Assembly: GCA_965205615.1 (NCBI GenBank) | Contig: CBDBHK010000033.1 | Coordinates: 102,822 to 166,821 of the forward strand | Direction of reading: 5' to 3' | DNA: 64,000 bases | DNA from: Acidobacteriota bacterium | GTDB lineage: Bacteria; Acidobacteriota; UBA6911; RPQK01; CBDAPI01 | Shown here: piece after piece, positions 1-64,000 of the stretch | How the letters are laid out: every line of letters begins with the position of its first letter | How positions within the stretch are numbered: position 1 is the first letter of the stretch | Notes under the pieces: generated by a model | The model's database searches: none | What the model was told of the DNA's origin: nothing | Seen by the model: only the letters and a program-made list of their open reading frames with translations | Made by a program: the position numbers and the translations under genes

Positions 1-85
1 GGAATCGTTGACGCGAGGGTGGAGGGCTGATAAGTTTTGATCATTCATCACCGGGAGGTCAGAGGAAATCGGATCCGAAGTTGAT

Positions 86-1207
86 ATGAGGAATGTCGGG
101 TTAATGGTTAGCAACCGTCGAAAATTCCTCGCGAACTCAATTGCGGGCTTTGGCCTGTTGGCGGGAGCAAGCCGATTACTAGGCCAGGCTTTTGACCACG
201 CCATCATTGGCAGCTACACCAGCATCCCGGGGTACGGCTTGGACCAAGCCATCGAACTCATTCGGCAACTAGGATTCCAAACAATTGAAATGCATCCAAT
301 GGGTGTAGCGGAGCCAAGACCGGGCCTTTCTCCGGGCTTCCAGTTCGATCGCCTGAGCGAGGAAGAAAGACGCAAGATCAAATCTGCTGTGGCAGGCTTT
401 CGCCATGTTTCAATTGAAATGCATCCAATGGGTGTAGCGGAGCCAAGACCGGGCCTTTCTCCGGGCTTCCAGTTCGATCGCCTGAGCGAGGAAGAAAGAC
501 GCAAGATCAAATCTGCTGTGGCAGGCTTTCGCCATGTTTCCACTCATTTGCCCTTTGCCGATCTGCACTGTTTCTCTGCCTATGAGCCGATTGCGGAATT
601 CTCTGTCAAACAGATCGACATTGCACTGAAGGCGAGTGCCTACATTGGCGCGGAGGTCGCGACCATCCATGCACAGGCGCCTCGGCAGCAGACCCTGGAG
701 CAGATTTGGCCTGTCATGCTCGAACGTTTCCGACGCTGGGGGGACATTGCAAAAGAGGCAGGCTTGCGACTGGCAATTGAAACCGGTTACCCCCGCTCGG
801 TGCGTGATTATGTCAGGCTGATCCAGGGAATCGACCACGAATCCGTCGGGGCCACCATTGATGTCGGCCATCAGGGCGGCTACGCCGAATTGGTCAGCAG
901 GGTCAGGCCGGAGGAGCGGGGAACCCCCAAAGGGATCAAGGCCTACAACGATGTCACTCATGAAATCATAGATCGGTTGGGCCCGAAGGTATTCCACTTC
1001 CACGTGCACGACATCGAGCCGGACACATGGGAGGAACACAAGCCGCTTTACTACGGGTTCGTAGACTACCCGCGCCTTCTCAGAAAGCTGCGCGAAATCC
1101 GCTACACCGGCCTGCTTGTGTTCGAACTCGTCGGACCCGCCTCGGAAAGAAGCAAACACCTGGCCGACAGCAAACGGAAACTGGAAGAATACCTTGCCGA
1201 AGCCTGA
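86..1207 (+). CDS. Tat-signal sugar phosphate isomerase/epimerase-like (xylose-isomerase-like TIM barrel) family protein; contains an internal 43-aa tandem duplication
   Basis: 373-aa ORF. N-terminus has a twin-arginine motif (SNRRKFLANS) followed by a hydrophobic stretch. Metal-binding-like HxH/E/D motifs (AIETGY, HFHVHD) typical of the AP-endonuclease-2/xylose-isomerase-like TIM barrel family. Inferred from motifs only. Confidence 0.5.
   Translation: MRNVGLMVSNRRKFLANSIAGFGLLAGASRLLGQAFDHAIIGSYTSIPGYGLDQAIELIRQLGFQTIEMHPMGVAEPRPGLSPGFQFDRLSEEERRKIKSAVAGFRHVSIEMHPMGVAEPRPGLSPGFQFDRLSEEERRKIKSAVAGFRHVSTHLPFADLHCFSAYEPIAEFSVKQIDIALKASAYIGAEVATIHAQAPRQQTLEQIWPVMLERFRRWGDIAKEAGLRLAIETGYPRSVRDYVRLIQGIDHESVGATIDVGHQGGYAELVSRVRPEERGTPKGIKAYNDVTHEIIDRLGPKVFHFHVHDIEPDTWEEHKPLYYGFVDYPRLLRKLREIRYTGLLVFELVGPASERSKHLADSKRKLEEYLAEA
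282..539 (+). repeat. Perfect direct tandem duplication, 2 x 129 bp (282-410 and 411-539), in frame inside the first CDS
   Basis: Read directly in the DNA: the 129-nt unit caattgaaatgcatccaatgggtgtagcgg...ctttcgccatgttt is repeated without mismatch. It encodes IEMHPMGVAEPRPGLSPGFQFDRLSEEERRKIKSAVAGFRHVS twice. Confidence 0.9.
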
Positions 1208-1821
1208 ACCCGTGGGATGGATTGACCTGGGCCTGCCGCCCCACTGGATCCCTCCCGTTCCTCTTCTAAAAACGTCCGCTACTTGCGTCCATCTGATTCT
1301 CCAGTCTACATTCCTCTAAACGGCAGAGCCTGAAGGGCTACACCCTACTTGCCCGTTTCGATGACGTAATGGAGCGTACCTTTGGAGCAGCGGCCTATTG
1401 GCAGCGGCCATTGTTCTTGCAGACCAGCGAACAGCACTCGTTGTCCACTGTGCAGTCTGCATTCTTCGGCTCGCACGAGCAGGCACAATCATCTCTGCAG
1501 TCGAGTTGGTCGGCGCAGTCGGTTCTTCCGTCACAGTCGTTGTCGATGCTGTCGCTACAGGTAAGACCGGAGATTTCTGACTCTATACCTTTTGGCCATG
1601 ACTGTGGCAGTCGTTTCCGAGGTCCAAGTCCCGAAGAACGGGTGCTTTATAGCAGCGGAAGGGGTGCCGGGAGTTACTCCAGGATGGTCACACACGGACC
1701 CTTAGAGTAATTTTTCACACCGTTGCGGCTCAAACCCCTTAGAGACAGTTTGAAGGGAACTTGACAGCCTCTGTCGGAGTGTCGATGCTGGCCGTGGCGT
1801 AACACAAGAGGAGAAACCACC

Positions 1822-2025
1822 ATGGCCACAGACGTTGTTAAACAGATTCGTAGAAGGACTCGCCGGAAGTTTTCCGCCGATGAGAAGAGCCGGATCGTCC
1901 TGGAGGGACTTCGGGGCGAAATCCCGATCACCGAGCTGTGTCGACAACAAGGTATTCAGCCATCGATCTATTACAAATGGTCGAAAGCCTTTCTGGATGC
2001 CGGCAAGAACGGGTTGACTCGGTAA
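1822..2025 (+). pseudogene. IS3-family transposase OrfA (HTH) N-terminal fragment, truncated remnant
   Basis: 67-aa ORF MATDVVKQIRRRTRRKFSADEKSRIVLEGLRGEIPITELCRQQGIQPSIYYKWSKAFLDAGKNGL matches the helix-turn-helix N-terminus of IS3/IS150-type OrfA. It stops after ~65 codons and no orfB follows. Confidence 0.5.
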
Positions 2026-2068
2026 ACGAAGTTGTCACAGTAAGATCTCTTCTTAGAGACCAATGTTG

Positions 2069-3205
2069 CTATGGTGGCGTTGGCTTGGCACTCTCTGCCA
2101 CACGTATGATCGCGTCGAGCTTCTCTTCGATCTCCGAGTCAATTTCTTCGGGTGGCACATACTGAGCGAGCTCATAAAAGCTCTTCTTTCTCATTAGATT
2201 AGGCAGGTCGAGCTTTTTGAAGTACTTCACGAACAGCGGCTCCAGGAAATCGTCGCTCACCTTGGCGTCGGTGCGCCATGGCGAGACTTTACCCAGCGTT
2301 TGCATCGCTCTCTCAACATCCTTGATGGACTCATGCATCGCGCGCATGCGCCGGTCGACTTCAGTGCTTGAAAATAGGGGTCCATGTGCTTCTTGTTCGG
2401 CCGATGCTATTGCATATCTCTCCAGAGTCGCTATGGAGCAAAAATAGTTTTCGATCTCCCGTCGCTCCCAACTTAGATATTCAATGCCATTAATCGTCGG
2501 AGTTTCATCTCCAGAGTGATCGAAAAGAACTGCGGCTTGCAGGTCCGGTAAAGCCTCTTTGAGGCCATAGTAGTGATTTCGGACCGATACCCAATGGCTC
2601 CCTACATAGTGCACAAACGGCCGTTTCAACACTCTATCAGCGTCTTTGTGGTGGAGACGCCTCGCGAACGCTTGCAATATGGCGAGGTCGGTCGAGCCTT
2701 CGAGGTAGAGCACCCATCCAGTCTGTGCTGCTTGACAATAGTGGTCGAAGCCAATCTCATTAAGCGCCTTCCGAACCTGGCTTCCCCGGTCATCAATCCG
2801 GTGCGGCGGCCCCACGAAGGCGATTACCATATCTTTTCTAGCGGCTTCGTTCAGGAGCACCTCGGAGTGGCTTGCAGCGATGATCTGGCTGCGACTCTCG
2901 GAGGCCGCATCTGTGAGCAGTTTATAGATCTCACGCTGGCGAAGAATTTCGAGGTGTGCGTCCGGCTCGTCGAGCAGGAGCACGGCGTCTGGGTTAGCGT
3001 ACATGTACGTCAGAATGAGCAGCGTCTGCTGCAAGCCCCGGCCACTGGAAGAAAGGTCGAGCGTAACCCCATGTTCCTGGTAGGTCATGGTGATCTCGCC
3101 GCGCTCCTTGATATAACGCGCGGGATTGAGCTTCGCCCCGAACAGATCCTCGATCTGCTCGACTAGCTTTTTCCCAATCCTCGGGCTGTTCCTGGTGAAT
3201 ACGGA
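2069..3205 (-). pseudogene. OLD-family ABC-type ATPase + Toprim nuclease (Gabija GajA / PARIS-like class), 5'-truncated (Walker A region missing)
   Basis: The reading frame is open from 3205 (no start codon; ORF finder reports 2069-3088). It contains an ABC Walker-B/D-loop (LLLDEPDAHL) and an H-loop (IIAASHSE). Toprim-like motifs follow: VLYLEGSTD (Glu) and AVLFDHSGDE (DxD). An N-terminal P-loop is absent. The frame ends ~28 bp from the oppositely oriented RT gene. Confidence 0.5.
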
Positions 3206-3232
3206 TTAAAGGTTGGGAAGCTACGGGAGACG

Positions 3233-4659
<1,427 letters not shown>

Positions 4660-4730
4660 ACCACCGCGCCACCTCTCGACTCTACCAGTCGAGTCGTGGA
4701 TCTCTTACGTAAAAGGCCTCGCGGGTATCC

Positions 4731-4857
4731 CGTCCTATCCGAGAATTCGGCCGCGCGTAACCCACTGTGGGAGTTCGACTTGTAAGCGCCTACAATGGCG
4801 GCATGAAGGCCGAAATCCACCAACTTCAAGTGCTACCGGGGGCCAGTCCAGGGGGTC
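4731..4857 (+). repeat. ~127-bp repeat, copy A (about 79% identical to copy B at 5700-5827), 72 nt downstream of the intron-protein stop
   Basis: Pairwise comparison by eye. Shared blocks are cgtcctatccga, taacccactgt, ttcgacttgtaagcgcc, acaatggc, gtgaaggccga, cttcaagtg, taccggg and ccagggggtc, separated by diverged blocks. Confidence 0.7.
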
Positions 4858-5314
4858 CGTCGTGGGGTAAGACCACCTTCCAAGGGTTGTGCCCAAAGTG
4901 TGCCCGCGGGAAACTCACTCCAGCTCACTCCAGCCAAAATAGCGGTTTCGGAGCGACGGAATTTCTGCTTATTTGGAAGGTACTTACAGAACCGGCTTCC
5001 AGGACTTAAAATCCTGTGGGTCGTCGGGTGGGTCGGAGAGACAAGCTAAGTGCCCGGCAATACTCAGAAAGCATGCCTACCTGAACCTGAAATTACCGAA
5101 TACTCAACCAAAGCATTCTCCTGGTCTCCCGGTGTACACGAGCGTATTGATAGCCACCTATATAGCCGCGCGAGGTGAGGGCCAAGGAGAAGCCATGGAG
5201 ACAAATTCATGAGGCCTTTTCATCTCTGGGCAAAGCGGGGCCGGAAGAAGAACAGTCCGGCTCAAAAAGGGAGCAACGCTCACAGCTCGGCGAGTGTGAA
5301 TTGTTGCTGAAGAA

Positions 5315-5662
5315 GTGATCGCTTACGGACTTCGCCGCCATCTTGTGACGCTCGGCACTAATTCTTGGACAGACAAGACAATAAGATCGCGTGCAATGCC
5401 GAAACAACGAAGCGATTTGTTACAGGAGCCTAATTTGGCAAGCGGCATCGATCTCAAGGAGCAGACCCTTGCAATGCTGCAGACGCTGACCCCCAAAGAA
5501 GAACAGATTGTTCGGATGCGCTACGGAATTGACGACGGAATCGAATGCACCCTCGAAGAAGTCGGCCAACAGTTTTCTGCGACTCCTGAGCGGGTCCGTC
5601 AGATCCAGGACCAGGCACTGCGAAAACTGCGCTACGTGTCACTCGGAGAGGAACTACCTTAG
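5315..5662 (+). pseudogene. Orphan sigma-70 (RpoD/RpoS-like) region 4 fragment
   Basis: C-terminal 75 aa (LTPKEEQIVRMRYGIDDGIECTLEEVGQQFSATPERVRQIQDQALRKLR) is a near-canonical sigma-70 region 4.1/4.2. The preceding 40 aa have no sigma homology and regions 1-3 are absent. Confidence 0.5.
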
Positions 5663-5699
5663 AGGGTTGCCCTTCCTTTGCTGCGGCAACTGCGCATGG

Positions 5700-5827
5700 C
5701 GTCCTATCCGAAAAATGAGCCGAGTCGTAACCCACTGTAGGATTTCGACTTGTAAGCGCCCACAATGGCAGGGTGAAGGCCGATACGTGCCCGCTTCAAG
5801 TGTTACCGGGACCAGTTCCAGGGGGTC
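5700..5827 (+). repeat. ~128-bp repeat, copy B (see copy A), 38 nt downstream of the sigma-70 fragment stop
   Basis: Same conserved blocks and same orientation as copy A. Flanks on both sides are unrelated. Confidence 0.7.
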
Positions 5828-6148
5828 GTCATCATCTAAAGGGAAATCCCACCCCCTAAGACTAACTTTTTTCTTTTCGACGATTGAGTAGCAATCTGCT
5901 AGCGAGGGAACAGCTTCCACTTCGTTTCTTCAGCGTCGCCGCGAGTAATCGCCTCCTGGACGTCACGACCAAGTCGGTGTGGCTTTGCGGGCTCCAGAAA
6001 GTAGAGGGTGTAAAGTCCAGGGAAGCTGATGGAGGTCGTCAGGGGGTATACAGACGGGTTCCTCGCACCTTGATTTGACGTCGCCCCTCGCGTGGTCGTG
6101 CAGGGTTGGCGAATTCCGGCCCCACCCCACCTCTGCGGGGGGCCAACT

Positions 6149-7246
6149 TTAGCGCAGCCGGAGCGGCTGGGTGAACGCGCCGTTCCCCGCCACATCCCAC
6201 ACCTCGATCCGGGCGCGGGCCTTGCCCTTGAGCTCCATGGGCCACTCGAACGTCTTCCGTCCGAACTCGCGGGTTTCGGGAAGCTCGACCGTCTGGCGAC
6301 GGCCATCGACCACCAGCTCCACGGTTCGCAGCGGAAAGGTCCATTCGAGATCAGCTTTGATCAGGTCGTTGGTCGCCTCGAAGGAGTGAATCAGCACTTC
6401 GCCGGTGGTGACGAAGAAGTCCCCCCGACGGAGGACGTCGAGGACCGGCGACCAGTCGTCAAACGTGGGCATCTTTTTCAGCCGCAGGTAATTGACGTTC
6501 ATGTGGCCGTAGATCTCGTGGGTGGAGTCAACGGTAAAGCAGTCGACCTCACCGATCAGTTTCTTGTGCTGACCCCAGCGGTTCATGTCGTCCAGGAGGT
6601 CCAGCACGCGAACGCCGAGCCGCCCGTCGGAGAGGTCGCCGGGCATGAACTTCCACCCACCCCCCAGCCAGAGAGAGTCGTCCTTGTACCAGTCACGCTC
6701 CCGGTAGGCGTCGGGGGCGGCGGACGAGGACTTGATTCTCGGGTGGGCGGTCCAGGCGAGTCCCTTGTCGCGTCGGAGGACCTTGACCATGTCGGCCTCG
6801 CTCCCGGTGTGGTAGACGTGACCGTAGGGGGCGATCTCTTCCATGAAGGGCTGGCCTTGTTTGCGGACAAGCGTGAGGTAGACGGGTTTTGGGAACAGGT
6901 AGAGCCAGTGGCCGGGCTTCTGTTTCGCGGGAGGGGGGATGTTGAGATGGGCATTGGCCTCTTCGCCGGGGAGGAGCAGGAAGCGGTGGGTGGAGTATTT
7001 CCGACACGTGTCGAACATGGCCTGGAGCTGAGGAAGACGCTTCGGACCGGAATCGCGGGGATTCCCGTCCCCGTGGAACTCCGCCAGGTGGACGATGTTG
7101 ACGCCCATGTTCTTTAAGAGCCGGGAGAACTCACCGACGCGTGACTTCCCCGCCATCTCACTGACGGTGAGCTTTGCGTGCCAGTGGCTGGTGAGGGTGA
7201 GGCGGTCTTTCATCGGCTTGAAGGTGTCACCGTGGGTGTACTGCAA
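6149..7246 (-). CDS. Hypothetical protein, possible PHP-domain metal-dependent hydrolase (CehA/McbA-like)
   Basis: 365-aa ORF with TTG start. The N-terminal SHWH motif and downstream His/Asp/Glu residues resemble PHP phosphoesterase motifs. Weak, motif-level inference only. Confidence 0.3.
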   Translation of the reverse strand: MQYTHGDTFKPMKDRLTLTSHWHAKLTVSEMAGKSRVGEFSRLLKNMGVNIVHLAEFHGDGNPRDSGPKRLPQLQAMFDTCRKYSTHRFLLLPGEEANAHLNIPPPAKQKPGHWLYLFPKPVYLTLVRKQGQPFMEEIAPYGHVYHTGSEADMVKVLRRDKGLAWTAHPRIKSSSAAPDAYRERDWYKDDSLWLGGGWKFMPGDLSDGRLGVRVLDLLDDMNRWGQHKKLIGEVDCFTVDSTHEIYGHMNVNYLRLKKMPTFDDWSPVLDVLRRGDFFVTTGEVLIHSFEATNDLIKADLEWTFPLRTVELVVDGRRQTVELPETREFGRKTFEWPMELKGKARARIEVWDVAGNGAFTQPLRLR

Positions 7247-7279
7247 TACGCGATCGAAGGCCTCCCGGGGCTTGCCTCC

Positions 7280-7600
7280 ATGGAGGAGGACCTAGTCTCA
7301 CGCCAGTTTGGTGTCTATTGCCTCAACGCCTGCAGAGTCGTCTATTTCGTTGATGAGGAAGACGGTCCAGTTCGTCGTGCCGGGTTCGCCTATGGGACAC
7401 TGCCCAGCCACGTGGAGAAGGGTGAAGAACGGTTCAGCGTCGAGTGGAACCAGGAGACCGATGTGGTCCGCTACGATATCCTGGCCTTCTCTCGACCCAA
7501 CTCATTGGCGACGTGGATAGGGTATCCGCTGTCAAGGAGAATCCAAAAGACGTTTGCAGCTGAGTCTGCGAGGATTCTCCGATCTCGGGTAGATCAGTAA
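7280..7600 (+). pseudogene. DUF1990-family protein, C-terminal fragment
   Basis: GFAYGTLPSHVEKGEERFSVEWNQETDVVRYDILAFSRPNSLATWIGYPL matches the conserved DUF1990 core (GFAYGTLPGH..GEE.F.V....S.RP.). The upstream half of the domain is absent. The fragment is divergent to, and overlaps the start of, the 6149-7246 gene. Confidence 0.35.
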
Positions 7601-7634
7601 GTTCTGCAAGTGCGATGAAATTCATCCCTCTCTC

Positions 7635-9041
7635 CTAACCCATCAACGCTCGTGCCATGGAATAAACCGTCATCAGCAGCATCACCAGGGTCGCCACCCA
7701 AAGCGTCACGCTGATCCAAGGCGCTGGTCGGATCGCGGTGGGCAGGTGGACGTACCGCAAGTAGATCGTCGAGAAGCCAATCACCGGCAGCAGCAGGGCC
7801 TGGGCGACGCCGCCAATCTTGACCATCCATACCGGGTTCTGAAACCACATGAAATAGAGAGACGGCAAGAACAGCAGAAAGACAACGGCGATCCGCATGA
7901 CGCGGATTCTGGCTAAGTAATCCCGTTTGTCGAACACACCCAAAAGACCGAAGAAATCCGCCAAAGTTCGGCTCTGAGAGGCCGTGCCGGCGAATACCGA
8001 AGAGTACAGTACGGCGAAAGCACCGAACAGGAACAAAAACCCGGACCACTCACCCAGGATCTCGGTGTAGAGGTTGGAAAGTGATGCCACCATTTGGGCA
8101 CCTTCCGGGACAATCCCCATGCCCTTGAGAATGCCGGCTCCCAAGACATAGAAGGCAACCGTCGCCGCTGTGTAAACAACCATCGCAGTGATCACGTCGA
8201 CACCCATCACGCGGATCCAGCCGCGGGCTCGGCGTTGCCATTGGTCGCTCTTGTCGCAAGCGCCGGTGAATCGCGCGTATCCCTTTTCAAGGCACCAGTA
8301 CGGATAGATGATCAGGCTCATGGCACTCACCCCGGTCACGCCAAACACGGTCACCGCTGTCACGAAGCCGGTCTCGGGAAGGCGAAAGGACAAGCCATCG
8401 GCCACTCTGGCCCAAGAGAACAGGTCGGGACGCTTCATCAGCAGCACGGCACAGCTAACTGTCAGCGTGCTAAAGATCAACACCAGGGCGATCGACACCT
8501 TTTCGACGACAGCGTAGCGGCCAATCAACAGCAGAGCAACGGTCGCAAAATTCACGATCCACACCCACGAGCCGATGGCGATGGCGGGTACAATGCGGTT
8601 AAGTATTTCGGCGATGCCACCTAACATGCCACCCAGACCGAACAGCGAAAACAAAACGGCCGCGCACCACAACCAGACGACCCAAGAGACTCGCCAGCGC
8701 GGTCCCGGAACTCGATTGAATGCCTCCAGCGTCGTCTGCCCCGTCCCGATGGCATACCGGCCCAGTTCGTTTTGCACGACCGTCTTGATCGTGCAGCTGA
8801 CAAGAATGAGCCACAACAGTCGGTACCCGTTTTCGGCTCCCAGTACCGTCGTCGCCACCAGTTCGCCAGACCCCACCAAACCCCCGGCAAGAATCAGACC
8901 GGGCCCGACCATGCGATAGGTGGCAACGAACCCCCGAGGAGGATCTCGTGAGTCTTCGGGACGCAGTTGGTAGGGGTCCATCTGAGAACGATCATTCATC
9001 GGATATCGGGTCTGATCAGTTAGCTTAACAGACTTCAGCAC
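7635..9041 (-). CDS. Nramp/MntH-superfamily divalent metal transporter-like membrane protein
   Basis: 468 aa with about 11 hydrophobic segments. N-terminal MVGPGLILAGGLVGSGELVATT...YRLLWLIL resembles the Nramp GPG...DPGN...Y.LLW signature, with the DPGN motif replaced by GSGE. Confidence 0.5.
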   Translation of the reverse strand: MLKSVKLTDQTRYPMNDRSQMDPYQLRPEDSRDPPRGFVATYRMVGPGLILAGGLVGSGELVATTVLGAENGYRLLWLILVSCTIKTVVQNELGRYAIGTGQTTLEAFNRVPGPRWRVSWVVWLWCAAVLFSLFGLGGMLGGIAEILNRIVPAIAIGSWVWIVNFATVALLLIGRYAVVEKVSIALVLIFSTLTVSCAVLLMKRPDLFSWARVADGLSFRLPETGFVTAVTVFGVTGVSAMSLIIYPYWCLEKGYARFTGACDKSDQWQRRARGWIRVMGVDVITAMVVYTAATVAFYVLGAGILKGMGIVPEGAQMVASLSNLYTEILGEWSGFLFLFGAFAVLYSSVFAGTASQSRTLADFFGLLGVFDKRDYLARIRVMRIAVVFLLFLPSLYFMWFQNPVWMVKIGGVAQALLLPVIGFSTIYLRYVHLPTAIRPAPWISVTLWVATLVMLLMTVYSMARALMG

Positions 9042-9092
9042 CAGGGGTTATGGCATCCCGCCGCGACCCCATTTCCCTTTGACCGTGCACCC

Positions 9093-10124
9093 CTACTTCT
9101 GCAAACTCATGAGGCCCAACTTCCAGGGCAGAAACGGGTACTTCACGCCCATCTGGTTCTTCATGATTCCCTGGATGAGCCATCGACAGGTCGCCGGGTC
9201 ATATTCCATCCGCTGATCGTAGCCGGTTCTGAGCAGCTCACCATGAGAGACCATCTCGGTCCATGGCTCAACGCCACTGACCGTCACCAGCTGATCGCCC
9301 GTTGCATATCGGGTCGTCACCTTCTTCCAGGGCCCCTCCAGCGCTGTGGCGGTCGCCATCGCAAACGAACGCACCCCCGCATTGTTCAGCTCATAGATCA
9401 TATGATATTTCTCGCGGCCCTTAACCTTGTAGACATGTACGGCTTCACGGTTATCCGTCAGAACCTTCTTTCCTTCGCTCCATCCAGCGGGAAAATCATC
9501 GAAACGGGTAGACCTGACGATGACGGCCCTTTGGGCCTGGGTGTAGAAGAGGTAAACCTTCTCCTCATCACTAATCACCCAGAAGTCGATCCACTTGGCC
9601 TTTTCCTTCTTGGGCAGTAGATCCTCAGGCTTGCTCCATGCTGCCGGATCGTCAACGGTTGCAGCAGTGGAAAAAGCGGGTTGGTAGTTCGAGTCGCGAT
9701 TTTGGAAGATCATGTACCACTTCTTCTGCGGCTCATAGTAGAACACCTGGGGTGCGCAGCCGTAGCGGCTGTTCTTCCCTCTGATCACATCGAGCTGATG
9801 CCTCTTCGCCGAGCTCAGCCCCGTTAGTGTCCTTGCAGAGACGTAGCCCGTGGTGGACTCGGTTTTGCTCCTGGCGGTAAAGAACAGATGCCACTTCCCA
9901 TCATGAAAGACAATAGTCGGATCCTTTACCGACACCTCGTTAAAGGAGCCCTCGCTCCCTCGCGAAAGAATCGGCGCACTGATCTCCCATTTGTTTTCGT
10001 CAACCTGTGCAGAAGCGGAGACCGCAAAGAGAAGGGCAAGGAGGAGAACAATATAGGACCTAGAAGACTTGTGAGCTCCATCAACTGAACACTGAACACG
10101 AAACGCTGAACGCTCCTCTCTCAT
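9093..10124 (-). CDS. Secreted five-bladed beta-propeller glycoside-hydrolase-like protein (GH43/GH117-like)
   Basis: Signal peptide (YIVLLLALLFAVSASA). DPTIVFHDGKWHLFFTA and YYEPQKKWYMIF blades are typical of the GH43-type propeller clan. Confidence 0.4.
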   Translation of the reverse strand: MREERSAFRVQCSVDGAHKSSRSYIVLLLALLFAVSASAQVDENKWEISAPILSRGSEGSFNEVSVKDPTIVFHDGKWHLFFTARSKTESTTGYVSARTLTGLSSAKRHQLDVIRGKNSRYGCAPQVFYYEPQKKWYMIFQNRDSNYQPAFSTAATVDDPAAWSKPEDLLPKKEKAKWIDFWVISDEEKVYLFYTQAQRAVIVRSTRFDDFPAGWSEGKKVLTDNREAVHVYKVKGREKYHMIYELNNAGVRSFAMATATALEGPWKKVTTRYATGDQLVTVSGVEPWTEMVSHGELLRTGYDQRMEYDPATCRWLIQGIMKNQMGVKYPFLPWKLGLMSLQK

Positions 10125-10553
10125 TCACACTCCCACACACATCCCGGCGGAGACCCACCGGACTCTATCCCTCATGCTCACGGCACCTTGCAAACCCGCA
10201 AACCATTCAGCTCGACCGCCCCATCCCTTGCCATCACAGTCAGACTGCCAAAGGGCAGACGTACCGTTGCCGTCAGGGCTTATCTTCTCATCAATTGCCT
10301 GGCCAGACTCAAAATCTGGCGAGATTCACGTCTCGTGCGGATTCGACTCCCCCATCCGGCACTTTAGAATCAACAAGTTACACTGATCTTCAGTCAATCT
10401 GAGTCTCTCCGGATCCCTCGCGTCGTCCGGTTATGGTCCAGTCAAACGTCCACTTGCCGCTGTTTGACATGGCGGCCCACGGCCGGTGGCGCTTCCACCC
10501 TGCATCTGCCACAATGCAAGCTCCAGGCAAGTCCTTGCACCAGGAGCTTCAAT

Positions 10554-13500
10554 ATGTCCCGAATGTTCAGTTATTTCCTGTTCCTGCTCACGACCCCAAC
10601 TCTGGTGTGCGCCGACGTGTTCACCGTCGGTCCGGCCGGCACTCATGCCTCCCTCCAGTCCGCGTTTGACGCGGCGGCCGGCCCGGGCGGCGACCATGAG
10701 ATTCGAATTCAGCAGGGGGTCTTCGATAACGGAACTACCTTTGTCTTTGTAAATGACGATCTGTCGGTGAACATCTCCGGAGGATGGAACGCAGCTTTCA
10801 GTGAAATGACACCGAACCCCTCGCTCACCTCCCTCTCCGGAGGAATGGACTCCAGAGTTCTCTCGGCCAACGCCGGGATCGGGGCAGGAGGAACGCTGCG
10901 CATCGAGAACCTGACTGTAACCGCAGGATTCGTCGAGCAGTCAGCAGCCGGATTGTCGCTCGTGTCCACCGGGAGTGCGAGGGTCGAGATTGTCAATTGT
11001 CGTTTCCTCGACAACAAAAGTGGATTCGACGACGGATCCTCGGTAGACGCTTTCGGAACCGCAATCAACGCCGACTTGAACAACGAGTCCACCCTCTTGA
11101 TTAACGGGTGTCTCTTCCAGGGCAATATCTCTCGGGGAAGCAGTGTGCCGGTGCAGCCCTCGAGCTCTCGGCGAGTCAGGATACCGACCTCGTGGTCACG
11201 AATTGTCATTTTGTGGCAAATGAAGCCCGCGCGGCGAATGACAGCGCCGGTGGCGGGGGACTGCACCTTTTCGCCAGGAACAACTCCTCCGCCGAGATCA
11301 GCAACAACACGTTTCGGGACAATGTGGTGGAGTGTCAGAACGGCAGCGCCATCGGAGGAGGGCTCTCTGCAGGAGCCAGCGAGACGGTCACGCTCGAGAT
11401 CACAGGAAACGTTTTTTTCAAGAACACCGTGATCTCCGACGGCCACAGGACCGGAGGGGGCCTGGACATGACTACATTCGACGACGCTCAGGGGCGTTTC
11501 GAGGATAACCGGATCCAAGGCAATCGTTTTCAGGGAGAGGGAAGCAGCAGTGGGGCCGGGACCCTGTTGGGCACCGCCGGCGAGAGCCAGCTCGTAGCCA
11601 GGCGAAACACCTGGCTGGACAATTCGGGGCCTGAGAGCAGCAACGCGGCACAAGTCTACATTAGCCACTCCAGTGCTTCCTTTATGCTGACCGACTCACT
11701 GATCGCCGATTCGACCCAGAGCGGGCTCAGGGGAGACGGGGTCGGGATGCAGCTCGCAAACCTGACGATTACCAACAACGCAGAAAACGGTATCGGCTTC
11801 CTCATCGCAGAGTTGGACAACTCCATCGTTTTCGGGAACGGAACCGACCTGCTTGACCCCACGAGAATCACGGGAGGCAACAACCTGATCGGAGCCGATC
11901 CGTTCTTTGTCGATCCTGCCGATGCGAACTACCGGATCCTGGCCGGCTCTCCGGCCATCAACTCCGGAAACAACGACCCTCCCGGCGGTCTGGGGGCGTC
12001 CGATTTGGATCGTGAGGATCGGATCTTCGGATCCACCGTGGATGTCGGAGCTTACGAGTTTGCGGGACTTGAGAGCTTTCAATACCTGACACAAATTGGA
12101 AACGGCCAGACCGGTAACATCATGCTCAGCACGGAGATCGACGTGGCGGCCATCCCGGGTGCAGGAGCGGCCGCCTTCACGATCGATTTTTTCGACCCGC
12201 TGGGAGGGCGCTGGGGCTTAGACCTGAACGGCCAGATCCCGGCCGGAGAGGACCTGGAGTCTTCCGTGTCGGCCCGCCTGGATCCCGGGGAGACCTGGCA
12301 TCTGAATACTTCGGGGACAGGGGAGATCGAAGCCGGCTACGCCCGCATCCGCTCCGGAGCAGGAATCGGCGTGACCGGGATCTTCACGCGTCAGGATGTG
12401 GAAACGGGTACGATTCTCTACCAGGCCGGCGTGCCGGCGTCGGAGTGGCTCAACGAAGCCACTCTCTTCGTGGATTCGCTGGGAGATCTGGAGACCGGAC
12501 TGGCGATTGTCAATGTCGCCGATCGGCAACCGTTCCCAACCGAACGACGGTTTCCGGAAGGACGCTCCCCCAAGGGCATACCGGGGAAGATGCTCTTGAG
12601 GCTGTTCGATCAGCAATTCACTCAGCTGGGCGAGATCGATCTGGAACTGGCGGCGGGCCAGCACCAGGCCGCTTTCGTGTCCCAGCTCTTCCCTGACGTC
12701 GAGCAGGCCGCCGAGATGCAGGGGATTCTGCAAGTCGGAAGCCTGGATCCGATCGCCCTGGTTACCCTGCGGCAAAATGACGCTCCTGGTGTTGAGTTTC
12801 CTCAAGAAGTACCGACCCTGGCGGCTTTCCCCGTACTCGAGGGCAGGGCCCCAGAGATTGTGGGGCCGGAACCGCAGGGAGCGATCCAGATTCAGTGCTT
12901 TTTCGCCCAGGTCGGAAACGGGCAAGCGGGAACGATCGGCCTCCAGACTGCCATGAATCTGGCCAACACCGCTGGAGGACAAGCGCCGGTCCAGCTTGAC
13001 TTTTTCGACAGCAGCGGGGCTCCCATGGTGCTCCGGATCGACGGATTGGGAAGCGACTCGACCTTCAATATCCAACTGGCTTCCGGGGAATCCCGGGTGC
13101 TCGAGACCACGGGCCAGGGCGGCATCCAGGCCGGTTACGCGCGGGTCACTTCTGTAGAAGGGGTGGGAGGATCAGCCGTTTTTTCCCGGGTTGATCTCCC
13201 TTCCGGGCTCCTTGAGACAGAATCGGGAGTTCCGGCCTCGCACAAGGCAGCCAGCTTTTCCCTCTTCGTCGACACCACCGGGAATGCCGAAACCGGCCTG
13301 GCTCTGGCCAATCCCTTCCCGGGTCCGGCCGGTGGACCACCGGTGGCTGTGGATCTGCAGCTCCTGGACATGGCCGGACAAGAAGTGGCCACCACCGAAC
13401 TGCAGCTGGCAACCGGCCAGCATACCGCCCAGTTCGTGACCCAGCTGTTTCCGGATGTCGAAGAGGTCGGCTCGATGAGGGGCCTTCTGGTCATTTCCAG

Positions 13501-13579
13501 TGCGGTCCCGATCGTGGCCGTGACCCTGCTTCAGAACGACGATCCGGGCAGCCCCTTTCCACAGACGTCGGAACTCTGA
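10554..13579 (+). pseudogene. Large secreted right-handed parallel beta-helix protein with two tandem ~250-aa C-terminal domains; frameshifted in a G-run near 11133
   Basis: Signal peptide MSRMFSYFLFLLTTPTLVCA. Beta-helix repeats (NISGGW, TNCHFVANEA, ISNNTFRDN, ITGNVFFKN). The reading frame switches from frame 0 (10464-11432 ORF) to frame 2 (11108-13579 ORF) at gggg 11134-11137. The C-terminus holds two paralogous modules (GNGQTGNIMLSTE...AGQHQAAFVSQLFPDVE and GNGQAGTIGLQTA...TGQHTAQFVTQLFPDVE). Confidence 0.55.
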
Positions 13580-13630
13580 CAGCCTTCCCGGTTCTGGAAG
13601 CCATTCACTGAAGGAAACCGAGACCTCTAG

Positions 13631-15367
13631 CCCGCATAGATCACCGATTTGGAAATGAAGGTGATTTTGGCAGGCCGGAACGGTTTTCTGAGAGTTTCGC
13701 TATCGATCCGGTCCAGGTCGAGTGATGCGGTGGTGTGGATGGTCGTGAATGGAGCGTTTTTCGGGTTCGGAAGAGCGTGACGGAATGTATTCAGGCAGAG
13801 CTCGGCCTGAGCGATGGAACGATTTCGTTTTTGGGGGCGTTTGATCGGGACAGACCTCAGCAGCGCAGAGGAATGGCCTGGAGGTTTCGAACGACGGCAG
13901 CGAAGACCTCGCTGTAGGGATAGGCTTCCGACATGGAGATCCAGACGTGGCGGACCGTGAGGCGGACCTGGGCGCCGATCTTGAGGAGCTTCAAGCGAAT
14001 CGTCTGACACTGAGCGCGAGCCAGGGGGGTCTGCTTCAGTCCGAGACGACGCAAGGCGTGCATGAGCATGTAGGCGGCGGAGGACAGATACAGCCGGAGT
14101 TGATTGGCGCGCATCGTTGCCGCGCTGGTCCGGTCGGCGAACAGACCCAACTGCTGTTCTTTTATGCGGTTCTCCATGTCGCCCCGCGCACAGTAGAAGT
14201 CTTCGTAGAGCGCGCGGGCCCCCAGGCGTTCCGGCGACAGGGAGGTGACGACGAATCGGGGATTGGCGCCTTTGTCCAGGAACTCGGCCTTGCCGACGAC
14301 GCGTCGCTCCGAGGTCCAACTGTGGCGAGTCCGGTAGCGGAAATCCTTGAACACCCGCGCCGGTCGCCCGGTGGCGTTGAACTCGGCTTCGGCCTGAGTC
14401 ATCGCTTCGGCGCTCTCTGACTTGAGCCGATCATTGTTGGCCAACCCCATCACGTAATCCACGTGATGGTCTTCACACCAGCGGAGCAAGTCATCCCGGC
14501 AAAAGCCCGAGTCGGCCCGGATGACGATCGAGACCTCCGGCCAGCTCTGCCGAATCCGGCCGACGATCCGTTCCAGTTCCTCCACCGATCCCGCGGCCCC
14601 ATCGATATTGGAACACCGCAACCGGGCGCACAGCAGATGCTCCCCCGAGAAGATGTACAGCGGGAGATAACAGTAGTGGCGGTAGTAACCGTGAAAGAAC
14701 CGGCCTTCCTGCTGGCCATGGATCGGGTCGTCGGTCGCATCCAGATCCAGCACCATCTCCTCGGGCGCCGATTCGTGGGACTCCACGAAGGCATCCACCA
14801 TCCAGCCGTCGATCCGGTCCGGGTCCATCGCGATCTTCTTGTACCGCTCCTGCTCATCGACCTCGGCGCCGGTCAACTCCAACCGGTTCAGCGTACACCT
14901 GCCCGCCAGCGCCTTCCCCCGATCTGAGGCCTGCCGCCGCCTCTCCCCCAACGGATCGGCCTTATTCACCGCCACCGCCAGCATCGGATCGGTGCGCAAC
15001 TGATCATGATCGTTCAGATCCTCGTACCCCAGACAGAGTCCGTAGATGCGCTGCCCCAACAACTCCTCGACCGTGTGTTCGATCAACCGCGGATCCCGGT
15101 GATCCCTGAAACACTCAGCCAGTCCGGCGATCAGACCCGTCCCCCTCTCGACCTCTCGCAACAGCAGCACCCCTGCATCGGAGGTGATCTTCCCGCCGTC
15201 GAACCGCGCCTTCACTTTGCGTTGAAATAGTCCGTGAAATTCGAACCTGGCTTGTTTACACTCTGTTCTCATAAGGACCGCCTCCGTTTGCGTGTGAAAA
15301 CGTTCATTCAAAACGCTTTATACCAAACAGGGCGGCCTTTTCAGGTCCCATCGGTGAGAAATGGCGG
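13631..15367 (-). mobile_element. IS1380-family insertion sequence, copy 1 (intact transposase), 4-bp CTAG target duplication
   Basis: Ends: cccgcatagatcaccgat (13631-13648) and its 13/18-matching inverted partner at 15350-15367. Flanked by ctag on both sides (13627-13630 and 15368-15371). Near-identical to the copy at 55941-57664. Confidence 0.75.
13857..15311 (-). CDS. IS1380-family DDE transposase (DDE_Tnp_1_4-like)
   Basis: 484-aa ORF. N-terminal RFDGGKITSDAGVLLLREVERGTGL is characteristic of IS1380-family transposases. DDE region and C-terminal ARGDMENRIKEQ motif present. Probable true start at MRTECKQ (15272). Confidence 0.75.
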   Translation of the reverse strand: MNERFHTQTEAVLMRTECKQARFEFHGLFQRKVKARFDGGKITSDAGVLLLREVERGTGLIAGLAECFRDHRDPRLIEHTVEELLGQRIYGLCLGYEDLNDHDQLRTDPMLAVAVNKADPLGERRRQASDRGKALAGRCTLNRLELTGAEVDEQERYKKIAMDPDRIDGWMVDAFVESHESAPEEMVLDLDATDDPIHGQQEGRFFHGYYRHYCYLPLYIFSGEHLLCARLRCSNIDGAAGSVEELERIVGRIRQSWPEVSIVIRADSGFCRDDLLRWCEDHHVDYVMGLANNDRLKSESAEAMTQAEAEFNATGRPARVFKDFRYRTRHSWTSERRVVGKAEFLDKGANPRFVVTSLSPERLGARALYEDFYCARGDMENRIKEQQLGLFADRTSAATMRANQLRLYLSSAAYMLMHALRRLGLKQTPLARAQCQTIRLKLLKIGAQVRLTVRHVWISMSEAYPYSEVFAAVVRNLQAIPLRC

Positions 15368-16243
15368 CTAGCTGTCCGCGGTGAGGCCGCCCGGTGGCCG
15401 GACAAGGACCAGAACGCGTGGCCATTCAGCATAATCTTTTCGCACCCCGAGGGTTGCCCAGCCGTTGTCGCGTGCCAGGTTCTCGACCTCTTGCAGGTTG
15501 TCGTGGGCCAACTCCAGGATGAGGCGGCCGTTATTGTGCAGCCGTTCTGGAGATCTTTCGAGAATCTCGCGGTAAAGCGCCGGCCTCCCCTCCTCGCCGA
15601 ACAAGGCCCCTCGTGGTTCATACTCGAGAACGGACCGATCGGCCTGCTCTGCGGAGGTCGGGCTCAGGTAGGGAGGATTGGACAGGATCAAGTGAAACTT
15701 CCGGGTTCCAGCGTAAGCTTGATACTTTTTGCACACGAGCCTCACTCTCTCCGTGCACCCGTACCGTCGGCAGTTTCGGGCAGCAACCTCCAGAGCAACT
15801 GGACTGGGCTCCAGGGCGGTCACCAGGATCCTGGGCTCTTCGCAGGCGAGAGAAACGGCAATGCAGCCCGAGCCGGTGCCGATGTCCAGCGCCGAAAGCT
15901 CATCCTCTTTCAGTCGGCCGGCGAGTCGGAGGGCTTCGTCCACAAGCAGTTCCGTTTCGGGTCGCGGAATCAGGACCCCGGGCCTGACTCGGAAACTGCG
16001 ACCGTAGAACTCCTGCTCTCCCGACATGTACTGGATCGGAAAGTGCTTTTGACGCAGGCGGATCAGTTGTGCATAGAGCTGCCCCTGACTATCGGTCAGC
16101 TTTGAACTCGGGGAGGTTGCGATCCAAATCGGTGCCCGCCTGAGCACCAGTCCCAAAATTGAAAAAGCGTCCACCAAGGGAATGCGGAGTCCAGAGGAGG
16201 ACAACTCATCACGGCCCAGTCGAATGGCTTCTCGAACCGTCAA
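15368..16243 (-). CDS. prmC: Release-factor glutamine N5-methyltransferase PrmC/HemK
   Basis: 291 aa. NPPY motif (LILSNPPYL) and SAM-binding [11 protein letters not shown]. Sits immediately downstream of prfA with overlapping start/stop, the conserved prfA-prmC arrangement. Confidence 0.8.
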
Positions 16244-17313
16244 GAGTGCTCTACTGCTTCTAGAGCTTCAGCCTCGTCATTCGTGGCCAGTGCATCAATG
16301 ACTTCATCCAGATCGCCCTGAAGTACCTGTTCGAGCCGGTGGAGTGTGAGGTTGATGCGATGATCGGTCACGCGGTTCTGGGGGAAGTTGTAAGTTCGGA
16401 TCTTCTCGCTGCGGTCTCCGCTACCCACCATGGCTTTGCGGTTTTCGGCAATCTCCTCCTGCTGTTTCGCTCTGGCCTTTTCGTAGAGTCGGGAGCGCAG
16501 GACTTTCATCGCTTTGGCCTTGTTCTTGTGCCAGGATTTTTCATCCTGGCAGGTCACGACTTCTCCGCTGGGCAGGTGGGTGATGCGAATCGCAGAGTAT
16601 GTCGTGTTGACTGACTGCCCTCCCGGCCCTGACGAGCAGAAAGTGTCTATCTTCAAGTCGTTGGCATCGATAGCCACCTCCAGCTCGTCGGCTTCGGGTA
16701 AAACGGCGACGGTTACCGCAGAGGTGTGGACCCGACCCTGAGTTTCCGTTTCGGGCACCCTTTGCACCCGGTGGACTCCGCTCTCGAATTTGAGCCGGCT
16801 GAAGACGCCCTGGCCTTCAATCGAGGTAATGCTTTCTTTCAGACCGCCTACCGAGGAGTAGTTAGCAGCGACCAGGTCTGTTTTCCAGCGCCTGGAGTCA
16901 GCGTAACGCGTATACATACGGAGCACTTCCTGGGCGAAAAGGGTGGCCTCGTCACCCCCTGTTCCAGCGCGAATCTCCAGGATCACATTCTTCTGGTCAT
17001 TCGGGTCCCTGGGCAAAAGAAGCTGCTTGAGGCGGTCTTCGGATTCCTTTTCGTCGGTCTCCAGCCTGGCCAACTCCTCCCGGGCCAACTGAAGAAGCTC
17101 GGGATCCGTGTCTTCGGAAAGCAGAGACTGTGTGTCGGCGATCTGTCCGGAAAGGGAAAGGTAGTGCCGATATTCGTCGACAATGCCCTGGAGTTCGGAA
17201 TGTGAGCGCGCCGCATCCCGATAACGCTCCGGAGATGCCAGGGTTTCCTGCCGGCTCAGTTCCAGGGAGAGCGCTTCATAGCGAGCTTCCAGTTCTCGTA
17301 ACCGCTGTAACAT
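16240..17313 (-). CDS. prfA: Peptide chain release factor 1
   Basis: 357 aa. GGQ motif ([11 protein letters not shown]) and an RF1-type tripeptide region ([18 protein letters not shown]). Confidence 0.9.
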
Positions 17314-17462
17314 TTTCCCTGACTGCCTCGACGATCCTTCCAGTCTGGTTGAAGACGCCCTACCGGGTGGAAAGTTTCAGTTCTGGGATCGGGGCAGGGT
17401 CTGAGGAGTGTCTCGGCAAAAGGAAGTGTAACAAATCCAGGCCTTTCTAGTCGAATTCCGTT

Positions 17463-17498
17463 TCCTTGACAAAGCCTCGGGGCGCACGGTATAAGAAA
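17463..17498 (+). promoter_or_regulatory. Candidate sigma-70 promoter upstream of rpsA (TTGACA, 18 nt spacer, TATAAG)
   Basis: ttgacaaagcctcggggcgcacggtataag read in the DNA ~170-280 nt upstream of the rpsA start candidates. Confidence 0.4.
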
Positions 17499-17670
17499 TC
17501 TTCAAATTCGATCAAGGATCCTCCGCATCTTGTAAGAAACTCCCATTTCAAGGATTGACTCAAGGCCGGCCACTCGGTTCGATTTCCTCTGATCCTGTCG
17601 CCCTTGATGAAATGCTTGTACGGGAGGTCTATTCAGCGGAAGGATTCTCAAAGGGGAGGCATTTGTTCCA

Positions 17671-19476
17671 ATGGGAGCAACCACGCAGACAGAAGAAAAT
17701 AAAGACAAACAAGCCAAGCCAGAGCAGGCTGTACCTGAGCTACCGCAAATCGTCGAAGAATCCGATGTTGGATACGAAGACATGGAGGCCGCCTACAAGA
17801 CCAGCTTTCGGAGTATTACGGAAGGTGAGGTCGTCGAAGGTCGGGTGCTCAAGGTCATCAGCAATGGCGTCATAGTCGATGTCGGATACAAATCCGAGGG
17901 AATGATATCTCTGCGTGAGTTCCGAAACGAGAAGGGTGAAGTCGAAGTCCAGGCCGGAGACAAAGTAGAAGTCTTACTCGAGCGTGCCGAAGGGCGGGAT
18001 GGATTCGTGGTCCTTTCCCGCGAGAAGGCGGAGCGCATGAAGATCTGGGACACAATCGAGAAGGCCTATCAGGAGCAGACCATTGTAAACGGGCGAGTCA
18101 TTGAAAGGATCAAGGGGGGACTGGCCGTAGATATCGGTGTGAGGGCTTTTCTTCCGGGCTCGCAGATTGACCTTCACCCGATCAGAAACCTGGATGTCTT
18201 CAGAGGCCAGGAGCTCGAGATGCGGGTCATCAAAGTCAATAAGAGACGGGGCAACATCGTCCTCTCGCGAAAGGCGGTTCTGGAGGAGGAGTATTTCAAA
18301 AAGAAGGAGGAGACGCTCAAGTTTCTGGAAGAGGGGCTGATTGTCTCCGGCGTCGTCAAGAACATAACCGACTATGGCGTCTTCGCGGACCTTGGCGGTA
18401 TCGACGGGTTACTCCACATCACGGACATGTCCTGGGGTCGCGTCAACCATCCTTCCGACCTGTTCCACGTGGGAGATGAGATCAATATAAAAATTCTCAA
18501 ATTCGATCGCCTGGAGGAAAAGGTGTCGCTCGGTTATAAGCAGCTGTCCGACGACCCCTGGCTGAGCGCCTCCCGACGTTATCCCAAGGGATCCCGTGTC
18601 GAGACCCGTGTTGTAAGCCTGACGGACTATGGCGCTTTCGTTGAGCTGGAGGAAGGCGTGGAGGGACTGATCCATATTTCGGAGATGACCTGGAACAAAC
18701 GGATCAAACACCCGTCGCAGTTACTGACCATAGGCGATAGTGTTGAGGCGGAAGTACTGGAAATCGATACCGAGGGTCGAAGGATCTCATTGGGGCTCAA
18801 GCAAACCGAGCCGAATCCCTGGGAAGAAATAGAAGCAAACTACGCCATCAACTCCATCGTGACGGGCCAGGTGCGGAACCTTACGGATTTCGGCGCTTTC
18901 ATTGAGGTAGAAGAGGGAGTTGACGGGCTCGTGCACGTGTCTGATTTGAGCTGGACCAAGAAGATCAAGCATCCGTCGGAAGTCTTGCAGAAAGGTGAAG
19001 AAGTCAGCGCCGTCGTCCTGAATGTTGATGCCGAACATCAACGCTTGTCGCTCGGAATCAAACAGCTCGAGCCGGACCGCTGGGAAGGGTTCTTTTCCGA
19101 GAAACAGATTGGCGACGTGATGCAGGGCAAAATCGTCAGGCTGGCTAATTTCGGAGCCTTTGTCGAGTTGGAGGAGGGCATAGAGGGCTTATGTCACGTG
19201 TCGGAACTCGACGTGGAGCGGATCGAGAACCCGGAGGACAAATTCTCGATAGGGCAGGAGCTTGACTTTAAGATCATCAAGATGAATCTTCTCGAGCGTA
19301 AGATTGGGTTGTCTATCAAAGCTCTCCTGGATCCCGGCAGCGACGAAGCTGAAGACACCTGGAGTTATGGCGCAGAAGTCGGGCGGACTTCAATAGGGGA
19401 AATTGCCGGAGACGAGCTGGGGCAGTTGAAGAAAAAGGCCGAGTTGGCAAAGGGGGACGAGAATGACGAAAGCTGA
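17671..19476 (+). CDS. rpsA: 30S ribosomal protein S1
   Basis: 601 aa with six S1 RNA-binding repeats (GxV.G.V..I...G.FV motifs repeated). An alternative start at 17782 (MEAAYKTSF) would remove an atypical N-terminal extension. Confidence 0.9.
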   Translation: MGATTQTEENKDKQAKPEQAVPELPQIVEESDVGYEDMEAAYKTSFRSITEGEVVEGRVLKVISNGVIVDVGYKSEGMISLREFRNEKGEVEVQAGDKVEVLLERAEGRDGFVVLSREKAERMKIWDTIEKAYQEQTIVNGRVIERIKGGLAVDIGVRAFLPGSQIDLHPIRNLDVFRGQELEMRVIKVNKRRGNIVLSRKAVLEEEYFKKKEETLKFLEEGLIVSGVVKNITDYGVFADLGGIDGLLHITDMSWGRVNHPSDLFHVGDEINIKILKFDRLEEKVSLGYKQLSDDPWLSASRRYPKGSRVETRVVSLTDYGAFVELEEGVEGLIHISEMTWNKRIKHPSQLLTIGDSVEAEVLEIDTEGRRISLGLKQTEPNPWEEIEANYAINSIVTGQVRNLTDFGAFIEVEEGVDGLVHVSDLSWTKKIKHPSEVLQKGEEVSAVVLNVDAEHQRLSLGIKQLEPDRWEGFFSEKQIGDVMQGKIVRLANFGAFVELEEGIEGLCHVSELDVERIENPEDKFSIGQELDFKIIKMNLLERKIGLSIKALLDPGSDEAEDTWSYGAEVGRTSIGEIAGDELGQLKKKAELAKGDENDES

Positions 19477-19738
19477 ACTTGTCGACGAGGTGTCCAGGAA
19501 TTCCGACCTGAATAAGAAGGACGCGGAAGTGATCGTCCAGACGGTTCTCGACAGCATCGTGGACTCCCTCAAGTCCGGGGAGAAAGTCGAGCTCCGGGGC
19601 TTCGGCAGTTTTCGTCTCCGCAAAAGAGCGTCCAGGCAGGGACGGAATCCCAAGACCGGGGAAAAGGTGTTCGTGCCGGCCAAACGGGTGCCCTATTTCA
19701 AGCCGGGCAAGGAACTGAAAACTCTCATTAATTCCTGA
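19463..19738 (+). CDS. ihfB: Integration host factor beta / HU-family DNA-binding protein
   Basis: 91 aa: MTKAELVDEVS...RGFGSFRLRKRASRQGRNPKTGEKVFVPAKRVPYFKPGKELK is a canonical IHF/HU fold signature. Position directly after rpsA matches the rpsA-ihfB arrangement. Confidence 0.65.
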   Translation: MTKAELVDEVSRNSDLNKKDAEVIVQTVLDSIVDSLKSGEKVELRGFGSFRLRKRASRQGRNPKTGEKVFVPAKRVPYFKPGKELKTLINS

Positions 19739-20212
19739 TCCATTCCCCCGGATGCGAATGACTCCAGGTCGAGTGCGGGAAACAGCACCGCCCGGAGTGG
19801 TTGCAATTCAGTCAAACCGACAAAACCCGCACATATGAAGGGCGTTGACCGACCCTTTCATAGGCCCGCGGCAGGTTGCCCCGAGCCGCCTCAACAGGAA
19901 TCTGTGATCGCCCTCTAAAAAAAGCCTGGATCCCCTCAGGTTTATCTTTGAAAATGGTATGTAAAATACTGTTGATAAGGTAAAAACCCCCTTTACAGTA
20001 ACCCTCCAAAACTTTTTTGAGAAAAAGCATTTGCAAGGCCGGGAAAGGCATGGTAGGTTTAGGTCCGTTTGGCTCGAGGCTGGTAGGAATTACCACTTTC
20101 CACAACCTGTGAAAAACACTGTGGAAACCTAGGCGGGTTCTGACCGACACGAGGCGTGTGTCGGTCCCCTCCTGAGCAAAAACTAGGGACATTCTAGCTC
20201 CTTTTTGGATAA
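19739..20212 (+). promoter_or_regulatory. Candidate oriC / dnaA promoter region with DnaA-box-like 9-mers and an AT-rich stretch
   Basis: 474-bp non-coding gap upstream of dnaA. DnaA-box-like sites (8/9 or 7/9 to TTATCCACA): tttccacaa (~20097), tgtggaaac (20120-20128, inverted), ttggataag (20203-20211), ttgataagg (19972-19980). Locally AT-rich segment 19940-20040. Confidence 0.5.
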
Positions 20213-21547
20213 GTGCGCATGCAGTTCTGGTCGGCCGTTCTGTCTTCAATAGAGGGACGGGTTTCTAAACAGAATTTTGACATTTGGTTCAGACCCACGG
20301 CTGCTGACTCCGAAAGCGGGCAGGACCGACGCCTGGTTGTTCGCGTCCCCAACGAGTACTTTCGCTATTGGATCCACGAGAACTATTCCTCCGTCATCGA
20401 TGAAGCTCTTCAGGAAGTCGGGTTGGAGGAGTGGACCTGGGCGCTGGTTGTAGCCGATCCGGCGCCCCACCATGACAGACCTGACCCCCGGACTGAGGTC
20501 AATTCAGAAGGGCCCTGCCCTCAGGCTGCCCAGTATAATCTGAATCCCAGGTACACGTTCGATCGTTTTGTGGTGGGCAGCAGTAACCAGTTTGCTCACG
20601 CGGCCTCGCTCGCGGTAGCTGAGCAGCCTTCCAAGGCCTACAATCCCCTCTTCATCTACGGCGGCGTGGGTCTGGGCAAGACTCATCTGATGCATGCGGT
20701 CGGGCACTACATCAAGATCCGTTCCCCTCGGGTTCGTCTCACCTACATGTCGTCTGAACGCTTCATGAATGAACTGATCAATTCGATACGTTACGACAAG
20801 ACGATCCAGTTTCGTGAGAAGTACCGCAGTATCGACGTGCTGCTGATGGATGACATCGAATTCCTGGCTGGCAAGGAGCGAACCCAGGAGGAGTTCTTCC
20901 ATACGTTTAATGCGCTTTACGATAACCAGAAACAGATCGTGATCTCCAGTGACTGTCCGCCTCGCGAGATCCCGACTCTGGAGGAGCGTTTGCACAGCCG
21001 TTTCGAATGGGGGCTGATCGCCGACATTCAGGCACCGGACCTCGAGACCAAGATTGCGATCCTCAAGAAGAAGGCTGAACTGGAAGCGGTCAGCCTTCCT
21101 GACGATGTCGTGTTTTTTATAGCTCAGCACATCCGCTCCAACGTTCGAGAACTGGAAGGCTCTCTGATTCGTCTGGTCGCTTTCAGCAGTTTGACCGGAG
21201 AGAAAATCACCCTGGAGCTGGCCGAAAGGGTCCTCAAGAACATTGCCGACCAGAATGCGAGAATTATTACAGCGGAAGATGTTCAGCGGGTGGTGGCGAG
21301 CCATTTTTCCCTGAGTCCGACCGATCTGAGGACCAAGAACAACTCTCGCCGAATTGCCGAGCCGCGACAGATCGCCATGTACCTGGCACGAGAGCTGACC
21401 AAGGATTCTTTGCCTCAGATTGGCAAGGCATTCGGAGGGAAGCACCATACGACCGTCCTGCATTCGATCAGAAAGATTGAACGGCTTTCCAGAGAGGATC
21501 CTCGCATGAAGGCTTTGCTGGAGCGGTTGAGGGAACTGATCCAGTAA
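20213..21547 (+). CDS. dnaA: Chromosomal replication initiator DnaA
   Basis: 444 aa. Walker [14 protein letters not shown]+ sensor motifs, C-terminal DNA-binding helix ([27 protein letters not shown]). GTG start at 20213 or ATG at 20219. Confidence 0.9.
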
Positions 21548-21584
21548 TTTATCCACGGGAGCCCGGGCCCCGGGGGAATCATCA

Positions 21585-22694
21585 ATGGAATTCGTAGTTC
21601 AGAAGGGAGAAATCCTAAAAGAGCTCCAGTATGTGCAGGGTGTGGTCGAGAAGAAGACCACCGTACCCATCCTTTCCAATCTCCTCCTCGAGACAACAGG
21701 GAACACACTGACCGTTACCGGAACTGATCTGGATGTCACCATACGGTGCAGCTGCCCTGCGGCTGTCAAGGTGGCGGGCTCGGTTACCGTCTCGGCGCGC
21801 AAGCTGTTTGATATCGTGCGACTGCTCCCGGAAGCAGAGATCCACTTCAAGATGGCCGGAGGGGATGAGTGGGTAGCCGTGACCTGCGAGCGCTTGAGAT
21901 TCAAAGTCGCAAGCCTCTCTAAAGAGAACTTTCCAGATGTACCGAAAGTCGATAGTCAGAGAATTGAGCTTCCGGCGGACTCTGTCCGCTACATGATTTC
22001 CCGATGTGTCTTTGCCATCACTCAGGAGGAATCGCGCTTCGCATTGAACGGCGCGCTCCTGATTCTAAAGGCAAACCAGATGACCCTGGTGACGACTGAT
22101 GGCCATCGACTGGCTCTGATCTCAGCGCCTGCCGAGATTCCAGGCCTGGAAGGCGAGACGAAGAGCCTGGTTCCCAAGAAAACCCTGGTCGAACTTGTGA
22201 AGCTGGCAGCTTCCGGTTACGACGTTATCCAATTCGCCAGGGACTCGAACCATCTCCTGTTCGAAGTGGGCGAACGGCTCCTGATCTCCCGGATGTTGAG
22301 TGGCCAGTTTCCCAACTACGAAATGGTGATTCCAGCGGAAAACGACAAGAACGTTCTGATCCCGACGGTTGAACTGAGCGACACGGTCCGAAGGGTTGCG
22401 ATCATGGCAGACGAGCAGTCGCGAGCCATCAAGCTTGATCTCAGTGAAGGCCAGCTGGATGTTTCGTCCAACAATGCGGATCTGGGAGAAGCGACGGCAT
22501 CTTTACCTGTGGAGTTCGAGGGCGAAGGCCTCTCGATTTGCTTTAACGCAGGATACCTGCTGGACTTCCTTTCGGCGCTCGATTCCGACAGGGTTTCCGT
22601 GCTGCTTCGAGACGGAGAAACACAGGGCCTCTTCAGTCCCGCTGACGACGAAGAGTACTCCTATAAGTACGTTGTCATGCCGATGCAGCTCTGA
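21585..22694 (+). CDS. dnaN: DNA polymerase III beta sliding clamp
   Basis: 369 aa, three-domain clamp pattern. Immediately follows dnaA. Confidence 0.9.
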   Translation: MEFVVQKGEILKELQYVQGVVEKKTTVPILSNLLLETTGNTLTVTGTDLDVTIRCSCPAAVKVAGSVTVSARKLFDIVRLLPEAEIHFKMAGGDEWVAVTCERLRFKVASLSKENFPDVPKVDSQRIELPADSVRYMISRCVFAITQEESRFALNGALLILKANQMTLVTTDGHRLALISAPAEIPGLEGETKSLVPKKTLVELVKLAASGYDVIQFARDSNHLLFEVGERLLISRMLSGQFPNYEMVIPAENDKNVLIPTVELSDTVRRVAIMADEQSRAIKLDLSEGQLDVSSNNADLGEATASLPVEFEGEGLSICFNAGYLLDFLSALDSDRVSVLLRDGETQGLFSPADDEEYSYKYVVMPMQL

Positions 22695-22876
22695 AACCGC
22701 GTCCCCACCCTTTCCCATCTTCCAGAAATCCAAAAGTCTTTACAGGTCAGATATTTAGTCTAGCTGCGAAGAGCTGGAGGGATCTCCTTCGAGCCGGAGG
22801 TCTGTGGTAAAATTAGCGTGATCTGAAGGAAGACTTTCCGATAGGCGCTTTGTTCTGAACTTCCCTCCAGGATTAA

Positions 22877-25264
<2,388 letters not shown>

Positions 25265-25268
25265 CAGT

Positions 25269-25294
25269 CCGTGGTGGAAATCGCGCGGGTCGCG
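25269..25294 (+). repeat. REP-like palindromic element (inverted copy of the 25507 unit)
   Basis: ccgtggtggaaatcgcgcgggtcgcg is the reverse complement, with 2 mismatches, of cgcgacccgtgcgattttcaccacgg at 25507-25532. Confidence 0.6.
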
Positions 25295-25506
25295 CGCCAG
25301 GGATTTGCGTTCGCTGGCAAGGCAGGAGGAGGAAACCGATGCTGGTTCATCGGAGACGACGAGAAACGCCGCCAGGGGGCGCAAACCCCTGGCGCCCTTC
25401 GGGTTGCGGGCGGCGCAGGCCCCATCTGCTGCGTTGCCCCTCCTCGCCTATGCTTTGGCATGGACTGCGTCGCTTCGCCTTGCATCTGCACCCACGGCGC
25501 CCGCAA

Positions 25507-25532
25507 CGCGACCCGTGCGATTTTCACCACGG
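25507..25532 (+). repeat. REP-like palindromic element (hairpin cccgtg/cacggg) in the gyrB-gyrA spacer
   Basis: cgcgacccgtgcgattttcaccacgg; related copy at 29325-29350 (cgcgacccgtgggactttcactacgg). Confidence 0.6.
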
Positions 25533-25554
25533 GCTGCTAGGACCCCCATTCTGA

Positions 25555-28023
25555 ATGGCTGAGCCCGGACGAACCGAACTCCCCGTCAACATCGAAGACG
25601 AGATGCGTGAGTCTTATCTGGACTATGCCATGTCCGTGATCATCGGGAGAGCGCTGCCCGACATCAGGGACGGCCTCAAGCCTGTACACCGCCGCATACT
25701 CTACTCCATGCAGGAGTTGTCCAATACCTTCAACAGGGCCCACAAAAAGTCAGCCCGCATCGTTGGGGAAGTCATTGGAAAGTATCATCCCCACGGTGAT
25801 GCGGCGGTCTACGACACCATGGTCCGCATGGCGCAGGGTTTCTCGATGCGTGAGATCCTGGTAGACGGTCAGGGGAACTTTGGATCCGTCGACGGAGACT
25901 CCCCGGCGGCCATGCGCTACACCGAGGTCCGCATGTCGCGGATCGCAACCGAGCTGCTGGCGGATATTGAACGGGACACCGTCGATTTCGTTCCCAACTA
26001 CGACGAGTCTCTAAGCGAGCCAACTGTATTGCCCGCCAGGTTTCCCAACCTGCTGGTCAACGGAACTTCAGGCATTGCTGTCGGTATGGCCACCAACATT
26101 CCGCCTCACAATCTGAGCGAGGTGGTCGATGCAGCTCTTCTGCTCCTGGATAGAGAGGATGCATCTTTGGCCGAGGTTCTTGAACTGATCCCGGGCCCGG
26201 ATTTTCCGACGGGCGCCTTCATCTATGGTCGGCAGGGGATCTTCAGTGCCTATCAGACCGGGCGAGGCATCATTTACCTGAGGGCCAGATCGACGTTCGA
26301 GCCCCTGGGCAAGGACCGGGAGTCGATTATTATTCACGAGCTTCCGTATCAGGTGAACAAAGCTCGGCTCATCGAAAAGATCGCCCAGCTCGTGAATCAG
26401 AAAAAGATCCAGGGCATCAGCGACCTGCGAGATGAGAGTGACCGCCGCGGGATGCGGGTCGTCATCGAGTTAAAAAAGGGCGAACTGCCGCAGATCGTTC
26501 TGAACACTCTTTACAAGCTGACGTCCCTGCAGTCTTCGTTCGGCATTATTCTGCTGGCTATCGTCAATGGCCGCCCCAGGGTCCTTTCCATTACGGAAGT
26601 CATCGGTCACTTCCTCGAGCACAGGAAGGACGTCGTCAGGCGTCGCACGGCTTTCGAACTCGACAAGGCGGTCCGGCGGGCCCACGTGTTGGATGGTCTT
26701 CGCATTGCTCTTGGCCACCTGGATCAGATCATCGATCTGATTCGAAAGGCCCAGAATCCAGCCGCGGCCAAAGAGGCTCTCGTCCAGCAGTTCGAGCTGA
26801 CTGAAATCCAGGCGCAGGCCATCCTGGAAATGCGGTTGCAGCGCCTGACCGGACTGGAACGCGAGAAGATTGAACAGGAATACAGTGGTCGCCAGGAAAC
26901 CATCTTCAGGCTTCGGCAAATCCTGGAAGACAAAGCAGCCCTCAAGGATGTGATTCGCGAAGAGCTGGTCGAGATTCAGGCTACCTACAAGAGCCCCCGT
27001 CGAACGGAGATCGTAGACACGCAGATCGATCTTTCCATGGAGGACCTGATTGCCGAAGAGCAAATGGTCATAACAGCCAGTCGCAACGGCTACATCAAGC
27101 GGACCTCCCTGAGCACCTACCGGAGCCAGCACCGGGGTGGGAAAGGGCGCATCGGGATGTCGACCCGGACCGAGGAAGACATCATCGCGGATCTGTTCGT
27201 GGCTTCCACGCATAGCTACATGCTCATCTTTACTGCCCGGGGAAAGTTGCACTGGCTCAAAGCCTGGAAGATCCCTGAGGTAGGAACGACCGGAAAAGGA
27301 AAACCTATCGTCAACCTCATCAATATCGATTCCGACGACCGAGTTGCCGATATGTTGAACGTCCGTGACTTCGAGGGGCCGGCTCAGGTGGTCACGGCGT
27401 CTCTCCGAGGCTACGTGAAGAAAACTCCTGTGAGTGCGTACTCCAACCCGCGCTCCTCCGGAATCATCGCCTGTGGTGTAGATGAGGGAGACGAATTGAT
27501 GAGCGTCATGCTGGCCGAGGACGACCGCGATATGGTGCTGTTCTCGAGGCAGGGAAAGGCGATTCGCTTCAATTCTGAACAGGTTCGAAGTATGGGCCGC
27601 ACGGCCCGCGGGGTCCGGGGTATAAGACTCCGTCCGGGCGACGAGTTGATCGGAATGGAGATCGTCGATCCGGAACGCGCAGATCTGCTGGCTGTGACGG
27701 AACATGGATTCGGAAAACGCACACCTATCAACCAGTATCGGGCCCAGGGTCGGGGCGGTCAGGGAGTGATCAACATCCGGACCTCCGAGAGAAACGGGGA
27801 TGTCGTCACCTCGTTCCTCGCCAATGATGATTCGGACATCATGATCATCACCGAAAACGGGAAGCTGATCCGGCTCCCGGTCCATCAGATCCGATTGACC
27901 GTGTCGCGCAGCGCCCAGGGAGTAAAGCTGATCGATCTGGGAAAAGACGACCGGGTTGCGGACGTCAGCCTGATCTCAGCTGGTGAGGACGAGGAAGAAG
28001 AGACCTCTTCGGAAGAGAGCTAG
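25555..28023 (+). CDS. gyrA: DNA gyrase subunit A
   Basis: 822 aa. Active-site region ([16 protein letters not shown], catalytic Tyr in [10 protein letters not shown]) and C-terminal beta-pinwheel repeats. Confidence 0.9.
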
Positions 28024-28026
28024 CAG

Positions 28027-28845
28027 TTGCCAGGAATGAAAGTCGTCAGTCGGGGGGTCCTCGGACTTCCGCTCCTGATGCTCGGCTTTGCCATCTTCGT
28101 CGTGAAGCAGAGGGAAGGTCAGCCCCGGGATCTTCTACGCCAGGCCCGGTCCCTGGAGAGGAGCGGTAGCGCAGCAGAAGCACTGGCTGTGTACGATCGT
28201 CTCGTGACGGAGCACTCCGGGACTCACAATGCCTGCCAGGCACTGTGGGAGATGGCATCCATCGAGTATTCGGTGATGCGAGACACCGATAGGGCCCTGC
28301 GTCTGTTCCAGAATCTTGTTGACTCCTGTCAGGGGGACAGGCTCGTAGGCCAGGCGATGCTGATGCTGGCGGACATTCATGAGATCGACCTGCGTGAGCT
28401 CGAGCGTTCGAACCAGCTCAGGCGTGACTATGTGGCGATGGATACGGAATCGGCGCGGTTCCCCGAAACGTTGTTCAAGATCGGAGATGTTCTGTTCAAA
28501 CAAGGGAGATTCTCCCAGGCCACCGAGGCATTCGAACGTCTCCTCGGCCTCAACCCGGGTGAGGAAATTGCGGCACAAGCCAACCTTCGCATGGGAGCCA
28601 TCCTGCAGTTGAATCAGGATTACGACAGATCAATCGGGTATTTTGAGGCAGTAACCCGGGAATCCGGAAGTCCCGCATTCCGGCTCCAGGCGCGCTTGGG
28701 TCTCATCGAAAGTTATGAGTTCATGGAGCAACTCTCGCGGGCCGTTGAGATCGCTCGGGACATTCAGCCTGACGAGTATCCAAACGAACTTAAAAACGAC
28801 ATCCTGATGAGACTCAACAGGAAGAAACTGCATTTCGAGCGATGA
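28027..28845 (+). CDS. Membrane-anchored tetratricopeptide-repeat protein
   Basis: 272 aa. N-terminal TM segment and several TPR-like helical repeats. Confidence 0.45.
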   Translation: MPGMKVVSRGVLGLPLLMLGFAIFVVKQREGQPRDLLRQARSLERSGSAAEALAVYDRLVTEHSGTHNACQALWEMASIEYSVMRDTDRALRLFQNLVDSCQGDRLVGQAMLMLADIHEIDLRELERSNQLRRDYVAMDTESARFPETLFKIGDVLFKQGRFSQATEAFERLLGLNPGEEIAAQANLRMGAILQLNQDYDRSIGYFEAVTRESGSPAFRLQARLGLIESYEFMEQLSRAVEIARDIQPDEYPNELKNDILMRLNRKKLHFER

Positions 28846-29297
28846 GCTGGTGGCAATCAACGGTTGTGCTGGGCTTTGCGATCCTCCTCGCGGTGGGTGG
28901 CGGGGTGTGGTGGCTCTACACGCGCCGCGCCGCAGCCACGAAGGAAAAGGCCCCGGATGACTATCTCACAGCGCTTAAGGACAAGTACCCTGAGGCCTTC
29001 GATGTCCTCTCGCGGTTTGAACGAAAAAAGGGTCTGGCAATCCTGGCGGCAAGTAGTCCCGACCTTGATACGGCGCTCGGCGAAATCAGGAAATATGCAA
29101 AGAGTGAGTCATCAGCCTCCCAAAAGAAATTCGGTCTGGAGATTTCACCCGGCGCCTCAGCCGGAGATACGACCCGGCTGAAGGCGGCCCTTGTGACCAT
29201 TGTCCGCGGGATCTATTCGAACCCCGAGAACGTGAAAAGTCTGGGTGAAGGCGGCCCGGACGCCCTCGACGCGTTCTTGAGTTCCCTGGTCGACTAA
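28842..29297 (+). CDS. Hypothetical membrane-anchored protein
   Basis: 151 aa. Single N-terminal TM helix (VVLGFAILLAVGGGVWWLY). Translationally coupled to the upstream TPR gene. No recognisable domain. Confidence 0.35.
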   Translation: MSWWQSTVVLGFAILLAVGGGVWWLYTRRAAATKEKAPDDYLTALKDKYPEAFDVLSRFERKKGLAILAASSPDLDTALGEIRKYAKSESSASQKKFGLEISPGASAGDTTRLKAALVTIVRGIYSNPENVKSLGEGGPDALDAFLSSLVD

Positions 29298-29324
29298 CAG
29301 TCCCGGGTTGAGAGTCGACTTCAA

Positions 29325-29350
29325 CGCGACCCGTGGGACTTTCACTACGG
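29325..29350 (+). repeat. REP-like palindromic element, third copy
   Basis: cgcgacccgtgggactttcactacgg; family member of the 25507 unit. Confidence 0.55.
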
Positions 29351-29373
29351 GCTCCCAACCCTCGTGGTATAAT
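29341..29373 (+). promoter_or_regulatory. Candidate extended -10 promoter (TGGTATAAT) for rpsU with ~200-nt structured leader
   Basis: tggtataat at 29365-29373. Immediately followed by a perfect 9-bp-stem hairpin agcttcgct-tga-gcgaagct (29387-29406). A further palindrome gcgcgctactgtagcgcgc lies ~29461-29490, before rpsU at 29581. Confidence 0.4.
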
Positions 29374-29580
29374 CCCCGTTCCTTCTAGCTTCGCTTGAGC
29401 GAAGCTGATGGTTGATGTTGAGTAGTTCGGGCCAAAGAGACGCTTGGGCTGAGACGCGCTGTAGTTGGGCGCGCTACTGTAGCGCGCGTGACAACAAGCG
29501 AGCCGGGATGAGTCGCGATCATCAAGCTGCGTGACTCTGACTACTGCTCGTCAGGTACCAAGGAAAGGGGTCTTCGAGGT

Positions 29581-29787
29581 TTGGCGTATGTAAAGGTTCA
29601 GGACGGTGAGTCTCTGGAAAGTGCCCTGCGGCGTTTCAAGCGTAAGGTACAGCAGGAAGACATCATCAAGGACATCAAGAAGCACACCTTCTATTTGAAG
29701 CCCGGAGAACGCAAGCGCCTCAAACAGGCCCTGGCTCGGAAGCGTGCCCGCAAAAAGATGCGCCAGGCCTTCCGGTTTCGAAGATAA
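29581..29787 (+). CDS. rpsU: 30S ribosomal protein S21
   Basis: 68 aa MAYVKVQDGESLESALRRFKRKVQQEDIIKDIKKHTFYLKPGERKRLKQALARKRARKKMRQAF is typical S21. Confidence 0.85.
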   Translation: MAYVKVQDGESLESALRRFKRKVQQEDIIKDIKKHTFYLKPGERKRLKQALARKRARKKMRQAFRFRR

Positions 29788-31021
29788 GTACCTGTTGAGC
29801 CGATTCGTAGGCATTGCGGGAGTTCTGACCATCATCGGGATCGCAGTGCTGGCGTCCCGGGACCGCCGCAGGATTCCCTGGCGCATGGTCTTCTGGGCCA
29901 TCATTCTGCAACTGATTTTCGGCGTCTTTGTTCTCAAGACCCGGCTTGGCCAGGATGTTCTGGGCGGAACCGCAGGGGCAGTTACCGCCTTGATCGGCTA
30001 CGCGGACTACGGAGGGCAGTTCGTCTTTGACTTTCTAGCCAGGGATCCGACACCTTACATTTTCGCGTTCCGCGTTCTCCCGATCGTCATCTTCATTTCT
30101 TGTTTTTTCACCTGTCTGTACCACCTGGGCATCATGCAATTGATAGTTCTGGGAATGGCCAGGATCATGAAAAGGTTCCTGGGAGTGAGCGGTGCCGAGT
30201 CGCTGGCCGCGGCCGCCAACGTTTTCATGGGGCAGACAGAAGCTCCTCTGGTCATCGCGCCGTACATACCCGGCATGACTTACTCCGAACTGATGGCTCT
30301 CATGACGGGTGGAATGGCCACGGTTTCCGGCGCCATCCTGGGTGCCTACATCGGATACGGTATCAATGCGGAATACCTGATCGCCGGCAGCCTCATGGCG
30401 GCGCCCGCAGCCCTGATGATGGCTAAAATCATGGTTCCGGAAACAGGAGAGCCCCTGACCGCGGGAGAGGTCCGACTGAAAATCGAGCGCACCGATGTGA
30501 ATCTGATCGAAGCAGCAGCCCGGGGCGCCGCCCAGGGTCTTAAACTTGCCCTCAATATAGCGGCGATGCTGATCGCCTTTATTGCCATGACGTACCTGCT
30601 CAACGCCGTCCTTTCCTGGTGCGGCCGCGGGGTCGGCCTGGAACGCATCCTGGGTGCCCCCGTCACTCTGCAATTACTACTCGGTTATCTGCTCGCGCCC
30701 CTCGCTTTCGTCATGGGCGTGCCTCTTGCAGAAGCGACCAGCGTGGGACGGCTACTGGGTCTCAAGATCGTGCTCAACGAAGTGATCGCCTACGCTGATC
30801 TGGCTGAGATCAAAGAGACCCTCAGTCCCAGGAGTGAACTGATCGCCACCTTTGCGCTGTGTGGATTCGCCAACTTCGCCAGTCTTGGAATCCAGCTGGG
30901 AGGAATCGGACCACTGGCCCCGGACCGGAGGAAGGACCTGGCGACCGTTGGCCCGCGGGCGCTTCTTGCCGGGGCCCTGGCGACCTGCCTGACAGCCACT
31001 CTGGCCGGACTGATCTCTTAG
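29744..31021 (+). CDS. Concentrative nucleoside transporter (NupC/CNT family)
   Basis: 425 aa polytopic membrane protein with CNT-family conserved segments (GVSGAESLAAAANVFMGQTEAPLVIAPY, GFANFASLGIQLGGIG). The annotated start overlaps rpsU; the true start is probably ~29790-29800. Confidence 0.7.
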   Translation: MPAKRCARPSGFEDKYLLSRFVGIAGVLTIIGIAVLASRDRRRIPWRMVFWAIILQLIFGVFVLKTRLGQDVLGGTAGAVTALIGYADYGGQFVFDFLARDPTPYIFAFRVLPIVIFISCFFTCLYHLGIMQLIVLGMARIMKRFLGVSGAESLAAAANVFMGQTEAPLVIAPYIPGMTYSELMALMTGGMATVSGAILGAYIGYGINAEYLIAGSLMAAPAALMMAKIMVPETGEPLTAGEVRLKIERTDVNLIEAAARGAAQGLKLALNIAAMLIAFIAMTYLLNAVLSWCGRGVGLERILGAPVTLQLLLGYLLAPLAFVMGVPLAEATSVGRLLGLKIVLNEVIAYADLAEIKETLSPRSELIATFALCGFANFASLGIQLGGIGPLAPDRRKDLATVGPRALLAGALATCLTATLAGLIS

Positions 31022-31083
31022 GACGTACTTTATGGAAGAGAACACCTAGTACGGACCCTGTCCGGGAGACCTCTCAAGTGGAT

Positions 31084-31908
31084 ATGGCACGGTACGGGGA
31101 ACGGCTGCAAGAAGCTGTGGACTTCCTGGCGCGGAGGCTGGGAAGCCCTCCGCGGACAGCACTGGTATTGGGCAGTGGACTCGGGGAGTTTGCAGATTCA
31201 GTGCCTCAACGGGAGATCCTTCCCTATCATGAGATCCCTCACTTTCTCACTCCCCGGGTCATCAGTCATGCCGGCCGGCTGATCCTGTCGGAGGGTCGCA
31301 GCGCTCCCTTTGTGACCCTGCAGGGCCGGACTCATTTTTATGAGGGTGTTTCCCAGAAACAGGTAGTGTTTCCGGTTCGCGTACTGGCGTTGTGGGGAGT
31401 GCAGGATTTCGTCGTCACCAACGCGGCCGGTGCCATCAACCTGGACTTTTCCCCCGGTGACCTGATGATCCTTCGAGACCACATCAACCTGTCGGGCGAC
31501 AATCCGCTGGCCGGGGAGAATCTGGAGGTTCTAGGGGAGCGCTTTCCGGACATGACCAATGCGTATCATTCCGAACTGCGCGAGATGGCACTCCAGGCTG
31601 GTCGCCGCCTCGAGCTCGAGTTGAAGCAGGGGGTCTACGTGAGTGTCAAAGGGCCTTCCTACGAGACGCCGGCTGAAATCCGGATGTTCAGGGCGGTGGG
31701 GGCGGACGCCGTGGGGATGTCGACGGTACCGGAAGTCATCAGCTTGAACCACATGCGACGTCGCGTGCTGGGGATTTCCTGCATGACCAACATGGCTGCC
31801 GGGATTCAGCCGGGGCCACTCGTCCATGAACGGGTTCTGGAGACGACCGGAAAGGTGCGGCAGAATTTTGAAAACCTGATCTTGGCCTGTCTGGAGGAAA
31901 TGAATTGA
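31084..31908 (+). CDS. Purine nucleoside phosphorylase (trimeric PNP/MTAP family I)
   Basis: 274 aa from ATG 31084 (the ORF finder extended it to 30859). Motifs LVLGSGLG, VKGPSYETPAEIR, GADAVGMSTVPEV. Confidence 0.8.
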   Translation: MARYGERLQEAVDFLARRLGSPPRTALVLGSGLGEFADSVPQREILPYHEIPHFLTPRVISHAGRLILSEGRSAPFVTLQGRTHFYEGVSQKQVVFPVRVLALWGVQDFVVTNAAGAINLDFSPGDLMILRDHINLSGDNPLAGENLEVLGERFPDMTNAYHSELREMALQAGRRLELELKQGVYVSVKGPSYETPAEIRMFRAVGADAVGMSTVPEVISLNHMRRRVLGISCMTNMAAGIQPGPLVHERVLETTGKVRQNFENLILACLEEMN

Positions 31909-33383
31909 AGGCTGAACGCTGGCGCCGTGGAATTCGAAGGGGCCGGCCTTGTGCCGGCCCGCTTGGTGGGCGACCATCAGGGTCGCCCCTGCGAGTGCTC
32001 ATTCTGACTCTACTGTTTGTTTCCTGTGGGTCCCCGGCTCCACAGAAACCCGGCGAAGCGGTCGACCTGCTGATCAGTGGTGGAACCGTCATCACCATGG
32101 ACGAGGGATTCGCGATTCACGAACCCGGATTCGTCGCCGTGCGTGATGACCGGATTCTGGCTGTTGGCGCTCTCTCGGAGGCCCGGGGGTACAGGGCTGA
32201 GAACACCCTGGACGCGACTGGAAAAATAGTGATGCCGGGTCTCATCAACGGTCATCAGCATGCCGCGATGACGCTCCTTCGTGGTCTGGGGAGCGACCTG
32301 AAGCTGATGGACTGGCTCAACGACTACATTTTTCCAGCCGAGGCCAAGAATGTCGATCCAGACTTTGTCTACTGGGGCACATTGCTCTCGGCCACGGAGA
32401 TGCTGGAATCGGGAACCACAACGTACGTGGATGTCTACTATTTCGAGGAAGAAGCTGCTCGAGCAACGGCAAAAGCAGGGATGCGGGGAATCCTGGGGCA
32501 AACGGTGATCGGATTTCCGGCTCCCGACTACAAAACCCCGCGGGAGGCCCTCCAGGGAGCCGAGGAATTCATTCGCTCCTGGAAGGACGACCCCCTGATC
32601 ACCCCGGCCATTGCGCCTCACGCTCCCTACACCTGTTCAGAGGAGGTGCTCAGGCAATCCAGGGCACTCGCCGAGGAACTGGATGTGCCCCTCCTCATTC
32701 ACCTTGCCGAAACCCGGGATGAAGTCGACCAGGTGGTTGAAAAGACAGGTTTTCGTCCGGTGGCATTTCTCAACAGCATTGGATTGCTCGTGGATCGCCT
32801 GGTTGCGGCCCACGTTGTATGGGCGAATCCGGAGGAGATCCGGTTACTCGTCGACAACGGCGTTGGTGTGATTCACAACCCGGAAAGCAATATGAAACTT
32901 GCTTCCGGAACAGCCCCTGTTCCCGAGCTACTGGAAGCCGGCGTGGCCATCGGTCTGGGCACGGATGGCGCTGCCTCCAACAACAATCTGGACCTCTTCC
33001 AGGAGATGGACACAATGGCCAAGCTGCACAAGCTGGCCGCTTTTGACCCGACGGTTATTCCGGCGCGGGAGGCCCTGGTGGCGGCTACGATCGGAGGCGC
33101 CAGGGCGCTCAACCTGGAGGCCGAACTGGGAAGTCTGGAAGCGGGCAAGAAAGCCGATTTGATTGTTCTGAATCTCGACCAGGCCTCCGCCGTCCCTGCC
33201 TATGATCCTTACGCGCTGATTGTCTACTCCCTGAGCGGATCCGCGGTCGAGACCGTGCTTGTCAACGGCAGGCAGGTGGTCCGGGACGGCGCCATCGTCA
33301 CTATTGATCGGCGGGAATTGTGGCATGAGGTCGAGAGGCTGCGAAGGAAGGTCTTGAGCTCCCTGCAGAATGAGGGCTCATGA
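31905..33383 (+). CDS. Amidohydrolase-superfamily deaminase (MtaD/SsnA/chlorohydrolase-like), probable lipoprotein
   Basis: PGLINGHQHAAMTLLRG metal-binding HxH, HLAETRDE, GLGTDGAASNN. N-terminal LLFVSCGS lipobox-like. Co-located with the nucleoside transporter and PNP. Confidence 0.6.
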   Translation: MKAERWRRGIRRGRPCAGPLGGRPSGSPLRVLILTLLFVSCGSPAPQKPGEAVDLLISGGTVITMDEGFAIHEPGFVAVRDDRILAVGALSEARGYRAENTLDATGKIVMPGLINGHQHAAMTLLRGLGSDLKLMDWLNDYIFPAEAKNVDPDFVYWGTLLSATEMLESGTTTYVDVYYFEEEAARATAKAGMRGILGQTVIGFPAPDYKTPREALQGAEEFIRSWKDDPLITPAIAPHAPYTCSEEVLRQSRALAEELDVPLLIHLAETRDEVDQVVEKTGFRPVAFLNSIGLLVDRLVAAHVVWANPEEIRLLVDNGVGVIHNPESNMKLASGTAPVPELLEAGVAIGLGTDGAASNNNLDLFQEMDTMAKLHKLAAFDPTVIPAREALVAATIGGARALNLEAELGSLEAGKKADLIVLNLDQASAVPAYDPYALIVYSLSGSAVETVLVNGRQVVRDGAIVTIDRRELWHEVERLRRKVLSSLQNEGS

Positions 33384-34897
33384 TCCGCCCCAACCCCCCA
33401 CGACCATCCGGCCTGGGAAAAAAACAGTTCCGCATGCTCACGCTGCTGGCAGGTGCCTGGCTGCTGCTCTCTGGATGTAGCACTCCCCCGCTGACCTCCG
33501 AGAGACCGCCCAACATTCTGCTGGCCATTGCGGACGACTGGGGCTGGCCCCATGCCGGAGTCTACGGCGATCCCGTCGTCAAGACACCGGTCTTCGATCG
33601 ACTTGCCAGGGAAGGGATTCGTTTCCGGCACGCCTATGTCTCGTCTCCGTCGTGCACGCCCTCCAGAGCGGCTCTTTTGACCGGGCAGTGGCACTGGAGA
33701 CTGGAGGAAAGCGCCAATCTGTGGAGTACGCTTCAGACGAGGTTTCCGGTCTACCCGGACCTCCTGGAGGAGGCCGGCTACTTTGTCGGTCATGAAGGGA
33801 AAGCCTGGGGTCCAGGTCGCCTGGCACCAGGTGGGCGGACCCGCAACCCGGCCGGCCCTGAGTTCGAGAACTTTGCCCGGTTTCTGGATGCCAGACCGGG
33901 TCAACAGCCGTTCTGCTACTGGCTGGGCACGTCCGATCCACACCGGCCCTACGAGCCAGGATCGGGCGAAGCCTCCGGAATGGATCTGAACGCTATTCGC
34001 CTGCCTGCCTGTTTTCCTGAAAGCCCAGAGGTGAGAAGCGACATTGCCGACTACTACTTCGAGGTTCAACGGTTCGACAGTCAGGTTGGAGAGGTGTTGA
34101 GGGAGCTGGAGAGACGCAACGAACTGGATAACACCATCATCATCATGACCGGCGATCACGGCATGCCCTTTCCGCGCTGCAAAGGGAATCTTTACGATAC
34201 CGGGACGCGAGTGCCGCTCGCCATTCGCTGGCCGTCCCTGATCGCCGCTGGCCGCCACAGCGATGATTTTGTCAGCCTGACGGATCTGGCGCCAACCATC
34301 CTGGATCTGGCCGGTGTCAGTATTTCGAAGAGTATGACGGGAAGGAGTCTGAAGGCGGTCCTGAGTTCCAGTGAGTCGGGAAGAATCGATCCGGAGCGGG
34401 CTCACGTCCTGACCGGCAAGGAACGCCATGTGCCGGCTCAGGAAGACCCGGACCACGGCGGGACCCCCATGAGGGCGATTCGAACCCACGACTTCCTCTA
34501 CATCTATAATTTCAGACCGGACCGCTGGCCGGCCGGAACCCCCAATCATGAAAAGGCCTTTCTTCCTGGTGCCTGGTACGGGGATGTCGATAACGGTCCG
34601 ACCAAGTTCTATATGGTGGACCACAGGGAAGAAGATGCCACCCACCGGAGGCTATTCGATCTTGCCTTTGCCAGGCGCCCCGCCGAGGAGCTTTTCGACC
34701 TGCAAAAAGATCCCGCCCAGCTCGAGAATGTAGCGGACAACCCGGAGTACGCGGAAACCAAGAAGCGACTGTCCGAACAACTCATGATCGAGCTGGAGTC
34801 CACGATGGATCCTCGCGTTCTGGGATTAGGGGATTTGTTGGAGGCCTATCCCTACTACGGCACGGGACCCCTGGCCCGGGACTGGAAGGGTCAGTAA
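33380..34897 (+). CDS. Sulfatase (formylglycine-dependent arylsulfatase family)
   Basis: Signal peptide. ADDWGWPHAGVYG and the CTPSR formylglycine signature (SSPSCTPSRAALLTGQ). C-terminal GDHG motif. Confidence 0.8.
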   Translation: MIRPNPPRPSGLGKKQFRMLTLLAGAWLLLSGCSTPPLTSERPPNILLAIADDWGWPHAGVYGDPVVKTPVFDRLAREGIRFRHAYVSSPSCTPSRAALLTGQWHWRLEESANLWSTLQTRFPVYPDLLEEAGYFVGHEGKAWGPGRLAPGGRTRNPAGPEFENFARFLDARPGQQPFCYWLGTSDPHRPYEPGSGEASGMDLNAIRLPACFPESPEVRSDIADYYFEVQRFDSQVGEVLRELERRNELDNTIIIMTGDHGMPFPRCKGNLYDTGTRVPLAIRWPSLIAAGRHSDDFVSLTDLAPTILDLAGVSISKSMTGRSLKAVLSSSESGRIDPERAHVLTGKERHVPAQEDPDHGGTPMRAIRTHDFLYIYNFRPDRWPAGTPNHEKAFLPGAWYGDVDNGPTKFYMVDHREEDATHRRLFDLAFARRPAEELFDLQKDPAQLENVADNPEYAETKKRLSEQLMIELESTMDPRVLGLGDLLEAYPYYGTGPLARDWKGQ

Positions 34898-35409
34898 CGT
34901 CTCAGGTGCAGTTTTGAAGTGGTTCTACCTTGTGACTGCAGTTCAATCGTCAACTCCCCCCGTACCTGCTCATAAATGATCCTTCCGGGGGAGCCCTCCT
35001 GTACTTTCAGGCCGTCAAAGACGGCGCGCGAACTGGTCAGTCCTACGAGTTGGTAGACAAGGGGCTCCTGCTCTCGCTCCCACCGCCGCAGCGCGGGGGT
35101 AAAGTGATTGAGCCTGAGAATCACTGCCTTCTCCTCTTCGAGCAGTGTGCGCAGCTCCAGGACACGAGTCTGACCGGCTACGACCAGGCGAAACAGGCTC
35201 ACGATCGATTTGCCTGCCGGAGCGCTCCAGTGCTCCTCAACCGTTCCCTCAAAGCCCGGTCCGGTCCAGTTCCCTTCCAGCCAGGCAAGGTTTTCGAGGG
35301 TGAGGTCAATAGAATTCGGCGAATCCTGCCCATTTTGTGAACAGCCGCCAAGTGACAGGATTAAGGCCACCAGCTTCACTCCAGCTACTCGGTATCCGGG
35401 CCGCAACAC
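34891..35409 (-). CDS. Hypothetical lipoprotein
   Basis: 172 aa. Lipobox LSLGGCS. No recognisable domain. Confidence 0.3.
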   Translation of the reverse strand: MLRPGYRVAGVKLVALILSLGGCSQNGQDSPNSIDLTLENLAWLEGNWTGPGFEGTVEEHWSAPAGKSIVSLFRLVVAGQTRVLELRTLLEEEKAVILRLNHFTPALRRWEREQEPLVYQLVGLTSSRAVFDGLKVQEGSPGRIIYEQVRGELTIELQSQGRTTSKLHLRRY

Positions 35410-35513
35410 GATGTCATTTTAGCGCGCCGGGTACATACCTTAGAACCTTGATAAGCCCACGGGTTCTTGAAAACCTTCAACTTTGCACCTTGAACCTGTA
35501 ACTTGGTGAGCAG

Positions 35514-36336
35514 ATGTTCGCGATAAGGCTTCTGCTGGGACTGGCCATTGGAGTTGTCGCAAGCCTGACTCTGCTCTGGCTGTGTCTTCCCTACCTGGAG
35601 CAGCGCATGGTCTTTTTTCCAACCCGTGATTGGGAGGTTGAGCCTTCCGATTTGGGCGTCCGGGCGCAGGAGCGAACCTTTGAGACTGAGGACGGCATAA
35701 GACTTTCAGGTCTGTGGATGGAGTCACCCACTCCGGGAGGAGTCGTGCTTTACGCCCACGGCAATGCCGGAAATCTCTCCCACCGTATTCCGATGGCTGA
35801 GGTCTGGAGGCGGGATCTGGGTCTATCCGTCCTGCTCTTTGACTACCGCGGGTATGGCCGGAGTCAGGGCCGCCCCAGCGAAGCGGGTCTGCTCAAGGAT
35901 ATTCGCGCTGCCTACGACCAGGCATTGCAACTGGGTGGCGAAATCCCCGATCGTTGCCGGACGGAGCCTGGGCACGGTTCCGGCGATTCAGCTGGCTGCG
36001 GAGCGTGAAGTTCGTGGGTTGCTTCTGGACTCGCCTCTGGCAAGTGCGGCACGTATGGCTCCGCGAGTCCTGCCTCTCCCCGGAATACACCGTTTCTTGT
36101 CGATCCAACTGGACAATGTCAGCGCCATCGCCGGGGCGCTGTGCCCGATCCTGATTCTGCACGGAGAACTCGATCGCGTGATTCCAATCGAGCACGGACG
36201 GGAAGTGTACGCGGCGGCCTCCGGAGCCCGTTTCGTGGTTCTGCGGGGTCAGGGACACAACGACCCGAGAACCACCACGGAGATTCTGACTCCGATTCGG
36301 GACTTTGTCTCGGTATTGCCCCGGCGACTCTTGTGA
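35514..36336 (+). pseudogene. Alpha/beta hydrolase (GxSxG: GRSLG), frameshifted near 35935-35945
   Basis: N-terminal half in frame 1 (35514-36008, HGNAG oxyanion motif). Nucleophile elbow IVAGRSLGT and C-terminal His region (LRGQGHND) in frame 2 (35764-36336). The two translations overlap around AYDQALQLGG. Confidence 0.55.
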
Positions 36337-36355
36337 TTGCGGGCCCGGACCCTTC

Positions 36356-36829
36356 CTAACTTCGCTCGTAAGTGCCTGTCAACTCCGTTTTACCCAGTAC
36401 GTGCTCTTCCATCTCCCGCTGCAGCTGAGCTTTCGTGACGGAACCCAGATCCGGCAGAACCGTGTCCAGAGCGTAGAGTTTGAGAAAGTATCGATGCCTT
36501 CCTGTCGGGGGGCAGGGCCCTCGATACCCGGTACGCCTCCAGTCGTTCAAACCCTCTACTGTTCCTGATGGAAGGTCTTGGTGGTCCGTTGCTTCAGGAA
36601 GGCCTGAGATGGAGGGAGGGATGTTGTACAGAACCCAGTGTACCCAGGTCAGCTTTGGTGCAGAGGGGTCGGGAGCGTCCGGATCGTCAACGATCAACAC
36701 CAGGCTTCGGGTCCCCTCGGGGACATCGGACCAGGCCAGGGGCGGGGAAAGGTCGGGCCCGTCGCACGTGTATCTCGCCGGAATCTCTGCAGCCGGCTCG
36801 AAAGCCCGTGAGGTCAGTGTGAAACCCAT
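36356..36829 (-). CDS. YbhB/YbcL-type phosphatidylethanolamine-binding (PEBP/Raf-kinase-inhibitor-like) protein
   Basis: MGFTLTSRAFEPAAEIPARYTCDGPDLSPPLAWSDVPEGTRSLVLIVDDPDAP...HWVLYNIP is the bacterial PEBP signature. The ORF finder extended 49 codons upstream to 36976. Confidence 0.7.
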   Translation of the reverse strand: MGFTLTSRAFEPAAEIPARYTCDGPDLSPPLAWSDVPEGTRSLVLIVDDPDAPDPSAPKLTWVHWVLYNIPPSISGLPEATDHQDLPSGTVEGLNDWRRTGYRGPCPPTGRHRYFLKLYALDTVLPDLGSVTKAQLQREMEEHVLGKTELTGTYERS

Positions 36830-36939
36830 CTTGAATTCCCTCCGGTGGTCATCGTGCAGCTTCCTCGGATATGTCCTATCATGCCTGAGCAGACCCGCAT
36901 AGAAAAGACCGCCAAGAATGGGAGAGAGTTTTTCGACTG

Positions 36940-38136
36940 ATGTGGACTCGAGCCCTGCCACGATTCGCTCCTGCATTGGCGTTGGGAACTCTGGCAGTTC
37001 CTGTTACCGTCACCTGCCAGGAAGCGAATCCCGCGGGTCTCTATGAGAAGGTGGTCAAGGATTTCCAGGAGGCCGACTATCGTCGGGCCCTGGCAGCCTT
37101 TGAAAGGCTTATCCAGGACGAATCTCGGTCAGAATACCATTTTAATGTTGGCGTTTGTCAATTCCTGCTCGGCAACTACCCCGCGTCTCACGCTGCCTTC
37201 GACAAAGCCGTGCGGGGAGACCCTCGGTCAGCGGATTTTCGGCTGGGTCTGGCCAAGGCTCTGTTTCGCCTCGACCGAAAGTCGGAGTCCCGGACCGAGT
37301 TTGCCCGGGTCCTGGAGCAGCAGCCCCGCAGTGCCGAGGCCCTTTACCATCTGGGACTGGTGGCCCTGGCCGAACGAGATTATACGAGTGCACTGGAGTA
37401 CTTCGAGCGAGTGATCCAGCTCGACCCGATGCATGCAGGGGCACTCTTTAACGCGGGTCGTGCGCTGATTCGCCTTCAGGATCCCGATCGGGGTCGCGCT
37501 TATCTTGCCCGACACGAGCAGACCGTCAAGAGGCTGGCCAGACTAACCCGGATGAAAAAGTCCGTCGAGTCCGGGACCTCCACCTCGAGCCAGTGGATGA
37601 CGCTCGGCAATGCCTACCTGGAGGCCGGACTTCAGACAGAAGCCCTGGAAGCCTTCCAGGAAGCTCGTCAGATGGGCCACGAACCGCTGAGCCCCACCGC
37701 TATTGGTTCTGATCCGGCACAGACGCAACACCCGGGGCCAATGCAGAATATTCCCGCGGGATCGGAAGAGTCGCTCAGGACTGCAAAAGCCCATCGCAAA
37801 GCCGGGCGTCTGCCGGAAGCCGCCGAGGATTTTCGGCAGGCCTGGCTGGCGGATCCGGAGAAAGCAGAACCGCTGCTGGCCCTGGCTGAGGTTCTGATTG
37901 CAATGGAGGAGTGGCAGGCGGCGTTGGAGGCCGCTCGTTCTCTCACCCGGCATTTTCCGGCTCTCGCCCGGGGTCACTACTACAGGGCCTCCTGCCTGGC
38001 CCGGCTTGGTCGTCCCAGAGCGTCCCGGCGCTGGGTGAAAAAGGCGCTCCAGCTGGAGCCGACACTCGAAGCTGGCCGTGAGCTGCTGGATCAGCTCAAC
38101 CGGCACCTGGAGAAGCAACAGGAGCACCCGGGGTGA
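36940..38136 (+). CDS. Secreted tetratricopeptide-repeat protein
   Basis: 398 aa with signal peptide and multiple TPR repeats. Stop overlaps the GTG start of the next gene (GTGA). Confidence 0.5.
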   Translation: MWTRALPRFAPALALGTLAVPVTVTCQEANPAGLYEKVVKDFQEADYRRALAAFERLIQDESRSEYHFNVGVCQFLLGNYPASHAAFDKAVRGDPRSADFRLGLAKALFRLDRKSESRTEFARVLEQQPRSAEALYHLGLVALAERDYTSALEYFERVIQLDPMHAGALFNAGRALIRLQDPDRGRAYLARHEQTVKRLARLTRMKKSVESGTSTSSQWMTLGNAYLEAGLQTEALEAFQEARQMGHEPLSPTAIGSDPAQTQHPGPMQNIPAGSEESLRTAKAHRKAGRLPEAAEDFRQAWLADPEKAEPLLALAEVLIAMEEWQAALEAARSLTRHFPALARGHYYRASCLARLGRPRASRRWVKKALQLEPTLEAGRELLDQLNRHLEKQQEHPG

Positions 38137-39794
38137 TCCTGTTAGCCCTGCTTGTGGTGATCAACCCGGCCCTGGCAGAAAGTGGTGCCGGCCACGCGCT
38201 GGTGCCGGAGTTCGTTGAAGTTGAGGGTGAGCGCGGCCTGACGTTCCTGCATTCTCAGGGGGGAGAGGGACACAGATTCATGATCGAAACCGTCGGGTCC
38301 GGAGCGGGTTTCCTGGACTATGACAACGACGGCTGATCGGACATCTACCTGGTTCAGAGCGGCTCTCACGAGGCGGCGGGCCGCGCCCCGAATCGACTCT
38401 TTCGCAACAACGGAAACGGCACTTTTTCGCGCGTAGAAGGAAGCGGGGCCGAGGATCGGGGGTACGGGATGGGCTGCACTTTCGGGGACTTCGACAATGA
38501 CGGCTGGTCGGATATCTACGTGACCAATTTCGGTCCCAACCGGCTCTTTCGCAACCGGGGCGACGGGAGCTTTGAAGAGGTTTCCGAGCAAGCCGGAGTC
38601 GATGATGAAAGCTGGAGTTCCAGCGCTGCCTTTGCAGACGTCAACAGTGACGGCTGGCTGGATCTCTATGTTGGGAACTACGTTGATTTCACCTTTGAAA
38701 ACCACGTTTCCTGCACGACTCGCGGGGTCCCGGGTTACTGCCCCCCGACGACCTACGAGGAAAAAGAAAACTCTTTCTATCTCAATCTTGGAGACGGCAC
38801 CTTTCGCCGGGCCAATGCCGAGCACGGCCTGGTACCGGGCAACCCGGCGGCCAGCAAGACGCTGGGAGTGCTTTTCTTTGATATGGACAACGACGGAGAC
38901 CAGGATCTGTATGTCGCCAACGACATGACAGCCAATTTTCTGTTCGAGAATCAGGGCCGGGGACGGTTCACGGACATTTCCGCTCTCTCCGGGGCGGCCT
39001 ACAACCTGGACGGAGAAACGGAGGCCGGAAGGGGGGTTGACGCTGCGGACGTCGACAGGAACGGGCGCTTCGACCTGATCGTCTCTCACTTCGATATAGA
39101 AACGAACACCCTCTATTTGAATGAGGGAGACGGTCTTTTTAGTGACAACAGCGAGGCAGCGGGAATTGCCGGTCCCAGCCGGACCAGTGTCGGATTCGGG
39201 ATCAACTTTGCGGACTTCAACAATTCCGGCAACCCCGACCTGTTCGTTGCCAACGGTCATGTGAACGACACCATCGCCGAAACCAATCGGACCTTCAGGT
39301 TTGCCCAGCCCAACCGGCTTCTCATTAACCTGGGGAAAGGGCGTTTCGCCGATGTCACTGCGGATGCGGGGCCGTCGCTGAGCCGGGAAGAGGTGTCTCG
39401 TGGGTCGGCAGTCGCCGATTTTGACCAGGACGGCGACCTGGACTTGCTCGTAACCAACAACAACGGCCCGGTCCGTCGCTTGCTCAATCGTCTCAATGAA
39501 CGCCAGGCACCACATTCCTGGGTGCAGTTCGTCCTTCAGGGTAGCGACTGCAATCGCAACGCCGTCGGCGCCCGCCTGCGTCTCACCTCAGCCGGAACCC
39601 TCCAAGAGCGGGAGGTTCGCAGTGCCAGCGGTTATCTCAGTCAGAGTGAACGGGTCGTCCACTTTGGCCTCGGCAATCAGAAGGCTTCGCCACGCCTCGA
39701 GGTCAGATGGCCCTGCGGGAAAAGGCAGAGTGTTGACTCTCTGGAACCGAACAGACGTCACCGGCTGGTCGAACCCTCGCGATCCGGGGAGTGA
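38133..39794 (+). pseudogene. FG-GAP repeat / ASPIC-UnbV (CRTAC1-like) protein with in-frame TGA at 38334-38336 replacing a conserved Trp
   Basis: Single continuous frame. It reads DYDNDG-[TGA]-SDIY at the first calcium-binding-like repeat. Later repeats read DFDNDGWSDIY and DVNSDGWLDLY. C-terminal ASPIC/UnbV-like segment (RLEVRWPCGKRQ). The ORF finder split it into 38133-38336 and 38469-39794. Confidence 0.6.
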
Positions 39795-39861
39795 ATGCGG
39801 CTGAAGAGAATGGCGGTTTTGGGGTATTCTTAGTGAAAGCCTAAAACTCAGGAGTGTAGCC

Positions 39862-40311
39862 ATGAAATACGTCAGGGACGTCCTTGGGAACAAAGGACGC
39901 GACATCTGGTCTGTGGCTCCCGACAAGCCGGTCTACAAGGCTCTGCAGTTGATGTCCGAAAAGAACTGTGGGGCCGTACTGGTGCTCGAACATGAGACGC
40001 TGGTGGGTATTGTGTCCGAGCGGGACTATGCCCGAAAGGTCATCCTCGAGGGTAAGTCGTCCAAGGACACGCCGGTCGAGGAGATCATGAGCCGGCGGGT
40101 CGTTTGCGTCCAGCCCGACAACACGATCGATGAGTGTATGGCGCTGATGACGGATAAGCGCATTCGACACTTACCGGTGTTGAAAGACGAGGAGACGCTG
40201 GTTGGCCTGATCTCGATCGGGGACGTGGTCAAAGAGGTGATCTCGGAGCAGGAATTCATCATCCACCAGCTGGAAAGCTACATCCAGGGCTCCCCCGTAA
40301 CACACTTGTAA
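39862..40311 (+). CDS. CBS-domain pair protein
   Basis: 149 aa with two CBS motifs (GAVLVLEHETLVGIVSERD; HLPVLKDEETLVGLISIGD). Confidence 0.7.
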   Translation: MKYVRDVLGNKGRDIWSVAPDKPVYKALQLMSEKNCGAVLVLEHETLVGIVSERDYARKVILEGKSSKDTPVEEIMSRRVVCVQPDNTIDECMALMTDKRIRHLPVLKDEETLVGLISIGDVVKEVISEQEFIIHQLESYIQGSPVTHL

Positions 40312-40516
40312 CAGGGTGCAAGCCGAAGCCAGGGAGTAGCGGCTGGCAGCGAGAAAAGTGCCGCTTGACCGCCGGCCCACACCGACGATTCACTTTCCGG
40401 AAACGCCGCACTAGCTCCTATCAGTGTTTCATGAGATCATGACCCGCGCTTCCGGTACCGTGTACCTGCAGGCCAGCTAACAACCGCAGCATGTCCGACT
40501 CGAATCGTACTAGTTC

Positions 40517-41056
40517 ATGACCCTTCTTACCGCACAGGTCGCCTTCTACTACATGGCGGCCGCCAGCGTCACCAGCGCGATCCTGGCCGTGACGCGGAGG
40601 AGTCCCGTCCACAGCATGCTCTGGGTGCTGGCCCTCTTTCTGCACGTGGCGGGAATCTTTCTGCTGCTGGGCGCGGAGTTCCTGGCGGCCGTCCAGGTCA
40701 TCGTGTATGCCGGAGCCATCCTGGTCTTTTATCTCTTTGTCCTGATGTTGCTCGACTTACCGGGCGAGGAGGCCCGGCCCCGCTTTGGCGCCCACTGGCC
40801 TCTGGCGGCTGCCGTGGGCCTGGGATTCGGGCTGCTGGCCTGGCTGGCCCTGGTCGGGACTTTCGACCCGGTAGGAGCCGGGATTGCAGAGGCTGCTCCG
40901 TCAGGCCAGGGAGAAGGTCCGCCACTGGGAAGTCTTGCGCAGGTGGGCAGGGCACTTTTCGGTCCGTTCGCACTGCCCTTTGAAATGGCCTCTCTGATCC
41001 TTCTGGCCGCCATCGTGAGCGCGGTCGTGCTGGCCAGAAGGAGGGCAGAACGATGA
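40517..41056 (+). CDS. nuoJ: NADH-quinone oxidoreductase subunit J
   Basis: 179 aa, five TM segments, NuoJ/ND6-like. First gene of the membrane-arm block. Confidence 0.75.
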   Translation: MTLLTAQVAFYYMAAASVTSAILAVTRRSPVHSMLWVLALFLHVAGIFLLLGAEFLAAVQVIVYAGAILVFYLFVLMLLDLPGEEARPRFGAHWPLAAAVGLGFGLLAWLALVGTFDPVGAGIAEAAPSGQGEGPPLGSLAQVGRALFGPFALPFEMASLILLAAIVSAVVLARRRAER

Positions 41057-41358
41057 TCGTCCCGGTGGGCGTGGTTCTGGCCCTGAGTGCGGTCCTCTTC
41101 GGGATCGGAGTATTCGGCTTTCTGGCCCGCCGCAACCTGATCCTGATGCTGGTTTCGATCGAGGTCATGCTCAATGCCGTCAACCTCAGCCTGGCCGGAT
41201 TCAGCCGTCACTTCAATGATCCAACCGGGCAGGTCCTGGCCCTTTTCGTGATCGCGGTGGCGGCGGCGGAAGCCGGGGTGGGTCTGGGGCTCGTGATCGC
41301 TCTGAACCGGAACAAGCCGGGGGCCAGTGTGACGGACCTGACCGATCTCAAATGGTGA
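41053..41358 (+). CDS. nuoK: NADH-quinone oxidoreductase subunit K
   Basis: 101 aa, three TM helices with conserved Glu residues (SIEVMLNAVNL, AAAEAGVGLGL). Confidence 0.8.
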   Translation: MIVPVGVVLALSAVLFGIGVFGFLARRNLILMLVSIEVMLNAVNLSLAGFSRHFNDPTGQVLALFVIAVAAAEAGVGLGLVIALNRNKPGASVTDLTDLKW

Positions 41359-41377
41359 GGGCAGTGGAGGCGGCACA

Positions 41378-42838
41378 TTGAGTTCGATCACACCGCTTCT
41401 GGCCGTGCTGGTTTCTGCCCTGGGTGCACTCCTGATTGCCTTCACGGGCCGGCGTCGCGCCAATCTGAGAGAGTTCTGGTCGGTTGCCGCCGGTGTGGCG
41501 ATGTTCGCCCTGGTCGCCAGCATGATCCCGGAGGTTCTGGCCGGCGGCACGCCGGAATGCAAGCTCTTCAGCCTTCTTCCCGGCATTGAGCTCGCTTTTC
41601 GAGTGGATGCCTTCGGTCTCCTCTTTGCCCTGGGGGCCTCGCTCCTGTGGATCCTGACCTCGTTCTATTCGATTGGTTACATGCGTTCCCTCAAAGAGCA
41701 CGCGCAAACCCGCTATTTTGCCTGTTTCGCCCTGGCCCTCTCTGCCACCCTGGGGGTGGCCTTCTCGGCCAACCTGTTCACCCTGTTTCTGTTTTACGAG
41801 GGCCTGACCCTGGTCACCTACCCCCTGGTGGGTCACAAGGAGACCGCCGAAGCCAGGGCCGGCGCCCGCAAGTACGTCATCTATCTTCTGGGCGCCGCCA
41901 AGGTGCTTCTCATCGCTGCCATCATCCTGATCTACAACGTGGCCGGAACCCTGGAGTTCCGCCTGGGCGGGATCCTGCCGTTTGAGGAGGTGACCGCGCA
42001 GCCCCGGCTTCTCTATCTCATTTTCGCGCTGTTCCTGTTCGGATTTGCCAAAAACGCGCTTGTCCCCCTGCACGGGTGGCTGCCGGCGGCTATGGTGGCT
42101 CCCACCCCCGTGAGCGCTTTGCTGCACGCCGTGGCCGTGGTTAAAACCGGCGTGTTTTCCACGCTTCGGGTCTTTCTGTTTATTTTCGGCGCCGACGCCA
42201 TGCGCGAGATCGGCGCCGACCACCTGGCGCTGGGAGCCGCCTCGATAACCATCCTGGTCGGTTCGCTGCTCGCCCTGGGACAGGATAATCTCAAGGCCCG
42301 GCTGGCCTTTTCGACGGTGAGCCAGCTCTCCTACATCATCCTGGGAGCGGCGCTCCTGAACCAGAGCGGGATCCTGGGCGGGGTCTCCCACATCACGAAC
42401 CACGCCGTATCAAAGATCACGCTTTTTCTGTGCGCCGGCTCCATTTACGTGTCCACGCACAAGACCAAGATCAGCCAGATGTCCGGACTGGCCAGGCGTA
42501 TGCCCTGGACCATGGCGGCGTTTGCGGTGGCTTCGCTGAGCATAGTGGGCATTCCCGGTACCTCCGGGTTCGTCTCCAAGTGGTACCTGGCCCTGGGCTC
42601 GCTGGAGCTGCACAGCCTGGCCCTCCTGGGCGTACTTCTGATCAGCTCGCTTCTGAACGCAGCCTACCTTGGCCCGGTCGTGTACAAAGCCTATTTTGAA
42701 GAGGCGCCCCCCACTCACGAGGAGGTCCGCGAGGTTCCCTGGATGGTTGCGCCCCTGGCCATCAGCGCGGCAGCCAGCCTGCTCCTGGGCCTGTACCCGG
42801 CCCCGGTGCTGGAACTGGCCGGAAGGGCCGTACCGTGA
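41378..42838 (+). CDS. Additional NuoL/MrpA-like antiporter-type subunit (486 aa, no long C-terminal helix), extra to the canonical L, M, N set
   Basis: 14-TM antiporter core. FLFYEG (TM5 Glu). FAKNALVPLHGWLPAAMVAPTPVSALLHAVAVVKTG resembles NuoL/MrpA ([26 protein letters not shown]), but the LPDA aspartate is Ala. Lies between nuoK and the 589-aa nuoL. Confidence 0.7.
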   Translation: MSSITPLLAVLVSALGALLIAFTGRRRANLREFWSVAAGVAMFALVASMIPEVLAGGTPECKLFSLLPGIELAFRVDAFGLLFALGASLLWILTSFYSIGYMRSLKEHAQTRYFACFALALSATLGVAFSANLFTLFLFYEGLTLVTYPLVGHKETAEARAGARKYVIYLLGAAKVLLIAAIILIYNVAGTLEFRLGGILPFEEVTAQPRLLYLIFALFLFGFAKNALVPLHGWLPAAMVAPTPVSALLHAVAVVKTGVFSTLRVFLFIFGADAMREIGADHLALGAASITILVGSLLALGQDNLKARLAFSTVSQLSYIILGAALLNQSGILGGVSHITNHAVSKITLFLCAGSIYVSTHKTKISQMSGLARRMPWTMAAFAVASLSIVGIPGTSGFVSKWYLALGSLELHSLALLGVLLISSLLNAAYLGPVVYKAYFEEAPPTHEEVREVPWMVAPLAISAAASLLLGLYPAPVLELAGRAVP

Positions 42839-43098
42839 ACTTCCTGGAGAGGCAGCTCGAAAACCCGGTCCGTCTGGCCCGTATCAAGCGCTGGTTCTAC
42901 CTGGGCCTGGTCGTCGTCGCTGTGGGGGAAATCGTTCTGCCCAGGGTACTTCACGGTTCCCACCCCCATTTCTGGTTCGAGGGCTTTCCCGCCTGGGGAT
43001 CTCTCTACGGATTGGCTTCCTGCGTGGCGATCATCGTCGTGTCCAAGCTGATCGGGAAAGTGTGGCTGATGCGCCGGGAAGACTATTATGACTCTTGA
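42835..43098 (+). CDS. Small 2-TM membrane protein encoded between the extra antiporter subunit and nuoL
   Basis: 87 aa. GTG start overlaps the stop of the upstream gene (GTGA). Its stop overlaps the nuoL ATG (ATGA). Two hydrophobic helices (WFYLGLVVVAVGEIVLP; LYGLASCVAIIVVSKLIG). High third-position GC consistent with coding. Confidence 0.55.
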   Translation: MNFLERQLENPVRLARIKRWFYLGLVVVAVGEIVLPRVLHGSHPHFWFEGFPAWGSLYGLASCVAIIVVSKLIGKVWLMRREDYYDS

Positions 43099-44857
43099 GT
43101 GGGTGCATCCTGGACTAGTGCTGATCCTGGGAGCCTGGGTCCTGCCCTTCCTCAAAGGCCGGGCCAGGAGCCTGGCCATGCTCCTGCTTCCTGCGGCGGC
43201 ACTCGGCATCTGCCTGCGCATGACGCCGGGTATCTACGGCGCAGTGAGTTTCCTCGGACAAGACCTGGTGTTTGGCCGGGTGGACCAGTTGAGCCTGGTC
43301 TTTTCCTACGTTTTCTCGATCATGGCGTTCCTGGGGATGGTCTACGCGCTGCATGTCCAGGATAATGCCCAGCACGTGGCGGCCCTGACCTATGGGGGGG
43401 GCGCGCTGGGGGTCACGTTTGCCGGGGACTTCCTCTCCCTGCTCGTGTTCTGGGAACTCATGGCCCTCTCCTCGGCACTTCTGGTCTGGCAGCGCCGCCA
43501 GACGGCCGCCCTGGCAGCCGGTTTCCGTTATCTGCTGGTCCACGTCGTGGGCGGGCTCCTTCTCCTGGCGGGGATCGTGCTCCACTGGTCTCAGACCGGG
43601 TCGATTGCCTTCGAGGACATGGGCACTCTTGCGGGCGGCATGGCCTGGACCCTCATCCTCGTCGCCTTTCTCATCAACGCGGCCGTCCCACCTCTGGGCG
43701 CCTGGCTTCCGGACGCCTACCCCGAGGCCACGGTTACGGGCGCGGTTTTCATGACCGCCTTTACCACCAAGTCGGCGGTCTACGTCTTGATCCGCGGATT
43801 TCCCGGGACGGAGCTCCTGGTGTGGCTGGGAGCCATCATGGCCGTCTACGGCGTCGTCTACGCCGTGCTGGAAAACGACGCGCGGCGGCTCCTGGCCTAC
43901 CACATCGTCAGCCAGGTCGGTTACATGGTGTGCGGGGTGGGAATCGGGACCTCTCTGGCTCTAAACGGCGCCACGGCCCACGCTTTCGCACACATCCTCT
44001 ACAAGGGGCTTCTTTTCATGGGTGCCGGCGCTGTCCTGGAGGTGACCCGACTGCGAAAGCTGAGCGACATGGGAGGGCTCTACAAGACCATGCCGATCAC
44101 CCTTGGTCTTTACATGGTCGGCGCCTTCGCCATTTCGGCCGTGCCGCTCTTCAGCGGCTTCGTGAGTAAGTCGATGGTCGTGTCAGCCGCCGGCGAGGCT
44201 CACCTCGGACTGATCTTTCTCATGCTCACTCTCGCCTCTGCCGGGACGTTCCTGCACACGGGTCTCAAGCTTCCCTACTACATGTTCTTCGCCAAGGATT
44301 CAGGCCGGCGAGCCCAGGAACCTCCCCGCAATATGCTCCTGGCCATGGGCCTGGCTGCGACAGCGTGCATTGTGATCGGAGTGTTCCCGGGCCTCCTCTA
44401 CCGGCATCTGCCCAACCCGGTGGACTATGCCCCCTATACCCTGCAGCACGTCACCAGCACCCTGGGGATGCTGGGCTTTACGGCGCTGGGCTTCTTCCTG
44501 CTGCTCAAGCATCTCGACCCGGAGCCCAAGATCAGCCTCGACACGGACTGGTTTTATCGCCGGGGTGCGGCGGTCTTCATGATGGTCGTACAGAGGCCAC
44601 TGGCGCATCTGGATTCAGAGTTCGTGGGAGAGATCTATGAGTTTGTCATCCGCAAACCGGTGCTGGGCGTGGCCCGCCTCCTGCGGCAGGTCGACGCCCG
44701 GGTGGTCGATTCAGCGGCGCTGGGCGTGGGCCGTTTGACGCTGGCCTGGAGCCAGGCGTTGAAGACCACTGTCAGCGGCAACGCCCAGCATTACGGGCTG
44801 ATCATGGCGGCCGCAGTCCTGGCACTGCTCGCTCTGGCGCTAATGGCATCACCATGA
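43088..44857 (+). CDS. nuoL: NADH-quinone oxidoreductase subunit L (589 aa, with C-terminal long helix + final TM)
   Basis: FWELMAL TM5 motif, WLPDAYPEA broken-helix motif. C-terminal ~65-residue amphipathic segment followed by a last TM (YGLIMAAAVLALLALALMA) consistent with the NuoL horizontal helix. Confidence 0.7.
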   Translation: MTLEWVHPGLVLILGAWVLPFLKGRARSLAMLLLPAAALGICLRMTPGIYGAVSFLGQDLVFGRVDQLSLVFSYVFSIMAFLGMVYALHVQDNAQHVAALTYGGGALGVTFAGDFLSLLVFWELMALSSALLVWQRRQTAALAAGFRYLLVHVVGGLLLLAGIVLHWSQTGSIAFEDMGTLAGGMAWTLILVAFLINAAVPPLGAWLPDAYPEATVTGAVFMTAFTTKSAVYVLIRGFPGTELLVWLGAIMAVYGVVYAVLENDARRLLAYHIVSQVGYMVCGVGIGTSLALNGATAHAFAHILYKGLLFMGAGAVLEVTRLRKLSDMGGLYKTMPITLGLYMVGAFAISAVPLFSGFVSKSMVVSAAGEAHLGLIFLMLTLASAGTFLHTGLKLPYYMFFAKDSGRRAQEPPRNMLLAMGLAATACIVIGVFPGLLYRHLPNPVDYAPYTLQHVTSTLGMLGFTALGFFLLLKHLDPEPKISLDTDWFYRRGAAVFMMVVQRPLAHLDSEFVGEIYEFVIRKPVLGVARLLRQVDARVVDSAALGVGRLTLAWSQALKTTVSGNAQHYGLIMAAAVLALLALALMASP

Positions 44858-46317
44858 CAGACTACCCGGTCCTGACCGTTACAACCTTTCTGCCCCTGGC
44901 GGGCGCGGTAGCCATCTTGTTTCTGGGCGGCGCGCGGCAGGCACGCTGGATCGCCCTGGCCACAACCCTTGCCACCCTGGCGGTCTCAGCCCCTCTCTAC
45001 AGAGGATTCGACAAGTCGTCGAGCGCACTGCAGTTCGTCGAGTCCTCAGACTGGATCCCGGGGTGGAATATCTCCTACGAGATGGGCGTGGACGGAATCA
45101 GTCTTCCCTTTATTTTCCTTGCGGCTGTCTTGAGTGTCCTCTGCGTGGGCGGTTCGTGGACTGCGGTGGACTCGAGAGTGAAAGAATTCTACGCTGCGCT
45201 GCTGGTTGCCGAAACCGCCATGATCGGGCTCTTCGCCGCCACCAATTTATTTATCTTCTATATTTTCTGGGAGCTGATGATCGTTCCTCTTTTCCTGCTC
45301 ATCGGAGTCTGGGGAGGCCCGGGGCGAGTCTACGCGGCGGTCAAGTTTCTGCTCTTCACCCTGGCCGGAAGCGTTTTGATGCTGGTGGGCATGGTTGCCC
45401 TCTACCACGCCTGCGGCACGCTGAACTTCAAGGAGCTGGCGGCCACCACCCTTCAGCCCGCCTTTCAGGCCGGGCTCTTCGCGGCCTTTCTGGCGGCGTT
45501 TGCGGTGAAGGTTCCCATGTTCCCGGTGCACACCTGGCTCCCGGATGCTCACACGGAGGCCCCGACCGCCGGGAGCGTGATCCTGGCCGGGATCCTCCTC
45601 AAAATGGGCGCCTACGGGTTCCTGCGGGTTTCGCTTCCCATCCTTCCCGACGCCGTACAGCTTTTTCTGACGCCCATGCTGGTGATCTCGGCAGTGGCTA
45701 TCGTGTATGGCGCCTACGTGACTCTGGTCCAGACAGACGTCAAACGCCTCATCGCTTTTTCGAGCGTGAGCCACATGGGCTTCGTCACCCTGGGAATCTT
45801 CACTCTCAACCACAACGGGGTGGAAGGGGCCATCCTGCAGATGATCAACCACGGGATCATCTCCGCGGCGCTGTTCCTGTGCGTGGGCATGATCTACGAG
45901 CGAACCCACTCGCGGGAAATCAAGGACTACGGGGGGGTCGCCAGGATCGCGCCGGTCTACTCGTCCCTGCTGGCGTTCTTTTGCCTGGCCGCCGCGGGTT
46001 TCCCCGGTTTGAACTCCTTCGTGGGAGAGTTCCTGATTATCAGCGGGGCCTTCCAGACCAGGCCCTGGCTCGGCGCCATGGCTGTCTGGGGAGTAGCCCT
46101 GGGGACAGCTTACCTGGTCTGGCTCTACTACCGGGTGGCCATGGGCCGGACGAACTCCGGGCTGGAGGGACTCAAGCTCGAGCTCAATGCCCGCGAGGTG
46201 GCGACTCTGGCCCCTCTGGCGTTGCTGGCACTCTGTCTGGGGCTCTACCCTGAGCTCGTCCTTTCCTATCTTCGTGCTCCCGTGGCCGAACTCCTGGCTG
46301 GAGGAGTAACGCCATGA
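44854..46317 (+). CDS. nuoM: NADH-quinone oxidoreductase subunit M
   Basis: 487 aa. FYIFWELMIVPLFLLIG and HTWLPDAHTEAPTAGSVILAGILLKMGAYG are NuoM hallmarks. Confidence 0.85.
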   Translation: MTDYPVLTVTTFLPLAGAVAILFLGGARQARWIALATTLATLAVSAPLYRGFDKSSSALQFVESSDWIPGWNISYEMGVDGISLPFIFLAAVLSVLCVGGSWTAVDSRVKEFYAALLVAETAMIGLFAATNLFIFYIFWELMIVPLFLLIGVWGGPGRVYAAVKFLLFTLAGSVLMLVGMVALYHACGTLNFKELAATTLQPAFQAGLFAAFLAAFAVKVPMFPVHTWLPDAHTEAPTAGSVILAGILLKMGAYGFLRVSLPILPDAVQLFLTPMLVISAVAIVYGAYVTLVQTDVKRLIAFSSVSHMGFVTLGIFTLNHNGVEGAILQMINHGIISAALFLCVGMIYERTHSREIKDYGGVARIAPVYSSLLAFFCLAAAGFPGLNSFVGEFLIISGAFQTRPWLGAMAVWGVALGTAYLVWLYYRVAMGRTNSGLEGLKLELNAREVATLAPLALLALCLGLYPELVLSYLRAPVAELLAGGVTP

Positions 46318-47735
46318 AGGGTGCGAGCCTGGCTGACCTGGCCTTACTCTGGCCGGAGCTGATTCTGTGCGCGGTGGCCCTGGCTCTGATCCTGGTGGCG
46401 CGCCGGATTCAGAAAGCGCCACCGGCCGCCGCCCTCACGGTTCTCGCAGCGCTGGCCGCCGGACTGGCCTCGGCCTGGGTCCTGGCCCCGGGTCCCCGGA
46501 CCGGGTTTGGCGGTATGATCACCGTGGACGGCTACTCTCAGTTCTTCAAGGTGTTGATCGCCGGGGCCCTGGCCCTGGCTGCGCTTCTGTCCGTGAAACG
46601 AGTCGACACCGATCATGTTCGGCCCGCCGAGTACCATGCCCTGCTCCTTCTGGCCTCGACGGGCATGATGTTGGCCGTCTCAGCCCTGGATCTCCTGACC
46701 CTCTACCTGGGCCTGGAACTCATGACGCTCTGCTCGTACAGCCTGGTCGGCGTCACGGTGGAAAAACAGAGATCGAACGAAGCTGCGATCAAGTATTTCC
46801 TGCTGGCCTCTTTCGCCTCGGCCCTTCTCCTCTACGGCATAGCTGTGGTCTATGGAGTAACGGGCTCTACGGGCTTTACGGCCATTGCCTCGACGCTGTC
46901 TGCGGGCAGTCCGGGGAGCTATCAAATCCTCCTGGCTGCGATCGGTCTGGTGGCCGCGGGACTCGCCTTTAAGATTGCGGCGGTTCCCTTTCATGCCTGG
47001 GCGCCCGACGCCTACCAGGGTGCCAGCGCGCCCGTTGCCGCCTTTCTGGCGGCCGCCTCCAAGGCCGCTGGTTTAGCCGCGCTGGGCCGCGTCTACCTGG
47101 TCGCCTTCGCCTCTCAAGCCCTTGTCCTGTCGGTGGTTCTAGCCGGGCTGGCAGCGCTCTCCATCGTCGTGGGGAGCATCATCGCCCTGGCCCAGACCGA
47201 CATGAAACGCCTGTTGGCGTATTCCTCGATTTCTCATGCGGGATACGCCCTTCTCGGCTTTATGTCCGGATCGGCCGAAGGGGCAGCGGCAACCATGACC
47301 TATGCCTTTCTCTATGTCTTCATGACGCTGGGAGCCTTCGGGATCGTTGTCGCACTGGGCCGGCGCGGCGAGAGTCTCGAAGGTTACCGCGGCCTGGCCG
47401 CGCAGCGACCCGCAACGGCCGCGCTGATGCTGCTTTTCCTCCTTTCCCTGACCGGCATCCCACCCACGGCCGGGTTCGCCGCCAAATTCGTCGTCATCCT
47501 CAGTGCTGTGCGCGCCGGCTATGTGGCGCTGGCAGTCCTGGCCGTGGCTTGTAGTGTGATCTCGGCCTTCGTCTACCTGCGGGTGGCCGTGTTCATGTAC
47601 ATGAGAAAACCCCGGGAGCCTGAGCCTTCCCGCTACCCGCTGGCCGTGTCGGCTGCGCTGGCGGTGGCTGCGCTGGTCACTGTAATCGGCGGAATCTTTC
47701 CGGGTAGTCTCAGCTTCTGGACGGTGGCGCCATGA
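46314..47735 (+). CDS. nuoN: NADH-quinone oxidoreductase subunit N
   Basis: 473 aa. HAWAPDAYQGASAPVAAFLAAASKAAG matches the NuoN TM7 motif. Confidence 0.85.
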   Translation: MKGASLADLALLWPELILCAVALALILVARRIQKAPPAAALTVLAALAAGLASAWVLAPGPRTGFGGMITVDGYSQFFKVLIAGALALAALLSVKRVDTDHVRPAEYHALLLLASTGMMLAVSALDLLTLYLGLELMTLCSYSLVGVTVEKQRSNEAAIKYFLLASFASALLLYGIAVVYGVTGSTGFTAIASTLSAGSPGSYQILLAAIGLVAAGLAFKIAAVPFHAWAPDAYQGASAPVAAFLAAASKAAGLAALGRVYLVAFASQALVLSVVLAGLAALSIVVGSIIALAQTDMKRLLAYSSISHAGYALLGFMSGSAEGAAATMTYAFLYVFMTLGAFGIVVALGRRGESLEGYRGLAAQRPATAALMLLFLLSLTGIPPTAGFAAKFVVILSAVRAGYVALAVLAVACSVISAFVYLRVAVFMYMRKPREPEPSRYPLAVSAALAVAALVTVIGGIFPGSLSFWTVAP

Positions 47736-47789
47736 GGGCGAAAGACATCATGATTCAGGGCACCAACTCGGGATCCGGGGGCGTCGCCA

Positions 47790-47823
47790 TGCTGTGTATA
47801 ATTGGAGTTTGGTAAGGGAGTTC
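47790..47823 (+). promoter_or_regulatory. Candidate internal promoter / RBS between nuoN and nuoA (TATAAT at 47797-47802; aagggag RBS)
   Basis: ctgtgtataattggagtttggtaagggagttcATG read in the 88-bp nuoN-nuoA gap. Confidence 0.4.
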
Positions 47824-48177
47824 ATGAGCGAGTACGCCGGTATCGCAGTCTGTTTTCTCCTGGCCGGAGGGATCACCGGGTTGATGGTGTTGTTGGCCTC
47901 CACGCTGGGTAAGAAGAAGCCCTCGGCCGTAAAGTCCGAGCCCTTCGAGTGCGGGCAGGATCCCCTCTCGATTCCCGGCGGGAAGCTGGCGATCAAGTTC
48001 TATCTGACTGCCATTTTGTTCATCCTGTTCGACGTTGAGCTCGTCTTTCTCTACCCCTGGGCTGTGATTTACCGACAGCTGGGGATGCTGGGCCTGGTCG
48101 AGATGGGAATCTTTCTGGGAATCCTGATGGTGGGCTTCGTTTACGCCTGGGACAACGGTGCCCTGGAATGGAAGTGA
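47824..48177 (+). CDS. nuoA: NADH-quinone oxidoreductase subunit A
   Basis: MSEYAGIAVCFLLAGG...FECGQDP...FDVELVFLYPWA is canonical NuoA. ATG at 47824 with RBS is preferred over the GTG at 47794. Confidence 0.85.
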   Translation: MSEYAGIAVCFLLAGGITGLMVLLASTLGKKKPSAVKSEPFECGQDPLSIPGGKLAIKFYLTAILFILFDVELVFLYPWAVIYRQLGMLGLVEMGIFLGILMVGFVYAWDNGALEWK

Positions 48178-48682
48178 CATGCTGACCGATAAGCTGTTTC
48201 TGACCAGTCGCCTCGATGAGGCTCTGGGTTGGGCGCGCAAGTTTTCCATCTTTCAGTACCCGTTTGTTACCGCGTGCTGCGGCATGGAATATATGGCCAC
48301 GGCCTGTTCTCACTACGACGTCGACCGTTTCGGAGCCGGTTTGCCCCGATTCTCCCCGCGCCAGGCGGACGTGCTTTTCGTTGTGGGCACAATCAGTCAC
48401 AAAATGGCGCCGGTCCTGGAACGCATCCACGAGCAGATGGCCGAGCCCAAATGGGTTGTCGCTTTCGGGGTCTGCACCTGCACGGGTGGCTTCTACGACA
48501 ACTACGCAACCGTGATGGGTATTGACACGATCATACCCGTGGACGTCTACATACCGGGTTGCCCTCCGCGGCCGGAAAACGTTATTGACGGGCTGATGAA
48601 GCTCCAGGACAAAATTCAGGACGAGCACTCCAGCGGCCGCCGATCCGCACCCGAGAGTCGTCCGGACGTTTTGACAGAATGA
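48178..48682 (+). CDS. nuoB: NADH-quinone oxidoreductase subunit B
   Basis: CCGMEYMATA, GVCTCTGG, PGCPPRP: the N2 cluster cysteines of NuoB. Confidence 0.9.
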
Positions 48683-49260
48683 GTATCTCCACTCTCATTG
48701 AGTCTGTCAGCGACCGCTTCCCCGAGGCTGTAGCGGCTTCTCACGCTTATCGTGGCGACGAAACCGTGGTTTTGCGCCGGGAGTTCCTGGTCGAGGTCGC
48801 ACGCTTTCTCAAAGAGGACCCGTCCCTGCAAATGAACTTCCTCATGGATGTGACAGCCGTGGACTATTCTTCTTTCGGGAAGAGTTCCGCGCCGGCTTTC
48901 TTCGCATCCTCGGGTGTCGGTGTGAATCCCCTGACCCAGATCCAGGATGAGGACCCCTGGCCCGGACCCCCGGGGGATGAGCGTTTTGCGGTCGTGTACC
49001 ACTTCTATTCTCTGAAGTACAAGCACCGCCTGCGGCTGGTGGTTCCCGTGGAGGAGGGGGAGCCCGAAGTAGATTCGCTGAACTCGCTGTGGGGCGGAGC
49101 AAACTGGCTCGAGCGTGAAGTCTGGGACATGTTTGGAATCCGATTCCGTGGACATCCGGATCTCAAGCGCATTCTCATGTACGAAGAGTTCGAGGGACAT
49201 GCGCTGCGCAAGGACTACCCCGTCAATAAGCGTCAACCTTTGACCGGACCCCTGAACTGA
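48679..49260 (+). CDS. nuoC: NADH-quinone oxidoreductase subunit C
   Basis: 193 aa. NuoC motifs (ANWLEREVWDMFGIRFRGHPDLKRIL). Confidence 0.85.
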   Translation: MSISTLIESVSDRFPEAVAASHAYRGDETVVLRREFLVEVARFLKEDPSLQMNFLMDVTAVDYSSFGKSSAPAFFASSGVGVNPLTQIQDEDPWPGPPGDERFAVVYHFYSLKYKHRLRLVVPVEEGEPEVDSLNSLWGGANWLEREVWDMFGIRFRGHPDLKRILMYEEFEGHALRKDYPVNKRQPLTGPLN

Positions 49261-49303
49261 TGAAAACCCCAACCTCCAATCGTCGCTCCCCGGCTCAAGC
49301 TCG

Positions 49304-50680
49304 ATGATGCCCGAATCAGCCCCTCCCAGGGAGACCTCCCAACACGAGGCCGCGGACCTCGAGACCCGGGACATGATGCTCAACATCGGCCCCGCCCACC
49401 CGGCCATGCACGGGATCGTCAGGATCGTGGCGGAACTCGACGGGGAGCAGATCCAGGAAGCTGAAGTGGAGATCGGCTATCTCCACCGCGGCTTTGAGAA
49501 GATGGCGGAAGTAGTGGACTACAACGGCGTCATCCCCTACACCGATCGCCTCAACTACGTCTCGCCGCTCATCAACAACATGGGCTACTGCATGACCGTC
49601 GAGAAACTGCTCGGGATATCGGTCCCGGAGCGCTGCCACTACGTCAGGGTCATCACTTCGGAGATCTCCCGCATCTCGGACCATCTCACTTGCGTGGGAG
49701 CGACGGCCATGGAGCTGGGCGCTTTCAGCGTTTTCCTCTACATGATCAAGGCCCGGGAGTATCTCTGGGAGCTGGTGGAGATGGTCACCGGGGCGCGCCT
49801 GACGGTCAGCTACTGTCGCGTCGGCGGCGTGAAGGCCGACCTTCCCGAGGACTTTGCCGAGGGTTGTCGCAAGGCCTTCGAGGAAACCCGCAAGGTCCTG
49901 GACGAGGCCTCCGGTCTGCTGACGCGCAACCGGATTTTCACCGACCGAATGAACGACACGGGAGTGATCTCGGCGGAAGACGCCATCTCCTACGGCATCA
50001 CCGGCCCCTTTCTGCGCGCCAGTGGCGCCGACTATGACGTTCGGAAGGACTGCCCCTACTCCGTCTACGACCGGATCCCTTTCGATGTGCCCGTCGGAAC
50101 CCGTGGCGACAACATGGATCGCTACCTGGTTCGCATGGAGGAGATGGAGCAGTCCATGCGCATCGTGGAGACGGCGCTGCGAGATCTGCCTTCCGGCCCG
50201 GTTCAGGTCCACCCGGAGACGGGTCGGCCGATTCCGGCCGCGGAGATGGTGGATCTTGCCAAGGTGGGTGACATCGCGGCCATTTCGGGCGGAAGCGCCA
50301 TCACCGGTCCAACCCTGGAGGGATCCGGCCGCGACCGGTATCCATCCATAGCCACGGACGAAAAACGCGCCTTCCTCCCTCCCAAAGAGGATACCTATGG
50401 CAACATCGAGGGACTCATGCACCACTTTAAGCTGGTCATGTACGGCCACGGTGTGCGGCCGCCCAGGGGAGAGGTGTACTTCCCCGTCGAGGGAGCTAAC
50501 GGAGAACTCGGGTTTTACGTGGTGAGCGATGGAGCGGGGACCGCCTACCGGGTTCGGGTTCGTCCCCCCTGCTTCGCCATTATGTCGGCCCTGCCCGAGC
50601 TTGTGGTGGGCGATATGATGGCCGACCTGGTCCCCACCTTCGGGTCCGTCAATATGATCGGAGGAGAGCTCGACCGATGA
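49304..50680 (+). CDS. nuoD: NADH-quinone oxidoreductase subunit D
   Basis: MMLNIGPAHPAMHGIVRIV...IGYLHRGFEK...RPPCFA is canonical NuoD/49-kDa. Alternative start at 49373 is likely. Contains a ~40-aa insertion relative to compact NuoD. Confidence 0.85.
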   Translation: MMPESAPPRETSQHEAADLETRDMMLNIGPAHPAMHGIVRIVAELDGEQIQEAEVEIGYLHRGFEKMAEVVDYNGVIPYTDRLNYVSPLINNMGYCMTVEKLLGISVPERCHYVRVITSEISRISDHLTCVGATAMELGAFSVFLYMIKAREYLWELVEMVTGARLTVSYCRVGGVKADLPEDFAEGCRKAFEETRKVLDEASGLLTRNRIFTDRMNDTGVISAEDAISYGITGPFLRASGADYDVRKDCPYSVYDRIPFDVPVGTRGDNMDRYLVRMEEMEQSMRIVETALRDLPSGPVQVHPETGRPIPAAEMVDLAKVGDIAAISGGSAITGPTLEGSGRDRYPSIATDEKRAFLPPKEDTYGNIEGLMHHFKLVMYGHGVRPPRGEVYFPVEGANGELGFYVVSDGAGTAYRVRVRPPCFAIMSALPELVVGDMMADLVPTFGSVNMIGGELDR

Positions 50681-52476
50681 AGCTTTCCGATCTTGAGCCC
50701 GGGGCCAGAGAGATCCTGCAACGCTACGAACGATCCAGGGCGGCTATGTTGCCGGTGTTGTGGCTCGTCCAGGAAAACCAGGGGTACGTCTCTCAGGAGG
50801 CGGAGGTCTGGGTGGCGAGCATCCTGAGTGTAGCCCGTGCCCAGGTACGCGAGGCGGTCTCCTTTTACAACATGTTCCACACACGGCCGGTGGGCCGTCG
50901 CGAGCTTCGAGTGTGCACCAGTCTGCCCTGTATGTTGCGGGGTGCCGGGGAGTTACTGGAGCAGATTCAGGAGCGCTGGAAGATTCGTCCGGGCCAGACC
51001 ACGGCAGGTGGGGAGGTCACGCTCACCGAGGTCGAGTGTCTCTGTGCCTGCGAGATGTCCCCTATGGCCCAGCTCGACGAAGCTTTTCTCGGGCCCCTGG
51101 AGAGAGGGACACTGGAAACCGTCCTGCGGGCCGGGCTCGAGGATCCCGAAGATTCGCGACCCCTTTCCGAGCCTGAGCCCTATATCTCCACAGACGGTCC
51201 GGTGCTTTCCACGCGCTTCGAGAACCCGGCCGGAATCTGGTTGCAAGACTACGTGACCGACAATGGGTATGAGGGCGCTGCCAGGGCTCTCACTTCCATG
51301 ACACCGGAGCAGGTGATCGAGGAGATATCCGGAGCCAACTTGCGGGGTCTCGGCGGCGCGGGGTTTCCAGCCGGCAGAAAATGGTCCTTCGTGCCCAGGG
51401 AATCGCAAAAGCCCAAGTTCCTGGTGGCGAACGCAGACGAAGGGGAACCGGGCACTTTCAAGGATCGCTACATCATGGAGCGCGACCCGCACGCACTCAT
51501 CGAAGGCATGATTATTGCCGCCTATGCCATCGGGAGTCACAAGGCCTACGTGTATATTCGGGGCGAGTACTTCCGGTCGGCCAGGCGTTTACAACGCGCC
51601 CTCGATGAAGCCTACAGCCAGGGCTGGCTGGGTAAGGATATCCAGGGGTCCGGTTTTGATCTGGATGTGGTCATTCACCGGGGCGCGGGGGCCTATATCT
51701 GCGGCGAAGAAACCGCGCTCCTGACTTCGCTCGAGGGCGGGAAGGGTTTCCCCAAGCTCAAGCCTCCGTTCCCCGCCATTTCGGGTCTCTTTCAATGCCC
51801 GACCATCGTCAACAACATTGAGACTCTCGCCTGTGTCCCATTCATTCTGAACCATGGAGCCGAGCGTTTTGCCGGCATTGGCACGGACCGGCAGGGCGGT
51901 ACGCGGCTCTTTTGCGTGAGCGGACATGTGGTCCGACCGGGGGTCTATGAGGAGCCGGTCGGCATCACCCTGAGAGAACTGATCGAGAAGGCGGGGGGTG
52001 TCCGGGACGGCAAGAGGCTCAAGGCCGTCATCCCCGGAGGCATTTCGGCCAAAATTCTGACCGCCGATGAGATTGACGTGGCCATGGACTTTGACTCCCT
52101 GATGGCGGCCGGCAGCATGGCCGGATCGGGGGGAGTGATCGTGATGGACGAGAGCACCTGCATGGTCGAGGCACTCGACTCCGCGGCCCGGTTTTTCGCC
52201 GACGAGTCGTGCGGACAATGCTCGCCCTGCCGTGAGGGTACGGGGTGGGTCCATCGGATTGTCCGCCGTATTGTGGAAGGCAGGGGGAACCTCCAGGATC
52301 TGGACCAGTTGCTCGCCATCGCCGGCGACATGGAAGGCAATACGATCTGCGTCTTCGCCGACGCAGCCGCCTGGCCTGTCCAGTCTTACATCGCGAAATT
52401 TCGGGACGAGTTCGAGGACTACATTCGGAGCGGCCGTGGAGCCGGGAAAAAGGAGGCCGATGCATGCCCAGCCTGA
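50677..52476 (+). CDS. nuoEF: Fused NuoE-NuoF (24-kDa 2Fe-2S subunit joined to 51-kDa FMN/NADH-binding subunit) in one 599-aa ORF
   Basis: Residues ~1-160 are NuoE (CTSLPC...VECLCACEMSP cysteine pairs). A ~90-aa linker follows. Then comes NuoF (GLGGAGFPAGRKW FMN/NADH motifs, ESCGQCSPCREG N3 cluster). No stop codon lies between them in this sequence. Confidence 0.75.
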   Translation: MKLSDLEPGAREILQRYERSRAAMLPVLWLVQENQGYVSQEAEVWVASILSVARAQVREAVSFYNMFHTRPVGRRELRVCTSLPCMLRGAGELLEQIQERWKIRPGQTTAGGEVTLTEVECLCACEMSPMAQLDEAFLGPLERGTLETVLRAGLEDPEDSRPLSEPEPYISTDGPVLSTRFENPAGIWLQDYVTDNGYEGAARALTSMTPEQVIEEISGANLRGLGGAGFPAGRKWSFVPRESQKPKFLVANADEGEPGTFKDRYIMERDPHALIEGMIIAAYAIGSHKAYVYIRGEYFRSARRLQRALDEAYSQGWLGKDIQGSGFDLDVVIHRGAGAYICGEETALLTSLEGGKGFPKLKPPFPAISGLFQCPTIVNNIETLACVPFILNHGAERFAGIGTDRQGGTRLFCVSGHVVRPGVYEEPVGITLRELIEKAGGVRDGKRLKAVIPGGISAKILTADEIDVAMDFDSLMAAGSMAGSGGVIVMDESTCMVEALDSAARFFADESCGQCSPCREGTGWVHRIVRRIVEGRGNLQDLDQLLAIAGDMEGNTICVFADAAAWPVQSYIAKFRDEFEDYIRSGRGAGKKEADACPA

Positions 52477-54101
52477 CCATCAACGGGCGTGAGACCACGG
52501 TTCCTGACGGAACCACGGTTATCCAGGCGGCCGAGAAGATGGGAATCTTCGTTCCCCGCTACTGCTATCATCCCGGGCTCTCTATCGCGGGCAACTGCCG
52601 CATCTGCCTCGTCGAAGTGGAAAAATTCCCCAAGCTCCAGATTGCCTGTAACCTGCCGGCCACGGAGGGGATGGTCGTGCACACCCTGAGCGACAAAGCC
52701 GAGGCCGGCCGCCGCGCCGTACTGGAGTTTCTGCTTGCCAACCACCCTCTGGACTGCCCGGTCTGCGACCAGTCCGGTGAGTGTGACCTGCAGAACTTCT
52801 ACATGAACTTCGGGCTCTACGACCCGCGCTTCAGGGAGCACAAAGTCAAGAAGCGAAAAGCCGTTGAAATAGGTCCGCATGTCATGCTGGATCAGGAACG
52901 CTGTATCCTCTGCTCCCGCTGTGTCCGCTTTACCGACGAGATCACGCGGACCGGGGAGTTCGGGATCTTTAACCGCGGAGACCGGGCTGAGCTGGGTCTG
53001 TGCCCCGACGAGGTGCTCGACAATCCCTACTCGGCCAACGTGGTGGACATCTGCCCGGTGGGGGCCCTGACCGAGGCTGATTTCCGTTTCAAGGCCAGGG
53101 TCTGGTACCTCTCCAGCGCTCCCACGGTATGCAACGGGTGCAGCCAGGGCTGTAACATGGATCTCCACTTTGTGCTCGACAGACCCCACCTGAACGACGG
53201 GGCACGGGTGGTGCGCATCAAGCCCCGTCCCAACCCGGATGTCAACCAGTGGTGGCTGTGCGATGAAGGGCGCTACGGCTTTGACTGGGTCGACCGGGAT
53301 CGCCTGGACAAGGTACGCGGCCCGTCGCCGGACGCGACCTGGGAGCGGGCCCTTACAGAGATCTCACTCGCCCTGGCCGGGTTGCGCCGGGAGGGAGCCG
53401 CAGCCCGGGAAGGGGCAGACTGTCGGATCGGCGTCATCGCTTCGGCCCAACTCACCACCGAGGAGCTCTTTTTGATCCGGGAAATCTTTCAGACCGCCCT
53501 GGGCGCCCGGGTGACGGCCCTGGTTCCTGAGGAACCGGGAACCAGCGATGACTTCCTGATCAAGGCGGATAAGAATCCGAATACCGCGGGTGCAACTCTG
53601 CTGGGCCTGGCCGGCCCGGACTCGCCGGAAGCCCGCCAGCTGGTGGACGAAGCGCTGGGCGGAACCCTCGACGTTCTGTGGGTCTTCGGGCACGATCTGG
53701 TGCGACCCTTCGGAGAAAAAACAGTCCGGCGACTGTCGGAGCAAGTGCCTCTCTTCGTGTTCTCGGGAACCAACAAAAATGCCACCGCGGCTCTGGCACA
53801 CTGGGTGCTTCCCACCGCAGCCTACATGGAGAAGGACGGGACCTTTGTGAACTGCCATGGCCGCGTCCAGCGCATCGGTTGCGCTTTTCCGCCTCTCGCG
53901 GACTCCCGGGAAGAGTGGCGCATTCTCCTGGAGGTGGCCACGAAGCTGGGTCTGTCTTTCGATTGGCGGAAACCGGAGGAGATCTTTGGGGGGATGAGCA
54001 GGACCTTGGCGCCTTTTCAGGGATTGAGTTATGCAAGGATCGGGGCCCAGGGGGTTGACCTGGGGACGGCCCAGCCCCCGGCCGGGAGGGCTGCACCATG
54101 A
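52464..54101 (+). CDS. nuoG: NADH-quinone oxidoreductase subunit G (short, 545-aa form)
   Basis: Starts at ATG 52464 (MPSLTINGRETTVPDG), overlapping the nuoEF end. 2Fe-2S CRICLVEV, HPLDCPVCDQSGEC, CILCSRCVRF, CPVGAL cluster motifs. Confidence 0.85.
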   Translation: MPSLTINGRETTVPDGTTVIQAAEKMGIFVPRYCYHPGLSIAGNCRICLVEVEKFPKLQIACNLPATEGMVVHTLSDKAEAGRRAVLEFLLANHPLDCPVCDQSGECDLQNFYMNFGLYDPRFREHKVKKRKAVEIGPHVMLDQERCILCSRCVRFTDEITRTGEFGIFNRGDRAELGLCPDEVLDNPYSANVVDICPVGALTEADFRFKARVWYLSSAPTVCNGCSQGCNMDLHFVLDRPHLNDGARVVRIKPRPNPDVNQWWLCDEGRYGFDWVDRDRLDKVRGPSPDATWERALTEISLALAGLRREGAAAREGADCRIGVIASAQLTTEELFLIREIFQTALGARVTALVPEEPGTSDDFLIKADKNPNTAGATLLGLAGPDSPEARQLVDEALGGTLDVLWVFGHDLVRPFGEKTVRRLSEQVPLFVFSGTNKNATAALAHWVLPTAAYMEKDGTFVNCHGRVQRIGCAFPPLADSREEWRILLEVATKLGLSFDWRKPEEIFGGMSRTLAPFQGLSYARIGAQGVDLGTAQPPAGRAAP

Positions 54102-55192
54102 TGGAAGTTCTGATCATCAAGGTGGCGCTGGCCGGCGTCGTTTTTTTCGGGATCTTGAACTTCGCAGGGTTTCACACCTGGGTGGAGCGCAAACAGTCGG
54201 CCCTGATCCAGGACCGGATCGGTGCCAATCGGGCCTCGATCTTCGGATTCCGGGCGCTGGGACTTTTCCACGGCCTGGCCGATGTGCTCAAGATGTTCAC
54301 CAAAGAGGACATCGTCCCCACAGGGGCCGACAGGACGCTCCACACCCTGGCCCCGCTGTTCTCGGTGTTTTTTGCTCTGGTGGCCTTTGCCGCGATCCCT
54401 TTTGGAGACCGCCTCATCCTGGGCGACGGTCTGGTTATCGACCTGCAGGTGGCCAAGATCGACGCGGCTCTGCTCTATGTCTTCGCCATGCTCTCGCTCG
54501 GGGTCTACGGCGTGATTCTGGCCGGCTTCGCCTCGGGCAGCAACTACGCCATCATCGGGGGGCTGAGAGCCATGGCGCAGATGATCTCCTACGAGATCGC
54601 CCTGGGCATTGCCGTTGTCGGAGTGATCATGGTCTATGGGACCATGGATCTGGGTGAACTGGTGCGGGGCCAGGGGTACCTGATCGGCGGGTGGATCCCC
54701 TTCTGGGGCTTTCTCGCCCAGCCGGTCGCCTTCTTCATCTTCGTGACGGCGGCCCTGGCTGAAACCAAGCGACTTCCCTTCGACCTGCCGGAAGGCGAGT
54801 CGGAGATTATCGGATACTTTGTGGAGTACAGCGGCATGAAGTTCGGGATGTTTTTCCTCACGGATTTCCTGGAAACCATCATGGTCGCCTGTCTGGCCAC
54901 AACGCTTTTCTTCGGCGGCTGGCAGGTGCCTTTTCTGATGCCGGACGGTTTCCACTTCCCCTGGGGGGCACAGCTGCCGGTTCCCCATTTGATGTATGTG
55001 CTTCTCGGGGTGGCCAGCTTTTCAACCAAGGTCGTGATTTTCTGCTGGTTCTTCATGCAACTGCGCTGGACCCTGCCGCGCTTCCGCTACGACCAGCTCA
55101 TGAGTCTGGGCTGGAAGGGGCTCTTTCCCATCGCAGTGGCGAACGTGGTGGTGACAGCCGTAGTGCTGGTCTTTTTCGGGGAGGCGTCGTGA
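54098..55192 (+). CDS. nuoH: NADH-quinone oxidoreductase subunit H
   Basis: 364 aa. NuoH/ND1 motifs (SGSNYAIIGGLRAMAQMISYEI, EAKRLPFDLPEGESE). Confidence 0.9.
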   Translation: MMEVLIIKVALAGVVFFGILNFAGFHTWVERKQSALIQDRIGANRASIFGFRALGLFHGLADVLKMFTKEDIVPTGADRTLHTLAPLFSVFFALVAFAAIPFGDRLILGDGLVIDLQVAKIDAALLYVFAMLSLGVYGVILAGFASGSNYAIIGGLRAMAQMISYEIALGIAVVGVIMVYGTMDLGELVRGQGYLIGGWIPFWGFLAQPVAFFIFVTAALAETKRLPFDLPEGESEIIGYFVEYSGMKFGMFFLTDFLETIMVACLATTLFFGGWQVPFLMPDGFHFPWGAQLPVPHLMYVLLGVASFSTKVVIFCWFFMQLRWTLPRFRYDQLMSLGWKGLFPIAVANVVVTAVVLVFFGEAS

Positions 55193-55818
55193 TGGCCGTA
55201 AAAGTAGTCAGCAGACCCGAATTGACTTTCTGGGAAAAGCTCTACGTTCCGCAGATCCTGTGCGGCCTCAAAATCACCTCGGCCCATTTCTTCCGAAATC
55301 TTTTTCTTCACATCCTCCACCTCATCGGTCGCTTCAAGCATCTGCCCGCCTCGGTGACGATTCAATACCCCGATGAGCTGAGGCCGCTCATGTCGCGCTT
55401 CCGCAGTCGCCACCGGCTCACTCTGCGCGAGGATGACACCCCGCGCTGTGTGGGGTGCATGCTTTGCGAGACCGTCTGCCCGGCCAAATGCATCACGATC
55501 GTGCCCGGCGAGCACCCCGATCCCCACATCGAGAAGTATCCAATCCGCTTCGACATCGACCTGGGGATTTGCGTTTACTGCGGGTACTGCGTCGAGGCCT
55601 GCCCGGAGGACGCCATCCGAATGGACACAGGTATCCTCGACATCGCGGCCTACTCCAGGGAAGCAATGCAACTGGACATCCATGAGCTCATGGACCCGAA
55701 GTTACGGAAGCCGATCAAGGACTGCAGCCTGGAGTTCCCCCACCAGTGCGAGCTGCACGGTGGAGACATGAAGGGCAGCTGGGAAGCGGTGGATGGCTCG
55801 GTGGGACAAAAAGCCTAG
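55189..55818 (+). CDS. nuoI: NADH-quinone oxidoreductase subunit I (with ~50-aa C-terminal extension)
   Basis: Two 4Fe-4S ferredoxin motifs (CVGCMLCETVCP, CVYCGYCVEACP). 209 aa, longer than typical NuoI. Confidence 0.85.
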   Translation: MMAVKVVSRPELTFWEKLYVPQILCGLKITSAHFFRNLFLHILHLIGRFKHLPASVTIQYPDELRPLMSRFRSRHRLTLREDDTPRCVGCMLCETVCPAKCITIVPGEHPDPHIEKYPIRFDIDLGICVYCGYCVEACPEDAIRMDTGILDIAAYSREAMQLDIHELMDPKLRKPIKDCSLEFPHQCELHGGDMKGSWEAVDGSVGQKA

Positions 55819-55940
55819 ACACGGTCCGCCGAATGACTCTACAGTGGTTCGAGGTTCAGCAGTACACGAACCAGGCCCGCAGGCCATCGAGCCGCAATCT
55901 TGCCGAGCATGGAGTTCAATATGGGGATCATCAGTACTAA

Positions 55941-57664
55941 CCCGCATAGATCACCGATAGGACCTGAAAAGGCCGCCCTGTTTGGTATAAAGCGTTTTGA
56001 ATGAAAGACTTCAAAGCCAAACGGAGGCGGCCCTTATGAGAACAGAGTGTAAACAAGACAGGTTCGAATTTCACGGACTATTTCAACGCAAAGTGAAGGC
56101 GCGGTTCGACGGCGGGAAGATCACCTCCGATGCAGGGGTGCTGCTGTTGCGAGAGGTCGAGAGGGGGACGGGTCTGATCGCCGGACTGGCTGAGTGTTTC
56201 AGGGATCACCGGGATCCGCGGTTGATCGAACACACGGTCGAGGAGTTGTTGGGGCAGCGCATCTACGGACTCTGTCTGGGGTACGAGGATCTGAACGATC
56301 ATGATCAGTTGCGCACCGATCCGATGCTGGCGGTGGCGGTGAATAAGGCCGATCCGTTGGGGGAGAGGCGGCGGCAGGCCTCAGATCGGGGGAAGGCGCT
56401 GGCGGGCAGGTGTACGCTGAACCGGTTGGAGTTGACCGGCGCCGAGGTCGATGAGCAGGAGCGGTACAAGAAGATCGCGATGGACCCGGACCGGATCGAC
56501 GGCTGGATGGTGGATGCCTTCGTGGAGTCCCACGAATCGGCGCCCGAGGAGATGGTGCTGGATCTGGATGCGACCGACGACCCGATCCATGGCCAGCAGG
56601 AAGGCCGGTTCTTTCACGGTTACTACCGCCACTACTGTTATCTCCCGCTGTACATCTTCTCGGGGGAGCATCTGCTGTGCGCCCGGTTGCGGTGTTCCAA
56701 TATCGATGGGGCCGCGGGATCGGTGGAGGAACTGGAACGGATCGTCGGCCGGATTCGGCAGAGCTGGCCGGAGGTCTCGATCGTCATCCGGGCCGACTCG
56801 GGCTTTTGCCGGGATGACTTGCTCCGCTGGTGTGAAGACCATCACGTGGATTACGTGATGGGGTTGGCCAACAATGATCGGCTCAAGTCAGAGAGAGCCG
56901 AAGCGATGACTCAGGCCGAAGCCGAGTTCAACGCCACCGGGCGACCGGCGCGGGTGTTCAAGGATTTCCGCTACCGGACTCGCCACAGTTGGACCTCGGA
57001 GCGACGCGTCGTCGGCAAGGCCGAGTTCCTGGACAAAGGCGCCAATCCCCGATTCGTCGTCACCTCCCTGTCGCCGGAACGCCTGGGGGCCCGCGCGCTC
57101 TACGAAGACTTCTACTGTGCGCGGGGCGACATGGAGAACCGCATAAAAGAACAGCAGTTGGGTCTGTTCGCCGACCGGACCAGCGCGCCAATCAACTCCG
57201 GCTGTATCTGTCCTCCGCCGCCTACATGCTCATGCACGCCTTGCGTCGTCTCGGACTGAAGCAGACCCCCCTGGCTCGCGCTCAGTGTCAGACGATTCGC
57301 TTGAAGCTCCTCAAGATCGGCGCCCAGGTCCGCCTCACGGTCCGCCACGTCTGGATCTCCATGTCGGAAGCCTATCCCTACAGCGAGGTCTTCGCTGCCG
57401 TCGTTCGAAACCTCCAGGCCATTCCTCTGCGCTGCTGAGGTCTGTCCCGATCAAACGCCCCCAAAAACGAAATCGTTCCATCGCTCAGGCCGAGCTCTGC
57501 CTGAATACATTCCGTCACGCTCTTCCGAACCCGAAAAACGCTCCATTCACGACCATCCACACCACCGCATCACTCGACCTGGACCGGATCGATAGCGAAA
57601 CTCTCAGAAAACCGTTCCGGCCTGCCAAAATCACCTTCATTTCCAAATCGGTGATCTATGCGGG
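55941..57664 (+). mobile_element. IS1380-family insertion sequence, copy 2 (inverted relative to copy 1; transposase inactivated by 13-bp deletion)
   Basis: Perfect 18-bp terminal inverted repeats cccgcatagatcaccgat (55941-55958) / atcggtgatctatgcggg (57647-57664). Flanks ctaa / ctag. Internal sequence near-identical to copy 1. Confidence 0.8.
55997..57438 (+). pseudogene. IS1380-family transposase with 13-nt deletion (gcaacgatgcgcg missing after 57187) causing frameshift
   Basis: Direct DNA comparison with copy 1: accagcgcg|ccaatc here versus accagcgcg-gcaacgatgcgcg-ccaatc in copy 1. The deletion is flanked by a gcgcg microhomology. The ORF splits into 55997-57259 and 56989-57438. Confidence 0.8.
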
Positions 57665-57667
57665 CTA

Positions 57668-58806
57668 GTGGTGAGACATAGAAGTAACACTATAGTTTCT
57701 TCCAAATGTAAGGCCTCGGATTTTCATTGAGGTAGCTGATGCCCTTCTGCAGCCCCGCTTCGATTTGTGCCGGTGTCCGATAATCGGTGTTCTGCAAGGC
57801 GGTCAGGTGTAGGGTCGCAAAGTAGGATTCGATCAAATTGAGCCAGGAACTATTGGTGGGCGTCCAATGCAGTTGAATTCGCCGGCAGTGCTGGGCCAAG
57901 AATTTGCGGACTGGCGGAGCCTTGTGTGGGCGCTCAGATTGTCCAGAATGAGATGGATTCGCCCTTCGGGCCACTCCCGCAGGACCACCTCCTGCAGAAA
58001 GGCCCGACAGTTGTCGCTGTTTTTGTTGGGAGTTGAGCGGCCCACGGCCCGACCGGTGTGAGGAGAAAATGCGGCGAAGAACTGCAGAACTCCATGCTTG
58101 CGTTGGTAGCGGTTGGATCGGGGGGCGGCGCGGACTCCCCAGCTGCGCCCGCCCCGCGGAATGGTCTGCAAAGGTCCCAACTCGTCGAAGCAGACCACGG
58201 GGCCATCGTCCGGAGGATGCCGATAGAGCCGGATTATGGCGTTTTTTTTACTTCGTAGTCCGGGTCGGTACTCCGGCACCAGCTTTGACCGGTCAGAAAA
58301 CGCAGCCCATGGCGATGAAGAATGCGCCGGATGGTCTCGCGGCTCAGCACCTCTTCTTGGGCGCGCAGGTAGCCTTCCAGCTTGATCAGCGACCAGGTGG
58401 TAAAGGGCAAACCCAGATCCGGAGGGCGGGAGGTGGCCGCCTCGATCACCCGTGTTTCGGTCTTTTGATCGTAGAGTCGGGGTCGGCCCGGCCGCGGGAG
58501 TCCCAGCAGACGAGGCAATCCCTCGCTCTGGAAACGCTTGGCCCATGCGTGGGCGTTGGTGTAATGCAGACCCGTGATTACAGAAGCTTGCGCGAGGTTG
58601 TAGCCTGCCGCCAAAAGCCAGATCAAGCGACATCGGCGAAAAACCGAAGCGGAAGTCTTTTCGGCCCTCAGCAGACGTTGCAGTTCGAGCAGTTCGTCCG
58701 CCGCGAGGGATCGCAGTGGAAACCGTTTGTTGGCCATTGACTGCGATCATACTATGCGGCCTCTTTTCAGGCAATTAAATATAGTAGTATTATGTGTCAC
58801 GCCACT
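57668..58806 (-). mobile_element. IS630 (Tc1/mariner)-family insertion sequence, TA-flanked, transposase frameshifted
   Basis: Imperfect terminal inverted repeats gtggtgagacatagaagtaacactatag (57668-) and ctatagtagtattatgtgtcacgccac (-58806). TA on both flanks (57666-57667; 58807-58808). 1139 bp. Confidence 0.65.
57690..58737 (-). pseudogene. IS630-family DDE transposase, split over three reading frames
   Basis: HTH N-terminus (58234-58737: RCRLIWLLAAGYNLAQASVITGLHYTNAHAWAKRF). DDE core (57833-58774 frame). C-terminus (57690-57974: WLNLIESYFATL). At least two frame changes. Confidence 0.65.
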
Positions 58807-59206
58807 AGGTCTTCCACCCAGAAGGTCTAACGGGTTGTAGTTCACTGTGAGCGGCCTCGTTCAACACATCGCCGACCCATTGATTCAAACTCTTTCCCGC
58901 GGCGGTTGCAGCTTCTACCGCCTCCTGGTGAAGTTCCGGTGGTATGCGGACATTGAACTTGCCAGAAAACTTCTTGCGAGGTTCTATACCACGTTGCTCG
59001 CATGCTTTTAGAAAGACCTTAAGGGAGGTCGCACCCTCTTTACGTAGCCCCTTAATATCGGAGGCGTAAAAGTCAGCTCCGCCGTTCAGCCCGATAAATT
59101 CCCCGCGGATCATATCGATGTCTGGATCGTAAGTGACAACGGCCTTGAAGCCACTGATGTCCAATGTATTGCTCATCATGGTGTTACTCCGTTTGCCTTC
59201 AGCCAA
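58805..59206 (-). CDS. hicB: HicB-family antitoxin (type II toxin-antitoxin)
   Basis: VVTYDPDIDMIRGEFIGLNGGADFYASDIKGLRKEGATSLKVFLKACEQRGIEPRKKFSGKFNVRIPPELHQEAVEAATAAGKSLNQWV matches the HicB N-domain plus C-terminal RHH (SGKFNLRIPPELH...GKSLNQWV) consensus. Alternative start MMSNTLD at 59179. Confidence 0.75.
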   Translation of the reverse strand: MAEGKRSNTMMSNTLDISGFKAVVTYDPDIDMIRGEFIGLNGGADFYASDIKGLRKEGATSLKVFLKACEQRGIEPRKKFSGKFNVRIPPELHQEAVEAATAAGKSLNQWVGDVLNEAAHSELQPVRPSGWKT

Positions 59207-59367
59207 TCTCTCACGCTTGCGACAGCGCCTTTGTCAGTGGAGGGGCTAGGGTGGGGGCGATGGTACACTCGCACCTCACCCAACAGAAAAACTACTACAC
59301 GGCTTCCTTCGCGCTCCTCCAGTTCAGCACCCAATTCCTTCAGCAAGCCCTTAACATCAACCCACTT
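59176..59367 (-). CDS. hicA: Putative HicA-like toxin, 5' end abutting (possibly truncated by) the IS3 left end
   Basis: C-terminal 63 aa of the 59176-59481 ORF, KGLLKELGAELEEREGSRVVVFLLGEVRVYHRPHPSPSTDKGAVASVRDWLKANGV, loosely follows the HicA pattern (LLEKDGW..GSH....HP...V..H...l..Gtl.sILKqAG). The upstream part of the ORF lies inside IS3-A and is not counted. No ATG precedes it. Confidence 0.35.
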   Translation of the reverse strand, partial: KWVDVKGLLKELGAELEEREGSRVVVFLLGEVRVYHRPHPSPSTDKGAVASVRDWLKANGVTP

Positions 59368-59421
59368 TGGAGTTCCCCCGGTTTCGTGGACACCTAATCC
59401 TTTGGGAGAATGGAGGACACG

Positions 59422-59736
59422 ATGCCAAGAACAAGACGAGCTTATCCACCCGAGTTTCGCCAGCAGATAGTCGAGCTTCATCGAGCCGGGCGCAGCCCCG
59501 GTGAGCTGGCCCGAGAGTTTGAACCCAACGAACAGACGATCCGCAACTGGATCGCCCAGGCAGACCTGGATGAAGGCCGTCGTAGAGACGGCCTGACGAC
59601 GGTAGAACGAGCCGAGCTGCGGAAGTTGCGCAAAGAAAATAGGCAGCTGAGGGTTGAGCGGGAAATATTGGCAAAAGCCGCGGCCTGGTTCGCACGGGAG
59701 AGCGATCCGATTTCCAAGAAGTCTTCAGGTTCGTGA
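59422..59736 (+). CDS. IS3-family transposase OrfA (HTH + leucine zipper)
   Basis: MPRTRRAYPPEFRQQIVELHRAGRSPGELAREF...LRKLRKENRQLRVEREILAKAAAWFARE. Stop overlaps the orfB ATG (ATGA). Confidence 0.7.
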   Translation: MPRTRRAYPPEFRQQIVELHRAGRSPGELAREFEPNEQTIRNWIAQADLDEGRRRDGLTTVERAELRKLRKENRQLRVEREILAKAAAWFARESDPISKKSSGS

Positions 59737-60121
59737 AAGTGAATCAGGCCGACTATCCAATCACCACCATGTGCCGTTTGCTGGGTGTCTCCACCAGTGG
59801 CTACTACGCGTGGGTCGATCGCGGACCTTCGACTCGCGATGAAGCGAATGCTCGTCTTCTGGAAACAATCAACGGGATCCACCAGCAAAGTCGTCGGACC
59901 TATGGAGCTCCCCGCATTACGGCGGAACTTCGAGAGGAAGGTCACCTGGTGGGCAAAAACCGGGTGGCCCGACTGATGAAAGTCGCCGGCATTGAAGGCG
60001 TTAGCCGCAGACGCAAGACACGCACGACCCTGAGAGGCCAAGACAGCCGTCCGGCTCCGGATCTGGTGGAGCGAAACTTCCAGGTCAGCCGCCCCAACCG
60101 ACTGTGGGTTGCAGACATCAG

Positions 60122-60742
60122 TGTGCCGCAGCAAGCGGCGTGAGAGATGGGAGTAGGCCTCCCGCAACCGGCTTGCAGGAGCAGGTTGCAAACCACCGTA
60201 AGTGGCTGTGGTCAAAAGCCGCGGTCGTGAGCGTTACGGAAAAGGTGCTCTAGAAGCATCAGGTGTGGATCAGGAAGACGAACACAAGTGAACCACCGTT
60301 CAAGTGCCGAAAGGACGAGATGGTGTCGAAACCGGGGAGTTGATGTTGCCCCGGGACGAATCTGGCGGAAACCTGTCTACTGGCCAGGTGGCACCCGGCA
60401 TAGAGGTGGCGTGAGCTTGATCTGGGCTCTCATGTTGAACTGCGGGAACCTGGAGCAACGATGCTAAGAGAAAGGCACAAGCAGAGAACCTGCGAGGCCG
60501 ACAGTATCGAAGCGTTGCCCAGGGGCGGACAAGCTCGTAGTAGCGATGAGGCTGTCGTAATGGCAGCGGAGCGAAGGGGCTTGGTCACTCGGCTACAGAC
60601 AAGCGGCCAACTGCTAGGCAGGAGGAGCCCTTGAAAGTAGCAAAGCCATTTTGTGGCTTGAGTGATAGGAGCCGGATGAGCTGAGAGGTTCACGTCCGGT
60701 TCTTGGAGGGGCTGGGGGTGAGACTCCCCCGGCCTACTCAAC
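60122..60742 (+). mobile_element. ORF-less group II intron (621 nt) inserted in IS3-A orfB
   Basis: 5' GUGUG (60122-60126). 3' end ...AAC (60742). Domain V gagccggatgagctgagaggttcacgtccggttct (60669-60703) with AGC triad, G-U pair, AC bulge and GAGA tetraloop. Domain VI hairpin ggggctggggg-tgagact-cccccggcc with bulged A 60736, 7 nt from the 3' end. Candidate EBS1 TGATGT (60351-60356, in a ccgggg/ccccgg hairpin loop) complementary to the last 6 exon nt ACATCA. No RT ORF inside. Confidence 0.75.
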
Positions 60743-60978
60743 CGTACGTGCCGAGTTGGGCAGGTTTCGTCTACCTGGCCGTAGTGGTCGACGCTTTCAG
60801 TCGTCGAGTGGTCGGCTGGTCGCTCAGAAATGATCTCAAGACCCGGCTAGTGACCGATGCCCTGCAAATGGCACTTCAAGAGCGTGAATCCGACGGGGTG
60901 ATCCATCACTCGGACCAGGGGACGGAACGTGTCAACAACTTTGAGACACTTTGGTGAATAAATTACTGTAGTTTCATC

Positions 60979-61977
60979 TCAAAAGTTCTCCTTTTCGGGA
61001 GGGTTGATCCAGACCGCCTCGGGAAGAGGAGGAGGAACGGGGTTGCCGTTGGGAAATCTCTCCGGGAAGAGTGCATGGGCGGCCTCCAATGTTTGGGATC
61101 GATCGCGACGGGTGGTGATGGCGGTGAGGTAGTGCACATCCGCGGGAGTGTGCAGGCCGATACCCGAATGGCGATGGTCGCGGTTATACCAATCGAAGAA
61201 ATCCCGACAGAAGTCTCTGGCTTGCTGAATGGTGCCGAAACGAGCCGGGAATTCGGGACGGTACTTGAGGGTCTTGAATTGGGATTCCGAGTAGGGATTG
61301 TCGTCACAGACATGAGGCCGAGAGTGAGACTTGGTGACTCCCAGATCGGCCAGTAGCAAGGCCAGTGCTTTGGAACTCATCGACGAGCCACGATCGGCAT
61401 GCAGGGTGAGACCACCCGCTACGATCTCCTGCTTGGAGTAGCTCTGGGCGATCAAGACCTTGGCCAGGCGGGAGCTTTCCTGGGTGGCCACCATCCAGCC
61501 CACCACATAGCGGCTGAAGATGTCCAGGATCACGTAGAGGTAGTAATAGCTCCATTTGACGGGCCCCTTCAGCTTGGTGATGTCCCACGACCAGCATTGG
61601 TTCGGGCCGGTGGCCAGAAGTTCCGGCTTGGAGTATTGGGGATGGCGGCGCTGGCGACGGCGTTCTCTAACTTCCAGACGTTTGGCCAGAATGCGGTACA
61701 TGGTTCGAATCGAGCACAAGTATCGCCCTTCGTCCAGCAGCTCCGCCCATACGGCGGCAGGAGCTTTGTCGATAAACTGTCGGCTGTGCAGGACCTCCAC
61801 AACGGCTTCCCTTTCGGGCGGGCTCAAGGCGCGTGGGGATGCGGCCCGAGGCCGAGGATCCAGCGCCGGCCGTTCGCGCCGAAGTTTCTCCCGATACAGA
61901 CTCGATGGCGGCAGATCCAGAGCCTGACAGCCGGCACGGACTCCGTGGGATTGTGAGAATCGCAAAGCTTCGTCCAT
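60979..61977 (-). CDS. IS3-B transposase OrfB (rve integrase core, DDE)
   Basis: 332 aa. WSWDITK (D), HADRGSSMSS (D), CDDNPYSESQFKTLK (E) with the conserved K/R. C-terminal HRHSGIGLHTPADVH. Confidence 0.7.
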   Translation of the reverse strand: MDEALRFSQSHGVRAGCQALDLPPSSLYREKLRRERPALDPRPRAASPRALSPPEREAVVEVLHSRQFIDKAPAAVWAELLDEGRYLCSIRTMYRILAKRLEVRERRRQRRHPQYSKPELLATGPNQCWSWDITKLKGPVKWSYYYLYVILDIFSRYVVGWMVATQESSRLAKVLIAQSYSKQEIVAGGLTLHADRGSSMSSKALALLLADLGVTKSHSRPHVCDDNPYSESQFKTLKYRPEFPARFGTIQQARDFCRDFFDWYNRDHRHSGIGLHTPADVHYLTAITTRRDRSQTLEAAHALFPERFPNGNPVPPPLPEAVWINPPEKENF

Positions 61978-62477
61978 CAGCTCTCGTCTCCGTTCTCTTC
62001 GCTGCTCGCCAGAGAGATTCCCAACAGTTGCGAGACTTTTTTTTGGAGATCCAGCATGGCTTCAAACTTCTCGAGCTTGCGTTTCAGCTTCCGATTCTCA
62101 GCCTCCACTTGCCTCAGTTGATGATCCAGAGGATTGACCGGCTTTGCCTTTCGTCCCCGCTTGCGAGGGGTCAATGCCTGCAGCGTTCCGTGCTCGCGTT
62201 GGCGTCGCCAGGTCTGCAGATTCGACCAGTAAAGTCCTTCTCGGCGCAGTAATGCTCCCACTTCGCCCGACTCTTCGCAGCCATCGGCCTGCTCCAGGAC
62301 CCGGAGCTTATAGCGGGCTGAAAACCGGCGACGGGTTGCCTTGGCAGGAACTTCCGGGTCGGGTCGCGGCAACGCCTTCTCGGGCTCGGTCCGTCCCGCA
62401 GCGATTTTGGAGACCTCTCCCCTCCGCTCCGAGGTTTCCAAAATCCTCAGTTTCTTGTCGCTTCTGTTTTCTATCAT
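61977..62477 (-). CDS. IS3-B transposase OrfA
   Basis: 166 aa with HTH and leucine-zipper segments. Ends at an ATGA overlap with orfB. Confidence 0.65.
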   Translation of the reverse strand: MIENRSDKKLRILETSERRGEVSKIAAGRTEPEKALPRPDPEVPAKATRRRFSARYKLRVLEQADGCEESGEVGALLRREGLYWSNLQTWRRQREHGTLQALTPRKRGRKAKPVNPLDHQLRQVEAENRKLKRKLEKFEAMLDLQKKVSQLLGISLASSEENGDES

Positions 62478-62805
62478 TCTGTAATCCAGCTTCTCGCCCT
62501 CTACTCTAATTTAGCCGGGAAGAAGTATCTCACCATTATTGGCACAGAGGGGGACGCAATACACGTCGATCGAGTTCGGGCTGCGCTGCAAGAGAGCCGG
62601 CATCAGACCCTCCATGGGCTCGGTCGGTGACTGTTATGACAACGCGCTGTGTGAGAGCTTTTTTGCCTCTCTGGAGTGTGAACTGATCGACCGGCACAGC
62701 TTCCGCAGCAAGCTGCAGGCCAGGCTTGCTGTCTTTGACTACATCGAGGGCTTTTTACAACCCTCACAGGCGGCACTCGTCACTGGACTATCTGTCGCCG
62801 ATCAA

Positions 62806-63407
62806 CTATGAATCGAGGCACTCAGATGTGGCTTGATTCGAAAGCCGTAAACTGTCCACAAAAGTGGGGTAACTGCACTTTACGTTACCGCTATGCTTGT
62901 CGTCATCCGTCACCCGGAAGCCTACCGGATGTTTTTTCGGCGGTTCGGGCGGCTCCAGTAACCCTTGGATGTGCTCGAAGAGGATGCCGATTGCCTGGTC
63001 GTGCTGGGCGACCTTGCGGGCCAGTTCCTCATTGGTCGCCAGCATCCGGCGGAGCCGGACGAAGGTCCGCATGATCGCGACATTCACCTGTAGGCGATCT
63101 TGCTACGAAGGATGCCTGAGAGCATCGCCACGCCTTGCTCCGTGAATGCATAGGGTGCGTAGCGTCGCCCACCCCAACTTGAGGTGCCAGTTTGGCTTCT
63201 CAAGTTGTCGAACTCTTCCTTGGTTAGTTGAAAGGCGAAATCCTCCGGGAAGCGGTCAAGGTTGCGCTTCATGGCCCGAACCAGCGCTCCGGTCTCGACG
63301 TGATAGAGTTCGGCCAGATCGGCATCGAGCATGATGCTTTCGCCGCGGATTACGTAGATCTGCGTGGCGATGCGTTCGATCGGAATGACGCTTTTCTCCC
63401 TGGCCAT
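62806..63407 (-). pseudogene. ORF6N-domain (KilA-N-like) protein, frameshifted (~63085), with its 3' end overlapped by the IS3-A terminus
   Basis: N-part [65 protein letters not shown]...[22 protein letters not shown] (63084-63407). It continues in another frame as NVAIMRTFVRLRRMLATNEELARKV...PKKHPVGF (62806-63087). Confidence 0.55.
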
Positions 63408-63438
63408 TCGGTCACTGTGGCGAAGCGCGGAGTCGCTG

Positions 63439-64000
63439 TCAAGGGGGCTCTTTCCCCCTGCTCTCTCCTTTCGCTTCTGGGTCTAGTCCCGCCAGTTCCC
63501 GAAGCCGATAGGCGCTCGAGTGGCGCCCGAGATCGCGGAGGGCTCGGGACAAGACGTTCTCTCTTGCGCCAGTCTGGAACTTCGAAATCAGGAGCGATGC
63601 GGTCACCCAACCCAACTTGAGTGAGCCGGCCACCCGGAGGAGTTCGTCCCAGTTGTCGAGTAGGGTCTTGCTCCGAACCAATCCCTTCAGCAGAACCGCG
63701 ACCCCTTCTTTTTGCGGAGGAGCATCGAGACGATACAAGCGCTGAGCGCCCAAGTCCCGGATGCGCGGGGCGCACTGCAGCCCCAGAAGATGAAACAGGG
63801 CGAAGACGATCTCGGTGTAGCCAGCGGTGTCCGTCGTGTGCTCGAGGATCTCGTCGAGGACATAGGTCGCGTCACGAACCGTAGACGAGATGACCTTCGA
63901 CCCGTACTGCGAGTACTGGTCCGAGGTCCAGGTGTAGAAAGTGAGGCCCCTTCCGAGGCCGAAATATTTCGGGAGCGCGGTCGCGTTCTCCGCCGAACCT
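63439..64000 (-). CDS. tnpA: Tn3-family transposase TnpA, C-terminal ~187 aa (partial; gene continues beyond the window end)
   Basis: Continuous minus-strand frame from the window edge: [73 protein letters not shown]...[18 protein letters not shown] is the conserved Tn3 TnpA C-terminus. The ORF finder showed only 63439-63753 from an internal Met. Confidence 0.65.

What the first reader, a model, noticed from the sequence alone, without database searches (positions are those of the whole stretch)
4731..5827. Pair of diverged ~130-bp direct repeats, each sitting just downstream of a gene fragment
Copy A (4731-4857, 72 nt after the RT stop) and copy B (5700-5827, 38 nt after the sigma-fragment stop) share ~79% identity. 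Strictly conserved blocks (taacccactgt, ttcgacttgtaagcgcc, gtgaaggccga, cttcaagtg, taccggg, ccagggggtc) alternate with freely diverged blocks. This pattern is more typical of a structured RNA or protein-recognised element than of a decaying duplicate. I could not fold it into a group II domain V/VI, tRNA, or a riboswitch I recognise, so its identity is open. The candidates are an intron 3'-end remnant, a small RNA, or an attachment or recombination site.
Basis: seen in the sequence. Interest (0 to 1): 0.5.

Follow-up and report, generated by a model that had tools for sequence, protein, structure and literature searches.

The report
Truncated insertion-sequence left ends
The two ~130-bp repeats are leftover left-hand ends of an IS481-like insertion sequence (terminal inverted repeat, upstream region and first codons of its transposase gene), which is ordinary mobile-DNA debris rather than a new RNA or recombination system.

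Summary
Window 4731-4857 and 5700-5827 are 82% identical (E 2e-29), and the window holds no third copy.

The repeat is not an RNA, an intron remnant or a local duplication. A metagenome contig (L031) holds a complete 1,521-bp insertion sequence. It has perfect 26-bp terminal inverted repeats (CCGTCCTATCCGAAAACTCGGTCGAG) and an rve_3/IS481-like transposase. Both window copies align to its left end over about 125 nt at roughly 80-85% identity.

- The terminal repeat is at 4730-4755.
- A TACAAT box is at 4791-4796.
- The transposase start codon is ATG 4803 in copy A and GTG 5773 in copy B.

Eleven copies from several genomes all begin at (C)CGTCCTATCC with unrelated left flanks and stop at different points. 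One is cut by another IS.

Copy A runs on to 4942 into a second repeat whose last ~70 nt match the right end of an IS1182-family element. The nearby group II intron is an independent insertion that differs between strains. It sits 45 nt upstream of copy A, and sister strains lack it.

Eight copies show no covariation, and Rfam has no match. Why the same IS481-like/IS1182-like junction recurs in several genomes is unexplained.

Overall this is ordinary and of low interest.

The parts
4730..4857 (+). Copy A: left-end fragment (about nt 1-125) of an IS481-like insertion sequence ('ISx'), with no transposase body and no right end
   Evidence: nhmmer with the complete L031 IS as query hits window 4731-4851 (IS positions 2-123, E 5e-18). 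The global alignment is about 80-85% identical. It starts at the same nucleotide as 10 other copies.
4730..4755 (+). Left terminal inverted repeat (IRL) of copy A: CCGTCCTATCCGAGAATTCGGCCGCG
   Evidence: It corresponds to the perfect 26-bp inverted repeat that bounds the intact IS in L031 (4658-4683 / 6153-6178).
4791..4796 (+). TACAAT box 6 nt upstream of the transposase start; possible -10 element (inferred only)
   Evidence: The box is conserved in most copies. No matching -35 was found, and the consensus scan did not call a promoter here.
4803..4857 (+). Remnant of the first ~18 codons of the transposase gene (MKAEIHQLQVLPG...), no longer followed by transposase sequence
   Evidence: It aligns with the start of orfA in the L031 IS (ATG 4732, MKADTYPLQVL...).
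4858..4942 (+). Right-hand module of the 212-nt composite unit. It has subterminal repeats (TGTGCCC x2, CTCACTCCAG x2) and the terminus ...CCAGCCAAAATAG. The last ~70 nt are homologous to the right end of an IS1182-family element.
   Evidence: Local alignment with the L021 IS1182-family right end scores 27 against 7.4+-1.5 in shuffles (0/500). The module is shared with L001, L002 and copy C. The decamer tandem is reported.
4686..4729 (+). Stretch between the intron 3' end and the IS terminus. It belongs to an older repeated sequence, shared with copy C of the sister strains, into which both the IS fragment and the intron are set.
   Evidence: A-long and C-long align from GAAATACT|CAGTCGAG onward.
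5700..5833 (+). Copy B: the same IS left-end fragment (IRL 5700-5724, CACAAT 5761-5766, GTG start 5773), cut off at about nt 128-133
   Evidence: nhmmer hits window 5700-5819 (IS positions 2-122, E 1e-17).
3205..4685 (+). 5'-truncated group II intron (frameshifted RT/maturase, domains V/VI at 4532-4685). It is an independent insertion upstream of copy A, not part of the repeat.
   Evidence: Rfam RF00029 matches 4532-4685 and Pfam finds RVT_1+GIIM. The complete 2,000-nt intron is in L015/L019 and is absent from L018/L020.
5294..5671 (+). Separate ~370-nt repeat family carrying a 75-aa sigma-70 region-4-only ORF (5435-5662). It lies next to copy B by chance.
   Evidence: Copies 79-85% identical occur in unrelated contexts without the A/B element.

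Best explanation
The repeated ~128-bp unit is the left end of an IS481-like (IS3/IS481 superfamily, DDE/rve) insertion sequence, here called ISx. It consists of the 26-bp terminal inverted repeat, about 45 nt of upstream or leader sequence with a TACAAT box, and the first ~18 codons of the transposase gene.

Shown:
- Both window copies are fragments. They have no transposase body and no right inverted repeat.
- Copy A is fused at about nt 125 to an 85-nt segment related to the right end of an IS1182-family element.
- Copy B stops a few nt after that same point.

Inferred:
- The block-wise conservation reflects past selection on working IS copies, acting on the terminal repeat (the usual transposase-binding site), the expression signals and the start of the coding region, before these fragments were cut off.
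- It does not reflect any present function at this locus.
- The fragments are now inert, apart from possibly acting as recombination homology or carrying an outward-facing promoter.
For: 1. L031 holds an intact element at 4658-6178 (1,521 bp). It has 100% complementary 26-bp terminal inverted repeats and a transposase with rve_3/HTH domains. The best NCBIfam matches are IS481 (2.8e-26) and IS3 (7e-22).
2. Window copies A and B match IS positions 2-123 and 2-122 (E 5e-18 and 1e-17) and no other part of it. The alignment places the conserved ATGAAGGCCGA block on the transposase start codon.
3. Eleven copies from at least five assemblies all begin at (C)CGTCCTATCC with unrelated left flanks and end after 30 to 215 nt.
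4. One copy (L034) is cut at nt 73 exactly by the terminal repeat of a second IS481-like IS, whose intact form is seen in L029.
5. In L031 the same 26 nt occur inverted at the far end of the transposase gene.
6. There is no coding signal beyond the first codons. Indels are not multiples of three and substitutions are not concentrated at third positions.
7. There is no RNA signal.
Against: - No target-site duplication could be shown for the intact L031 copy or for any fragment.
- The L031 transposase reading frame is split by a 1-nt shift. This may be an assembly error, because the contig name suggests about 3x coverage.
- The NCBIfam scores are below the curated family cut-offs, so the family assignment (IS481 or IS3) is approximate.
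- No intact ISx lies in the 64-kb window, and the rest of the source genome could not be searched.
- Five copies (A, B, L001a, L002, L029) lose similarity to the intact IS at the same point, about nt 121-125. Four of them (A, L001a, L002, L029) continue into the same foreign segment, while B breaks off a few nt later. Independent decay does not predict this.
Confidence: 0.85

Rival explanations
1. Copy A, and by descent copy B, belongs to a ~212-nt chimeric non-autonomous element. Its left part is the IS481-like left end (nt 1-125) and its right part is an IS1182-like right end (85 nt). The chimera has itself spread as a unit, MITE-like, through cross-mobilisation or one-ended transposition. 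This refines the main explanation rather than excluding it.
For: The same internal junction occurs in A, L001a, L002 and, truncated, L029. Similarity to the intact IS ends at nt 116-125 in A, B, L001a, L002 and L029. The three full-length units have unrelated flanks on both sides and end at ...CCAA(N)(N)TAG or CAG. In L001 the unit follows the N-terminal half of an IS1182-family transposase in the same orientation.
Against: The unit has no terminal inverted repeat. The reverse complement of the IRL against the right tails scores at chance; only A is marginal, with 29-74 of 2000 shuffles reaching its score. No target-site duplications were found. Only three complete copies are known. No transposase is known to act on two unrelated ends.
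Confidence: 0.25
2. The repeat encodes a small structured RNA or a cis-regulatory RNA, on either strand.
For: Conserved and variable blocks alternate. A group II intron inserted upstream in the same orientation suggests the region may be transcribed on the + strand (inference).
Against: Rfam has no match at the gathering score or at E<=10. Fold z-scores are +0.6 to +2.0 on both strands. RNAalifold on 8 copies gives -8.5 and -9.3 kcal/mol, a positive covariation term and 0 or 1 compensatory pairs. No terminator was found. The conserved blocks are accounted for by the IS terminus, the TACAAT box and the start codon.
Confidence: 0.03
3. The two copies are a simple local segmental duplication that is now decaying.
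For: There are two copies 970 bp apart in direct orientation.
Against: The flanks are unrelated on both sides. The same unit, with the same 5' boundary, occurs in unrelated contexts in other genomes. Substitutions avoid the same blocks in all copies.
Confidence: 0.02
4. The repeat is part of the group II intron (a 3' remnant), or is its specific homing site.
For: Copy A lies 45 nt after the intron's 3' end. A second copy of the same intron (L017) also lies about 150 nt upstream of an ISx-related transposase gene.
Against: Domains V/VI end at 4685. The intron-less strains L018/L020 have the element unchanged. The two occupied sites share only about AAATAYT|CAGYCGA around the insertion point, which lies outside the 128-nt repeat. 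Copies B, L001, L002 and L029-L034 have no intron nearby.
Confidence: 0.02
5. The pair is the template and variable repeat of a diversity-generating retroelement, or an attC/att site array.
For: An RT gene lies upstream of copy A, and copy B follows a small ORF.
Against: The RT is a group II intron maturase-type RT. The 23 mismatches between A and B are of all kinds, not adenine-specific. There is no hairpin symmetry of the attC type, since the folds are no better than shuffles. No integrase is nearby.
Confidence: 0.01

Closest known systems
IS481 family insertion sequences (IS3/IS481 superfamily, DDE 'rve' transposases)
   Same: The intact relative in L031 is 1.5 kb. It has 26-bp terminal inverted repeats and what is probably one transposase gene, with an N-terminal HTH and an rve_3 catalytic core. 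Its best NCBIfam match is IS481. The window repeats are the left terminus of such an element.
   Different: Scores are below NCBIfam's curated cut-off, and IS3 scores almost as well. The termini start CCGTCC. From my own memory of the literature, many IS3/IS481 members have TG...CA ends. No target duplication was seen. The window copies are fragments without a transposase.
Solo IS ends / IS remnants in 'junkyard' regions
   Same: These are fragments that keep one terminus, lack the transposase, lie among other mobile-element debris (a truncated intron, a transposase fragment, IS200 and IS481-like insertions), and are cut at variable inner positions.
   Different: Five of the copies share the same inner breakpoint. 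Four of those also share the same adjoining foreign segment, which simple independent decay does not predict.
MITEs (miniature inverted-repeat transposable elements)
   Same: They are short (about 212 nt), non-coding and multi-copy, with unrelated flanks, and they derive from IS sequence.
   Different: There is no inverted repeat between the two ends and no target-site duplication, so the defining features of a MITE are not met.
IS1182 family insertion sequences (right end)
   Same: The last ~70 nt of copy A's extension match the sequence that ends ~228 nt after an IS1182-family transposase gene in L021-L024. The match includes paired subterminal repeats and the terminus CCAGCCAAGATAG. In L001 the unit follows the N-terminal half of an IS1182-family transposase.
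   Different: Only the last 70 nt are significantly similar, and the upstream 210 nt are not. No full-length IS1182 copy carrying this exact end was available, and no inverted copy at a left end was found. One described family member has 16-bp inverted repeats and 4-bp duplications (PMC3281130).

Membership tests
Insertion sequence of the IS481/IS3 superfamily (the intact relative, L031) | Terminal inverted repeats bounding the element | tested here: met
   The 26-nt arms at L031 4658-4683 and 6153-6178 are 100% complementary.
Insertion sequence of the IS481/IS3 superfamily (the intact relative, L031) | DDE transposase with an rve-type catalytic core between the repeats | tested here: met
   Pfam rve_3 scores 6.9e-10 (39 bits, cut-off 26.5), with HTH_21 and HTH_32 below their cut-offs. 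The reading frame is interrupted by a 1-nt shift, possibly an assembly error.
Insertion sequence of the IS481/IS3 superfamily (the intact relative, L031) | Score above the curated family threshold (IS481 or IS3 equivalog) | tested here: not met
   IS481 scores 92.7 bits against a cut-off of 224, and IS3 scores 78.1 against 160. It is a distant member or a sister group, so the family name is approximate.
Insertion sequence of the IS481/IS3 superfamily (the intact relative, L031) | Target-site duplication flanking the insertion | tested here: inconclusive
   The flanks ...GGCTTCC| and |CTTTGACC show no clear direct repeat. Joining the flanks did not restore the interrupted IS6-type gene.
Insertion sequence of the IS481/IS3 superfamily (the intact relative, L031) | Several copies with unrelated flanks | tested here: met
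   Eleven left-end copies lie in different contexts. Two separate protein clusters (P0139, P0142) show the left end followed by the same downstream translated sequence, which in L031 overlaps the start of the transposase gene.
Window copies A and B as complete insertion sequences | Presence of a transposase gene and of the second inverted repeat | tested here: not met
   tblastn with the ISx transposase finds nothing in the window. nhmmer with the whole IS hits only positions 2-123, on the + strand, twice. The copies are therefore fragments.
MITE | Terminal inverted repeats at both ends and a target-site duplication | tested here: not met
   Comparison of the reverse-complemented IRL with the right tails of A, L001a, L002 and C scores at chance level, and no duplications are seen.
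Known structured RNA family (Rfam 15) | Covariance-model match | tested here: not met
   There is no match on the repeat at the gathering score or at E<=10.
Novel structured RNA | Conserved secondary structure supported by compensatory changes and better-than-random folding | tested here: not met
   Fold z-scores are +0.6 to +2.0. With 8 copies there are 0-1 compensatory pairs and a covariation term of +0.75. Power is limited by the number of copies.
Group II intron (3' part, domains V/VI) | Domain V/VI structure within the repeat, and dependence on the intron | tested here: not met
   Domains V/VI lie at 4532-4685, upstream of the repeat. The element is intact in the intron-less strains L018/L020.
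Diversity-generating retroelement TR/VR pair | Mismatches confined to adenines of the template repeat, plus a DGR-type RT | tested here: not met
   The mismatch spectrum covers all base pairs (A>G 4, G>A 5, C>G 3, and others). The RT carries a GIIM maturase domain.
IS1182 family right end (for 4873-4942 only) | Position at the terminus downstream of an IS1182-family transposase gene | tested here: met
   In L021 the transposase C-terminus reaches NCBIfam IS1182 position 487/488. The homologous ~70 nt end 228 nt downstream of it. The same end abuts different DNA in L022.
IS1182 family right end (for 4873-4942 only) | Matching inverted repeat at the left end of the same element | tested here: not met
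   No significant inverted match lies upstream of the L001 transposase start. There is only a weak direct similarity, reached by 4 of 1000 shuffles.

The most novel reading that the evidence does not exclude
The 212-nt unit of copy A may be a chimeric non-autonomous mobile element. It joins the left end of an IS481-like IS to the right end of an IS1182-family IS, and it would have spread to new sites in several soil-bacterial genomes although its two ends belong to unrelated transposase systems. That would imply one-ended transposition or cross-mobilisation. The recurrent junction, the unrelated flanks, and the lack of terminal inverted repeats or target duplications do not exclude this reading.
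Probability: 0.15. Interest if true: 0.35.

Novelty: new member of a known kind. Interest (0 to 1): 0.12.

Why it matters
It matters little beyond annotation. The result identifies an apparently undescribed IS481-like insertion sequence and its fragments in uncultured soil bacteria; the two named source genomes are Acidobacteriota MAGs.

It also explains a pattern that looks like a structured RNA. Block-wise conservation in a short non-coding repeat can be the imprint of a terminal repeat, expression signals and a start codon inherited from once-active IS copies.

The locus is a useful example of layered mobile-element debris. Within 3 kb it holds an IS481-like end, an IS1182-like end, a group II intron that is present in some strains and absent in others, and a repeated sigma-region-4 mini-gene.

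The one open point of some interest is the recurrent chimeric junction.

Tried and rejected
- **Known RNA families.** Rfam at gathering and permissive thresholds found nothing on the repeat. ARAGORN found no tRNA or tmRNA.
- **RNA structure.** Single-sequence folds on both strands were no better than shuffles. RNAalifold on 3, 5 and 8 copies gave weak structures without covariation.
- **Coding tests.** Three frames are open by chance. Indels are not multiples of three and there is no third-position excess.
- **Signal scans.** The promoter and terminator scan called nothing on the repeat.
- **DNA pattern scans.**
  - Genome contigs gave two true loci.
  - Metagenome contigs gave only chance matches.
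  - Four viral scans gave chance matches or nothing.
  - blastn against plasmids and phages gave nothing.
- **Protein searches.** A search with the minus-strand frame found nothing. The plus-strand frame against cluster representatives was the search that led to the further copies.
- **Retroposon idea.** I considered a retroposon-like origin because of the fixed 5' end and variable 3' ends. I dropped it because every probe lay in the first 130 nt. Given that bias, 0 of 8 copies truncated at the 5' side is not significant (about p 0.2, my estimate), and an intact DNA transposon with inverted repeats was then found.
- **Other mechanisms.** I considered attC or integron cassettes, DGR TR/VR, a tRNA-like integration target, an IS200/IS605 left end and an omega/bridge-RNA-type guide. 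Each was rejected on structure, mismatch spectrum or context.
- **Extent of the IS1182 homology.** I tested whether the whole long form of copy A is homologous to the IS1182-family 3' region. Only the last ~70 nt are significant.
- **Inverted repeats and target duplications.** I looked for these around the composite unit and found none.
- **Plasmid relatives.** A tblastn of the IS1182-type transposase against plasmids gave only ~43% identical relatives with short 3' regions, which was uninformative.

Full report
**Observation.**

The repeat finder pairs 4756-4857 with 5726-5827 (81%) and 4731-4753 with 5700-5722 (83%), one base out of register. blastn gives 82% identity over 129 columns with E 2e-29. 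Neither blastn nor nhmmer finds a third copy in the 64 kb.

The upstream neighbours are as described. One is a frameshifted group II intron RT/maturase with domains V/VI at 4532-4685. The other is a 75-88-aa ORF made only of sigma-70 region 4.

- Rfam finds nothing on the repeat, at gathering scores or at E<=10. There is no tRNA or tmRNA.
- Folding either strand of either copy gives energies no better than dinucleotide shuffles, with z +0.6 to +2.0.
- Several reading frames are open, but substitutions show no third-position excess, and the copies differ by single-base indels.
- The 23 mismatches between the copies are of all kinds, so this is not a DGR template/variable pair.

**More copies.**

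A pattern built from two conserved blocks found two loci in Acidobacteriota MAGs, L001 and L002. Metagenome and viral scans gave only chance hits. These loci showed three things:
- The unit is longer than reported. Copy A continues to ...CCAGCCAAAATAG at 4942, and copy B is the shorter one.
- In L001 an IS200/IS605 element is inserted into the unit, and the unit directly follows the N-terminal 228 codons of an IS1182-family transposase.
- L001 holds a further 64-nt copy with the same first base.

**Sister strains and the intron.**

Looking up window proteins gave contigs of sister strains about 99.4-99.9% identical to the window.
- In L015/L019 the group II intron is complete (2,000 nt, RT intact).
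- In L018/L020 the intron is absent and the sequence is continuous...GGGTCGAAATACT|CAGTCGAGTCGTGG....

The intron is therefore a recent insertion that differs between strains. It sits 45 nt upstream of copy A, and copy A is not an intron remnant. Another copy of the same intron (99.8% identical) lies in a different place (L017). The two sites resemble each other only around the insertion point, AAATAYT|CAGYCGA.

The sister strains also carry a third, diverged paralogue, copy C. It shares the 45 nt upstream of copy A and the right-hand 85 nt, but has a different, shorter middle.

**Identification.**

A profile of the plus-strand translation of A and B, searched against 1.8 billion cluster representatives, found predicted ORFs that run across further copies. 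I fetched their contigs.

L031 holds an intact element at 4658-6178 (1,521 bp):
- It is bounded by perfectly complementary 26-nt inverted repeats, CCGTCCTATCCGAAAACTCGGTCGAG.
- It encodes a transposase with rve_3 and HTH domains. The best NCBIfam matches are IS481 (2.8e-26) and IS3 (7e-22), both below the curated cut-offs.
- The reading frame has a 1-nt shift. From its name the contig has about 3x coverage, so this may be an assembly error.

Used as a query, this element hits the window twice and only with its left end. Positions 2-123 match 4731-4851, and positions 2-122 match 5700-5819.

- CGTCCTATCCGA is the terminal repeat (window 4730-4755).
- TTCGACTTGTAAGCGCC and TACAAT lie just upstream of the start codon.
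- (A/G)TGAAGGCCGA is the transposase start (ATG 4803 in A, GTG 5773 in B).
- CTTCAAGTG encodes residues 8-10 (L-Q-V).

The window contains no ISx transposase sequence.

**Copy census.**

Eleven copies all start at (C)CGTCCTATCC with unrelated left flanks. They end after about 30, 55, 64, 73, 90, 117, 130 and 150 nt, and three run the full ~212-215 nt.
- The 30-nt copy is the right inverted repeat of the intact IS.
- The 117-nt figure is the intact IS itself. It marks where its sequence departs from the window type.
- The 73-nt copy (L034) is cut exactly by the terminal repeat of a second IS481-like IS, which is intact in L029.

I had first read the pattern of a fixed 5' end and variable 3' ends as a hint of reverse transcription. 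All my probes lay in the first 130 nt, however, so the asymmetry is not significant. The intact element is a DNA transposon.

With eight copies, RNAalifold still finds only -8.5 and -9.3 kcal/mol, a positive covariation term and 0-1 compensatory pairs.

**The right-hand part of copy A.**

The last ~70 nt are TTGTGCCC..TGTGCCCGCGGGAAA, then CTCACTCCAG twice, then CCAAAATAG. They are significantly similar to the sequence that ends 228 nt after an IS1182-family transposase gene in L021-L024, scoring 27 against 7.4+-1.5 in shuffles (0/500). In L022 that sequence stops at the same GATAG against different DNA.

The paired short repeats differ between the two lineages in a matched way: TGTGCCC x2 in one against TGTAACC x2 in the other. 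The rest of the unit is not significantly similar to that IS.

Copy A is therefore a chimera of an IS481-like left end (to about nt 125) and an IS1182-like right end.

**What remains unexplained.**

Five copies (A, B, L001a, L002, L029) lose similarity to the intact IS at the same point. Four of them (A, L001a, L002, L029) continue into the same foreign segment, while B breaks off a few nt past the junction. The three complete units have unrelated flanks on both sides.

This suggests the chimera was copied as a unit. However, it has no inverted repeat between its ends and no target duplication. I could not scan the source genomes to count copies.

**Verdict.**

The finding is a pair of truncated left ends of an IS481-like insertion sequence, embedded in a patch of other mobile-element debris. 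It is not a structured RNA, not an intron remnant and not a plain local duplication.

The element belongs to a known kind, and the particular IS appears undescribed. Interest is low.

Noticed in passing
window 5294-5671: A ~370-nt repeat family carries a 75-aa ORF consisting only of sigma-70 region 4, RpoD-like. Copies 79-85% identical lie in unrelated contexts in related genomes (L021-L027). ORF lengths stay at 69-76 aa, and dN/dS is about 0.3-0.7. It could be a mobile mini-gene or a propagated rpoD 3' fragment.
   Followed up: partly
window 3205-4685; L015 15445-17444; L020 5238-5241: A group II intron (Rfam D1D4-4 type) is complete in two sister-strain contigs, absent from two others, and in the window cut at 3205 and joined to a 5'-truncated AAA_21 ATPase gene (2069-3088, minus strand). 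A 99.8% identical copy in L017 lies about 150 nt upstream of an ISx-related transposase gene.
   Followed up: partly
window 282-540: A perfect 129-bp tandem duplication (2.0 copies, 100% identity) lies inside ORF 86-1207 and duplicates 43 residues in frame. It may be a recent duplication or an assembly artefact.
   Followed up: no
window 13627-15371 and 55951-57672: There are two copies of a ~1.7-kb IS with a DDE_Tnp_1_4 transposase. Sister strains L018/L020 carry an extra copy inserted at the position equivalent to window ~7294.
   Followed up: no
window 60149-60264 and 60667-60742: A second group II intron signature of another class (D1D4-2 plus domains V/VI) has only ~400 nt between the two hits. 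It looks like an ORF-less or degenerate intron.
   Followed up: no
window 4914-4934; L020 5467-5496: The decamer CTCACTCCAG is present twice in the window but three times in the sister strains and in copy C, so its copy number differs between nearly identical strains.
   Followed up: partly
L020 2513-2750 (= L015 20167-19934, minus strand): Copy C is a diverged paralogue of the long form of copy A that lacks the IS481-like terminal repeat. It carries an unoccupied match to the intron target (GGGGAAATACT|CAGTCGAGCC) and is followed by a C-terminal amidohydrolase gene fragment.
   Followed up: partly
L029 6395-7796; L034 5538 onward: A second IS481-like IS has the terminal repeat TCCCCCCGAAAAATCCCGTCCA, which shares the motifs CCGAAAA and CCGTCC with the ISx repeat. 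One copy is inserted into an ISx left-end fragment.
   Followed up: no
L001 4297-4956: An IS200/IS605-family element (Y1 transposase, terminal hairpins CCCCGGCTCTGCCGGGG and CCCCCGGCTTTGCCGGGGG) is inserted into the composite unit at about nt 117.
   Followed up: no

Follow-up and report, generated by a model that had tools for sequence, protein, structure and literature searches.

Two inverted IS1380-family copies around a dnaA-bearing segment in a soil Acidobacteriota are probably recombinant insertions of an active, YTAR-targeting element

In a 64,000-nt stretch of DNA (the window) from an uncultured soil Acidobacteriota, two inverted insertion-sequence copies bracket a segment of 40,573 bp (15368–55940), and their history is very probably that of an active, YTAR-targeting IS1380 element, both copies of which inserted and later recombined with other copies, after which copy 2 lost 13 nt. 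Copy 1 would have entered the prmC–folE junction at a CTAG that includes the stop codon of prmC; copy 2, the younger of the two, would have entered a CTAA 118 nt past nuoI. Each would then have recombined with another genomic copy, through inversions or through integrations of DNA between two direct copies, and would now be half 'own' and half 'foreign'. Finally, in the strain of the window, copy 2 would have lost its 13 nt through slippage at a pair of CGCGC repeats. All this is everyday insertion-sequence biology and not a new kind of system. The comparison draws on long-read metagenome assemblies of closely related strains (99.3–99.7% identical).

The element and its two copies

Copy 1 (13631–15367, minus strand; 1,737 bp; IRR 13631–13648, IRL 15350–15367) encodes an intact transposase of 471 aa (13857–15272, minus), with an ATG at 15272 and GGAGG 8 nt upstream. 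Copy 2 (55941–57664, plus strand; 1,724 bp) has its IRL at 55941–55958 and its IRR at 57647–57664. A repeat search of the window recovered the IS repeat as two inverted arm pairs, 13623–14112/57183–57672 (100%) and 14117–15371/55937–57191 (99%), which are split by one indel.

The transposase matched PF13701 (DDE_Tnp_1_4; 2.3e-156, 520.9 bits, cut-off 34.7) and a single NCBIfam model, NF033539 'IS1380 family transposase' (384.5 bits, cut-off 180); no IS5-family model matched it in the NCBIfam search. By tblastn, residues 1–458 (97% of the length) were 50.4% identical to the type element IS1380A (E 1e-134), where the target feature is annotated as 'IS1380-like element IS1380A family transposase'. 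IS1380-family elements in ISfinder are about 1.55–2.0 kb long and carry a single long transposase ORF, short terminal inverted repeats starting with CC and direct repeats of 4–5 bp. The element described here measures 1,737 bp and has a single ORF of 471 aa, 18-bp inverted repeats starting CCCG or CCGC, CC…GG termini and 4-bp flanking repeats. The two model matches above threshold and the homology to IS1380A uphold the family assignment made in the first-pass annotation, and both copies can be classed, as judged from sequence, as IS1380-family elements. In a 19-sequence alignment, D176/D178, D254, E367 and a Y-x2-R-x3-E-x3-K motif (Y360-R363-E367-K371) were invariant, which points to a DDE rather than a DDD triad as the predicted catalytic centre.

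The exact 471-aa transposase was present in 175 blocks of the sequence collection. One contig of 375 kb carried 5 copies of the element and another of 1.07 Mb at least 5, all at different sites. The element thus appears to be high-copy and currently active, and both copies in the window appear to be ordinary members of a known IS family.

The inverted repeats of copy 2 match at 18/18 positions (CCCGCATAGATCACCGAT, the 'b' variant) and those of copy 1 at 13/18, the IRL of copy 1 being an 'a' variant (CCGCCATTTCTCACCGAT versus CCCGCATAGATCACCGAT). The first-pass annotation had called this left repeat degenerate. Its count of 13/18 holds, but the implied decay does not: the same variant is common to at least 8 insertions at other sites, several of them with perfect duplications, and the clade consensus repeat (CCCGCATTTCTCACCG) is nearer to it than to the 'perfect' repeat. 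We regard it as a probable transposition-competent subfamily variant and not as a product of decay.

Global alignment showed that copy 2 lacks 13 nt corresponding to 14108–14120 of copy 1 (CGCGCATCGTTGC), located between two CGCGC repeats; the deletion junction lies within GCGCG at 57183–57187. As had been proposed, this deletion frameshifts the transposase. The resulting ORF (56036–57259, plus; 407 aa) is native over residues 1–384 except for D8 and R287 (A8 and S287 in copy 1), followed by 23 out-of-frame residues. The frameshift falls downstream of the DDE residues, which are retained, and removes the conserved C-terminal 87 aa, many of them invariant. Because both of its ends are retained, copy 2 should still be movable in trans and recombinable. 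Besides the deletion, the alignment contained 15 substitutions, 13 of which cluster in a 91-nt stretch (15277–15367) that lies between the left end and the transposase ATG; the remaining ~1,650 nt differ only at 14412 and 15250, giving S287R and A8D.

The deletion was present in one assembly only, and the copy 2 transposase of a sister strain is intact (471 aa). It is highly improbable that misassembly at a repeat created the arrangement or the deletion. Repeats are classic misjoin sites and we found no other record of the deletion variant of the protein, but an independent assembly from another sample, 99.7% identical, shows the same two junctions and the same orientation, and the junction sequences are exact to the base at the IS ends.

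Target choice, empty sites and exchanged flanks

Flanks matching CTAG, CTAA or TTAG were found in 8 of the 12 local copies. Among 68 related loci with clear ends, CTAG/CTAG occurred 38 times and TTAG/TTAG and CTAA/CTAA 6 times each; in the census of related loci, TTAA appeared at one flank only (locus L083). Plasmid relatives in Pseudomonas putida and Bradyrhizobium have the same target pattern. The clade-wide target therefore appears to be YTAR, mostly CTAG, with a 4-bp duplication. This bears out the earlier suggestion of a palindromic target preference and answers whether CTAG is the usual target: it is so within this clade, whereas the type element IS1380A uses TCGA. Because the target is near-invariant, matching CTAG flanks are uninformative, and simple insertion can be proved only by comparison with an empty site, not by matching flanking repeats.

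The CTAG that copy 1 originally entered lies at 15368–15371, and 15368–15370 is the TAG stop codon of prmC on the minus strand, which directly adjoins the IS end. Landing on this stop is expected from how the target is distributed: no tetranucleotide is scarcer in the window than CTAG, and roughly one YTAR site in three is a stop codon. Insertion at the prmC stop, as first annotated, is confirmed by an IS-free strain and a second locus (L018 and L105), which have a single CTAG there; in the 2.03-Mb contig ctg495594, the empty site reads prmC…GAGAG CTAG TGTGCTG…folE. A second CTAG (13627–13630) adjoins the IRR of copy 1, on its outer side, and had been taken with the inner one as a single duplication. 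That reading fails, as the IS-free strain has folE after prmC and not the left flank of the window. This outer flank is occupied by a gene for a beta-helix/choice-of-anchor-Q protein (11108–13579, plus), which is possibly frameshifted, with its signal-peptide portion in an other-frame ORF (10464–11432). Among strains, the outer neighbour of prmC is of three kinds: it can be folE, it can be the beta-helix gene, or it can be ISb, a second element of the IS1380 family with a methyltransferase gene behind it. The reciprocal junction, MscS…CTAG–IS–CTAG…folE, was found on four contigs from three samples, including the sample with the window-like contig. The prmC and folE halves lie on separate contigs of genomes that are not closed, and they are assigned to one genome by a shared sample and comparable coverage (29x and 33x). 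Because relatives have an empty prmC–folE site and the reciprocal MscS–IS–folE junction exists elsewhere, copy 1 is probably recombinant.

Copy 2 follows a CTAA (55937–55940) that lies 118 nt after the nuoI stop. The tetranucleotide on its IRR side is CTAG (57665–57668), which differs from the CTAA, and beyond it lies an IS630-family transposase remnant (57669–58774, minus; PF13358; NF033545 at 71.8 bits, below the cut-off of 100). The site after nuoI is empty or occupied depending on the strain. Three related contigs carry it empty, as …CAGTA CTAA AGAGTCG…, followed by DNA that is absent from the window, with ~200 bp of non-IS DNA before the next element. The reciprocal copy 2 junction (IS–CTAA AGAGTCG…) was not recovered among the assemblies compared. 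Copy 2 is likewise a probable recombinant because of the empty CTAA site in relatives and its unmatched CTAA/CTAG. The two different flanks had first been explained as a target variant; the three strains in which an empty CTAA is followed by other DNA mark them instead as a recombination scar. A hybrid origin is supported for copy 1 by the empty site and the reciprocal junction, and for copy 2 by the empty site and the unmatched flanks. Neither the beta-helix gene at copy 1 nor the IS630 remnant at copy 2 appears to be an ancestral neighbour of prmC or nuoI.

Exchange among copies is also visible within the element. Two variable leader blocks were found in all four combinations among IS copies, and a copy at a given site can differ from its orthologue in another strain, so that gene conversion among the copies seems evident.

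This history takes the IS-free strain as ancestral; an empty site could be secondary if the family excises seamlessly. IS1380 is regarded as a prokaryotic relative of piggyBac (PMC10140906), which excises in that manner; the two share CC(C)…(G)GG termini and duplicate a 4-bp palindrome centred on TA, and the empty sites hold exactly one copy of the target. However, the IS-free strain is the most divergent (99.3% versus 99.7%) and so behaves as an outgroup, regaining prmC–folE would require deletion between two copies and then excision, and the sources searched contained no direct evidence of excision by an IS1380-family element. We consider a derived prmC–folE strain distinctly improbable.

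We give almost no credence to a composite transposon, in which the bracketed segment would have jumped into a CTAG together with both IS copies. The outward ends of such a unit would be two intact IRRs, and the outer tetranucleotides match (CTAG and CTAG), but this match says little when CTAG is the default target. The supposed unit would carry dnaA and the likely origin, and every strain has it at the same relative position; copy 2 is missing from strains that already have a rearranged prmC side, and the folE half of the original site bears an IS and not a scar. We rejected this candidate, with the segment at one location in five strains and copy 2 absent from three contigs. Insertion of each copy followed by recombination with other copies remains the preferred reading.

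The bracketed segment and its orientation

The bracketed segment begins with prmC (15368–16243, minus; TIGR03534, 223.8 bits versus a cut-off of 199) and prfA (16240–17313, minus), followed by rpsA (17671–19476), the HU gene (19463–19738), dnaA (20213–21547), dnaN (21585–22694), gyrB (22895–25264) and gyrA (25555–28023), the last four identified by Pfam or NCBIfam. A nuo cluster, nuoJ to nuoN and then nuoA to nuoI, occupies 40517–55818, and Pfam or NCBIfam confirmed nuoJ, L, M, N, D, EF, G, H and I. The segment has the same relative location in all five strains. Pile-ups of IS and MITE elements were observed at gyrB and, in sister strains, beside copy 1.

The bracket had been said to contain oriC together with dnaA-dnaN-gyrBA and the nuo genes. 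Profile matches support the genes, but oriC does not stand as an observation. Near dnaA there are three DnaA-box 9-mers only, each with one mismatch (19970, 20204 and 21549), and over the whole window such 9-mers are not enriched (8 found versus 5.9 expected). The cumulative GC-skew minimum in the window falls at ~16–17 kb, and this minimum and the dnaA context make it likely that the origin lies in the segment.

Copies 1 and 2 are a valid pair for inverting the origin segment by homologous recombination, which is mechanistically possible. Gene orientation and GC skew would survive such an event, because the segment spans the origin, and the origin itself would move by ~34 kb only. The copies could thus be a working inversion pair, both orientations of the 40.6-kb origin segment existing or having recently existed in the population. 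The copies are inverted and 99% identical across 1.7 kb, inter-copy recombination is active in these genomes, and, by replication-bias reasoning, an origin-spanning inversion that keeps gene-to-replication orientation should be nearly neutral. We nevertheless judge this unlikely. No isomer from copy 1 × copy 2 exchange was seen in the two assemblies that have both copies (the window and ctg586280), which share one orientation and are collinear across both junctions, and a 29x HiFi contig passes unbroken through both copies; with so few assemblies, however, rare isomers could have been missed. Moreover, exchange between copies 1 and 2 predicts folE–IS–nuoI and prmC–IS–AGAGTCG junctions, and cannot yield the observed beta-helix and IS630 flanks or MscS–IS–folE. 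Nothing in the assemblies available pointed to an origin flip that is regulated or recurs. The first-pass proposal that the inverted copies are inversion substrates is therefore sound as a possibility, given the evident gene conversion, but the inversion itself is unseen and cannot account for the flanks.

The region around the likely origin is structurally unstable among strains that differ by 0.3–0.7%, with one abundant IS as the driver. Such instability matters when long-read soil MAGs are binned or scaffolded, and when inferences are drawn from their synteny.

Comparison with known systems

IS-mediated chromosomal inversions are known from IS-rich bacteria such as Bordetella pertussis and Yersinia pestis, and from E. 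coli mutation-accumulation lines. As in those cases, near-identical IS copies lie here at synteny breakpoints between very close strains, and hybrid copies have unmatched duplications; the differences are that our data are metagenome contigs and that an origin-spanning inversion was not observed.

IS5 is often a substrate of IS–IS recombination and, in E. coli, reportedly makes a 4-bp YTAR/CTAG duplication, as does the element here. Its transposase belongs to another family, however, and the present element is longer, with unlike termini. Within the IS1380 family, ISEcp1 makes 5-bp duplications in AT-rich DNA, with no fixed tetranucleotide. ISEcp1 and ISPme1 have outward promoters and capture adjoining DNA (PMC9330008). 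By contrast, both copies in the window have authentic ends, with no evidence of one-ended mobilisation.

The closest likeness is to IS1380A of Acetobacter pasteurianus. Beyond the transposase (97% of the length aligned, at 50.4% identity), the two share a single ORF, similar size (1,665 bp versus 1,737 bp here), terminal repeats with a common …AAATCTCAC / …TTTCTCAC core, duplication of a 4-bp palindromic tetranucleotide, high copy number and neighbouring copies that share one target tetranucleotide. They differ in target (TCGA/TCRA versus CTAG/YTAR here) and in termini, which start with CGCGG in IS1380A and with CCCGC here.

The eukaryotic piggyBac elements are distant relatives of IS1380 (PMC10140906). 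They resemble the present element in their CCC…GGG-type termini and in duplicating a 4-bp TA-centred palindrome, and differ in their target (TTAA versus CTAG/CTAA/TTAG here) and in a DDD triad, versus the DDE suggested here by motif conservation. We tentatively raise the possibility, which we think has perhaps one chance in a few of being right, that the IS1380 family as a whole duplicates a fixed, clade-specific palindromic 4-bp target (CTAG/YTAR in at least four phyla; TCGA in IS1380A) between CC…GG termini, in the geometry of piggyBac (TTAA, CCC…GGG). If so, an IS1380/piggyBac superfamily would have inherited tetranucleotide-specific joining with a 4-bp stagger, and perhaps seamless excision too, from its ancestor, and some 'empty' sites in these strains could be excision products. 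Each insertion would also regenerate two rare targets, seeding pile-ups of IS and MITE copies at one spot. The contrast between a clade-wide YTAR and the TCGA of IS1380A offers a clean, testable parallel to piggyBac.

Structure of the two IS copies and the segment between them

A repeat search of the window recovered inverted arm pairs at 13623-14112/57183-57672 and 14117-15371/55937-57191, and base-by-base alignment placed IS copy 1 at 13631-15367 (1,737 bp) and IS copy 2 at 55941-57664 (1,724 bp). The copy 1 transposase ORF (13857-15272, minus strand, 471 aa) matched PF13701 in a profile search (2.3e-156) as well as NCBIfam NF033539 'IS1380 family transposase' (384.5 bits; cut-off 180), and over 97% of its length its product was 50.4% identical to the transposase of IS1380A, the type element. 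These results confirm the first-pass annotation of two near-identical, inverted IS1380-family copies, the first of them intact; the element agrees with the family in profile match, homology to the type element, size and terminal repeats. The alignment likewise confirmed a frameshifting deletion in copy 2: 13 nt equivalent to 14108-14120 are missing between two CGCGC repeats, and the transposase is out of frame from residue 385 on. The conserved D176/D178, D254 and Y360-R363-E367-K371 all lie upstream of the frameshift. Because the 87 residues lost include many invariant positions, the copy 2 product is probably inactive, as judged from its sequence; both ends of copy 2 are retained. The copies differ at 15 further positions, 13 of them in the 91 nt that separate the left end from the transposase start codon.

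Profile searches confirmed that the bracketed segment (15368-55940; 40,573 bp) carries prmC (TIGR03534), prfA, rpsA, dnaA, dnaN, gyrB, gyrA and nuoJ/L/M/N/D/EF/G/H/I. The stop codon of prmC (15368-15370, minus strand) abuts the IS end. The replication origin that had also been placed in this segment is reasonably inferred rather than observed. The cumulative GC-skew minimum falls at ~16-17 kb; DnaA boxes were not enriched across the window (8 found, 5.9 expected), and near dnaA there were only three, each with one mismatch. Within the segment, the complex I genes (40517-55818) follow a permuted order, J…L-M-N then A-B-C-D-(E-F fused)-G-H-I, with a 599-aa nuoEF fusion. A 149-bp stretch (29412-29560) with no obvious terminal repeats or duplication is missing from L018 (ctg495594), and the other strains are only 90% similar there, with indels.

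Flanks of the copies in related strains

Exact-protein look-ups recovered five strain backgrounds. The look-ups returned no match for NuoI with a GTG start, the beta-helix protein, PrfA, DUF1990, the truncated copy 2 protein or P0002, representative of a FolE cluster, and the assembly collection used seems not to include the window's own assembly. One contig, ctg586280 (605 kb, 99.7%), was collinear with window positions 3205-59368 and carried both IS copies in the same orientation, with copy 2 intact. In ctg240844 and ctg836093 (both 99.7%), copy 1 was present with a second IS1380-family element abutting it, followed by a methyltransferase gene; the window's left flank was not beside them. 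The copy 2 site was empty in these two contigs and in ctg250567 (99.7%), which ends short of prmC. This empty site reads …CAGTA CTAA AGAGTCGTG… and is followed by ~200 bp of non-IS DNA and then an IS21 element; the sequence after the CTAA is absent from the window. The copy 1 site was empty in ctg495594 (2.03 Mb, 99.3%), which reads prmC…GAGAG CTAG TGTGCTG…folE. The empty sites indicate that neither outer flank in the window is ancestral.

The folE side of the split prmC|folE site was found elsewhere. Using the FolE variant P0134, we reached the arrangement MscS…CTAG|IS|CTAG…folE on four contigs from three samples, including the sample of the window-like contig, which argues that an insertion at this site afterwards recombined with another copy, leaving copy 1 as one of its halves. 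Copy 1 is indeed flanked by CTAG on both sides, as annotated at the prmC stop; these do not form one 4-bp duplication, since the ancestral neighbour is folE, and their match is coincidental. The flanks of copy 2 are CTAA and CTAG, which had been read, with those of copy 1, as signs of a palindromic target preference. The mismatch between the two is the scar of a similar recombination, as the empty CTAA site continues into sequence absent from the window. The events at both copies, on contigs that are unjoined, may have been either inversion or integration between direct copies. The rearrangement at copy 1 predates copy 2, since copy 2 is lacking from strains in which the prmC side is already rearranged. 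Among the 100+ loci searched, the flank to the right of the CTAA site and the other flanks adjoined no IS, and scans of JGI metagenomes for the flank patterns found nothing. A 17-nt stretch of the prmC flank that BLAST extension suggested was shared by a distant copy (L012/L014) was dropped as chance; on inspection the similarity was loose only (TCACCGCCGGCCCG vs TCACCGCGGACAG).

The two copies had been proposed as substrates for inverting the origin-containing segment. Starting from the ancestral state, a copy 1 × copy 2 exchange predicts the junctions folE–IS–nuoI and prmC–IS–AGAGTCG, and neither was seen among related contigs. The two assemblies with both copies share one orientation, a sample too small to reach rare isomers. 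Such an exchange is possible and was not observed. It would probably be nearly neutral, as an origin-spanning flip keeps gene-to-fork orientation and would shift the origin by only ~34 kb. We rejected GC skew as a test of inversion: an origin-spanning inversion preserves skew polarity and gene-to-fork orientation, making the isomers indistinguishable by the skew profile. Composite-transposon and assembly-artefact readings were also considered and rejected.

Other features were noted around these sites. The sister strain of ctg586280 has TCG in place of the prmC stop TAG (region of L016 4783, equivalent to window 15368-15371), and its PrmC gains 9 codons from the IS left end (300 aa vs 291). 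In the IS-free strain, folE lies 88 nt after prmC on the same strand, possibly in one operon (L105 9037-10549); in other strains (L106-L108), the right end of an IS copy immediately precedes it. Some IS1380-family elements, ISEcp1 and ISPme1 among them, are known for outward promoters (PMC9330008). A beta-helix/choice-of-anchor-Q gene (10464-13579) appears split over two frames, with a signal-peptide-bearing N terminus in ORF 10464-11432 and the body at 11108-13579; it may be a pseudogene or reflect a sequencing indel. To the left of 3205 the window no longer matches ctg586280; this point is close to where a group II intron region has its edge (~3.2 kb; RT/maturase ORF, 3697-4659). The two are also shuffled right of 59368, which points to further repeat-mediated breakpoints within the 64 kb. 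An IS3-family orfAB (60979-62477) and hicAB (~58.8-59.7 kb) are found on the right side. On the left, an ORF for a xylose-isomerase-like TIM-barrel protein (86-1207) contains a perfect in-frame 129-nt tandem duplication (43 codons, 282-539).

Copy number and exchange among copies

The exact 471-aa transposase was listed in 175 blocks of the assembly collection, and individual contigs had several copies, all at different sites: five in 375 kb in one case and at least five in 1.07 Mb in another. Its hosts were uncultured Acidobacteriota from long-read metagenomes, and the same genomes carried IS3, IS21, IS256-like, IS630 and group II intron elements. The bracket formed by copies 1 and 2 is one visible piece of this general IS-driven plasticity.

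The terminal repeats match at 18/18 positions in copy 2 and 13/18 in copy 1. The count of 13 given for copy 1 was therefore correct, but the left repeat is not degenerate: its sequence, CCGCCATTTCTCACCG, recurs in copies at many other sites, in several cases with perfect duplications (L006, L007, L010, L025, L028, L049 and L106-L108), and the 'perfect' repeat lies further from the clade consensus CCCGCATTTCTCACCG than it does. By sequence comparison, we regard it as a subfamily variant that works. Variation in the leader falls in two blocks, the repeat itself (a in copy 1, b in copy 2) and positions 66-77 (x or y), and all four combinations occur, along with partial mosaics. Copies at the same site also differ by strain: at the copy 1 site the window has a+x and L011 and L016 have a+y, and at the copy 2 site the window has b+y and L013 has a b+x/y hybrid. 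These combinations and strain differences are direct evidence of gene conversion among copies.

Target choice of the element and its relatives

The flanks of 12 local copies were CTAG, CTAA or TTAG (YTAR), with eight matching pairs and four unmatched. A wider census took in species-representative genomes, where 80 related loci encoded proteins of 58-100% identity (Acidobacteriota, Gammaproteobacteria, Planctomycetota and others). Among the 68 with clear CC…GG ends, the flanks were CTAG/CTAG in 38, TTAG/TTAG in 6 and CTAA/CTAA in 6. Plasmid-borne relatives in Pseudomonas putida (pKF715A) and Bradyrhizobium read CTAG|CCCGCATTT…|CTAG. Nine full copies of IS1380A on one Acetobacter plasmid had TCGA/TCGA (five), TCAA/TCAA (one) or unmatched flanks (three). 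The suggested palindromic target preference is borne out. In general form, the 4 bp duplicated are a palindromic tetranucleotide specific to the clade, usually CTAG here and TCGA in the type element. Within the literature that could be searched, no paper linked IS1380 with a CTAG or YTAR target.

No tetranucleotide in the window is more depleted than CTAG (34 observed, 235 expected from base composition), and YTAR contains the stop codons TAG and TAA. We rejected stop-codon targeting as a special feature, as an ORF of at least 100 codons terminates at 33% of the 69 occupied sites, compared with 35% of free CTAG/CTAA/TTAG sites in the window. Because YTAR sites are often stop codons, insertion exactly on the prmC stop is as the target distribution predicts.

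Two other elements share these flanks. A 272-bp MITE-like element (25265-25536) lies between the gyrB stop and gyrA, with ~28-bp imperfect terminal inverted repeats (CAGTCCGTGGTGGAAATCGCG… / …CGCGATTTTCACCACGGGCTG) and TTAG/CTAG flanks. It is missing from L018, where a single CTAG holds the gyrB stop, which indicates a second CTAG-targeting element; in L039, L043 and L044, diverged relatives lie against IS1380-like right ends. The second IS1380-family element (1,652 bp; L011 8618-10269, L107 8254-9908) encodes a 445-aa transposase and has perfect 16-bp repeats (CCCGGATTATGCAAGA) and CTAG flanks. It occupies the CTAG that the main IS regenerated at its right end, in an orientation that varies between strains. 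Each insertion recreates two copies of a rare target, which seems to seed pile-ups. Tandem IS1380A copies with one common TCGA show the same pattern. In target choice the main IS resembles IS5, although its transposase belongs to a different family. It is similar to piggyBac, a recognised distant relative of IS1380 (PMC10140906), both in its termini and in duplicating a TA-centred palindrome.

What the first reader, a model, noticed from the sequence alone, without database searches (positions are those of the whole stretch)
40517..55818. Complex I cluster carries an extra NuoL/MrpA-like antiporter subunit plus a translationally coupled 87-aa 2-TM protein between nuoK and nuoL
Canonical complex I has three antiporter-like subunits (L, M, N). 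Here four full 14-TM antiporter-type genes occur in a row (486, 589, 487 and 473 aa). The first (41378-42838) has the NuoL/MrpA-type PTPVSALLHA motif but lacks the NuoL C-terminal horizontal helix, and its LPDA aspartate is Ala (GWLPAAM). It is stitched to nuoL by a small membrane protein (42835-43098) whose start and stop overlap the neighbouring genes (GTGA / ATGA). That arrangement suggests a dedicated assembly or coupling factor. It could add a fourth proton-pumping (or a non-pumping, scaffold) module. It does not match the second-nuoM (2M) arrangement I recall from the literature. This is the feature in the window most likely to be a genuinely under-described system.
Basis: partly seen in the sequence, partly recalled or inferred. 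Interest (0 to 1): 0.75.

Follow-up and report, generated by a model that had tools for sequence, protein, structure and literature searches.

The report
Green-type complex I with four antiporter subunits
This Acidobacteriota gene cluster encodes the already described but barely studied "green" variant of respiratory complex I, in which the usual NuoL subunit is replaced by a conserved three-gene cassette: two antiporter-like proteins and an uncatalogued 87-residue membrane protein.

Summary
Window 40517-55818 holds a complete nuo cluster in the order J-K-X(486 aa)-s(87 aa)-Y(589 aa)-M-N-A-B-C-D-EF-G-H-I, with four Proton_antipo_M genes in a row.

The 589-aa gene is not a canonical nuoL. It meets NCBIfam NF009310, "Na+/H+ antiporter subunit D", and fails the NuoL model, although it carries a NuoL-like TM15-lateral helix-TM16 tail.

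The same gene order, including the small overlapping ORF, is on Sinorhizobium meliloti pSymA. [quoted passage not shown] The block recurs in all 73 species-level genomes retrieved, mostly Acidobacteriota.

What I add:
- X-s-Y is a portable cassette. It also occurs in canonical-order Nuo14 clusters, in Nuo11-type clusters and in Mrp-type antiporter operons.
- The small protein belongs to a large family (over 6000 clusters) with a C-terminal EDYYD motif. It has no Pfam, NCBIfam or PDB relative and is under purifying selection.
- X keeps all the pump residues, whereas Y has Asn in place of the TM7 lysine.

Verdict: a new member of a known, under-studied kind. Pump stoichiometry and the order of the subunits in the membrane arm remain unresolved.

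The parts
39862..40311 (+). CBS-pair protein gene directly upstream. It is a possible accessory or regulatory partner and is not proven to be part of the complex.
   Evidence: Pfam CBS, E 8.5e-27. A CBS gene lies next to the cluster in roughly half of the 73 related loci, and beside nuoI on S. meliloti pSymA.
40517..41056 (+). nuoJ
   Evidence: Pfam Oxidored_q3, E 1.3e-38.
41053..41358 (+). nuoK
   Evidence: Pfam Oxidored_q2, E 1.1e-27. NF004320 scores 105 bits against a cutoff of 57.
41378..42838 (+). X, 486 aa: a 14-TM antiporter-like subunit with a NuoL/MrpA-type core and no TM15-HL-TM16 tail.
   Evidence: Proton_antipo_M, E 1.3e-55. NF006236 scores 652 bits against a cutoff of 663. NuoL, NuoM and MrpA models score only about 200 bits. 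It keeps E141, K225, H250, K256, H338/H342/K346 and K401, and has Ala237 in WLPAA. It is 57% identical to the S. meliloti pSymA homologue.
42835..43098 (+). s, 87 aa: a small membrane protein predicted to be N-in/C-in. It has an N-terminal amphipathic helix, two TM helices and a C-terminal LMRREDYYD motif.
   Evidence: No Pfam, NCBIfam or PDB match. It has more than 1120 close homologues, 566 representatives at 50% identity and 6026 clusters with a profile. AF2 gives pLDDT 78, with helices 2-9, 11-38 and 54-78. Median pN/pS is 0.23. It overlaps X by 4 nt and Y by 11 nt.
43088..44857 (+). Y, 589 aa: an antiporter-like subunit with a NuoL-like C-terminal TM15, lateral helix and TM16. It takes the structural role of NuoL.
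   Evidence: NF009310 scores 750 bits against a cutoff of 564. TIGR01974 scores 149 bits but aligns through to the model end. Residues 516-534 align to NuoL 545-563, including the conserved K-P. The AF2 secondary structure shows TM15 452-476, HL 487-558 and TM16 566-587, but confidence is low (pLDDT 53). It keeps E123, K228, H298/H302/K306 and K361, and has N197 in place of the TM7 Lys. It is 60% identical to the pSymA homologue.
44854..46317 (+). nuoM (canonical)
   Evidence: TIGR01972 scores 583.6 bits against a cutoff of 263.8. It clusters with E. coli NuoM at 100% bootstrap.
46314..47735 (+). nuoN (canonical)
   Evidence: TIGR01770 scores 405.9 bits against a cutoff of 332.6. It clusters with E. 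coli NuoN at 100% bootstrap.
47794..48177 (+). nuoA. The longest ORF is given; gene callers on identical contigs start it at 47824, giving 117 aa.
   Evidence: Pfam Oxidored_q4, E 2.3e-35; called genes.
48158..48682 (+). nuoB. The longest ORF is given; the start called elsewhere is 48179, giving 167 aa.
   Evidence: Pfam Oxidored_q6, E 2e-27.
48679..49260 (+). nuoC
   Evidence: Pfam Complex1_30kDa, E 1.1e-43.
49304..50680 (+). nuoD, 458 aa. It is longer than the rhizobial homologue (404 aa).
   Evidence: Pfam Complex1_49kDa, E 1.6e-100.
50677..52476 (+). nuoE-nuoF fusion, 599 aa.
   Evidence: Pfam 2Fe-2S_thioredx, Complex1_51K, SLBB and NADH_4Fe-4S in a single ORF.
52464..54101 (+). nuoG, 545 aa, taking the ATG at 52464.
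   Evidence: Pfam Fer2_4, NADH-G_4Fe-4S_3, Fer4_Nqo3 and Molybdopterin. The start agrees with the gene called on identical contigs.
54098..55192 (+). nuoH
   Evidence: Pfam NADHdh, E 9e-102.
55189..55818 (+). nuoI
   Evidence: The translation has two 4Fe-4S Cys motifs and its position follows nuoH. It was not scanned separately.

Best explanation
The cluster encodes a complete NADH:quinone oxidoreductase of the 'green complex I' type.

Shown:
- All 14 Nuo functions are present, with E and F fused.
- Canonical NuoL is absent. In its place is a three-gene, translationally coupled cassette:
  - X is a NuoL/MrpA-like pump core without a lateral helix.
  - s is an 87-aa two-TM protein.
  - Y is a NuoL/MrpA-lineage subunit that carries the TM15-lateral helix-TM16 clamp.
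- The cassette is inherited as a unit. It also occurs in Mrp-type antiporter operons, which suggests it is a module of Mrp ancestry.

Inferred:
- The membrane arm has four antiporter-like subunits (N, M, X, Y), clamped by the lateral helix of Y.
- X has every canonical charged residue and is an active proton path.
- s is a stoichiometric structural subunit. It sits at or near the X/Y pair with both termini in the cytoplasm. Its amphipathic N-terminal helix and acidic EDYYD tail lie on the same face as the lateral helix.
- The enzyme therefore has up to one more ion path than canonical complex I, that is, up to 5 H+ per 2 e-. This would lower the driving force needed per proton and favour reversibility.
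- Whether Y itself pumps is doubtful, because its TM7 lysine is replaced by an invariant Asn.
- I lean to Y being the distal-most subunit (order N-M-X-Y), at about 60:40.
For: Identity and gene order:
- Pfam and NCBIfam assignments for all genes.
- Identical order, including an overlapping 84-aa hypothetical ORF, on S. meliloti pSymA.

Conservation:
- The J-K-X-s-Y-M-N-A-B-C-D-EF-G block is present in all 73 GTDB-species loci, from Acidobacteriota, Planctomycetota, Longimicrobiales and Dissulfurispiraceae.

Cassette portability:
- X-s-Y occurs in Nuo11-type clusters.
- It occurs in a canonical-order Nuo14 cluster.
- It occurs in mrpEFG-B-C-D-X-s-Y operons.

Residues:
- X retains the TM5 Glu, TM7 Lys, TM8 His and Lys, TM11 H-H-K and TM12 Lys.
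- Y retains all of these except the TM7 Lys, which is Asn.

Lateral helix:
- The tail of Y is homologous to the NuoL lateral helix, and AF2 predicts a helix of about 72 residues.

Small protein s:
- Purifying selection.
- AF2 hairpin model at pLDDT 78.
- K/R-rich termini and a K/R-free loop, seen directly in the sequence.

Subunit order:
- The best PDB sequence matches of X are MbhH and MbsH, which are proximal subunits.
- The best matches of Y are NdhF and MbsH', which are distal and bear the lateral helix.
- In solved relatives the lateral helix belongs to the distal subunit and spans all the antiporter-like subunits (PMC8165549).
- The TM15-TM16 gap is 49 aa in a canonical MrpA, which spans 2 subunits, and 80 aa in E. 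coli NuoL, which spans 3. It is 77 and 102 aa in the two Mrp-type Y proteins, whose operons have 3 antiporter-like genes, and 92-97 aa in complex-I-type Y.
Against: - There is no experimental or structural evidence that X, s and Y assemble with the Nuo core.
- The lateral-helix gap of Y is only 12-17 aa longer than that of NuoL. This is less than the roughly 26 aa per extra subunit reported for 2M complexes. The alternative order N-M-Y-X, with X outside the clamp, is therefore not excluded.
- Gap lengths differ by 25 aa between two Mrp-type operons of the same architecture, which weakens arguments based on length.
- The AF2 model of Y is of low confidence (pLDDT 53).
- Asn at the TM7 Lys position falls on a residue whose mutation in NuoL (K229A) is reported to impair complex I severely (PMC4938563). 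Four active pumps are therefore not assured.
- If the organism uses menaquinone, 5 H+ per 2 e- would be thermodynamically tight in the forward direction. This is my inference from standard potentials; the quinone type is unknown.
Confidence: 0.8

Rival explanations
1. NuoL's function is split rather than extended. X supplies the distal proton pump. Y has lost the TM7 lysine and is mainly a scaffold that provides the lateral helix and TM16 anchor. The stoichiometry stays at about 4 H+ per 2 e-.
For: - Y has an invariant Asn197 at the position of NuoL K229, in 36 of 36 close homologues, in about 61 of 73 loci by motif, and in S. meliloti, L077, L079, L080 and L082.
- NuoL K229A is listed among the mutations that severely affect complex I.
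- X has the full residue set and MrpA/NuoL-type helix VIII but no lateral helix.
Against: - Y still keeps the TM5 Glu, TM8 Lys, TM11 H-H-K and TM12 Lys under strong conservation. That would be unexpected for a pure scaffold.
- MbsH in the solved MBS complex has Glu at the equivalent TM7 position and is still regarded as a proton path (PMC8165549).
- One Mrp-type Y (L078) keeps the Lys.
Confidence: 0.3
2. The X-s-Y cassette acts as a cation/proton (Na+ or K+) antiport or cation-pumping module appended to complex I. It would couple redox energy or the proton gradient to cation export, reflecting its Mrp ancestry.
For: - The same cassette sits in operons with MrpE, F, G, B, C and D.
- NCBIfam names both proteins cation/H+ antiporter subunit D.
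Against: - In solved Mrp and MBS structures the Na+ path is assigned to the small-subunit module (MrpE/F/G/B/C equivalents). The antiporter-like subunits are assigned proton paths (PMC7419157; PMC8165549).
- None of those small Mrp subunits is present in the window cluster.
Confidence: 0.1
3. The 87-aa protein is a dedicated assembly or insertion factor for X and Y, not a permanent subunit.
For: - It is tightly translationally coupled to both neighbours.
- It has no homologue in any solved complex I, Mrp, MBH or MBS structure.
Against: - It keeps an obligatory position between X and Y in every architecture examined, across phyla.
- Its sequence conservation (median 74%) is similar to that of NuoJ and NuoN. 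Both points fit a stoichiometric subunit at least as well.
Confidence: 0.2
4. X is a decaying nuoL paralogue, or the block is a 2M-type complex I.
For: None beyond the presence of a fourth Proton_antipo_M gene.
Against: - X is intact and is 65-92% identical across 72 loci, with all catalytic residues invariant.
- X scores 204 bits on the NuoM model TIGR01972, below its cutoff of 263.8. Only one gene meets the NuoM model.
- X forms its own clade, separate from NuoM.
Confidence: 0.01

Closest known systems
[quoted passage not shown]
   Same: Gene order is J-K-X-s-Y-M-N-A-B-C-D-E-F(-G), with a CBS gene adjacent. X is 57% identical, s 44% and Y 60%. The Asp-to-Ala change in X and the Lys-to-Asn change in Y are the same.
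   Different: In the window E and F are fused, H and I follow G on the same strand (on pSymA they are inverted), and NuoD is about 50 aa longer. The host is an Acidobacteriota MAG lineage, not a nodulating alphaproteobacterium.
2M complex I (Nitrospira, Chloroflexi and others; Chadwick et al. 2018, ISME J 12:2668; the paper was not readable here and is known through citing papers)
   Same: It has four antiporter-like subunits and a predicted extra proton path.
   Different: 2M keeps a canonical NuoL with a 26-aa insertion in the lateral helix and adds a second NuoM. The window has a single NuoM, no canonical NuoL, and a small extra protein.
Complex_I_3 of Ca. Manganitrophaceae (PMC9040806)
   Same: It uses the two MrpD-like subunits of the green type in place of NuoL.
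   Different: It also has two NuoM subunits (five pumps in all) and a 26-aa insertion in the lateral helix of MrpD2. The window has neither.
Irregular (group-3-like) Mrp antiporter operons, mrpEFG-B-C-D-X-s-Y (L078 Psychrobium sp., L080 Marinimicrobia)
   Same: They contain the same X-s-Y cassette. X is 46-55% identical and Y 51-62% identical to the window proteins, and the small ORF lies between them.
   Different: They have no Nuo redox module, and they carry MrpE, F, G, B, C and an MrpD. In L078, Y keeps the TM7 Lys.
MbsH/MbsH' pair of the Pyrococcus MBS complex (PDB 6u8y), and MbhH of MBH (6cfw)
   Same: These are among the best solved-structure sequence matches. X matches MbhH and MbsH, and Y matches MbsH', which carries TM15-HL-TM16.
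   Different: Scores are only about 130 bits. No subunit resembling s is found in these structures by sequence profile.
Canonical NuoL / MrpA
   Same: Both X and Y have the NuoL-type TM11 H-x3-H-x3-K signature. X has the MrpA/NuoL helix VIII motif PTPVSAxxHA. Y has the tail bearing the lateral helix. Y groups with NuoL and MrpA-N at 100% bootstrap in a small NJ tree.
   Different: Neither reaches the NuoL model cutoff (195 and 149 bits against 407.5). The features of NuoL are divided between two polypeptides. NuoL D400 is absent from both.

Membership tests
Green complex I | Canonical NuoL is replaced by two 'MrpD-like' antiporter subunits | tested here: met
   No ORF meets TIGR01974 or NF005141. 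X and Y best match NF006236 and NF009310. The definition is taken from PMC9040806.
Green complex I | Rearranged operon order, JK..MN before ABCDEFG | tested here: met
   The order is identical to pSymA. A 'peculiar rearrangement of gene order' is described in PMC7415380.
Green complex I | Orthology of X and Y to the rhizobial proteins | tested here: met
   57% and 60% identity over the full length. They fall in the same clades in the tree.
Green complex I | Physiological role (up-regulation in symbiosis or at low oxygen; proposed reverse operation) | not testable with these tools
   No expression or biochemical data are available for this organism.
2M complex I | A second nuoM between nuoL and nuoM | tested here: not met
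   Only 44854-46317 meets TIGR01972. X scores 204 bits, below the cutoff of 263.8. X lies outside the NuoM clade.
2M complex I | An insertion of about 26 aa in the NuoL lateral helix | tested here: not met
   There is no canonical NuoL. The TM15-TM16 gap of Y is 96 aa against 80 aa in E. coli NuoL, a difference of 16 aa.
Canonical 14-subunit Nuo (NDH-1) | All of NuoA-N, including a NuoL that meets the family model | tested here: not met
   Thirteen subunit functions are present. The NuoL models are not met.
Mrp antiporter operon | Presence of the MrpE, MrpF, MrpG and MrpB small subunits | tested here: not met
   No MNHE, MrpF_PhaF, PhaG_MnhG or MnhB domain is found in the cluster ORFs scanned. 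These subunits are present in L078 and L080, where the same cassette occurs.
NCBIfam NF009310 (PRK12668.1, Na+/H+ antiporter subunit D) | Whole-protein score at or above the curated cutoff | tested here: met
   Y scores 750.5 bits against a cutoff of 564, aligned 2-581 to model positions 3-581 of 584.
NCBIfam NF006236 (PRK08375.1-1, putative cation/H+ antiporter subunit D) | Whole-protein score at or above the curated cutoff | tested here: not met
   X scores 652.1 bits against a cutoff of 663, a narrow miss. It is still by far the best model for X.
Antiporter-like subunit as an active proton path | TM5 Glu, TM7 Lys, central TM8 Lys/His and TM12 Lys/Glu | tested here: inconclusive
   X has all of them. 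Y lacks the TM7 Lys and has N197 instead. Function was not tested.

The most novel reading that the evidence does not exclude
X-s-Y is a previously unrecognised, portable membrane module. It is shared by Mrp-type antiporters and by at least three architectures of complex I.

In this reading, the EDYYD small-protein family (no Pfam, NCBIfam or PDB relative) is an obligatory third subunit. NuoL's two jobs are divided: X is the pump, and Y, which has lost the TM7 lysine, is chiefly the lateral-helix clamp.

If so, 'green' complex I would not simply be a five-proton machine, and the small protein would be a new core component of this enzyme superfamily.
Probability: 0.3. Interest if true: 0.6.

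Novelty: new member of a known kind. Interest (0 to 1): 0.4.

Why it matters
Complex I variants with extra pumping subunits bear on how many protons the enzyme can move per electron pair. They also bear on how easily it can run in reverse.

The green type has been discussed almost only for rhizobia. Here it appears as the conserved form in many Acidobacteriota, Planctomycetota and other soil and marine lineages.

The cassette view gives concrete, testable targets for structural and mutational work in a tractable host, S. meliloti pSymA:
- X-s-Y is shared with Mrp operons.
- The third, small subunit is uncatalogued.
- Y has invariably lost the lysine that is critical in NuoL.

Tried and rejected
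- **Chadwick 2018 and Degli Esposti 2016.** Neither paper is held in the library. I relied on citing papers. My recollection that Chadwick also treats Mrp-derived replacements of NuoL could not be checked and is not used.
- **AF2 of Y.** The alignment was shallow (81-89% identity) and gave pLDDT 53. I used only the secondary structure and ran no fold search on it.
- **Structure and profile searches for s.** Foldseek of the s model against PDB found nothing. PDB profile and phmmer searches also found nothing.
- **Metagenome locus scan.** I replaced it with a profile protein search and contig look-ups.
- **A false landmark.** I first used the DTDWFY motif as the equivalent of NuoL FDWLYDK, which suggested a lateral helix 30 aa longer. 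BLASTP showed that the true equivalent is IYEFVIRKP, matching LYDKVFVKP. I dropped that inference.
- **Lateral-helix length as a ruler for subunit order.** The result is suggestive but ambiguous.
- **s as a split-off TM15/TM16 of X, like MbhI.** Rejected. The K/R distribution predicts N-in/C-in, which is the opposite of TM15/TM16, and the loop between the helices is only about 15 aa.
- **s compensating for the missing lysine in Y.** Rejected. K71 of s is equally conserved where Y keeps its Lys (L078).
Full report
**1. What is there**

On the + strand, 40517-55818 carries fifteen tightly packed or overlapping genes. Pfam and NCBIfam identify them as follows:
- nuoJ and nuoK;
- a 486-aa antiporter-like protein (X);
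- an 87-aa ORF (s);
- a 589-aa antiporter-like protein (Y);
- nuoM, nuoN, nuoA, nuoB, nuoC and nuoD;
- a fused nuoE-nuoF;
- nuoG, nuoH and nuoI.

NuoM and NuoN pass their NCBIfam subfamily cutoffs comfortably.

Neither X nor Y reaches a NuoL model. On TIGR01974 they score 195 and 149 bits against a cutoff of 407.5. Y instead meets NF009310, 'Na+/H+ antiporter subunit D' (750 bits, cutoff 564). X just misses NF006236, 'putative cation/H+ antiporter subunit D' (652 bits, cutoff 663).

- X has the PTPVSALLHA and GWLPAAM motifs, and no C-terminal extension.
- The X/s junction is a GTGA overlap.

The s/Y junction, however, is an 11-nt overlap rather than ATGA.

**2. The small ORF is a real gene**

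- It has more than 1120 homologues at E ≤ 1e-3. The top 120 are 68-100% identical.
- It is found in 72 of 73 related loci, with a median identity of 74%. That is comparable to NuoJ and NuoN.
- Its median pN/pS is 0.23 at near-saturated synonymous divergence.
- AF2 with a diverse alignment gives a helical hairpin at pLDDT 78. It has a short N-terminal helix, a long helix at 11-38, a loop, and a second helix at 54-78.
- Lys and Arg are concentrated in the N-terminal segment and in the C-terminal tail, and are absent from the loop. From this I infer that both termini are cytoplasmic.
- The invariant positions are G59, C63, K71, D83 and Y85, within a C-terminal (K/R)xEDYYD motif.

**3. It recurs, and it is already known**

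A pattern scan of one genome per GTDB species returned 73 loci. All show J-K-X-s-Y-M-N-A-B-C-D-E/F-G. Most are Acidobacteriota: Vicinamibacteria, Bryobacterales/Terriglobia and Thermoanaerobaculia. A few are Planctomycetota, a Longimicrobiales MAG and a Dissulfurispiraceae MAG.

A tblastn search of Y against plasmids hit Sinorhizobium and Rhizobium megaplasmids at about 60% identity. The annotated S. meliloti pSymA region reads as follows:
- nuoJ and nuoK;
- 'monovalent cation/H+ antiporter subunit D family protein' (487 aa);
- 'hypothetical protein' (84 aa, overlapping both neighbours);
- 'Na(+)/H(+) antiporter subunit D' (586 aa);
- nuoM, N, A, B, C, D, E and F;
- then a CBS-domain gene, nuoI and nuoH on the other strand.

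[quoted passage not shown] Lindström and Mousavi note its 'peculiar rearrangement of gene order' (PMC7415380). The window cluster is therefore a member of a described kind, not the 2M type.

In the texts I could read, the small ORF is not mentioned. The original 2016 paper and Chadwick et al. 2018 were not available.

**4. X-s-Y is a portable cassette**

A profile of s finds 566 representatives at the 50% identity level. A profile of diverse members finds 6026 clusters at the 90% identity level. None has a Pfam, NCBIfam or PDB relative.

I looked up the contigs of six diverse members. In all five where the contig continued past s, it sits between an antiporter-like gene of about 490-504 aa and one of about 578-599 aa. 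On the sixth (L081) the contig ends inside the gene after s.
- In L077, L079 and L081 the surrounding cluster is nuoABCDHIJK-X-s-Y-MN, without nuoEFG.
- In L082 it is a canonical-order nuoC-D-E-F-G-H-I-J-K-X-s-Y-M-N.
- In L078 (Psychrobium sp.) and L080 (Marinimicrobia) it is an Mrp-type operon: MnhE-MrpF-MnhG-(MbhD/MbhE/MnhB)-MrpC-MrpD-X-s-Y.

The three genes therefore travel together between Mrp-like antiporters and several complex I architectures. The tight coupling is general: overlaps of 0-4 nt at X/s and 8-11 nt at s/Y.

**5. What X and Y are**

I aligned both to E. coli NuoL, NuoM and NuoN.

| Position (E. coli NuoL) | X | Y |
|---|---|---|
| TM5 Glu (E144) | E141 | E123 |
| TM7 Lys (K229) | K225 | N197 |
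| WLxDA Asp (D241) | A237 | D209 |
| Helix VIII His (H254) | H250 | T223 |
| Central TM8 Lys (as in NuoM/N) | K256 | K228 |
| TM11 H-x3-H-x3-K (H334/H338/K342) | H338/H342/K346 | H298/H302/K306 |
| TM12 Lys (K399) | K401 | K361 |
| D400 | W402 | S362 |

These states are essentially invariant across the 73 loci and in the rhizobial, Nuo11-type and L080 homologues. Only the Y of L078 keeps the Lys.

The C-terminal 150 residues of Y are homologous to the tail of NuoL:
- The NuoL models align through to their last positions.
- BLASTP pairs Y 516-534 (IYEFVIRKPVLGVARLLRQ) with NuoL 545-563 (LYDKVFVKPFLGIAWLLKR). This puts P524 of Y opposite P552 of NuoL.
- The low-confidence AF2 model shows TM15 at 452-476, a kinked helix at 487-558, and TM16 at 566-587.

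A small neighbour-joining tree gives these groupings:
- Y with E. coli NuoL and a Gemmobacter MrpA N-domain, at 100% bootstrap;
- X in a clade of its own;
- the window's M and N with canonical NuoM and NuoN.

Taxon sampling is thin, so the deeper branching is not reliable. By signature residues both X and Y belong to the NuoL/MrpA lineage, so 'MrpD-like' is a label of convenience.

**6. How it most likely works**

Shown: the cluster has every redox and membrane subunit of an NADH-linked complex I except NuoL, and it has X-s-Y in the NuoL slot.

Inferred:
- The membrane arm is N, M and then X and Y. The lateral helix of Y acts as the clamp, as in every solved relative. There, the helix belongs to the distal subunit and 'integrates all' the antiporter-like subunits (PMC8165549).
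- X has a complete set of proton-path residues and should pump.
- Y lacks the lysine whose mutation in NuoL is reported to impair the enzyme severely (PMC4938563). It keeps the rest of the charged axis, so its activity is uncertain.
- The maximum is five ion paths (four antiporter-like subunits plus the proximal channel), as others have proposed for green and 2M enzymes. A split-NuoL enzyme with four paths is a serious rival.
- From its topology and obligatory position, s is most simply a stoichiometric structural subunit of the X/Y pair. An assembly-factor role is not excluded.

**7. Order of X and Y**

Evidence for N-M-X-Y, with Y distal:
- Among solved structures, X best matches the proximal subunits MbhH and MbsH. 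Y best matches the helix-bearing distal subunits NdhF and MbsH'.
- The hydropathy-defined TM15-TM16 gap is 49 aa in a canonical MrpA (two subunits spanned) and 80 aa in E. coli NuoL (three spanned). It is 77 and 102 aa in the two Mrp-type Y proteins, whose operons encode three antiporter-like subunits.

Evidence against:
- The gaps in complex-I-type Y are 92-97 aa. That is only 12-17 aa more than NuoL, not the roughly 26 aa reported per extra subunit.
- The two Mrp-type values differ by 25 aa within a single architecture.

I lean 60:40 to Y being distal and treat the question as open.

**8. Verdict**

The arrangement is unusual, is not 2M, and has a dedicated small partner. But it is the known green complex I, and NuoL is replaced rather than supplemented.
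- Novelty: a new member of a known kind.
- The cassette's presence in Mrp operons, the uncatalogued small-protein family and the invariant Lys-to-Asn change in Y appear to be under-reported. They are worth experimental follow-up in S. meliloti.

Noticed in passing
window 39862-40311 (+); also L075 24000-24440 and many of L002-L074: A two-CBS-domain protein gene sits immediately next to the green complex I cluster in the window. The same is true in roughly half of the 73 related loci and on S. meliloti pSymA. It could be a nucleotide-sensing regulator or an accessory subunit.
   Followed up: partly
window 50677-52476 (+): NuoE and NuoF are fused into a single 599-aa protein in the window and in most Acidobacteriota loci (ORFs of 595-635 aa). 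They are separate genes in S. meliloti and in L082.
   Followed up: partly
window 49304-50680 (+): NuoD is 458 aa, against 404 aa in S. meliloti and 384-409 aa in other cassette-bearing clusters. The Pfam match spreads 321 residues over a 271-position model, which implies an insertion of about 50 aa plus an N-terminal extension.
   Followed up: no
window 52245-52476: The longest nuoG ORF (GTG at 52245) overlaps nuoEF by 232 nt. The start used by gene callers on identical contigs is the ATG at 52464, giving a 13-nt overlap and 545 aa, and the NuoG domains begin there.
   Followed up: yes
window 38133-39794 (+): The FG-GAP/ASPIC gene is 553 aa on near-identical contigs. In the window it has an in-frame stop at codon 68, inside a 'DNDG*SDIY' repeat where Trp is expected. 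This is a nonsense mutation or a sequencing error.
   Followed up: partly
window 55997-57259 (+); L001 3599-4822: A DDE_Tnp_1_4 transposase gene lies directly after nuoI, and its C-terminus looks truncated (profile positions 3-350 of 435). A sister contig from the same lineage has a different transposase (Transposase_mut) inserted in the upstream TPR gene. This points to insertion-sequence activity around the locus.
   Followed up: no
L079 15260-17932: In a Desulfoferrobacter-like Nuo11-type cluster with the X-s-Y cassette, nuoN is followed by a NuoG-like Fe-S protein and a molybdopterin oxidoreductase. This hints at a formate-type or other non-NADH electron input module.
   Followed up: no
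L078 14356-16723: The Psychrobium Mrp-type operon with the cassette lies about 2.4 kb upstream of a cytochrome bd oxidase pair. Ca. Manganitrophus is reported to have a bd-like terminal oxidase cluster with two MrpD-like subunits (PMC9040806). I did not test whether that cluster also uses X-s-Y.
   Followed up: no

What the first reader, a model, noticed from the sequence alone, without database searches (positions are those of the whole stretch)
40517..55818. Circularly permuted nuo gene order: nuoJKLMN block placed upstream of nuoABCD(EF)GHI, with a promoter-like element in the nuoN-nuoA gap
The usual order is A through N. Here the membrane-arm genes J-N come first, followed after an 88-bp gap carrying TATAAT and an RBS by A-I. 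An IS1380 copy sits immediately after nuoI. This implies either two operons brought into tandem or a rearrangement, possibly IS-mediated. The peripheral-arm genes probably have their own promoter. nuoG is a short 545-aa form, and nuoI carries a C-terminal extension.
Basis: partly seen in the sequence, partly recalled or inferred. Interest (0 to 1): 0.5.

Follow-up and report, generated by a model that had tools for sequence, protein, structure and literature searches.

The report
Known 'green' complex I gene cassette
The unusual nuo gene order is real, but it is the fixed layout of an already described complex I variant ("green complex I") in which two Mrp-type subunits replace NuoL, not a local rearrangement caused by the nearby insertion sequence.

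Summary
The order nuoJ-K…M-N followed by nuoA-B-C-D-EF-G-H-I is in the window as stated, with an 88-bp N–A gap carrying TGTATAAT and an RBS.

Its place holds a 486-aa MrpD-like gene, a conserved 87-aa two-helix gene, and a 589-aa NuoL/MrpD-like gene with the lateral helix. That makes four antiporter-like subunits.

The same order occurs in all 80 related loci from Acidobacteriota, Planctomycetota and Gemmatimonadota. It also occurs on Sinorhizobium and Rhizobium megaplasmids, where it is published as "green complex I".

The IS1380 copy lies 122 bp past nuoI. It is absent from that site in three of the four sibling-strain contigs recovered, and all four keep the same nuo order.

The two-unit idea has comparative support:
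- A −10-like box (TGTAnnnT) sits before nuoA in 42 of 66 distinct gaps, against about 5 expected.
- In about 10% of genomes the cluster is split exactly at the N|A junction.

The fused nuoEF, short nuoG and long nuoD are typical of this clade. This is a new member of a known kind, of modest interest.

The parts
39862..40311 (+). CBS-pair domain protein gene, a frequent companion of the cassette
   Evidence: Pfam CBS 8.5e-27. A homologue lies within 1.5 kb upstream of nuoJ in about 28 loci. In the S. meliloti cluster one sits next to nuoI.
40517..41056 (+). nuoJ
   Evidence: PF00499 1.3e-38; NF005164
41053..41358 (+). nuoK
   Evidence: PF00420 1.1e-27; NF004320 at 105 bits, above its cutoff
41378..42838 (+). 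MrpD1-like antiporter-like subunit (486 aa). It has no lateral helix and carries the full set of NuoL-type channel residues.
   Evidence: PF00361 1.3e-55 plus a weak Proton_antipo_N match. NF006236 at 652 bits, just below the 663 cutoff. Channel residues: TM5 Glu, TM7 Lys, TM8 HxxxHxxxK, TM12 Lys. Best solved relatives are MbhH and MbsH.
42835..43098 (+). 87-aa conserved protein with two predicted transmembrane helices; a cassette-specific small subunit candidate
   Evidence: No Pfam or NCBIfam family. Present at this position in all 80 loci, with median identity 73%. An 84-aa homologue sits at the same place in S. meliloti. Its start overlaps the previous gene and its end overlaps the next.
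43088..44857 (+). MrpD2-like / NuoL-like antiporter-like subunit (589 aa) with a C-terminal lateral helix and TM16. The TM7 Lys is replaced by Asn.
   Evidence: NF009310 at 750 bits (cutoff 564). It is colinear with NuoL models to their last residues. The C-terminus aligns to the lateral helix and TM16 of NdhF. The 'L[LI]NAAVPPLGAWLPD' motif is present in 72 of 81 relatives and in S. meliloti.
44854..46317 (+). nuoM (TM12 Glu)
   Evidence: TIGR01972 at 584 bits; the 'SFVGEF' motif
46314..47735 (+). nuoN
   Evidence: TIGR01770 at 406 bits
47736..47823 (+). N-A intergenic gap holding a -10-like box TGTATAAT (47795-47802) and the RBS AAGGGAG (47814-47820)
   Evidence: Sequence. The box is unique in the window. 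It is conserved as TGTAnnnT in 42 of 66 gaps. There is no terminator and no unusual RNA fold (z = 0.23).
47824..48177 (+). nuoA (117 aa, ATG start)
   Evidence: PF00507 2.3e-35. The gene call in the sibling contig gives 117 aa. The aligned position is a start codon in nearly all relatives.
48179..48682 (+). nuoB
   Evidence: NF005012 at 208 bits, above its cutoff; start taken
48679..49260 (+). nuoC
   Evidence: TIGR01961 at 128.7 bits
49304..50680 (+). nuoD (458 aa, with an insertion)
   Evidence: TIGR01962 at 470 bits, matched in two stretches. The length of about 457 aa is conserved in relatives.
50677..52476 (+). nuoEF fusion (599 aa)
   Evidence: NuoE domain at residues 11-151 and NuoF at 177-583. 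The fusion is conserved at about 597 aa in 58 loci.
52464..54101 (+). nuoG, short form (545 aa)
   Evidence: TIGR01973 at 421 bits, below the 470 cutoff. Relatives span 531-549 aa, against 853 aa in S. meliloti.
54098..55192 (+). nuoH
   Evidence: PF00146 9e-102
55192..55818 (+). nuoI (208 aa) with N- and C-terminal extensions
   Evidence: The TIGR01971 core covers residues 54-163. Alignment with S. meliloti NuoI is.
55941..57664 (+). IS1380-family element, 122 bp downstream of nuoI. It is variable between strains and is not part of the cassette.
   Evidence: NF033539 at 309 bits. Terminal inverted repeats CCCGCATAGATCACC. A second copy lies at 13623-15384 on the - strand, and the element is absent from this site in three sibling contigs.

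Best explanation
The region is a complete cassette for the 'green complex I' type of NADH:quinone oxidoreductase. In this type the single NuoL is replaced by two Mrp-type antiporter-like subunits: MrpD1-like (486 aa) and MrpD2-like (589 aa, which carries the lateral helix). A conserved 87-aa two-helix protein is encoded between them. The membrane-arm genes (J, K, MrpD1, small ORF, MrpD2, M, N) are encoded ahead of A-B-C-D-E-F-G(-H-I).

The order is an old, fixed property of the cassette and has nothing to do with the neighbouring IS1380.

Inferred: the enzyme oxidises NADH through the fused NuoEF and the short NuoG, and reduces quinone at NuoB/D/H. It couples this to ion translocation through N, M and the MrpD-type pair. 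The MrpD2-like lateral helix has canonical length, so it probably clamps only M and N, which would leave MrpD1 (with the small protein) at the distal tip.

Inferred: the two halves are semi-independent transcription units. A conserved -10-like box about 20 nt before nuoA gives the A-I block its own start, in addition to read-through from J-N.
For: Gene content and order are shown.

Conservation of the order:
- All 80 genome loci share the order, with 73-86% median identity per subunit.
- S. meliloti plasmid pB carries J, K, an MrpD-family gene, a hypothetical 84-aa gene, 'Na+/H+ antiporter D', M, N, a gap, then A-G, with a CBS gene alongside. The MrpD2-like protein is 61% identical to the window's.

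Literature:
- It is also described as having a 'peculiar rearrangement of gene order' (PMC7415380).

Anatomy:
- The lateral helix has canonical length.
- Start/stop overlaps link all genes within each half.

Internal start:
- TGTAnnnT occurs in 42 of 66 gaps against 4.7 +/- 2.1 expected. In 21 of the 42 it lies 17-23 nt before the nuoA start. It is not enriched before nuoJ (1 of 75).
- The junction is split or carries insertions in L006, L010, L011, L018, L030, L057 and L063.

IS1380 is irrelevant to the order.
Against: - There are no transcript data, so the promoter is inferred from conservation alone.
- The loci are related to one another, so the motif counts are not independent.
- The sigma-70 scan finds no -35 partner.
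- The S. meliloti gap (215 bp) does not show the same box.
- The subunit arrangement and the number of ions pumped are untested.
- The MrpD2-like subunit lacks the TM7 lysine in every member. This argues against simply counting it as an extra pump.
- The primary papers on green complex I and on the 2M complex could not be read here. The family definition is therefore second-hand, supplemented by my own comparison with the rhizobial locus.
Confidence: 0.8

Rival explanations
1. A canonical nuoA-N operon was locally cut and re-joined, possibly by the adjacent IS1380, which placed J-N ahead of A-I in this genome.
For: An IS1380 copy lies 122 bp after nuoI and a second copy is in the window. The region downstream of nuoI is rich in mobile elements.
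Against: The same order is found in 80 of 80 related loci from three phyla and in rhizobia. Sibling strains without IS1380 at this site have the identical order. There is no nuoL to be 'permuted'.
Confidence: 0.02
2. The cassette is one polycistronic operon driven only from upstream of nuoJ or the CBS gene. On this reading the conserved TGTAnnnT box in the N-A gap is not a promoter. It would be a regulator-binding site, a processing site or a translation-initiation context.
For: There is no terminator in the gap and no -35 match. Many gaps are only 28-65 nt long. TGTACA-like cores are palindromic, as operators often are. The E. coli nuo operon is cited as tolerating changes in gene order (Oppermann et al. 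2022, cited in PMC12361115).
Against: The invariant positions (T, A... T, preceded by TG) are those of a -10 element (established knowledge of sigma-70 promoters). The spacing to the start codon clusters at about 20 nt. The A-I block persists after 4-6 kb insertions or physical separation from J-N, which requires an independent start there. The gap has no unusual RNA structure.
Confidence: 0.3
3. The MrpD2-like subunit is mainly a scaffold that supplies the lateral helix, and the MrpD1-like subunit does the work of NuoL. The complex would then still have three working antiporter-like pumps rather than four, or the pair would move a different ion.
For: TM7 Lys is replaced by Asn, the neighbouring His is lost, and the TM7b 'PTPxSALxHA' motif is degenerate in the 589-aa protein in the relatives examined and in S. 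meliloti. The 486-aa protein keeps every canonical residue.
Against: The 589-aa protein keeps the TM5 Glu, the TM8 His/His/Lys and the TM12 Lys. The published interpretation counts four pumps (PMC9040806). No structure or stoichiometry is available.
Confidence: 0.3
4. The three genes between nuoK and nuoM form an independent Mrp-type cation/proton antiporter that merely sits inside the nuo cluster.
For: NCBIfam and source annotations name both large proteins Na+/H+ antiporter subunit D.
Against: No MrpB, E, F or G genes are present, and nuoL is absent, so the lateral helix can only come from the 589-aa protein. The genes overlap nuoM and follow nuoK by 19 nt. The arrangement is invariant in 80 loci.
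Confidence: 0.03

Closest known systems
Green complex I of Rhizobium/Sinorhizobium (Degli Esposti & Martinez-Romero 2016, as described in PMC9040806 and PMC7415380)
   Same: Both have two MrpD-like subunits plus a small hypothetical gene in place of nuoL. J-N is encoded ahead of A-G, with a gap at N|A. The MrpD2-like lateral helix has no insertion, and TM7 carries Asn. A CBS-domain gene is adjacent. Identity is 61% for the MrpD2-like protein.
   Different: In the window nuoE and nuoF are fused, nuoG is 545 aa rather than 853, and nuoD is about 50 aa longer. nuoH-I follow nuoG on the same strand, whereas in S. meliloti they are inverted. The host is Acidobacteriota and the locus appears chromosomal. 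The N-A gap is 88 bp with a TGTATAAT box, against 215 bp without it.
2M complex I of Nitrospira and others (Chadwick et al. 2018; known here only through citing papers)
   Same: It also has four antiporter-like subunits in a complex I cassette.
   Different: The 2M type gains a second NuoM and a roughly 26-aa insertion in the NuoL lateral helix. Here there is one NuoM, no NuoL, and a lateral helix of canonical length.
Complex_I_3 of 'Ca. Manganitrophaceae' (PMC9040806)
   Same: It uses green-type MrpD1 and MrpD2 in place of NuoL.
   Different: It has two NuoM (five pumps in all) and a 26-aa insertion in the MrpD2 lateral helix. Neither feature is present here.
Canonical 14-gene nuoA-N operon (E. 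coli, Thermus, Paracoccus)
   Same: All core functions are present (A-D, E, F, G, H-K, M, N). M and N are canonical by NCBIfam.
   Different: The gene order differs, there is no NuoL, there are two extra genes, and E and F are fused.
MbsH/MbsH' and MbhH of archaeal MBS/MBH, and MrpA/MrpD of Mrp antiporters
   Same: These are the best solved-structure relatives of the two extra subunits (6cfw_H, 6u8y_H, 6u8y_X, 7qru_D). They form a pair in which one member has a lateral helix and the other does not.
   Different: Scores are only about 130 bits, so the relationship is distant. The remaining Mrp, Mbs and Mbh subunits are absent. Here the pair is embedded in an NADH-oxidising complex I.

Membership tests
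Green complex I | Two MrpD-like antiporter-like subunits in place of the single NuoL | tested here: met
   Genes of 486 aa and 589 aa lie between nuoK and nuoM, and no NuoL is present. The definition comes from PMC9040806.
Green complex I | Rearranged gene order, with the membrane-arm genes J-N ahead of A-G | tested here: met
   Shown. The same order is found in S. meliloti pB. [quoted passage not shown]
Green complex I | Orthology with the rhizobial cluster, gene by gene | tested here: met
   The 589-aa (MrpD2-like) protein was searched against plasmids by tblastn: about 61% identity over 96% of its length. It and the 486-aa protein then aligned end to end with their S. meliloti counterparts. 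The small ORF is conserved and the neighbours are the same.
Green complex I | MrpD2 lateral helix without the 26-aa insertion seen in 2M-type or Manganitrophus complexes | tested here: met
   The C-terminal region aligns without a gap to S. meliloti and is colinear with NuoL and NdhF models.
Green complex I | Assembly of these proteins into one NADH:quinone oxidoreductase, and its ion stoichiometry | not testable with these tools
   Needs biochemistry or cryo-EM.
2M complex I | A second nuoM gene and an insertion in the NuoL lateral helix | tested here: not met
   Only one protein has the NuoM signature (TIGR01972 at 584 bits, TM12 Glu). The lateral helix has canonical length.
Canonical nuoA-N operon | Order A to N with a single nuoL | tested here: not met
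Mrp antiporter | MrpA-G gene set, including MrpB, E, F and G | tested here: not met
   Only MrpD-like proteins and a NuoK are present. No other Mrp families appear in the Pfam or NCBIfam scans.
IS1380 family | DDE transposase matching NF033539, and terminal inverted repeats | tested here: met
   309 bits against a cutoff of 180. 15-bp inverted repeats at 55941 and 57664. Two copies are in the window.
Sigma-70-type promoter in the N-A gap | A -10 hexamer with a -35 partner, and a mapped transcript start | tested here: inconclusive
   The -10-like box is perfect and conserved across taxa. No -35 match was found. No transcript data are available.

The most novel reading that the evidence does not exclude
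In the whole green complex I family, the lateral-helix-bearing subunit has lost the TM7 lysine. A dedicated 87-aa two-helix protein is encoded between it and a fully equipped MrpD1-like pump. The enzyme may therefore not be a simple 'five-proton' machine. Instead it could be a complex I whose distal end was rebuilt: the MrpD2-like subunit serves as scaffold or half-channel, and MrpD1 plus the small protein form a new terminal ion module. Expression would be set by two semi-independent promoters, and possibly by the linked CBS-domain protein acting as a nucleotide sensor.
Probability: 0.2. Interest if true: 0.55.

Novelty: new member of a known kind. Interest (0 to 1): 0.3.

Why it matters
For genome annotation, this shows that the J-N before A-I order is a signature of the green complex I cassette and not a sign of damage or recent rearrangement. 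It also shows that the two 'Na+/H+ antiporter subunit D' genes and the small hypothetical gene inside it are complex I subunits.

The cassette turns out to be widespread and about 80% identical across Acidobacteriota, Planctomycetota and Gemmatimonadota. This extends a form known mainly from rhizobia to abundant soil and marine lineages. It matters for estimating the energy yield of their respiration.

The conserved Asn at the TM7 lysine position and the conserved box before nuoA are concrete, testable leads.

Tried and rejected
- An exact-sequence look-up of the 589-aa protein taken from the window found nothing. The identical protein P0001 did resolve to a contig.
- The primary papers (Chadwick 2018; Degli Esposti & Martinez-Romero 2016) are not held, so the definitions come from citing papers. 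Several broad literature searches returned nothing relevant.
- An expectation-maximisation motif search on the 120 nt before nuoA locked onto the conserved coding end of nuoN instead of the gap. It was replaced by regular-expression counts on gaps only, with shuffles as control.
- The sigma-70 and terminator scan gave background numbers and nothing in the gap.
- Rfam found no RNA family in the cassette, and folding the gap gave z = 0.23.
- No tRNA or rRNA is present to name the organism. Taxonomy rests on the titles of related MAG contigs.
- Structure prediction was not run. Only single chains can be modelled, no coordinates are returned, and the available alignment is shallow (more than 80% identity), so it could neither place MrpD1 nor inspect the channel.
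- Considered and rejected: that the two extra subunits are a recent duplication. They are only about 27% identical to each other.
Full report
**What is in the sequence**

ORF listing and Pfam/NCBIfam scans show a single + strand cluster from 40517 to 55818.

| Gene | Coordinates | Note |
|---|---|---|
| nuoJ | 40517-41056 | |
| nuoK | 41053-41358 | |
| 486-aa antiporter-like protein | 41378-42838 | |
| 87-aa ORF | 42835-43098 | |
| 589-aa antiporter-like protein | 43088-44857 | |
| nuoM | 44854-46317 | |
| nuoN | 46314-47735 | |
| gap | 47736-47823 | 88 bp |
| nuoA | 47824-48177 | |
| nuoB | 48179-48682 | |
| nuoC | 48679-49260 | |
| nuoD | 49304-50680 | 458 aa |
| nuoEF | 50677-52476 | fused, 599 aa |
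| nuoG | 52464-54101 | 545 aa |
| nuoH | 54098-55192 | |
| nuoI | 55192-55818 | |

Starts were checked against the gene calls of a 99.8%-identical sibling contig and by translation. Within each half the genes overlap or nearly abut. The N-A gap is the largest spacer.

**The three genes in the nuoL position**

*The 486-aa protein.*
- It scores 652 bits on NF006236 ('monovalent cation/H+ antiporter subunit D') and only about 200 bits on the NuoL and NuoM models.
- It ends after the 14-helix core.
- It carries all the canonical channel residues: TM5 Glu, TM7 Lys, TM8 HxxxHxxxK and TM12 Lys.

*The 589-aa protein.*
- It scores 750 bits on NF009310 ('Na+/H+ antiporter subunit D', cutoff 564).
- It is colinear with NuoL models to their last residues.
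- Its C-terminus aligns with the lateral helix and TM16 of cyanobacterial NdhF.
- The helix has ordinary length.
- The TM7 lysine is Asn ('L[LI]NAAVPPLGAWLPD'). The motif was found in 72 of 81 relatives, and the corresponding Asn is also present in S. meliloti.

*The 87-aa ORF.*
- It has two predicted membrane helices.
- It has a strongly conserved second half (PAWGSLYG..SC..II..SK..GK.WLMRRED.Y).
- It matches no Pfam or NCBIfam family.
- It is present at this place in every related locus.

The four antiporter-like proteins are only 26-31% identical to one another, so none is a recent duplicate. M has the NuoM-specific TM12 Glu.

**Is the order local or lineage-wide?**

A scan of one genome per species with the 589-aa protein returned 80 loci. 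They come from Acidobacteriota (Bryobacterales, Terriglobia, Vicinamibacteria, Thermoanaerobaculia, 'Marinacidobacterales'), Planctomycetota and one Longimicrobiales MAG. Mapping all fifteen window proteins onto them gives the same order everywhere: J-K-486-87-589-M-N-A-B-C-D-EF-G-H. Median identities per subunit are 73-86%.

Fused EF (about 597 aa), short G (531-549 aa) and long D (about 457 aa) are conserved in 58 loci.

**The insertion sequence**

The IS1380 element spans 55941-57664 and has 15-bp inverted repeats. A second copy lies at 13623-15384.

Four sibling-strain contigs encode an identical NuoH.
- Only one has IS1380 after nuoI.
- The other three have a 66-aa ORF plus an IS21 element there.
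- Homology to the window stops at 55940 in those three.
- All four share the nuo order.

The IS is therefore a strain-variable passenger in a hotspot for mobile elements downstream of the operon.

**Comparison with what is known**

A paper on 'Ca. [quoted passage not shown] A review adds that green complex I has a 'peculiar rearrangement of gene order' (PMC7415380).

I tested this directly. The 589-aa protein finds roughly 61%-identical genes on Sinorhizobium, Ensifer and Rhizobium megaplasmids. The annotated S. meliloti pB locus reads as follows:
- J, K, 'monovalent cation/H+ antiporter subunit D family' (487 aa), hypothetical (84 aa), 'Na+/H+ antiporter subunit D' (586 aa), M, N;
- a 215-bp gap;
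- A, B, C, D, E, F, G (853 aa);
- then, on the other strand, a CBS-domain gene, I and H.

The window is thus a member of this family. It differs from the rhizobial version in four ways:
- E and F are fused.
- G is short.
- D is long.
- H-I are colinear with the rest.

It is not a 2M complex, which would need a second NuoM and a helix insertion. It is not an Mrp antiporter either, because MrpB, E, F and G are absent. A CBS-domain gene lies just upstream of nuoJ in the window (39862-40311) and in about 28 other loci.

**The N-A junction**

The gap carries TGTATAAT (47795-47802), AAGGGAG (47814-47820) and the ATG (47824).

Evidence from the window alone is weak:
- The octamer is unique in the window, but that is not significant on its own.
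- The consensus scan finds no -35 partner and no terminator.
- The gap RNA folds no better than shuffles.

The comparative evidence is stronger:
- The surrounding gap sequence and its length (10-260 nt) diverge freely.
- Even so, a TG-TAnnnT box (TATAAT, TACAGT, TACACT, TATATT, TACAAT and others) is found in 42 of 66 distinct gaps. Shuffles give 4.7 +/- 2.1, with a maximum of 12 in 300.
- In half of those cases the box lies 17-23 nt before the aligned nuoA start.
- The box is not enriched upstream of nuoJ: 1 of 75.

The junction is also the one place where the cassette comes apart:
- 65 loci have N and A adjacent.
- 3 loci carry 4-6 kb insertions there: a group II intron reverse transcriptase in L011, a UPF0236 transposase-like gene in L063, and pntAB with other genes in L018.
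- 3 loci have no nuoA within 1.4-7 kb downstream (L006, L010, L030).
- 1 locus has A-B on the opposite strand upstream of J (L057).

This is what one expects if A-I has its own transcription start. I rate an internal promoter at about 0.55-0.6. It is inferred, not shown, and the loci are not independent samples.

**How it most likely works**

Shown: the cassette encodes a full NADH-oxidising module (EF, G), the quinone module (B, C, D, H, I), A/J/K, and four antiporter-like proteins.

Inferred:
- These assemble into one complex I.
- Because the only lateral helix has ordinary length, it probably spans M and N as in canonical enzymes. That would put the MrpD1-like subunit, perhaps tied on by the 87-aa protein, beyond it at the tip.
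- The literature counts four pumps and about five ions per NADH (PMC9040806).
- The invariant loss of the TM7 lysine in the helix-bearing subunit leaves open that this subunit is partly a scaffold and that the count is still four.

Neither reading can be settled with the tools available.

**Verdict**

Its main interpretation is wrong, and its secondary idea (two units, with an own promoter for A-I) is plausible. The feature is a new member of an already described complex I variant, and interest is modest.

Noticed in passing
L006, L007, L013, L026, L027, L063 and about 18 other loci, immediately upstream of nuoJ (for example L013:7220-7453). Not present in the window, where an intact CBS gene ends 205 bp before nuoJ.: A short ORF resembling only the C-terminal end of the CBS protein (MRRLxLGDVVNWITTEDxTIRHLEDYxSGNYPSE) is conserved across Bryobacterales, Terriglobia and some Planctomycetota. 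It often ends in an ATGA overlap with the nuoJ start. It looks like a retained, translationally coupled leader ORF derived from a truncated CBS gene.
   Followed up: partly
window 40420-40445, and the same position in L002, L003, L004, L008, L047 and L062: A conserved TCATGAGATCATGA(C/G)C element (two palindromic TCATGA hexamers) lies about 80-90 nt upstream of nuoJ in the window's closest relatives. It could be an operator or a promoter element for the J-N unit.
   Followed up: no
window 43088-44857, residue ~206 of the 589-aa protein: The TM7 lysine that is essential in NuoL-type subunits is Asn in the relatives examined and in S. meliloti. The adjacent His and the 'PTPxSALxHA' motif are also lost. 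The 486-aa partner keeps them all.
   Followed up: partly
window 55941-64000, 13623-15384 and 4532-4685: The region after nuoI is a hotspot for mobile elements: IS1380 (two copies in the window), a DDE_3 transposase ORF (57833-58774, - strand) and group II intron RNA domains (60149-60264, 60667-60742, 4532-4685). Sibling strains carry IS21, HicAB, Y1 transposase, resolvase and other elements at the same place.
   Followed up: partly
all loci L002-L081: Every subunit of the cassette is 73-86% identical (median) between Acidobacteriota, Planctomycetota and a Longimicrobiales MAG. That is far more than expected for phyla this distant. It suggests horizontal spread of the whole cassette, very strong constraint, or some mis-binned contigs.
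   Followed up: no
L018:10697-16652: In one Acidobacteria MAG, the genes for NAD(P) transhydrogenase (pntA-like and pntB) and a formamidase-family gene sit between nuoN and nuoA, that is, inside the split cassette.
   Followed up: no
window 38142-39515 (- strand) and ~39317-39403: A 457-aa ORF with no Pfam or NCBIfam match lies upstream of the CBS gene. Compared with the window, the sibling contig L001 has about 420 bp of extra sequence and an 87-bp overlap of alignments here, which indicates an indel or repeat polymorphism between strains.
   Followed up: no
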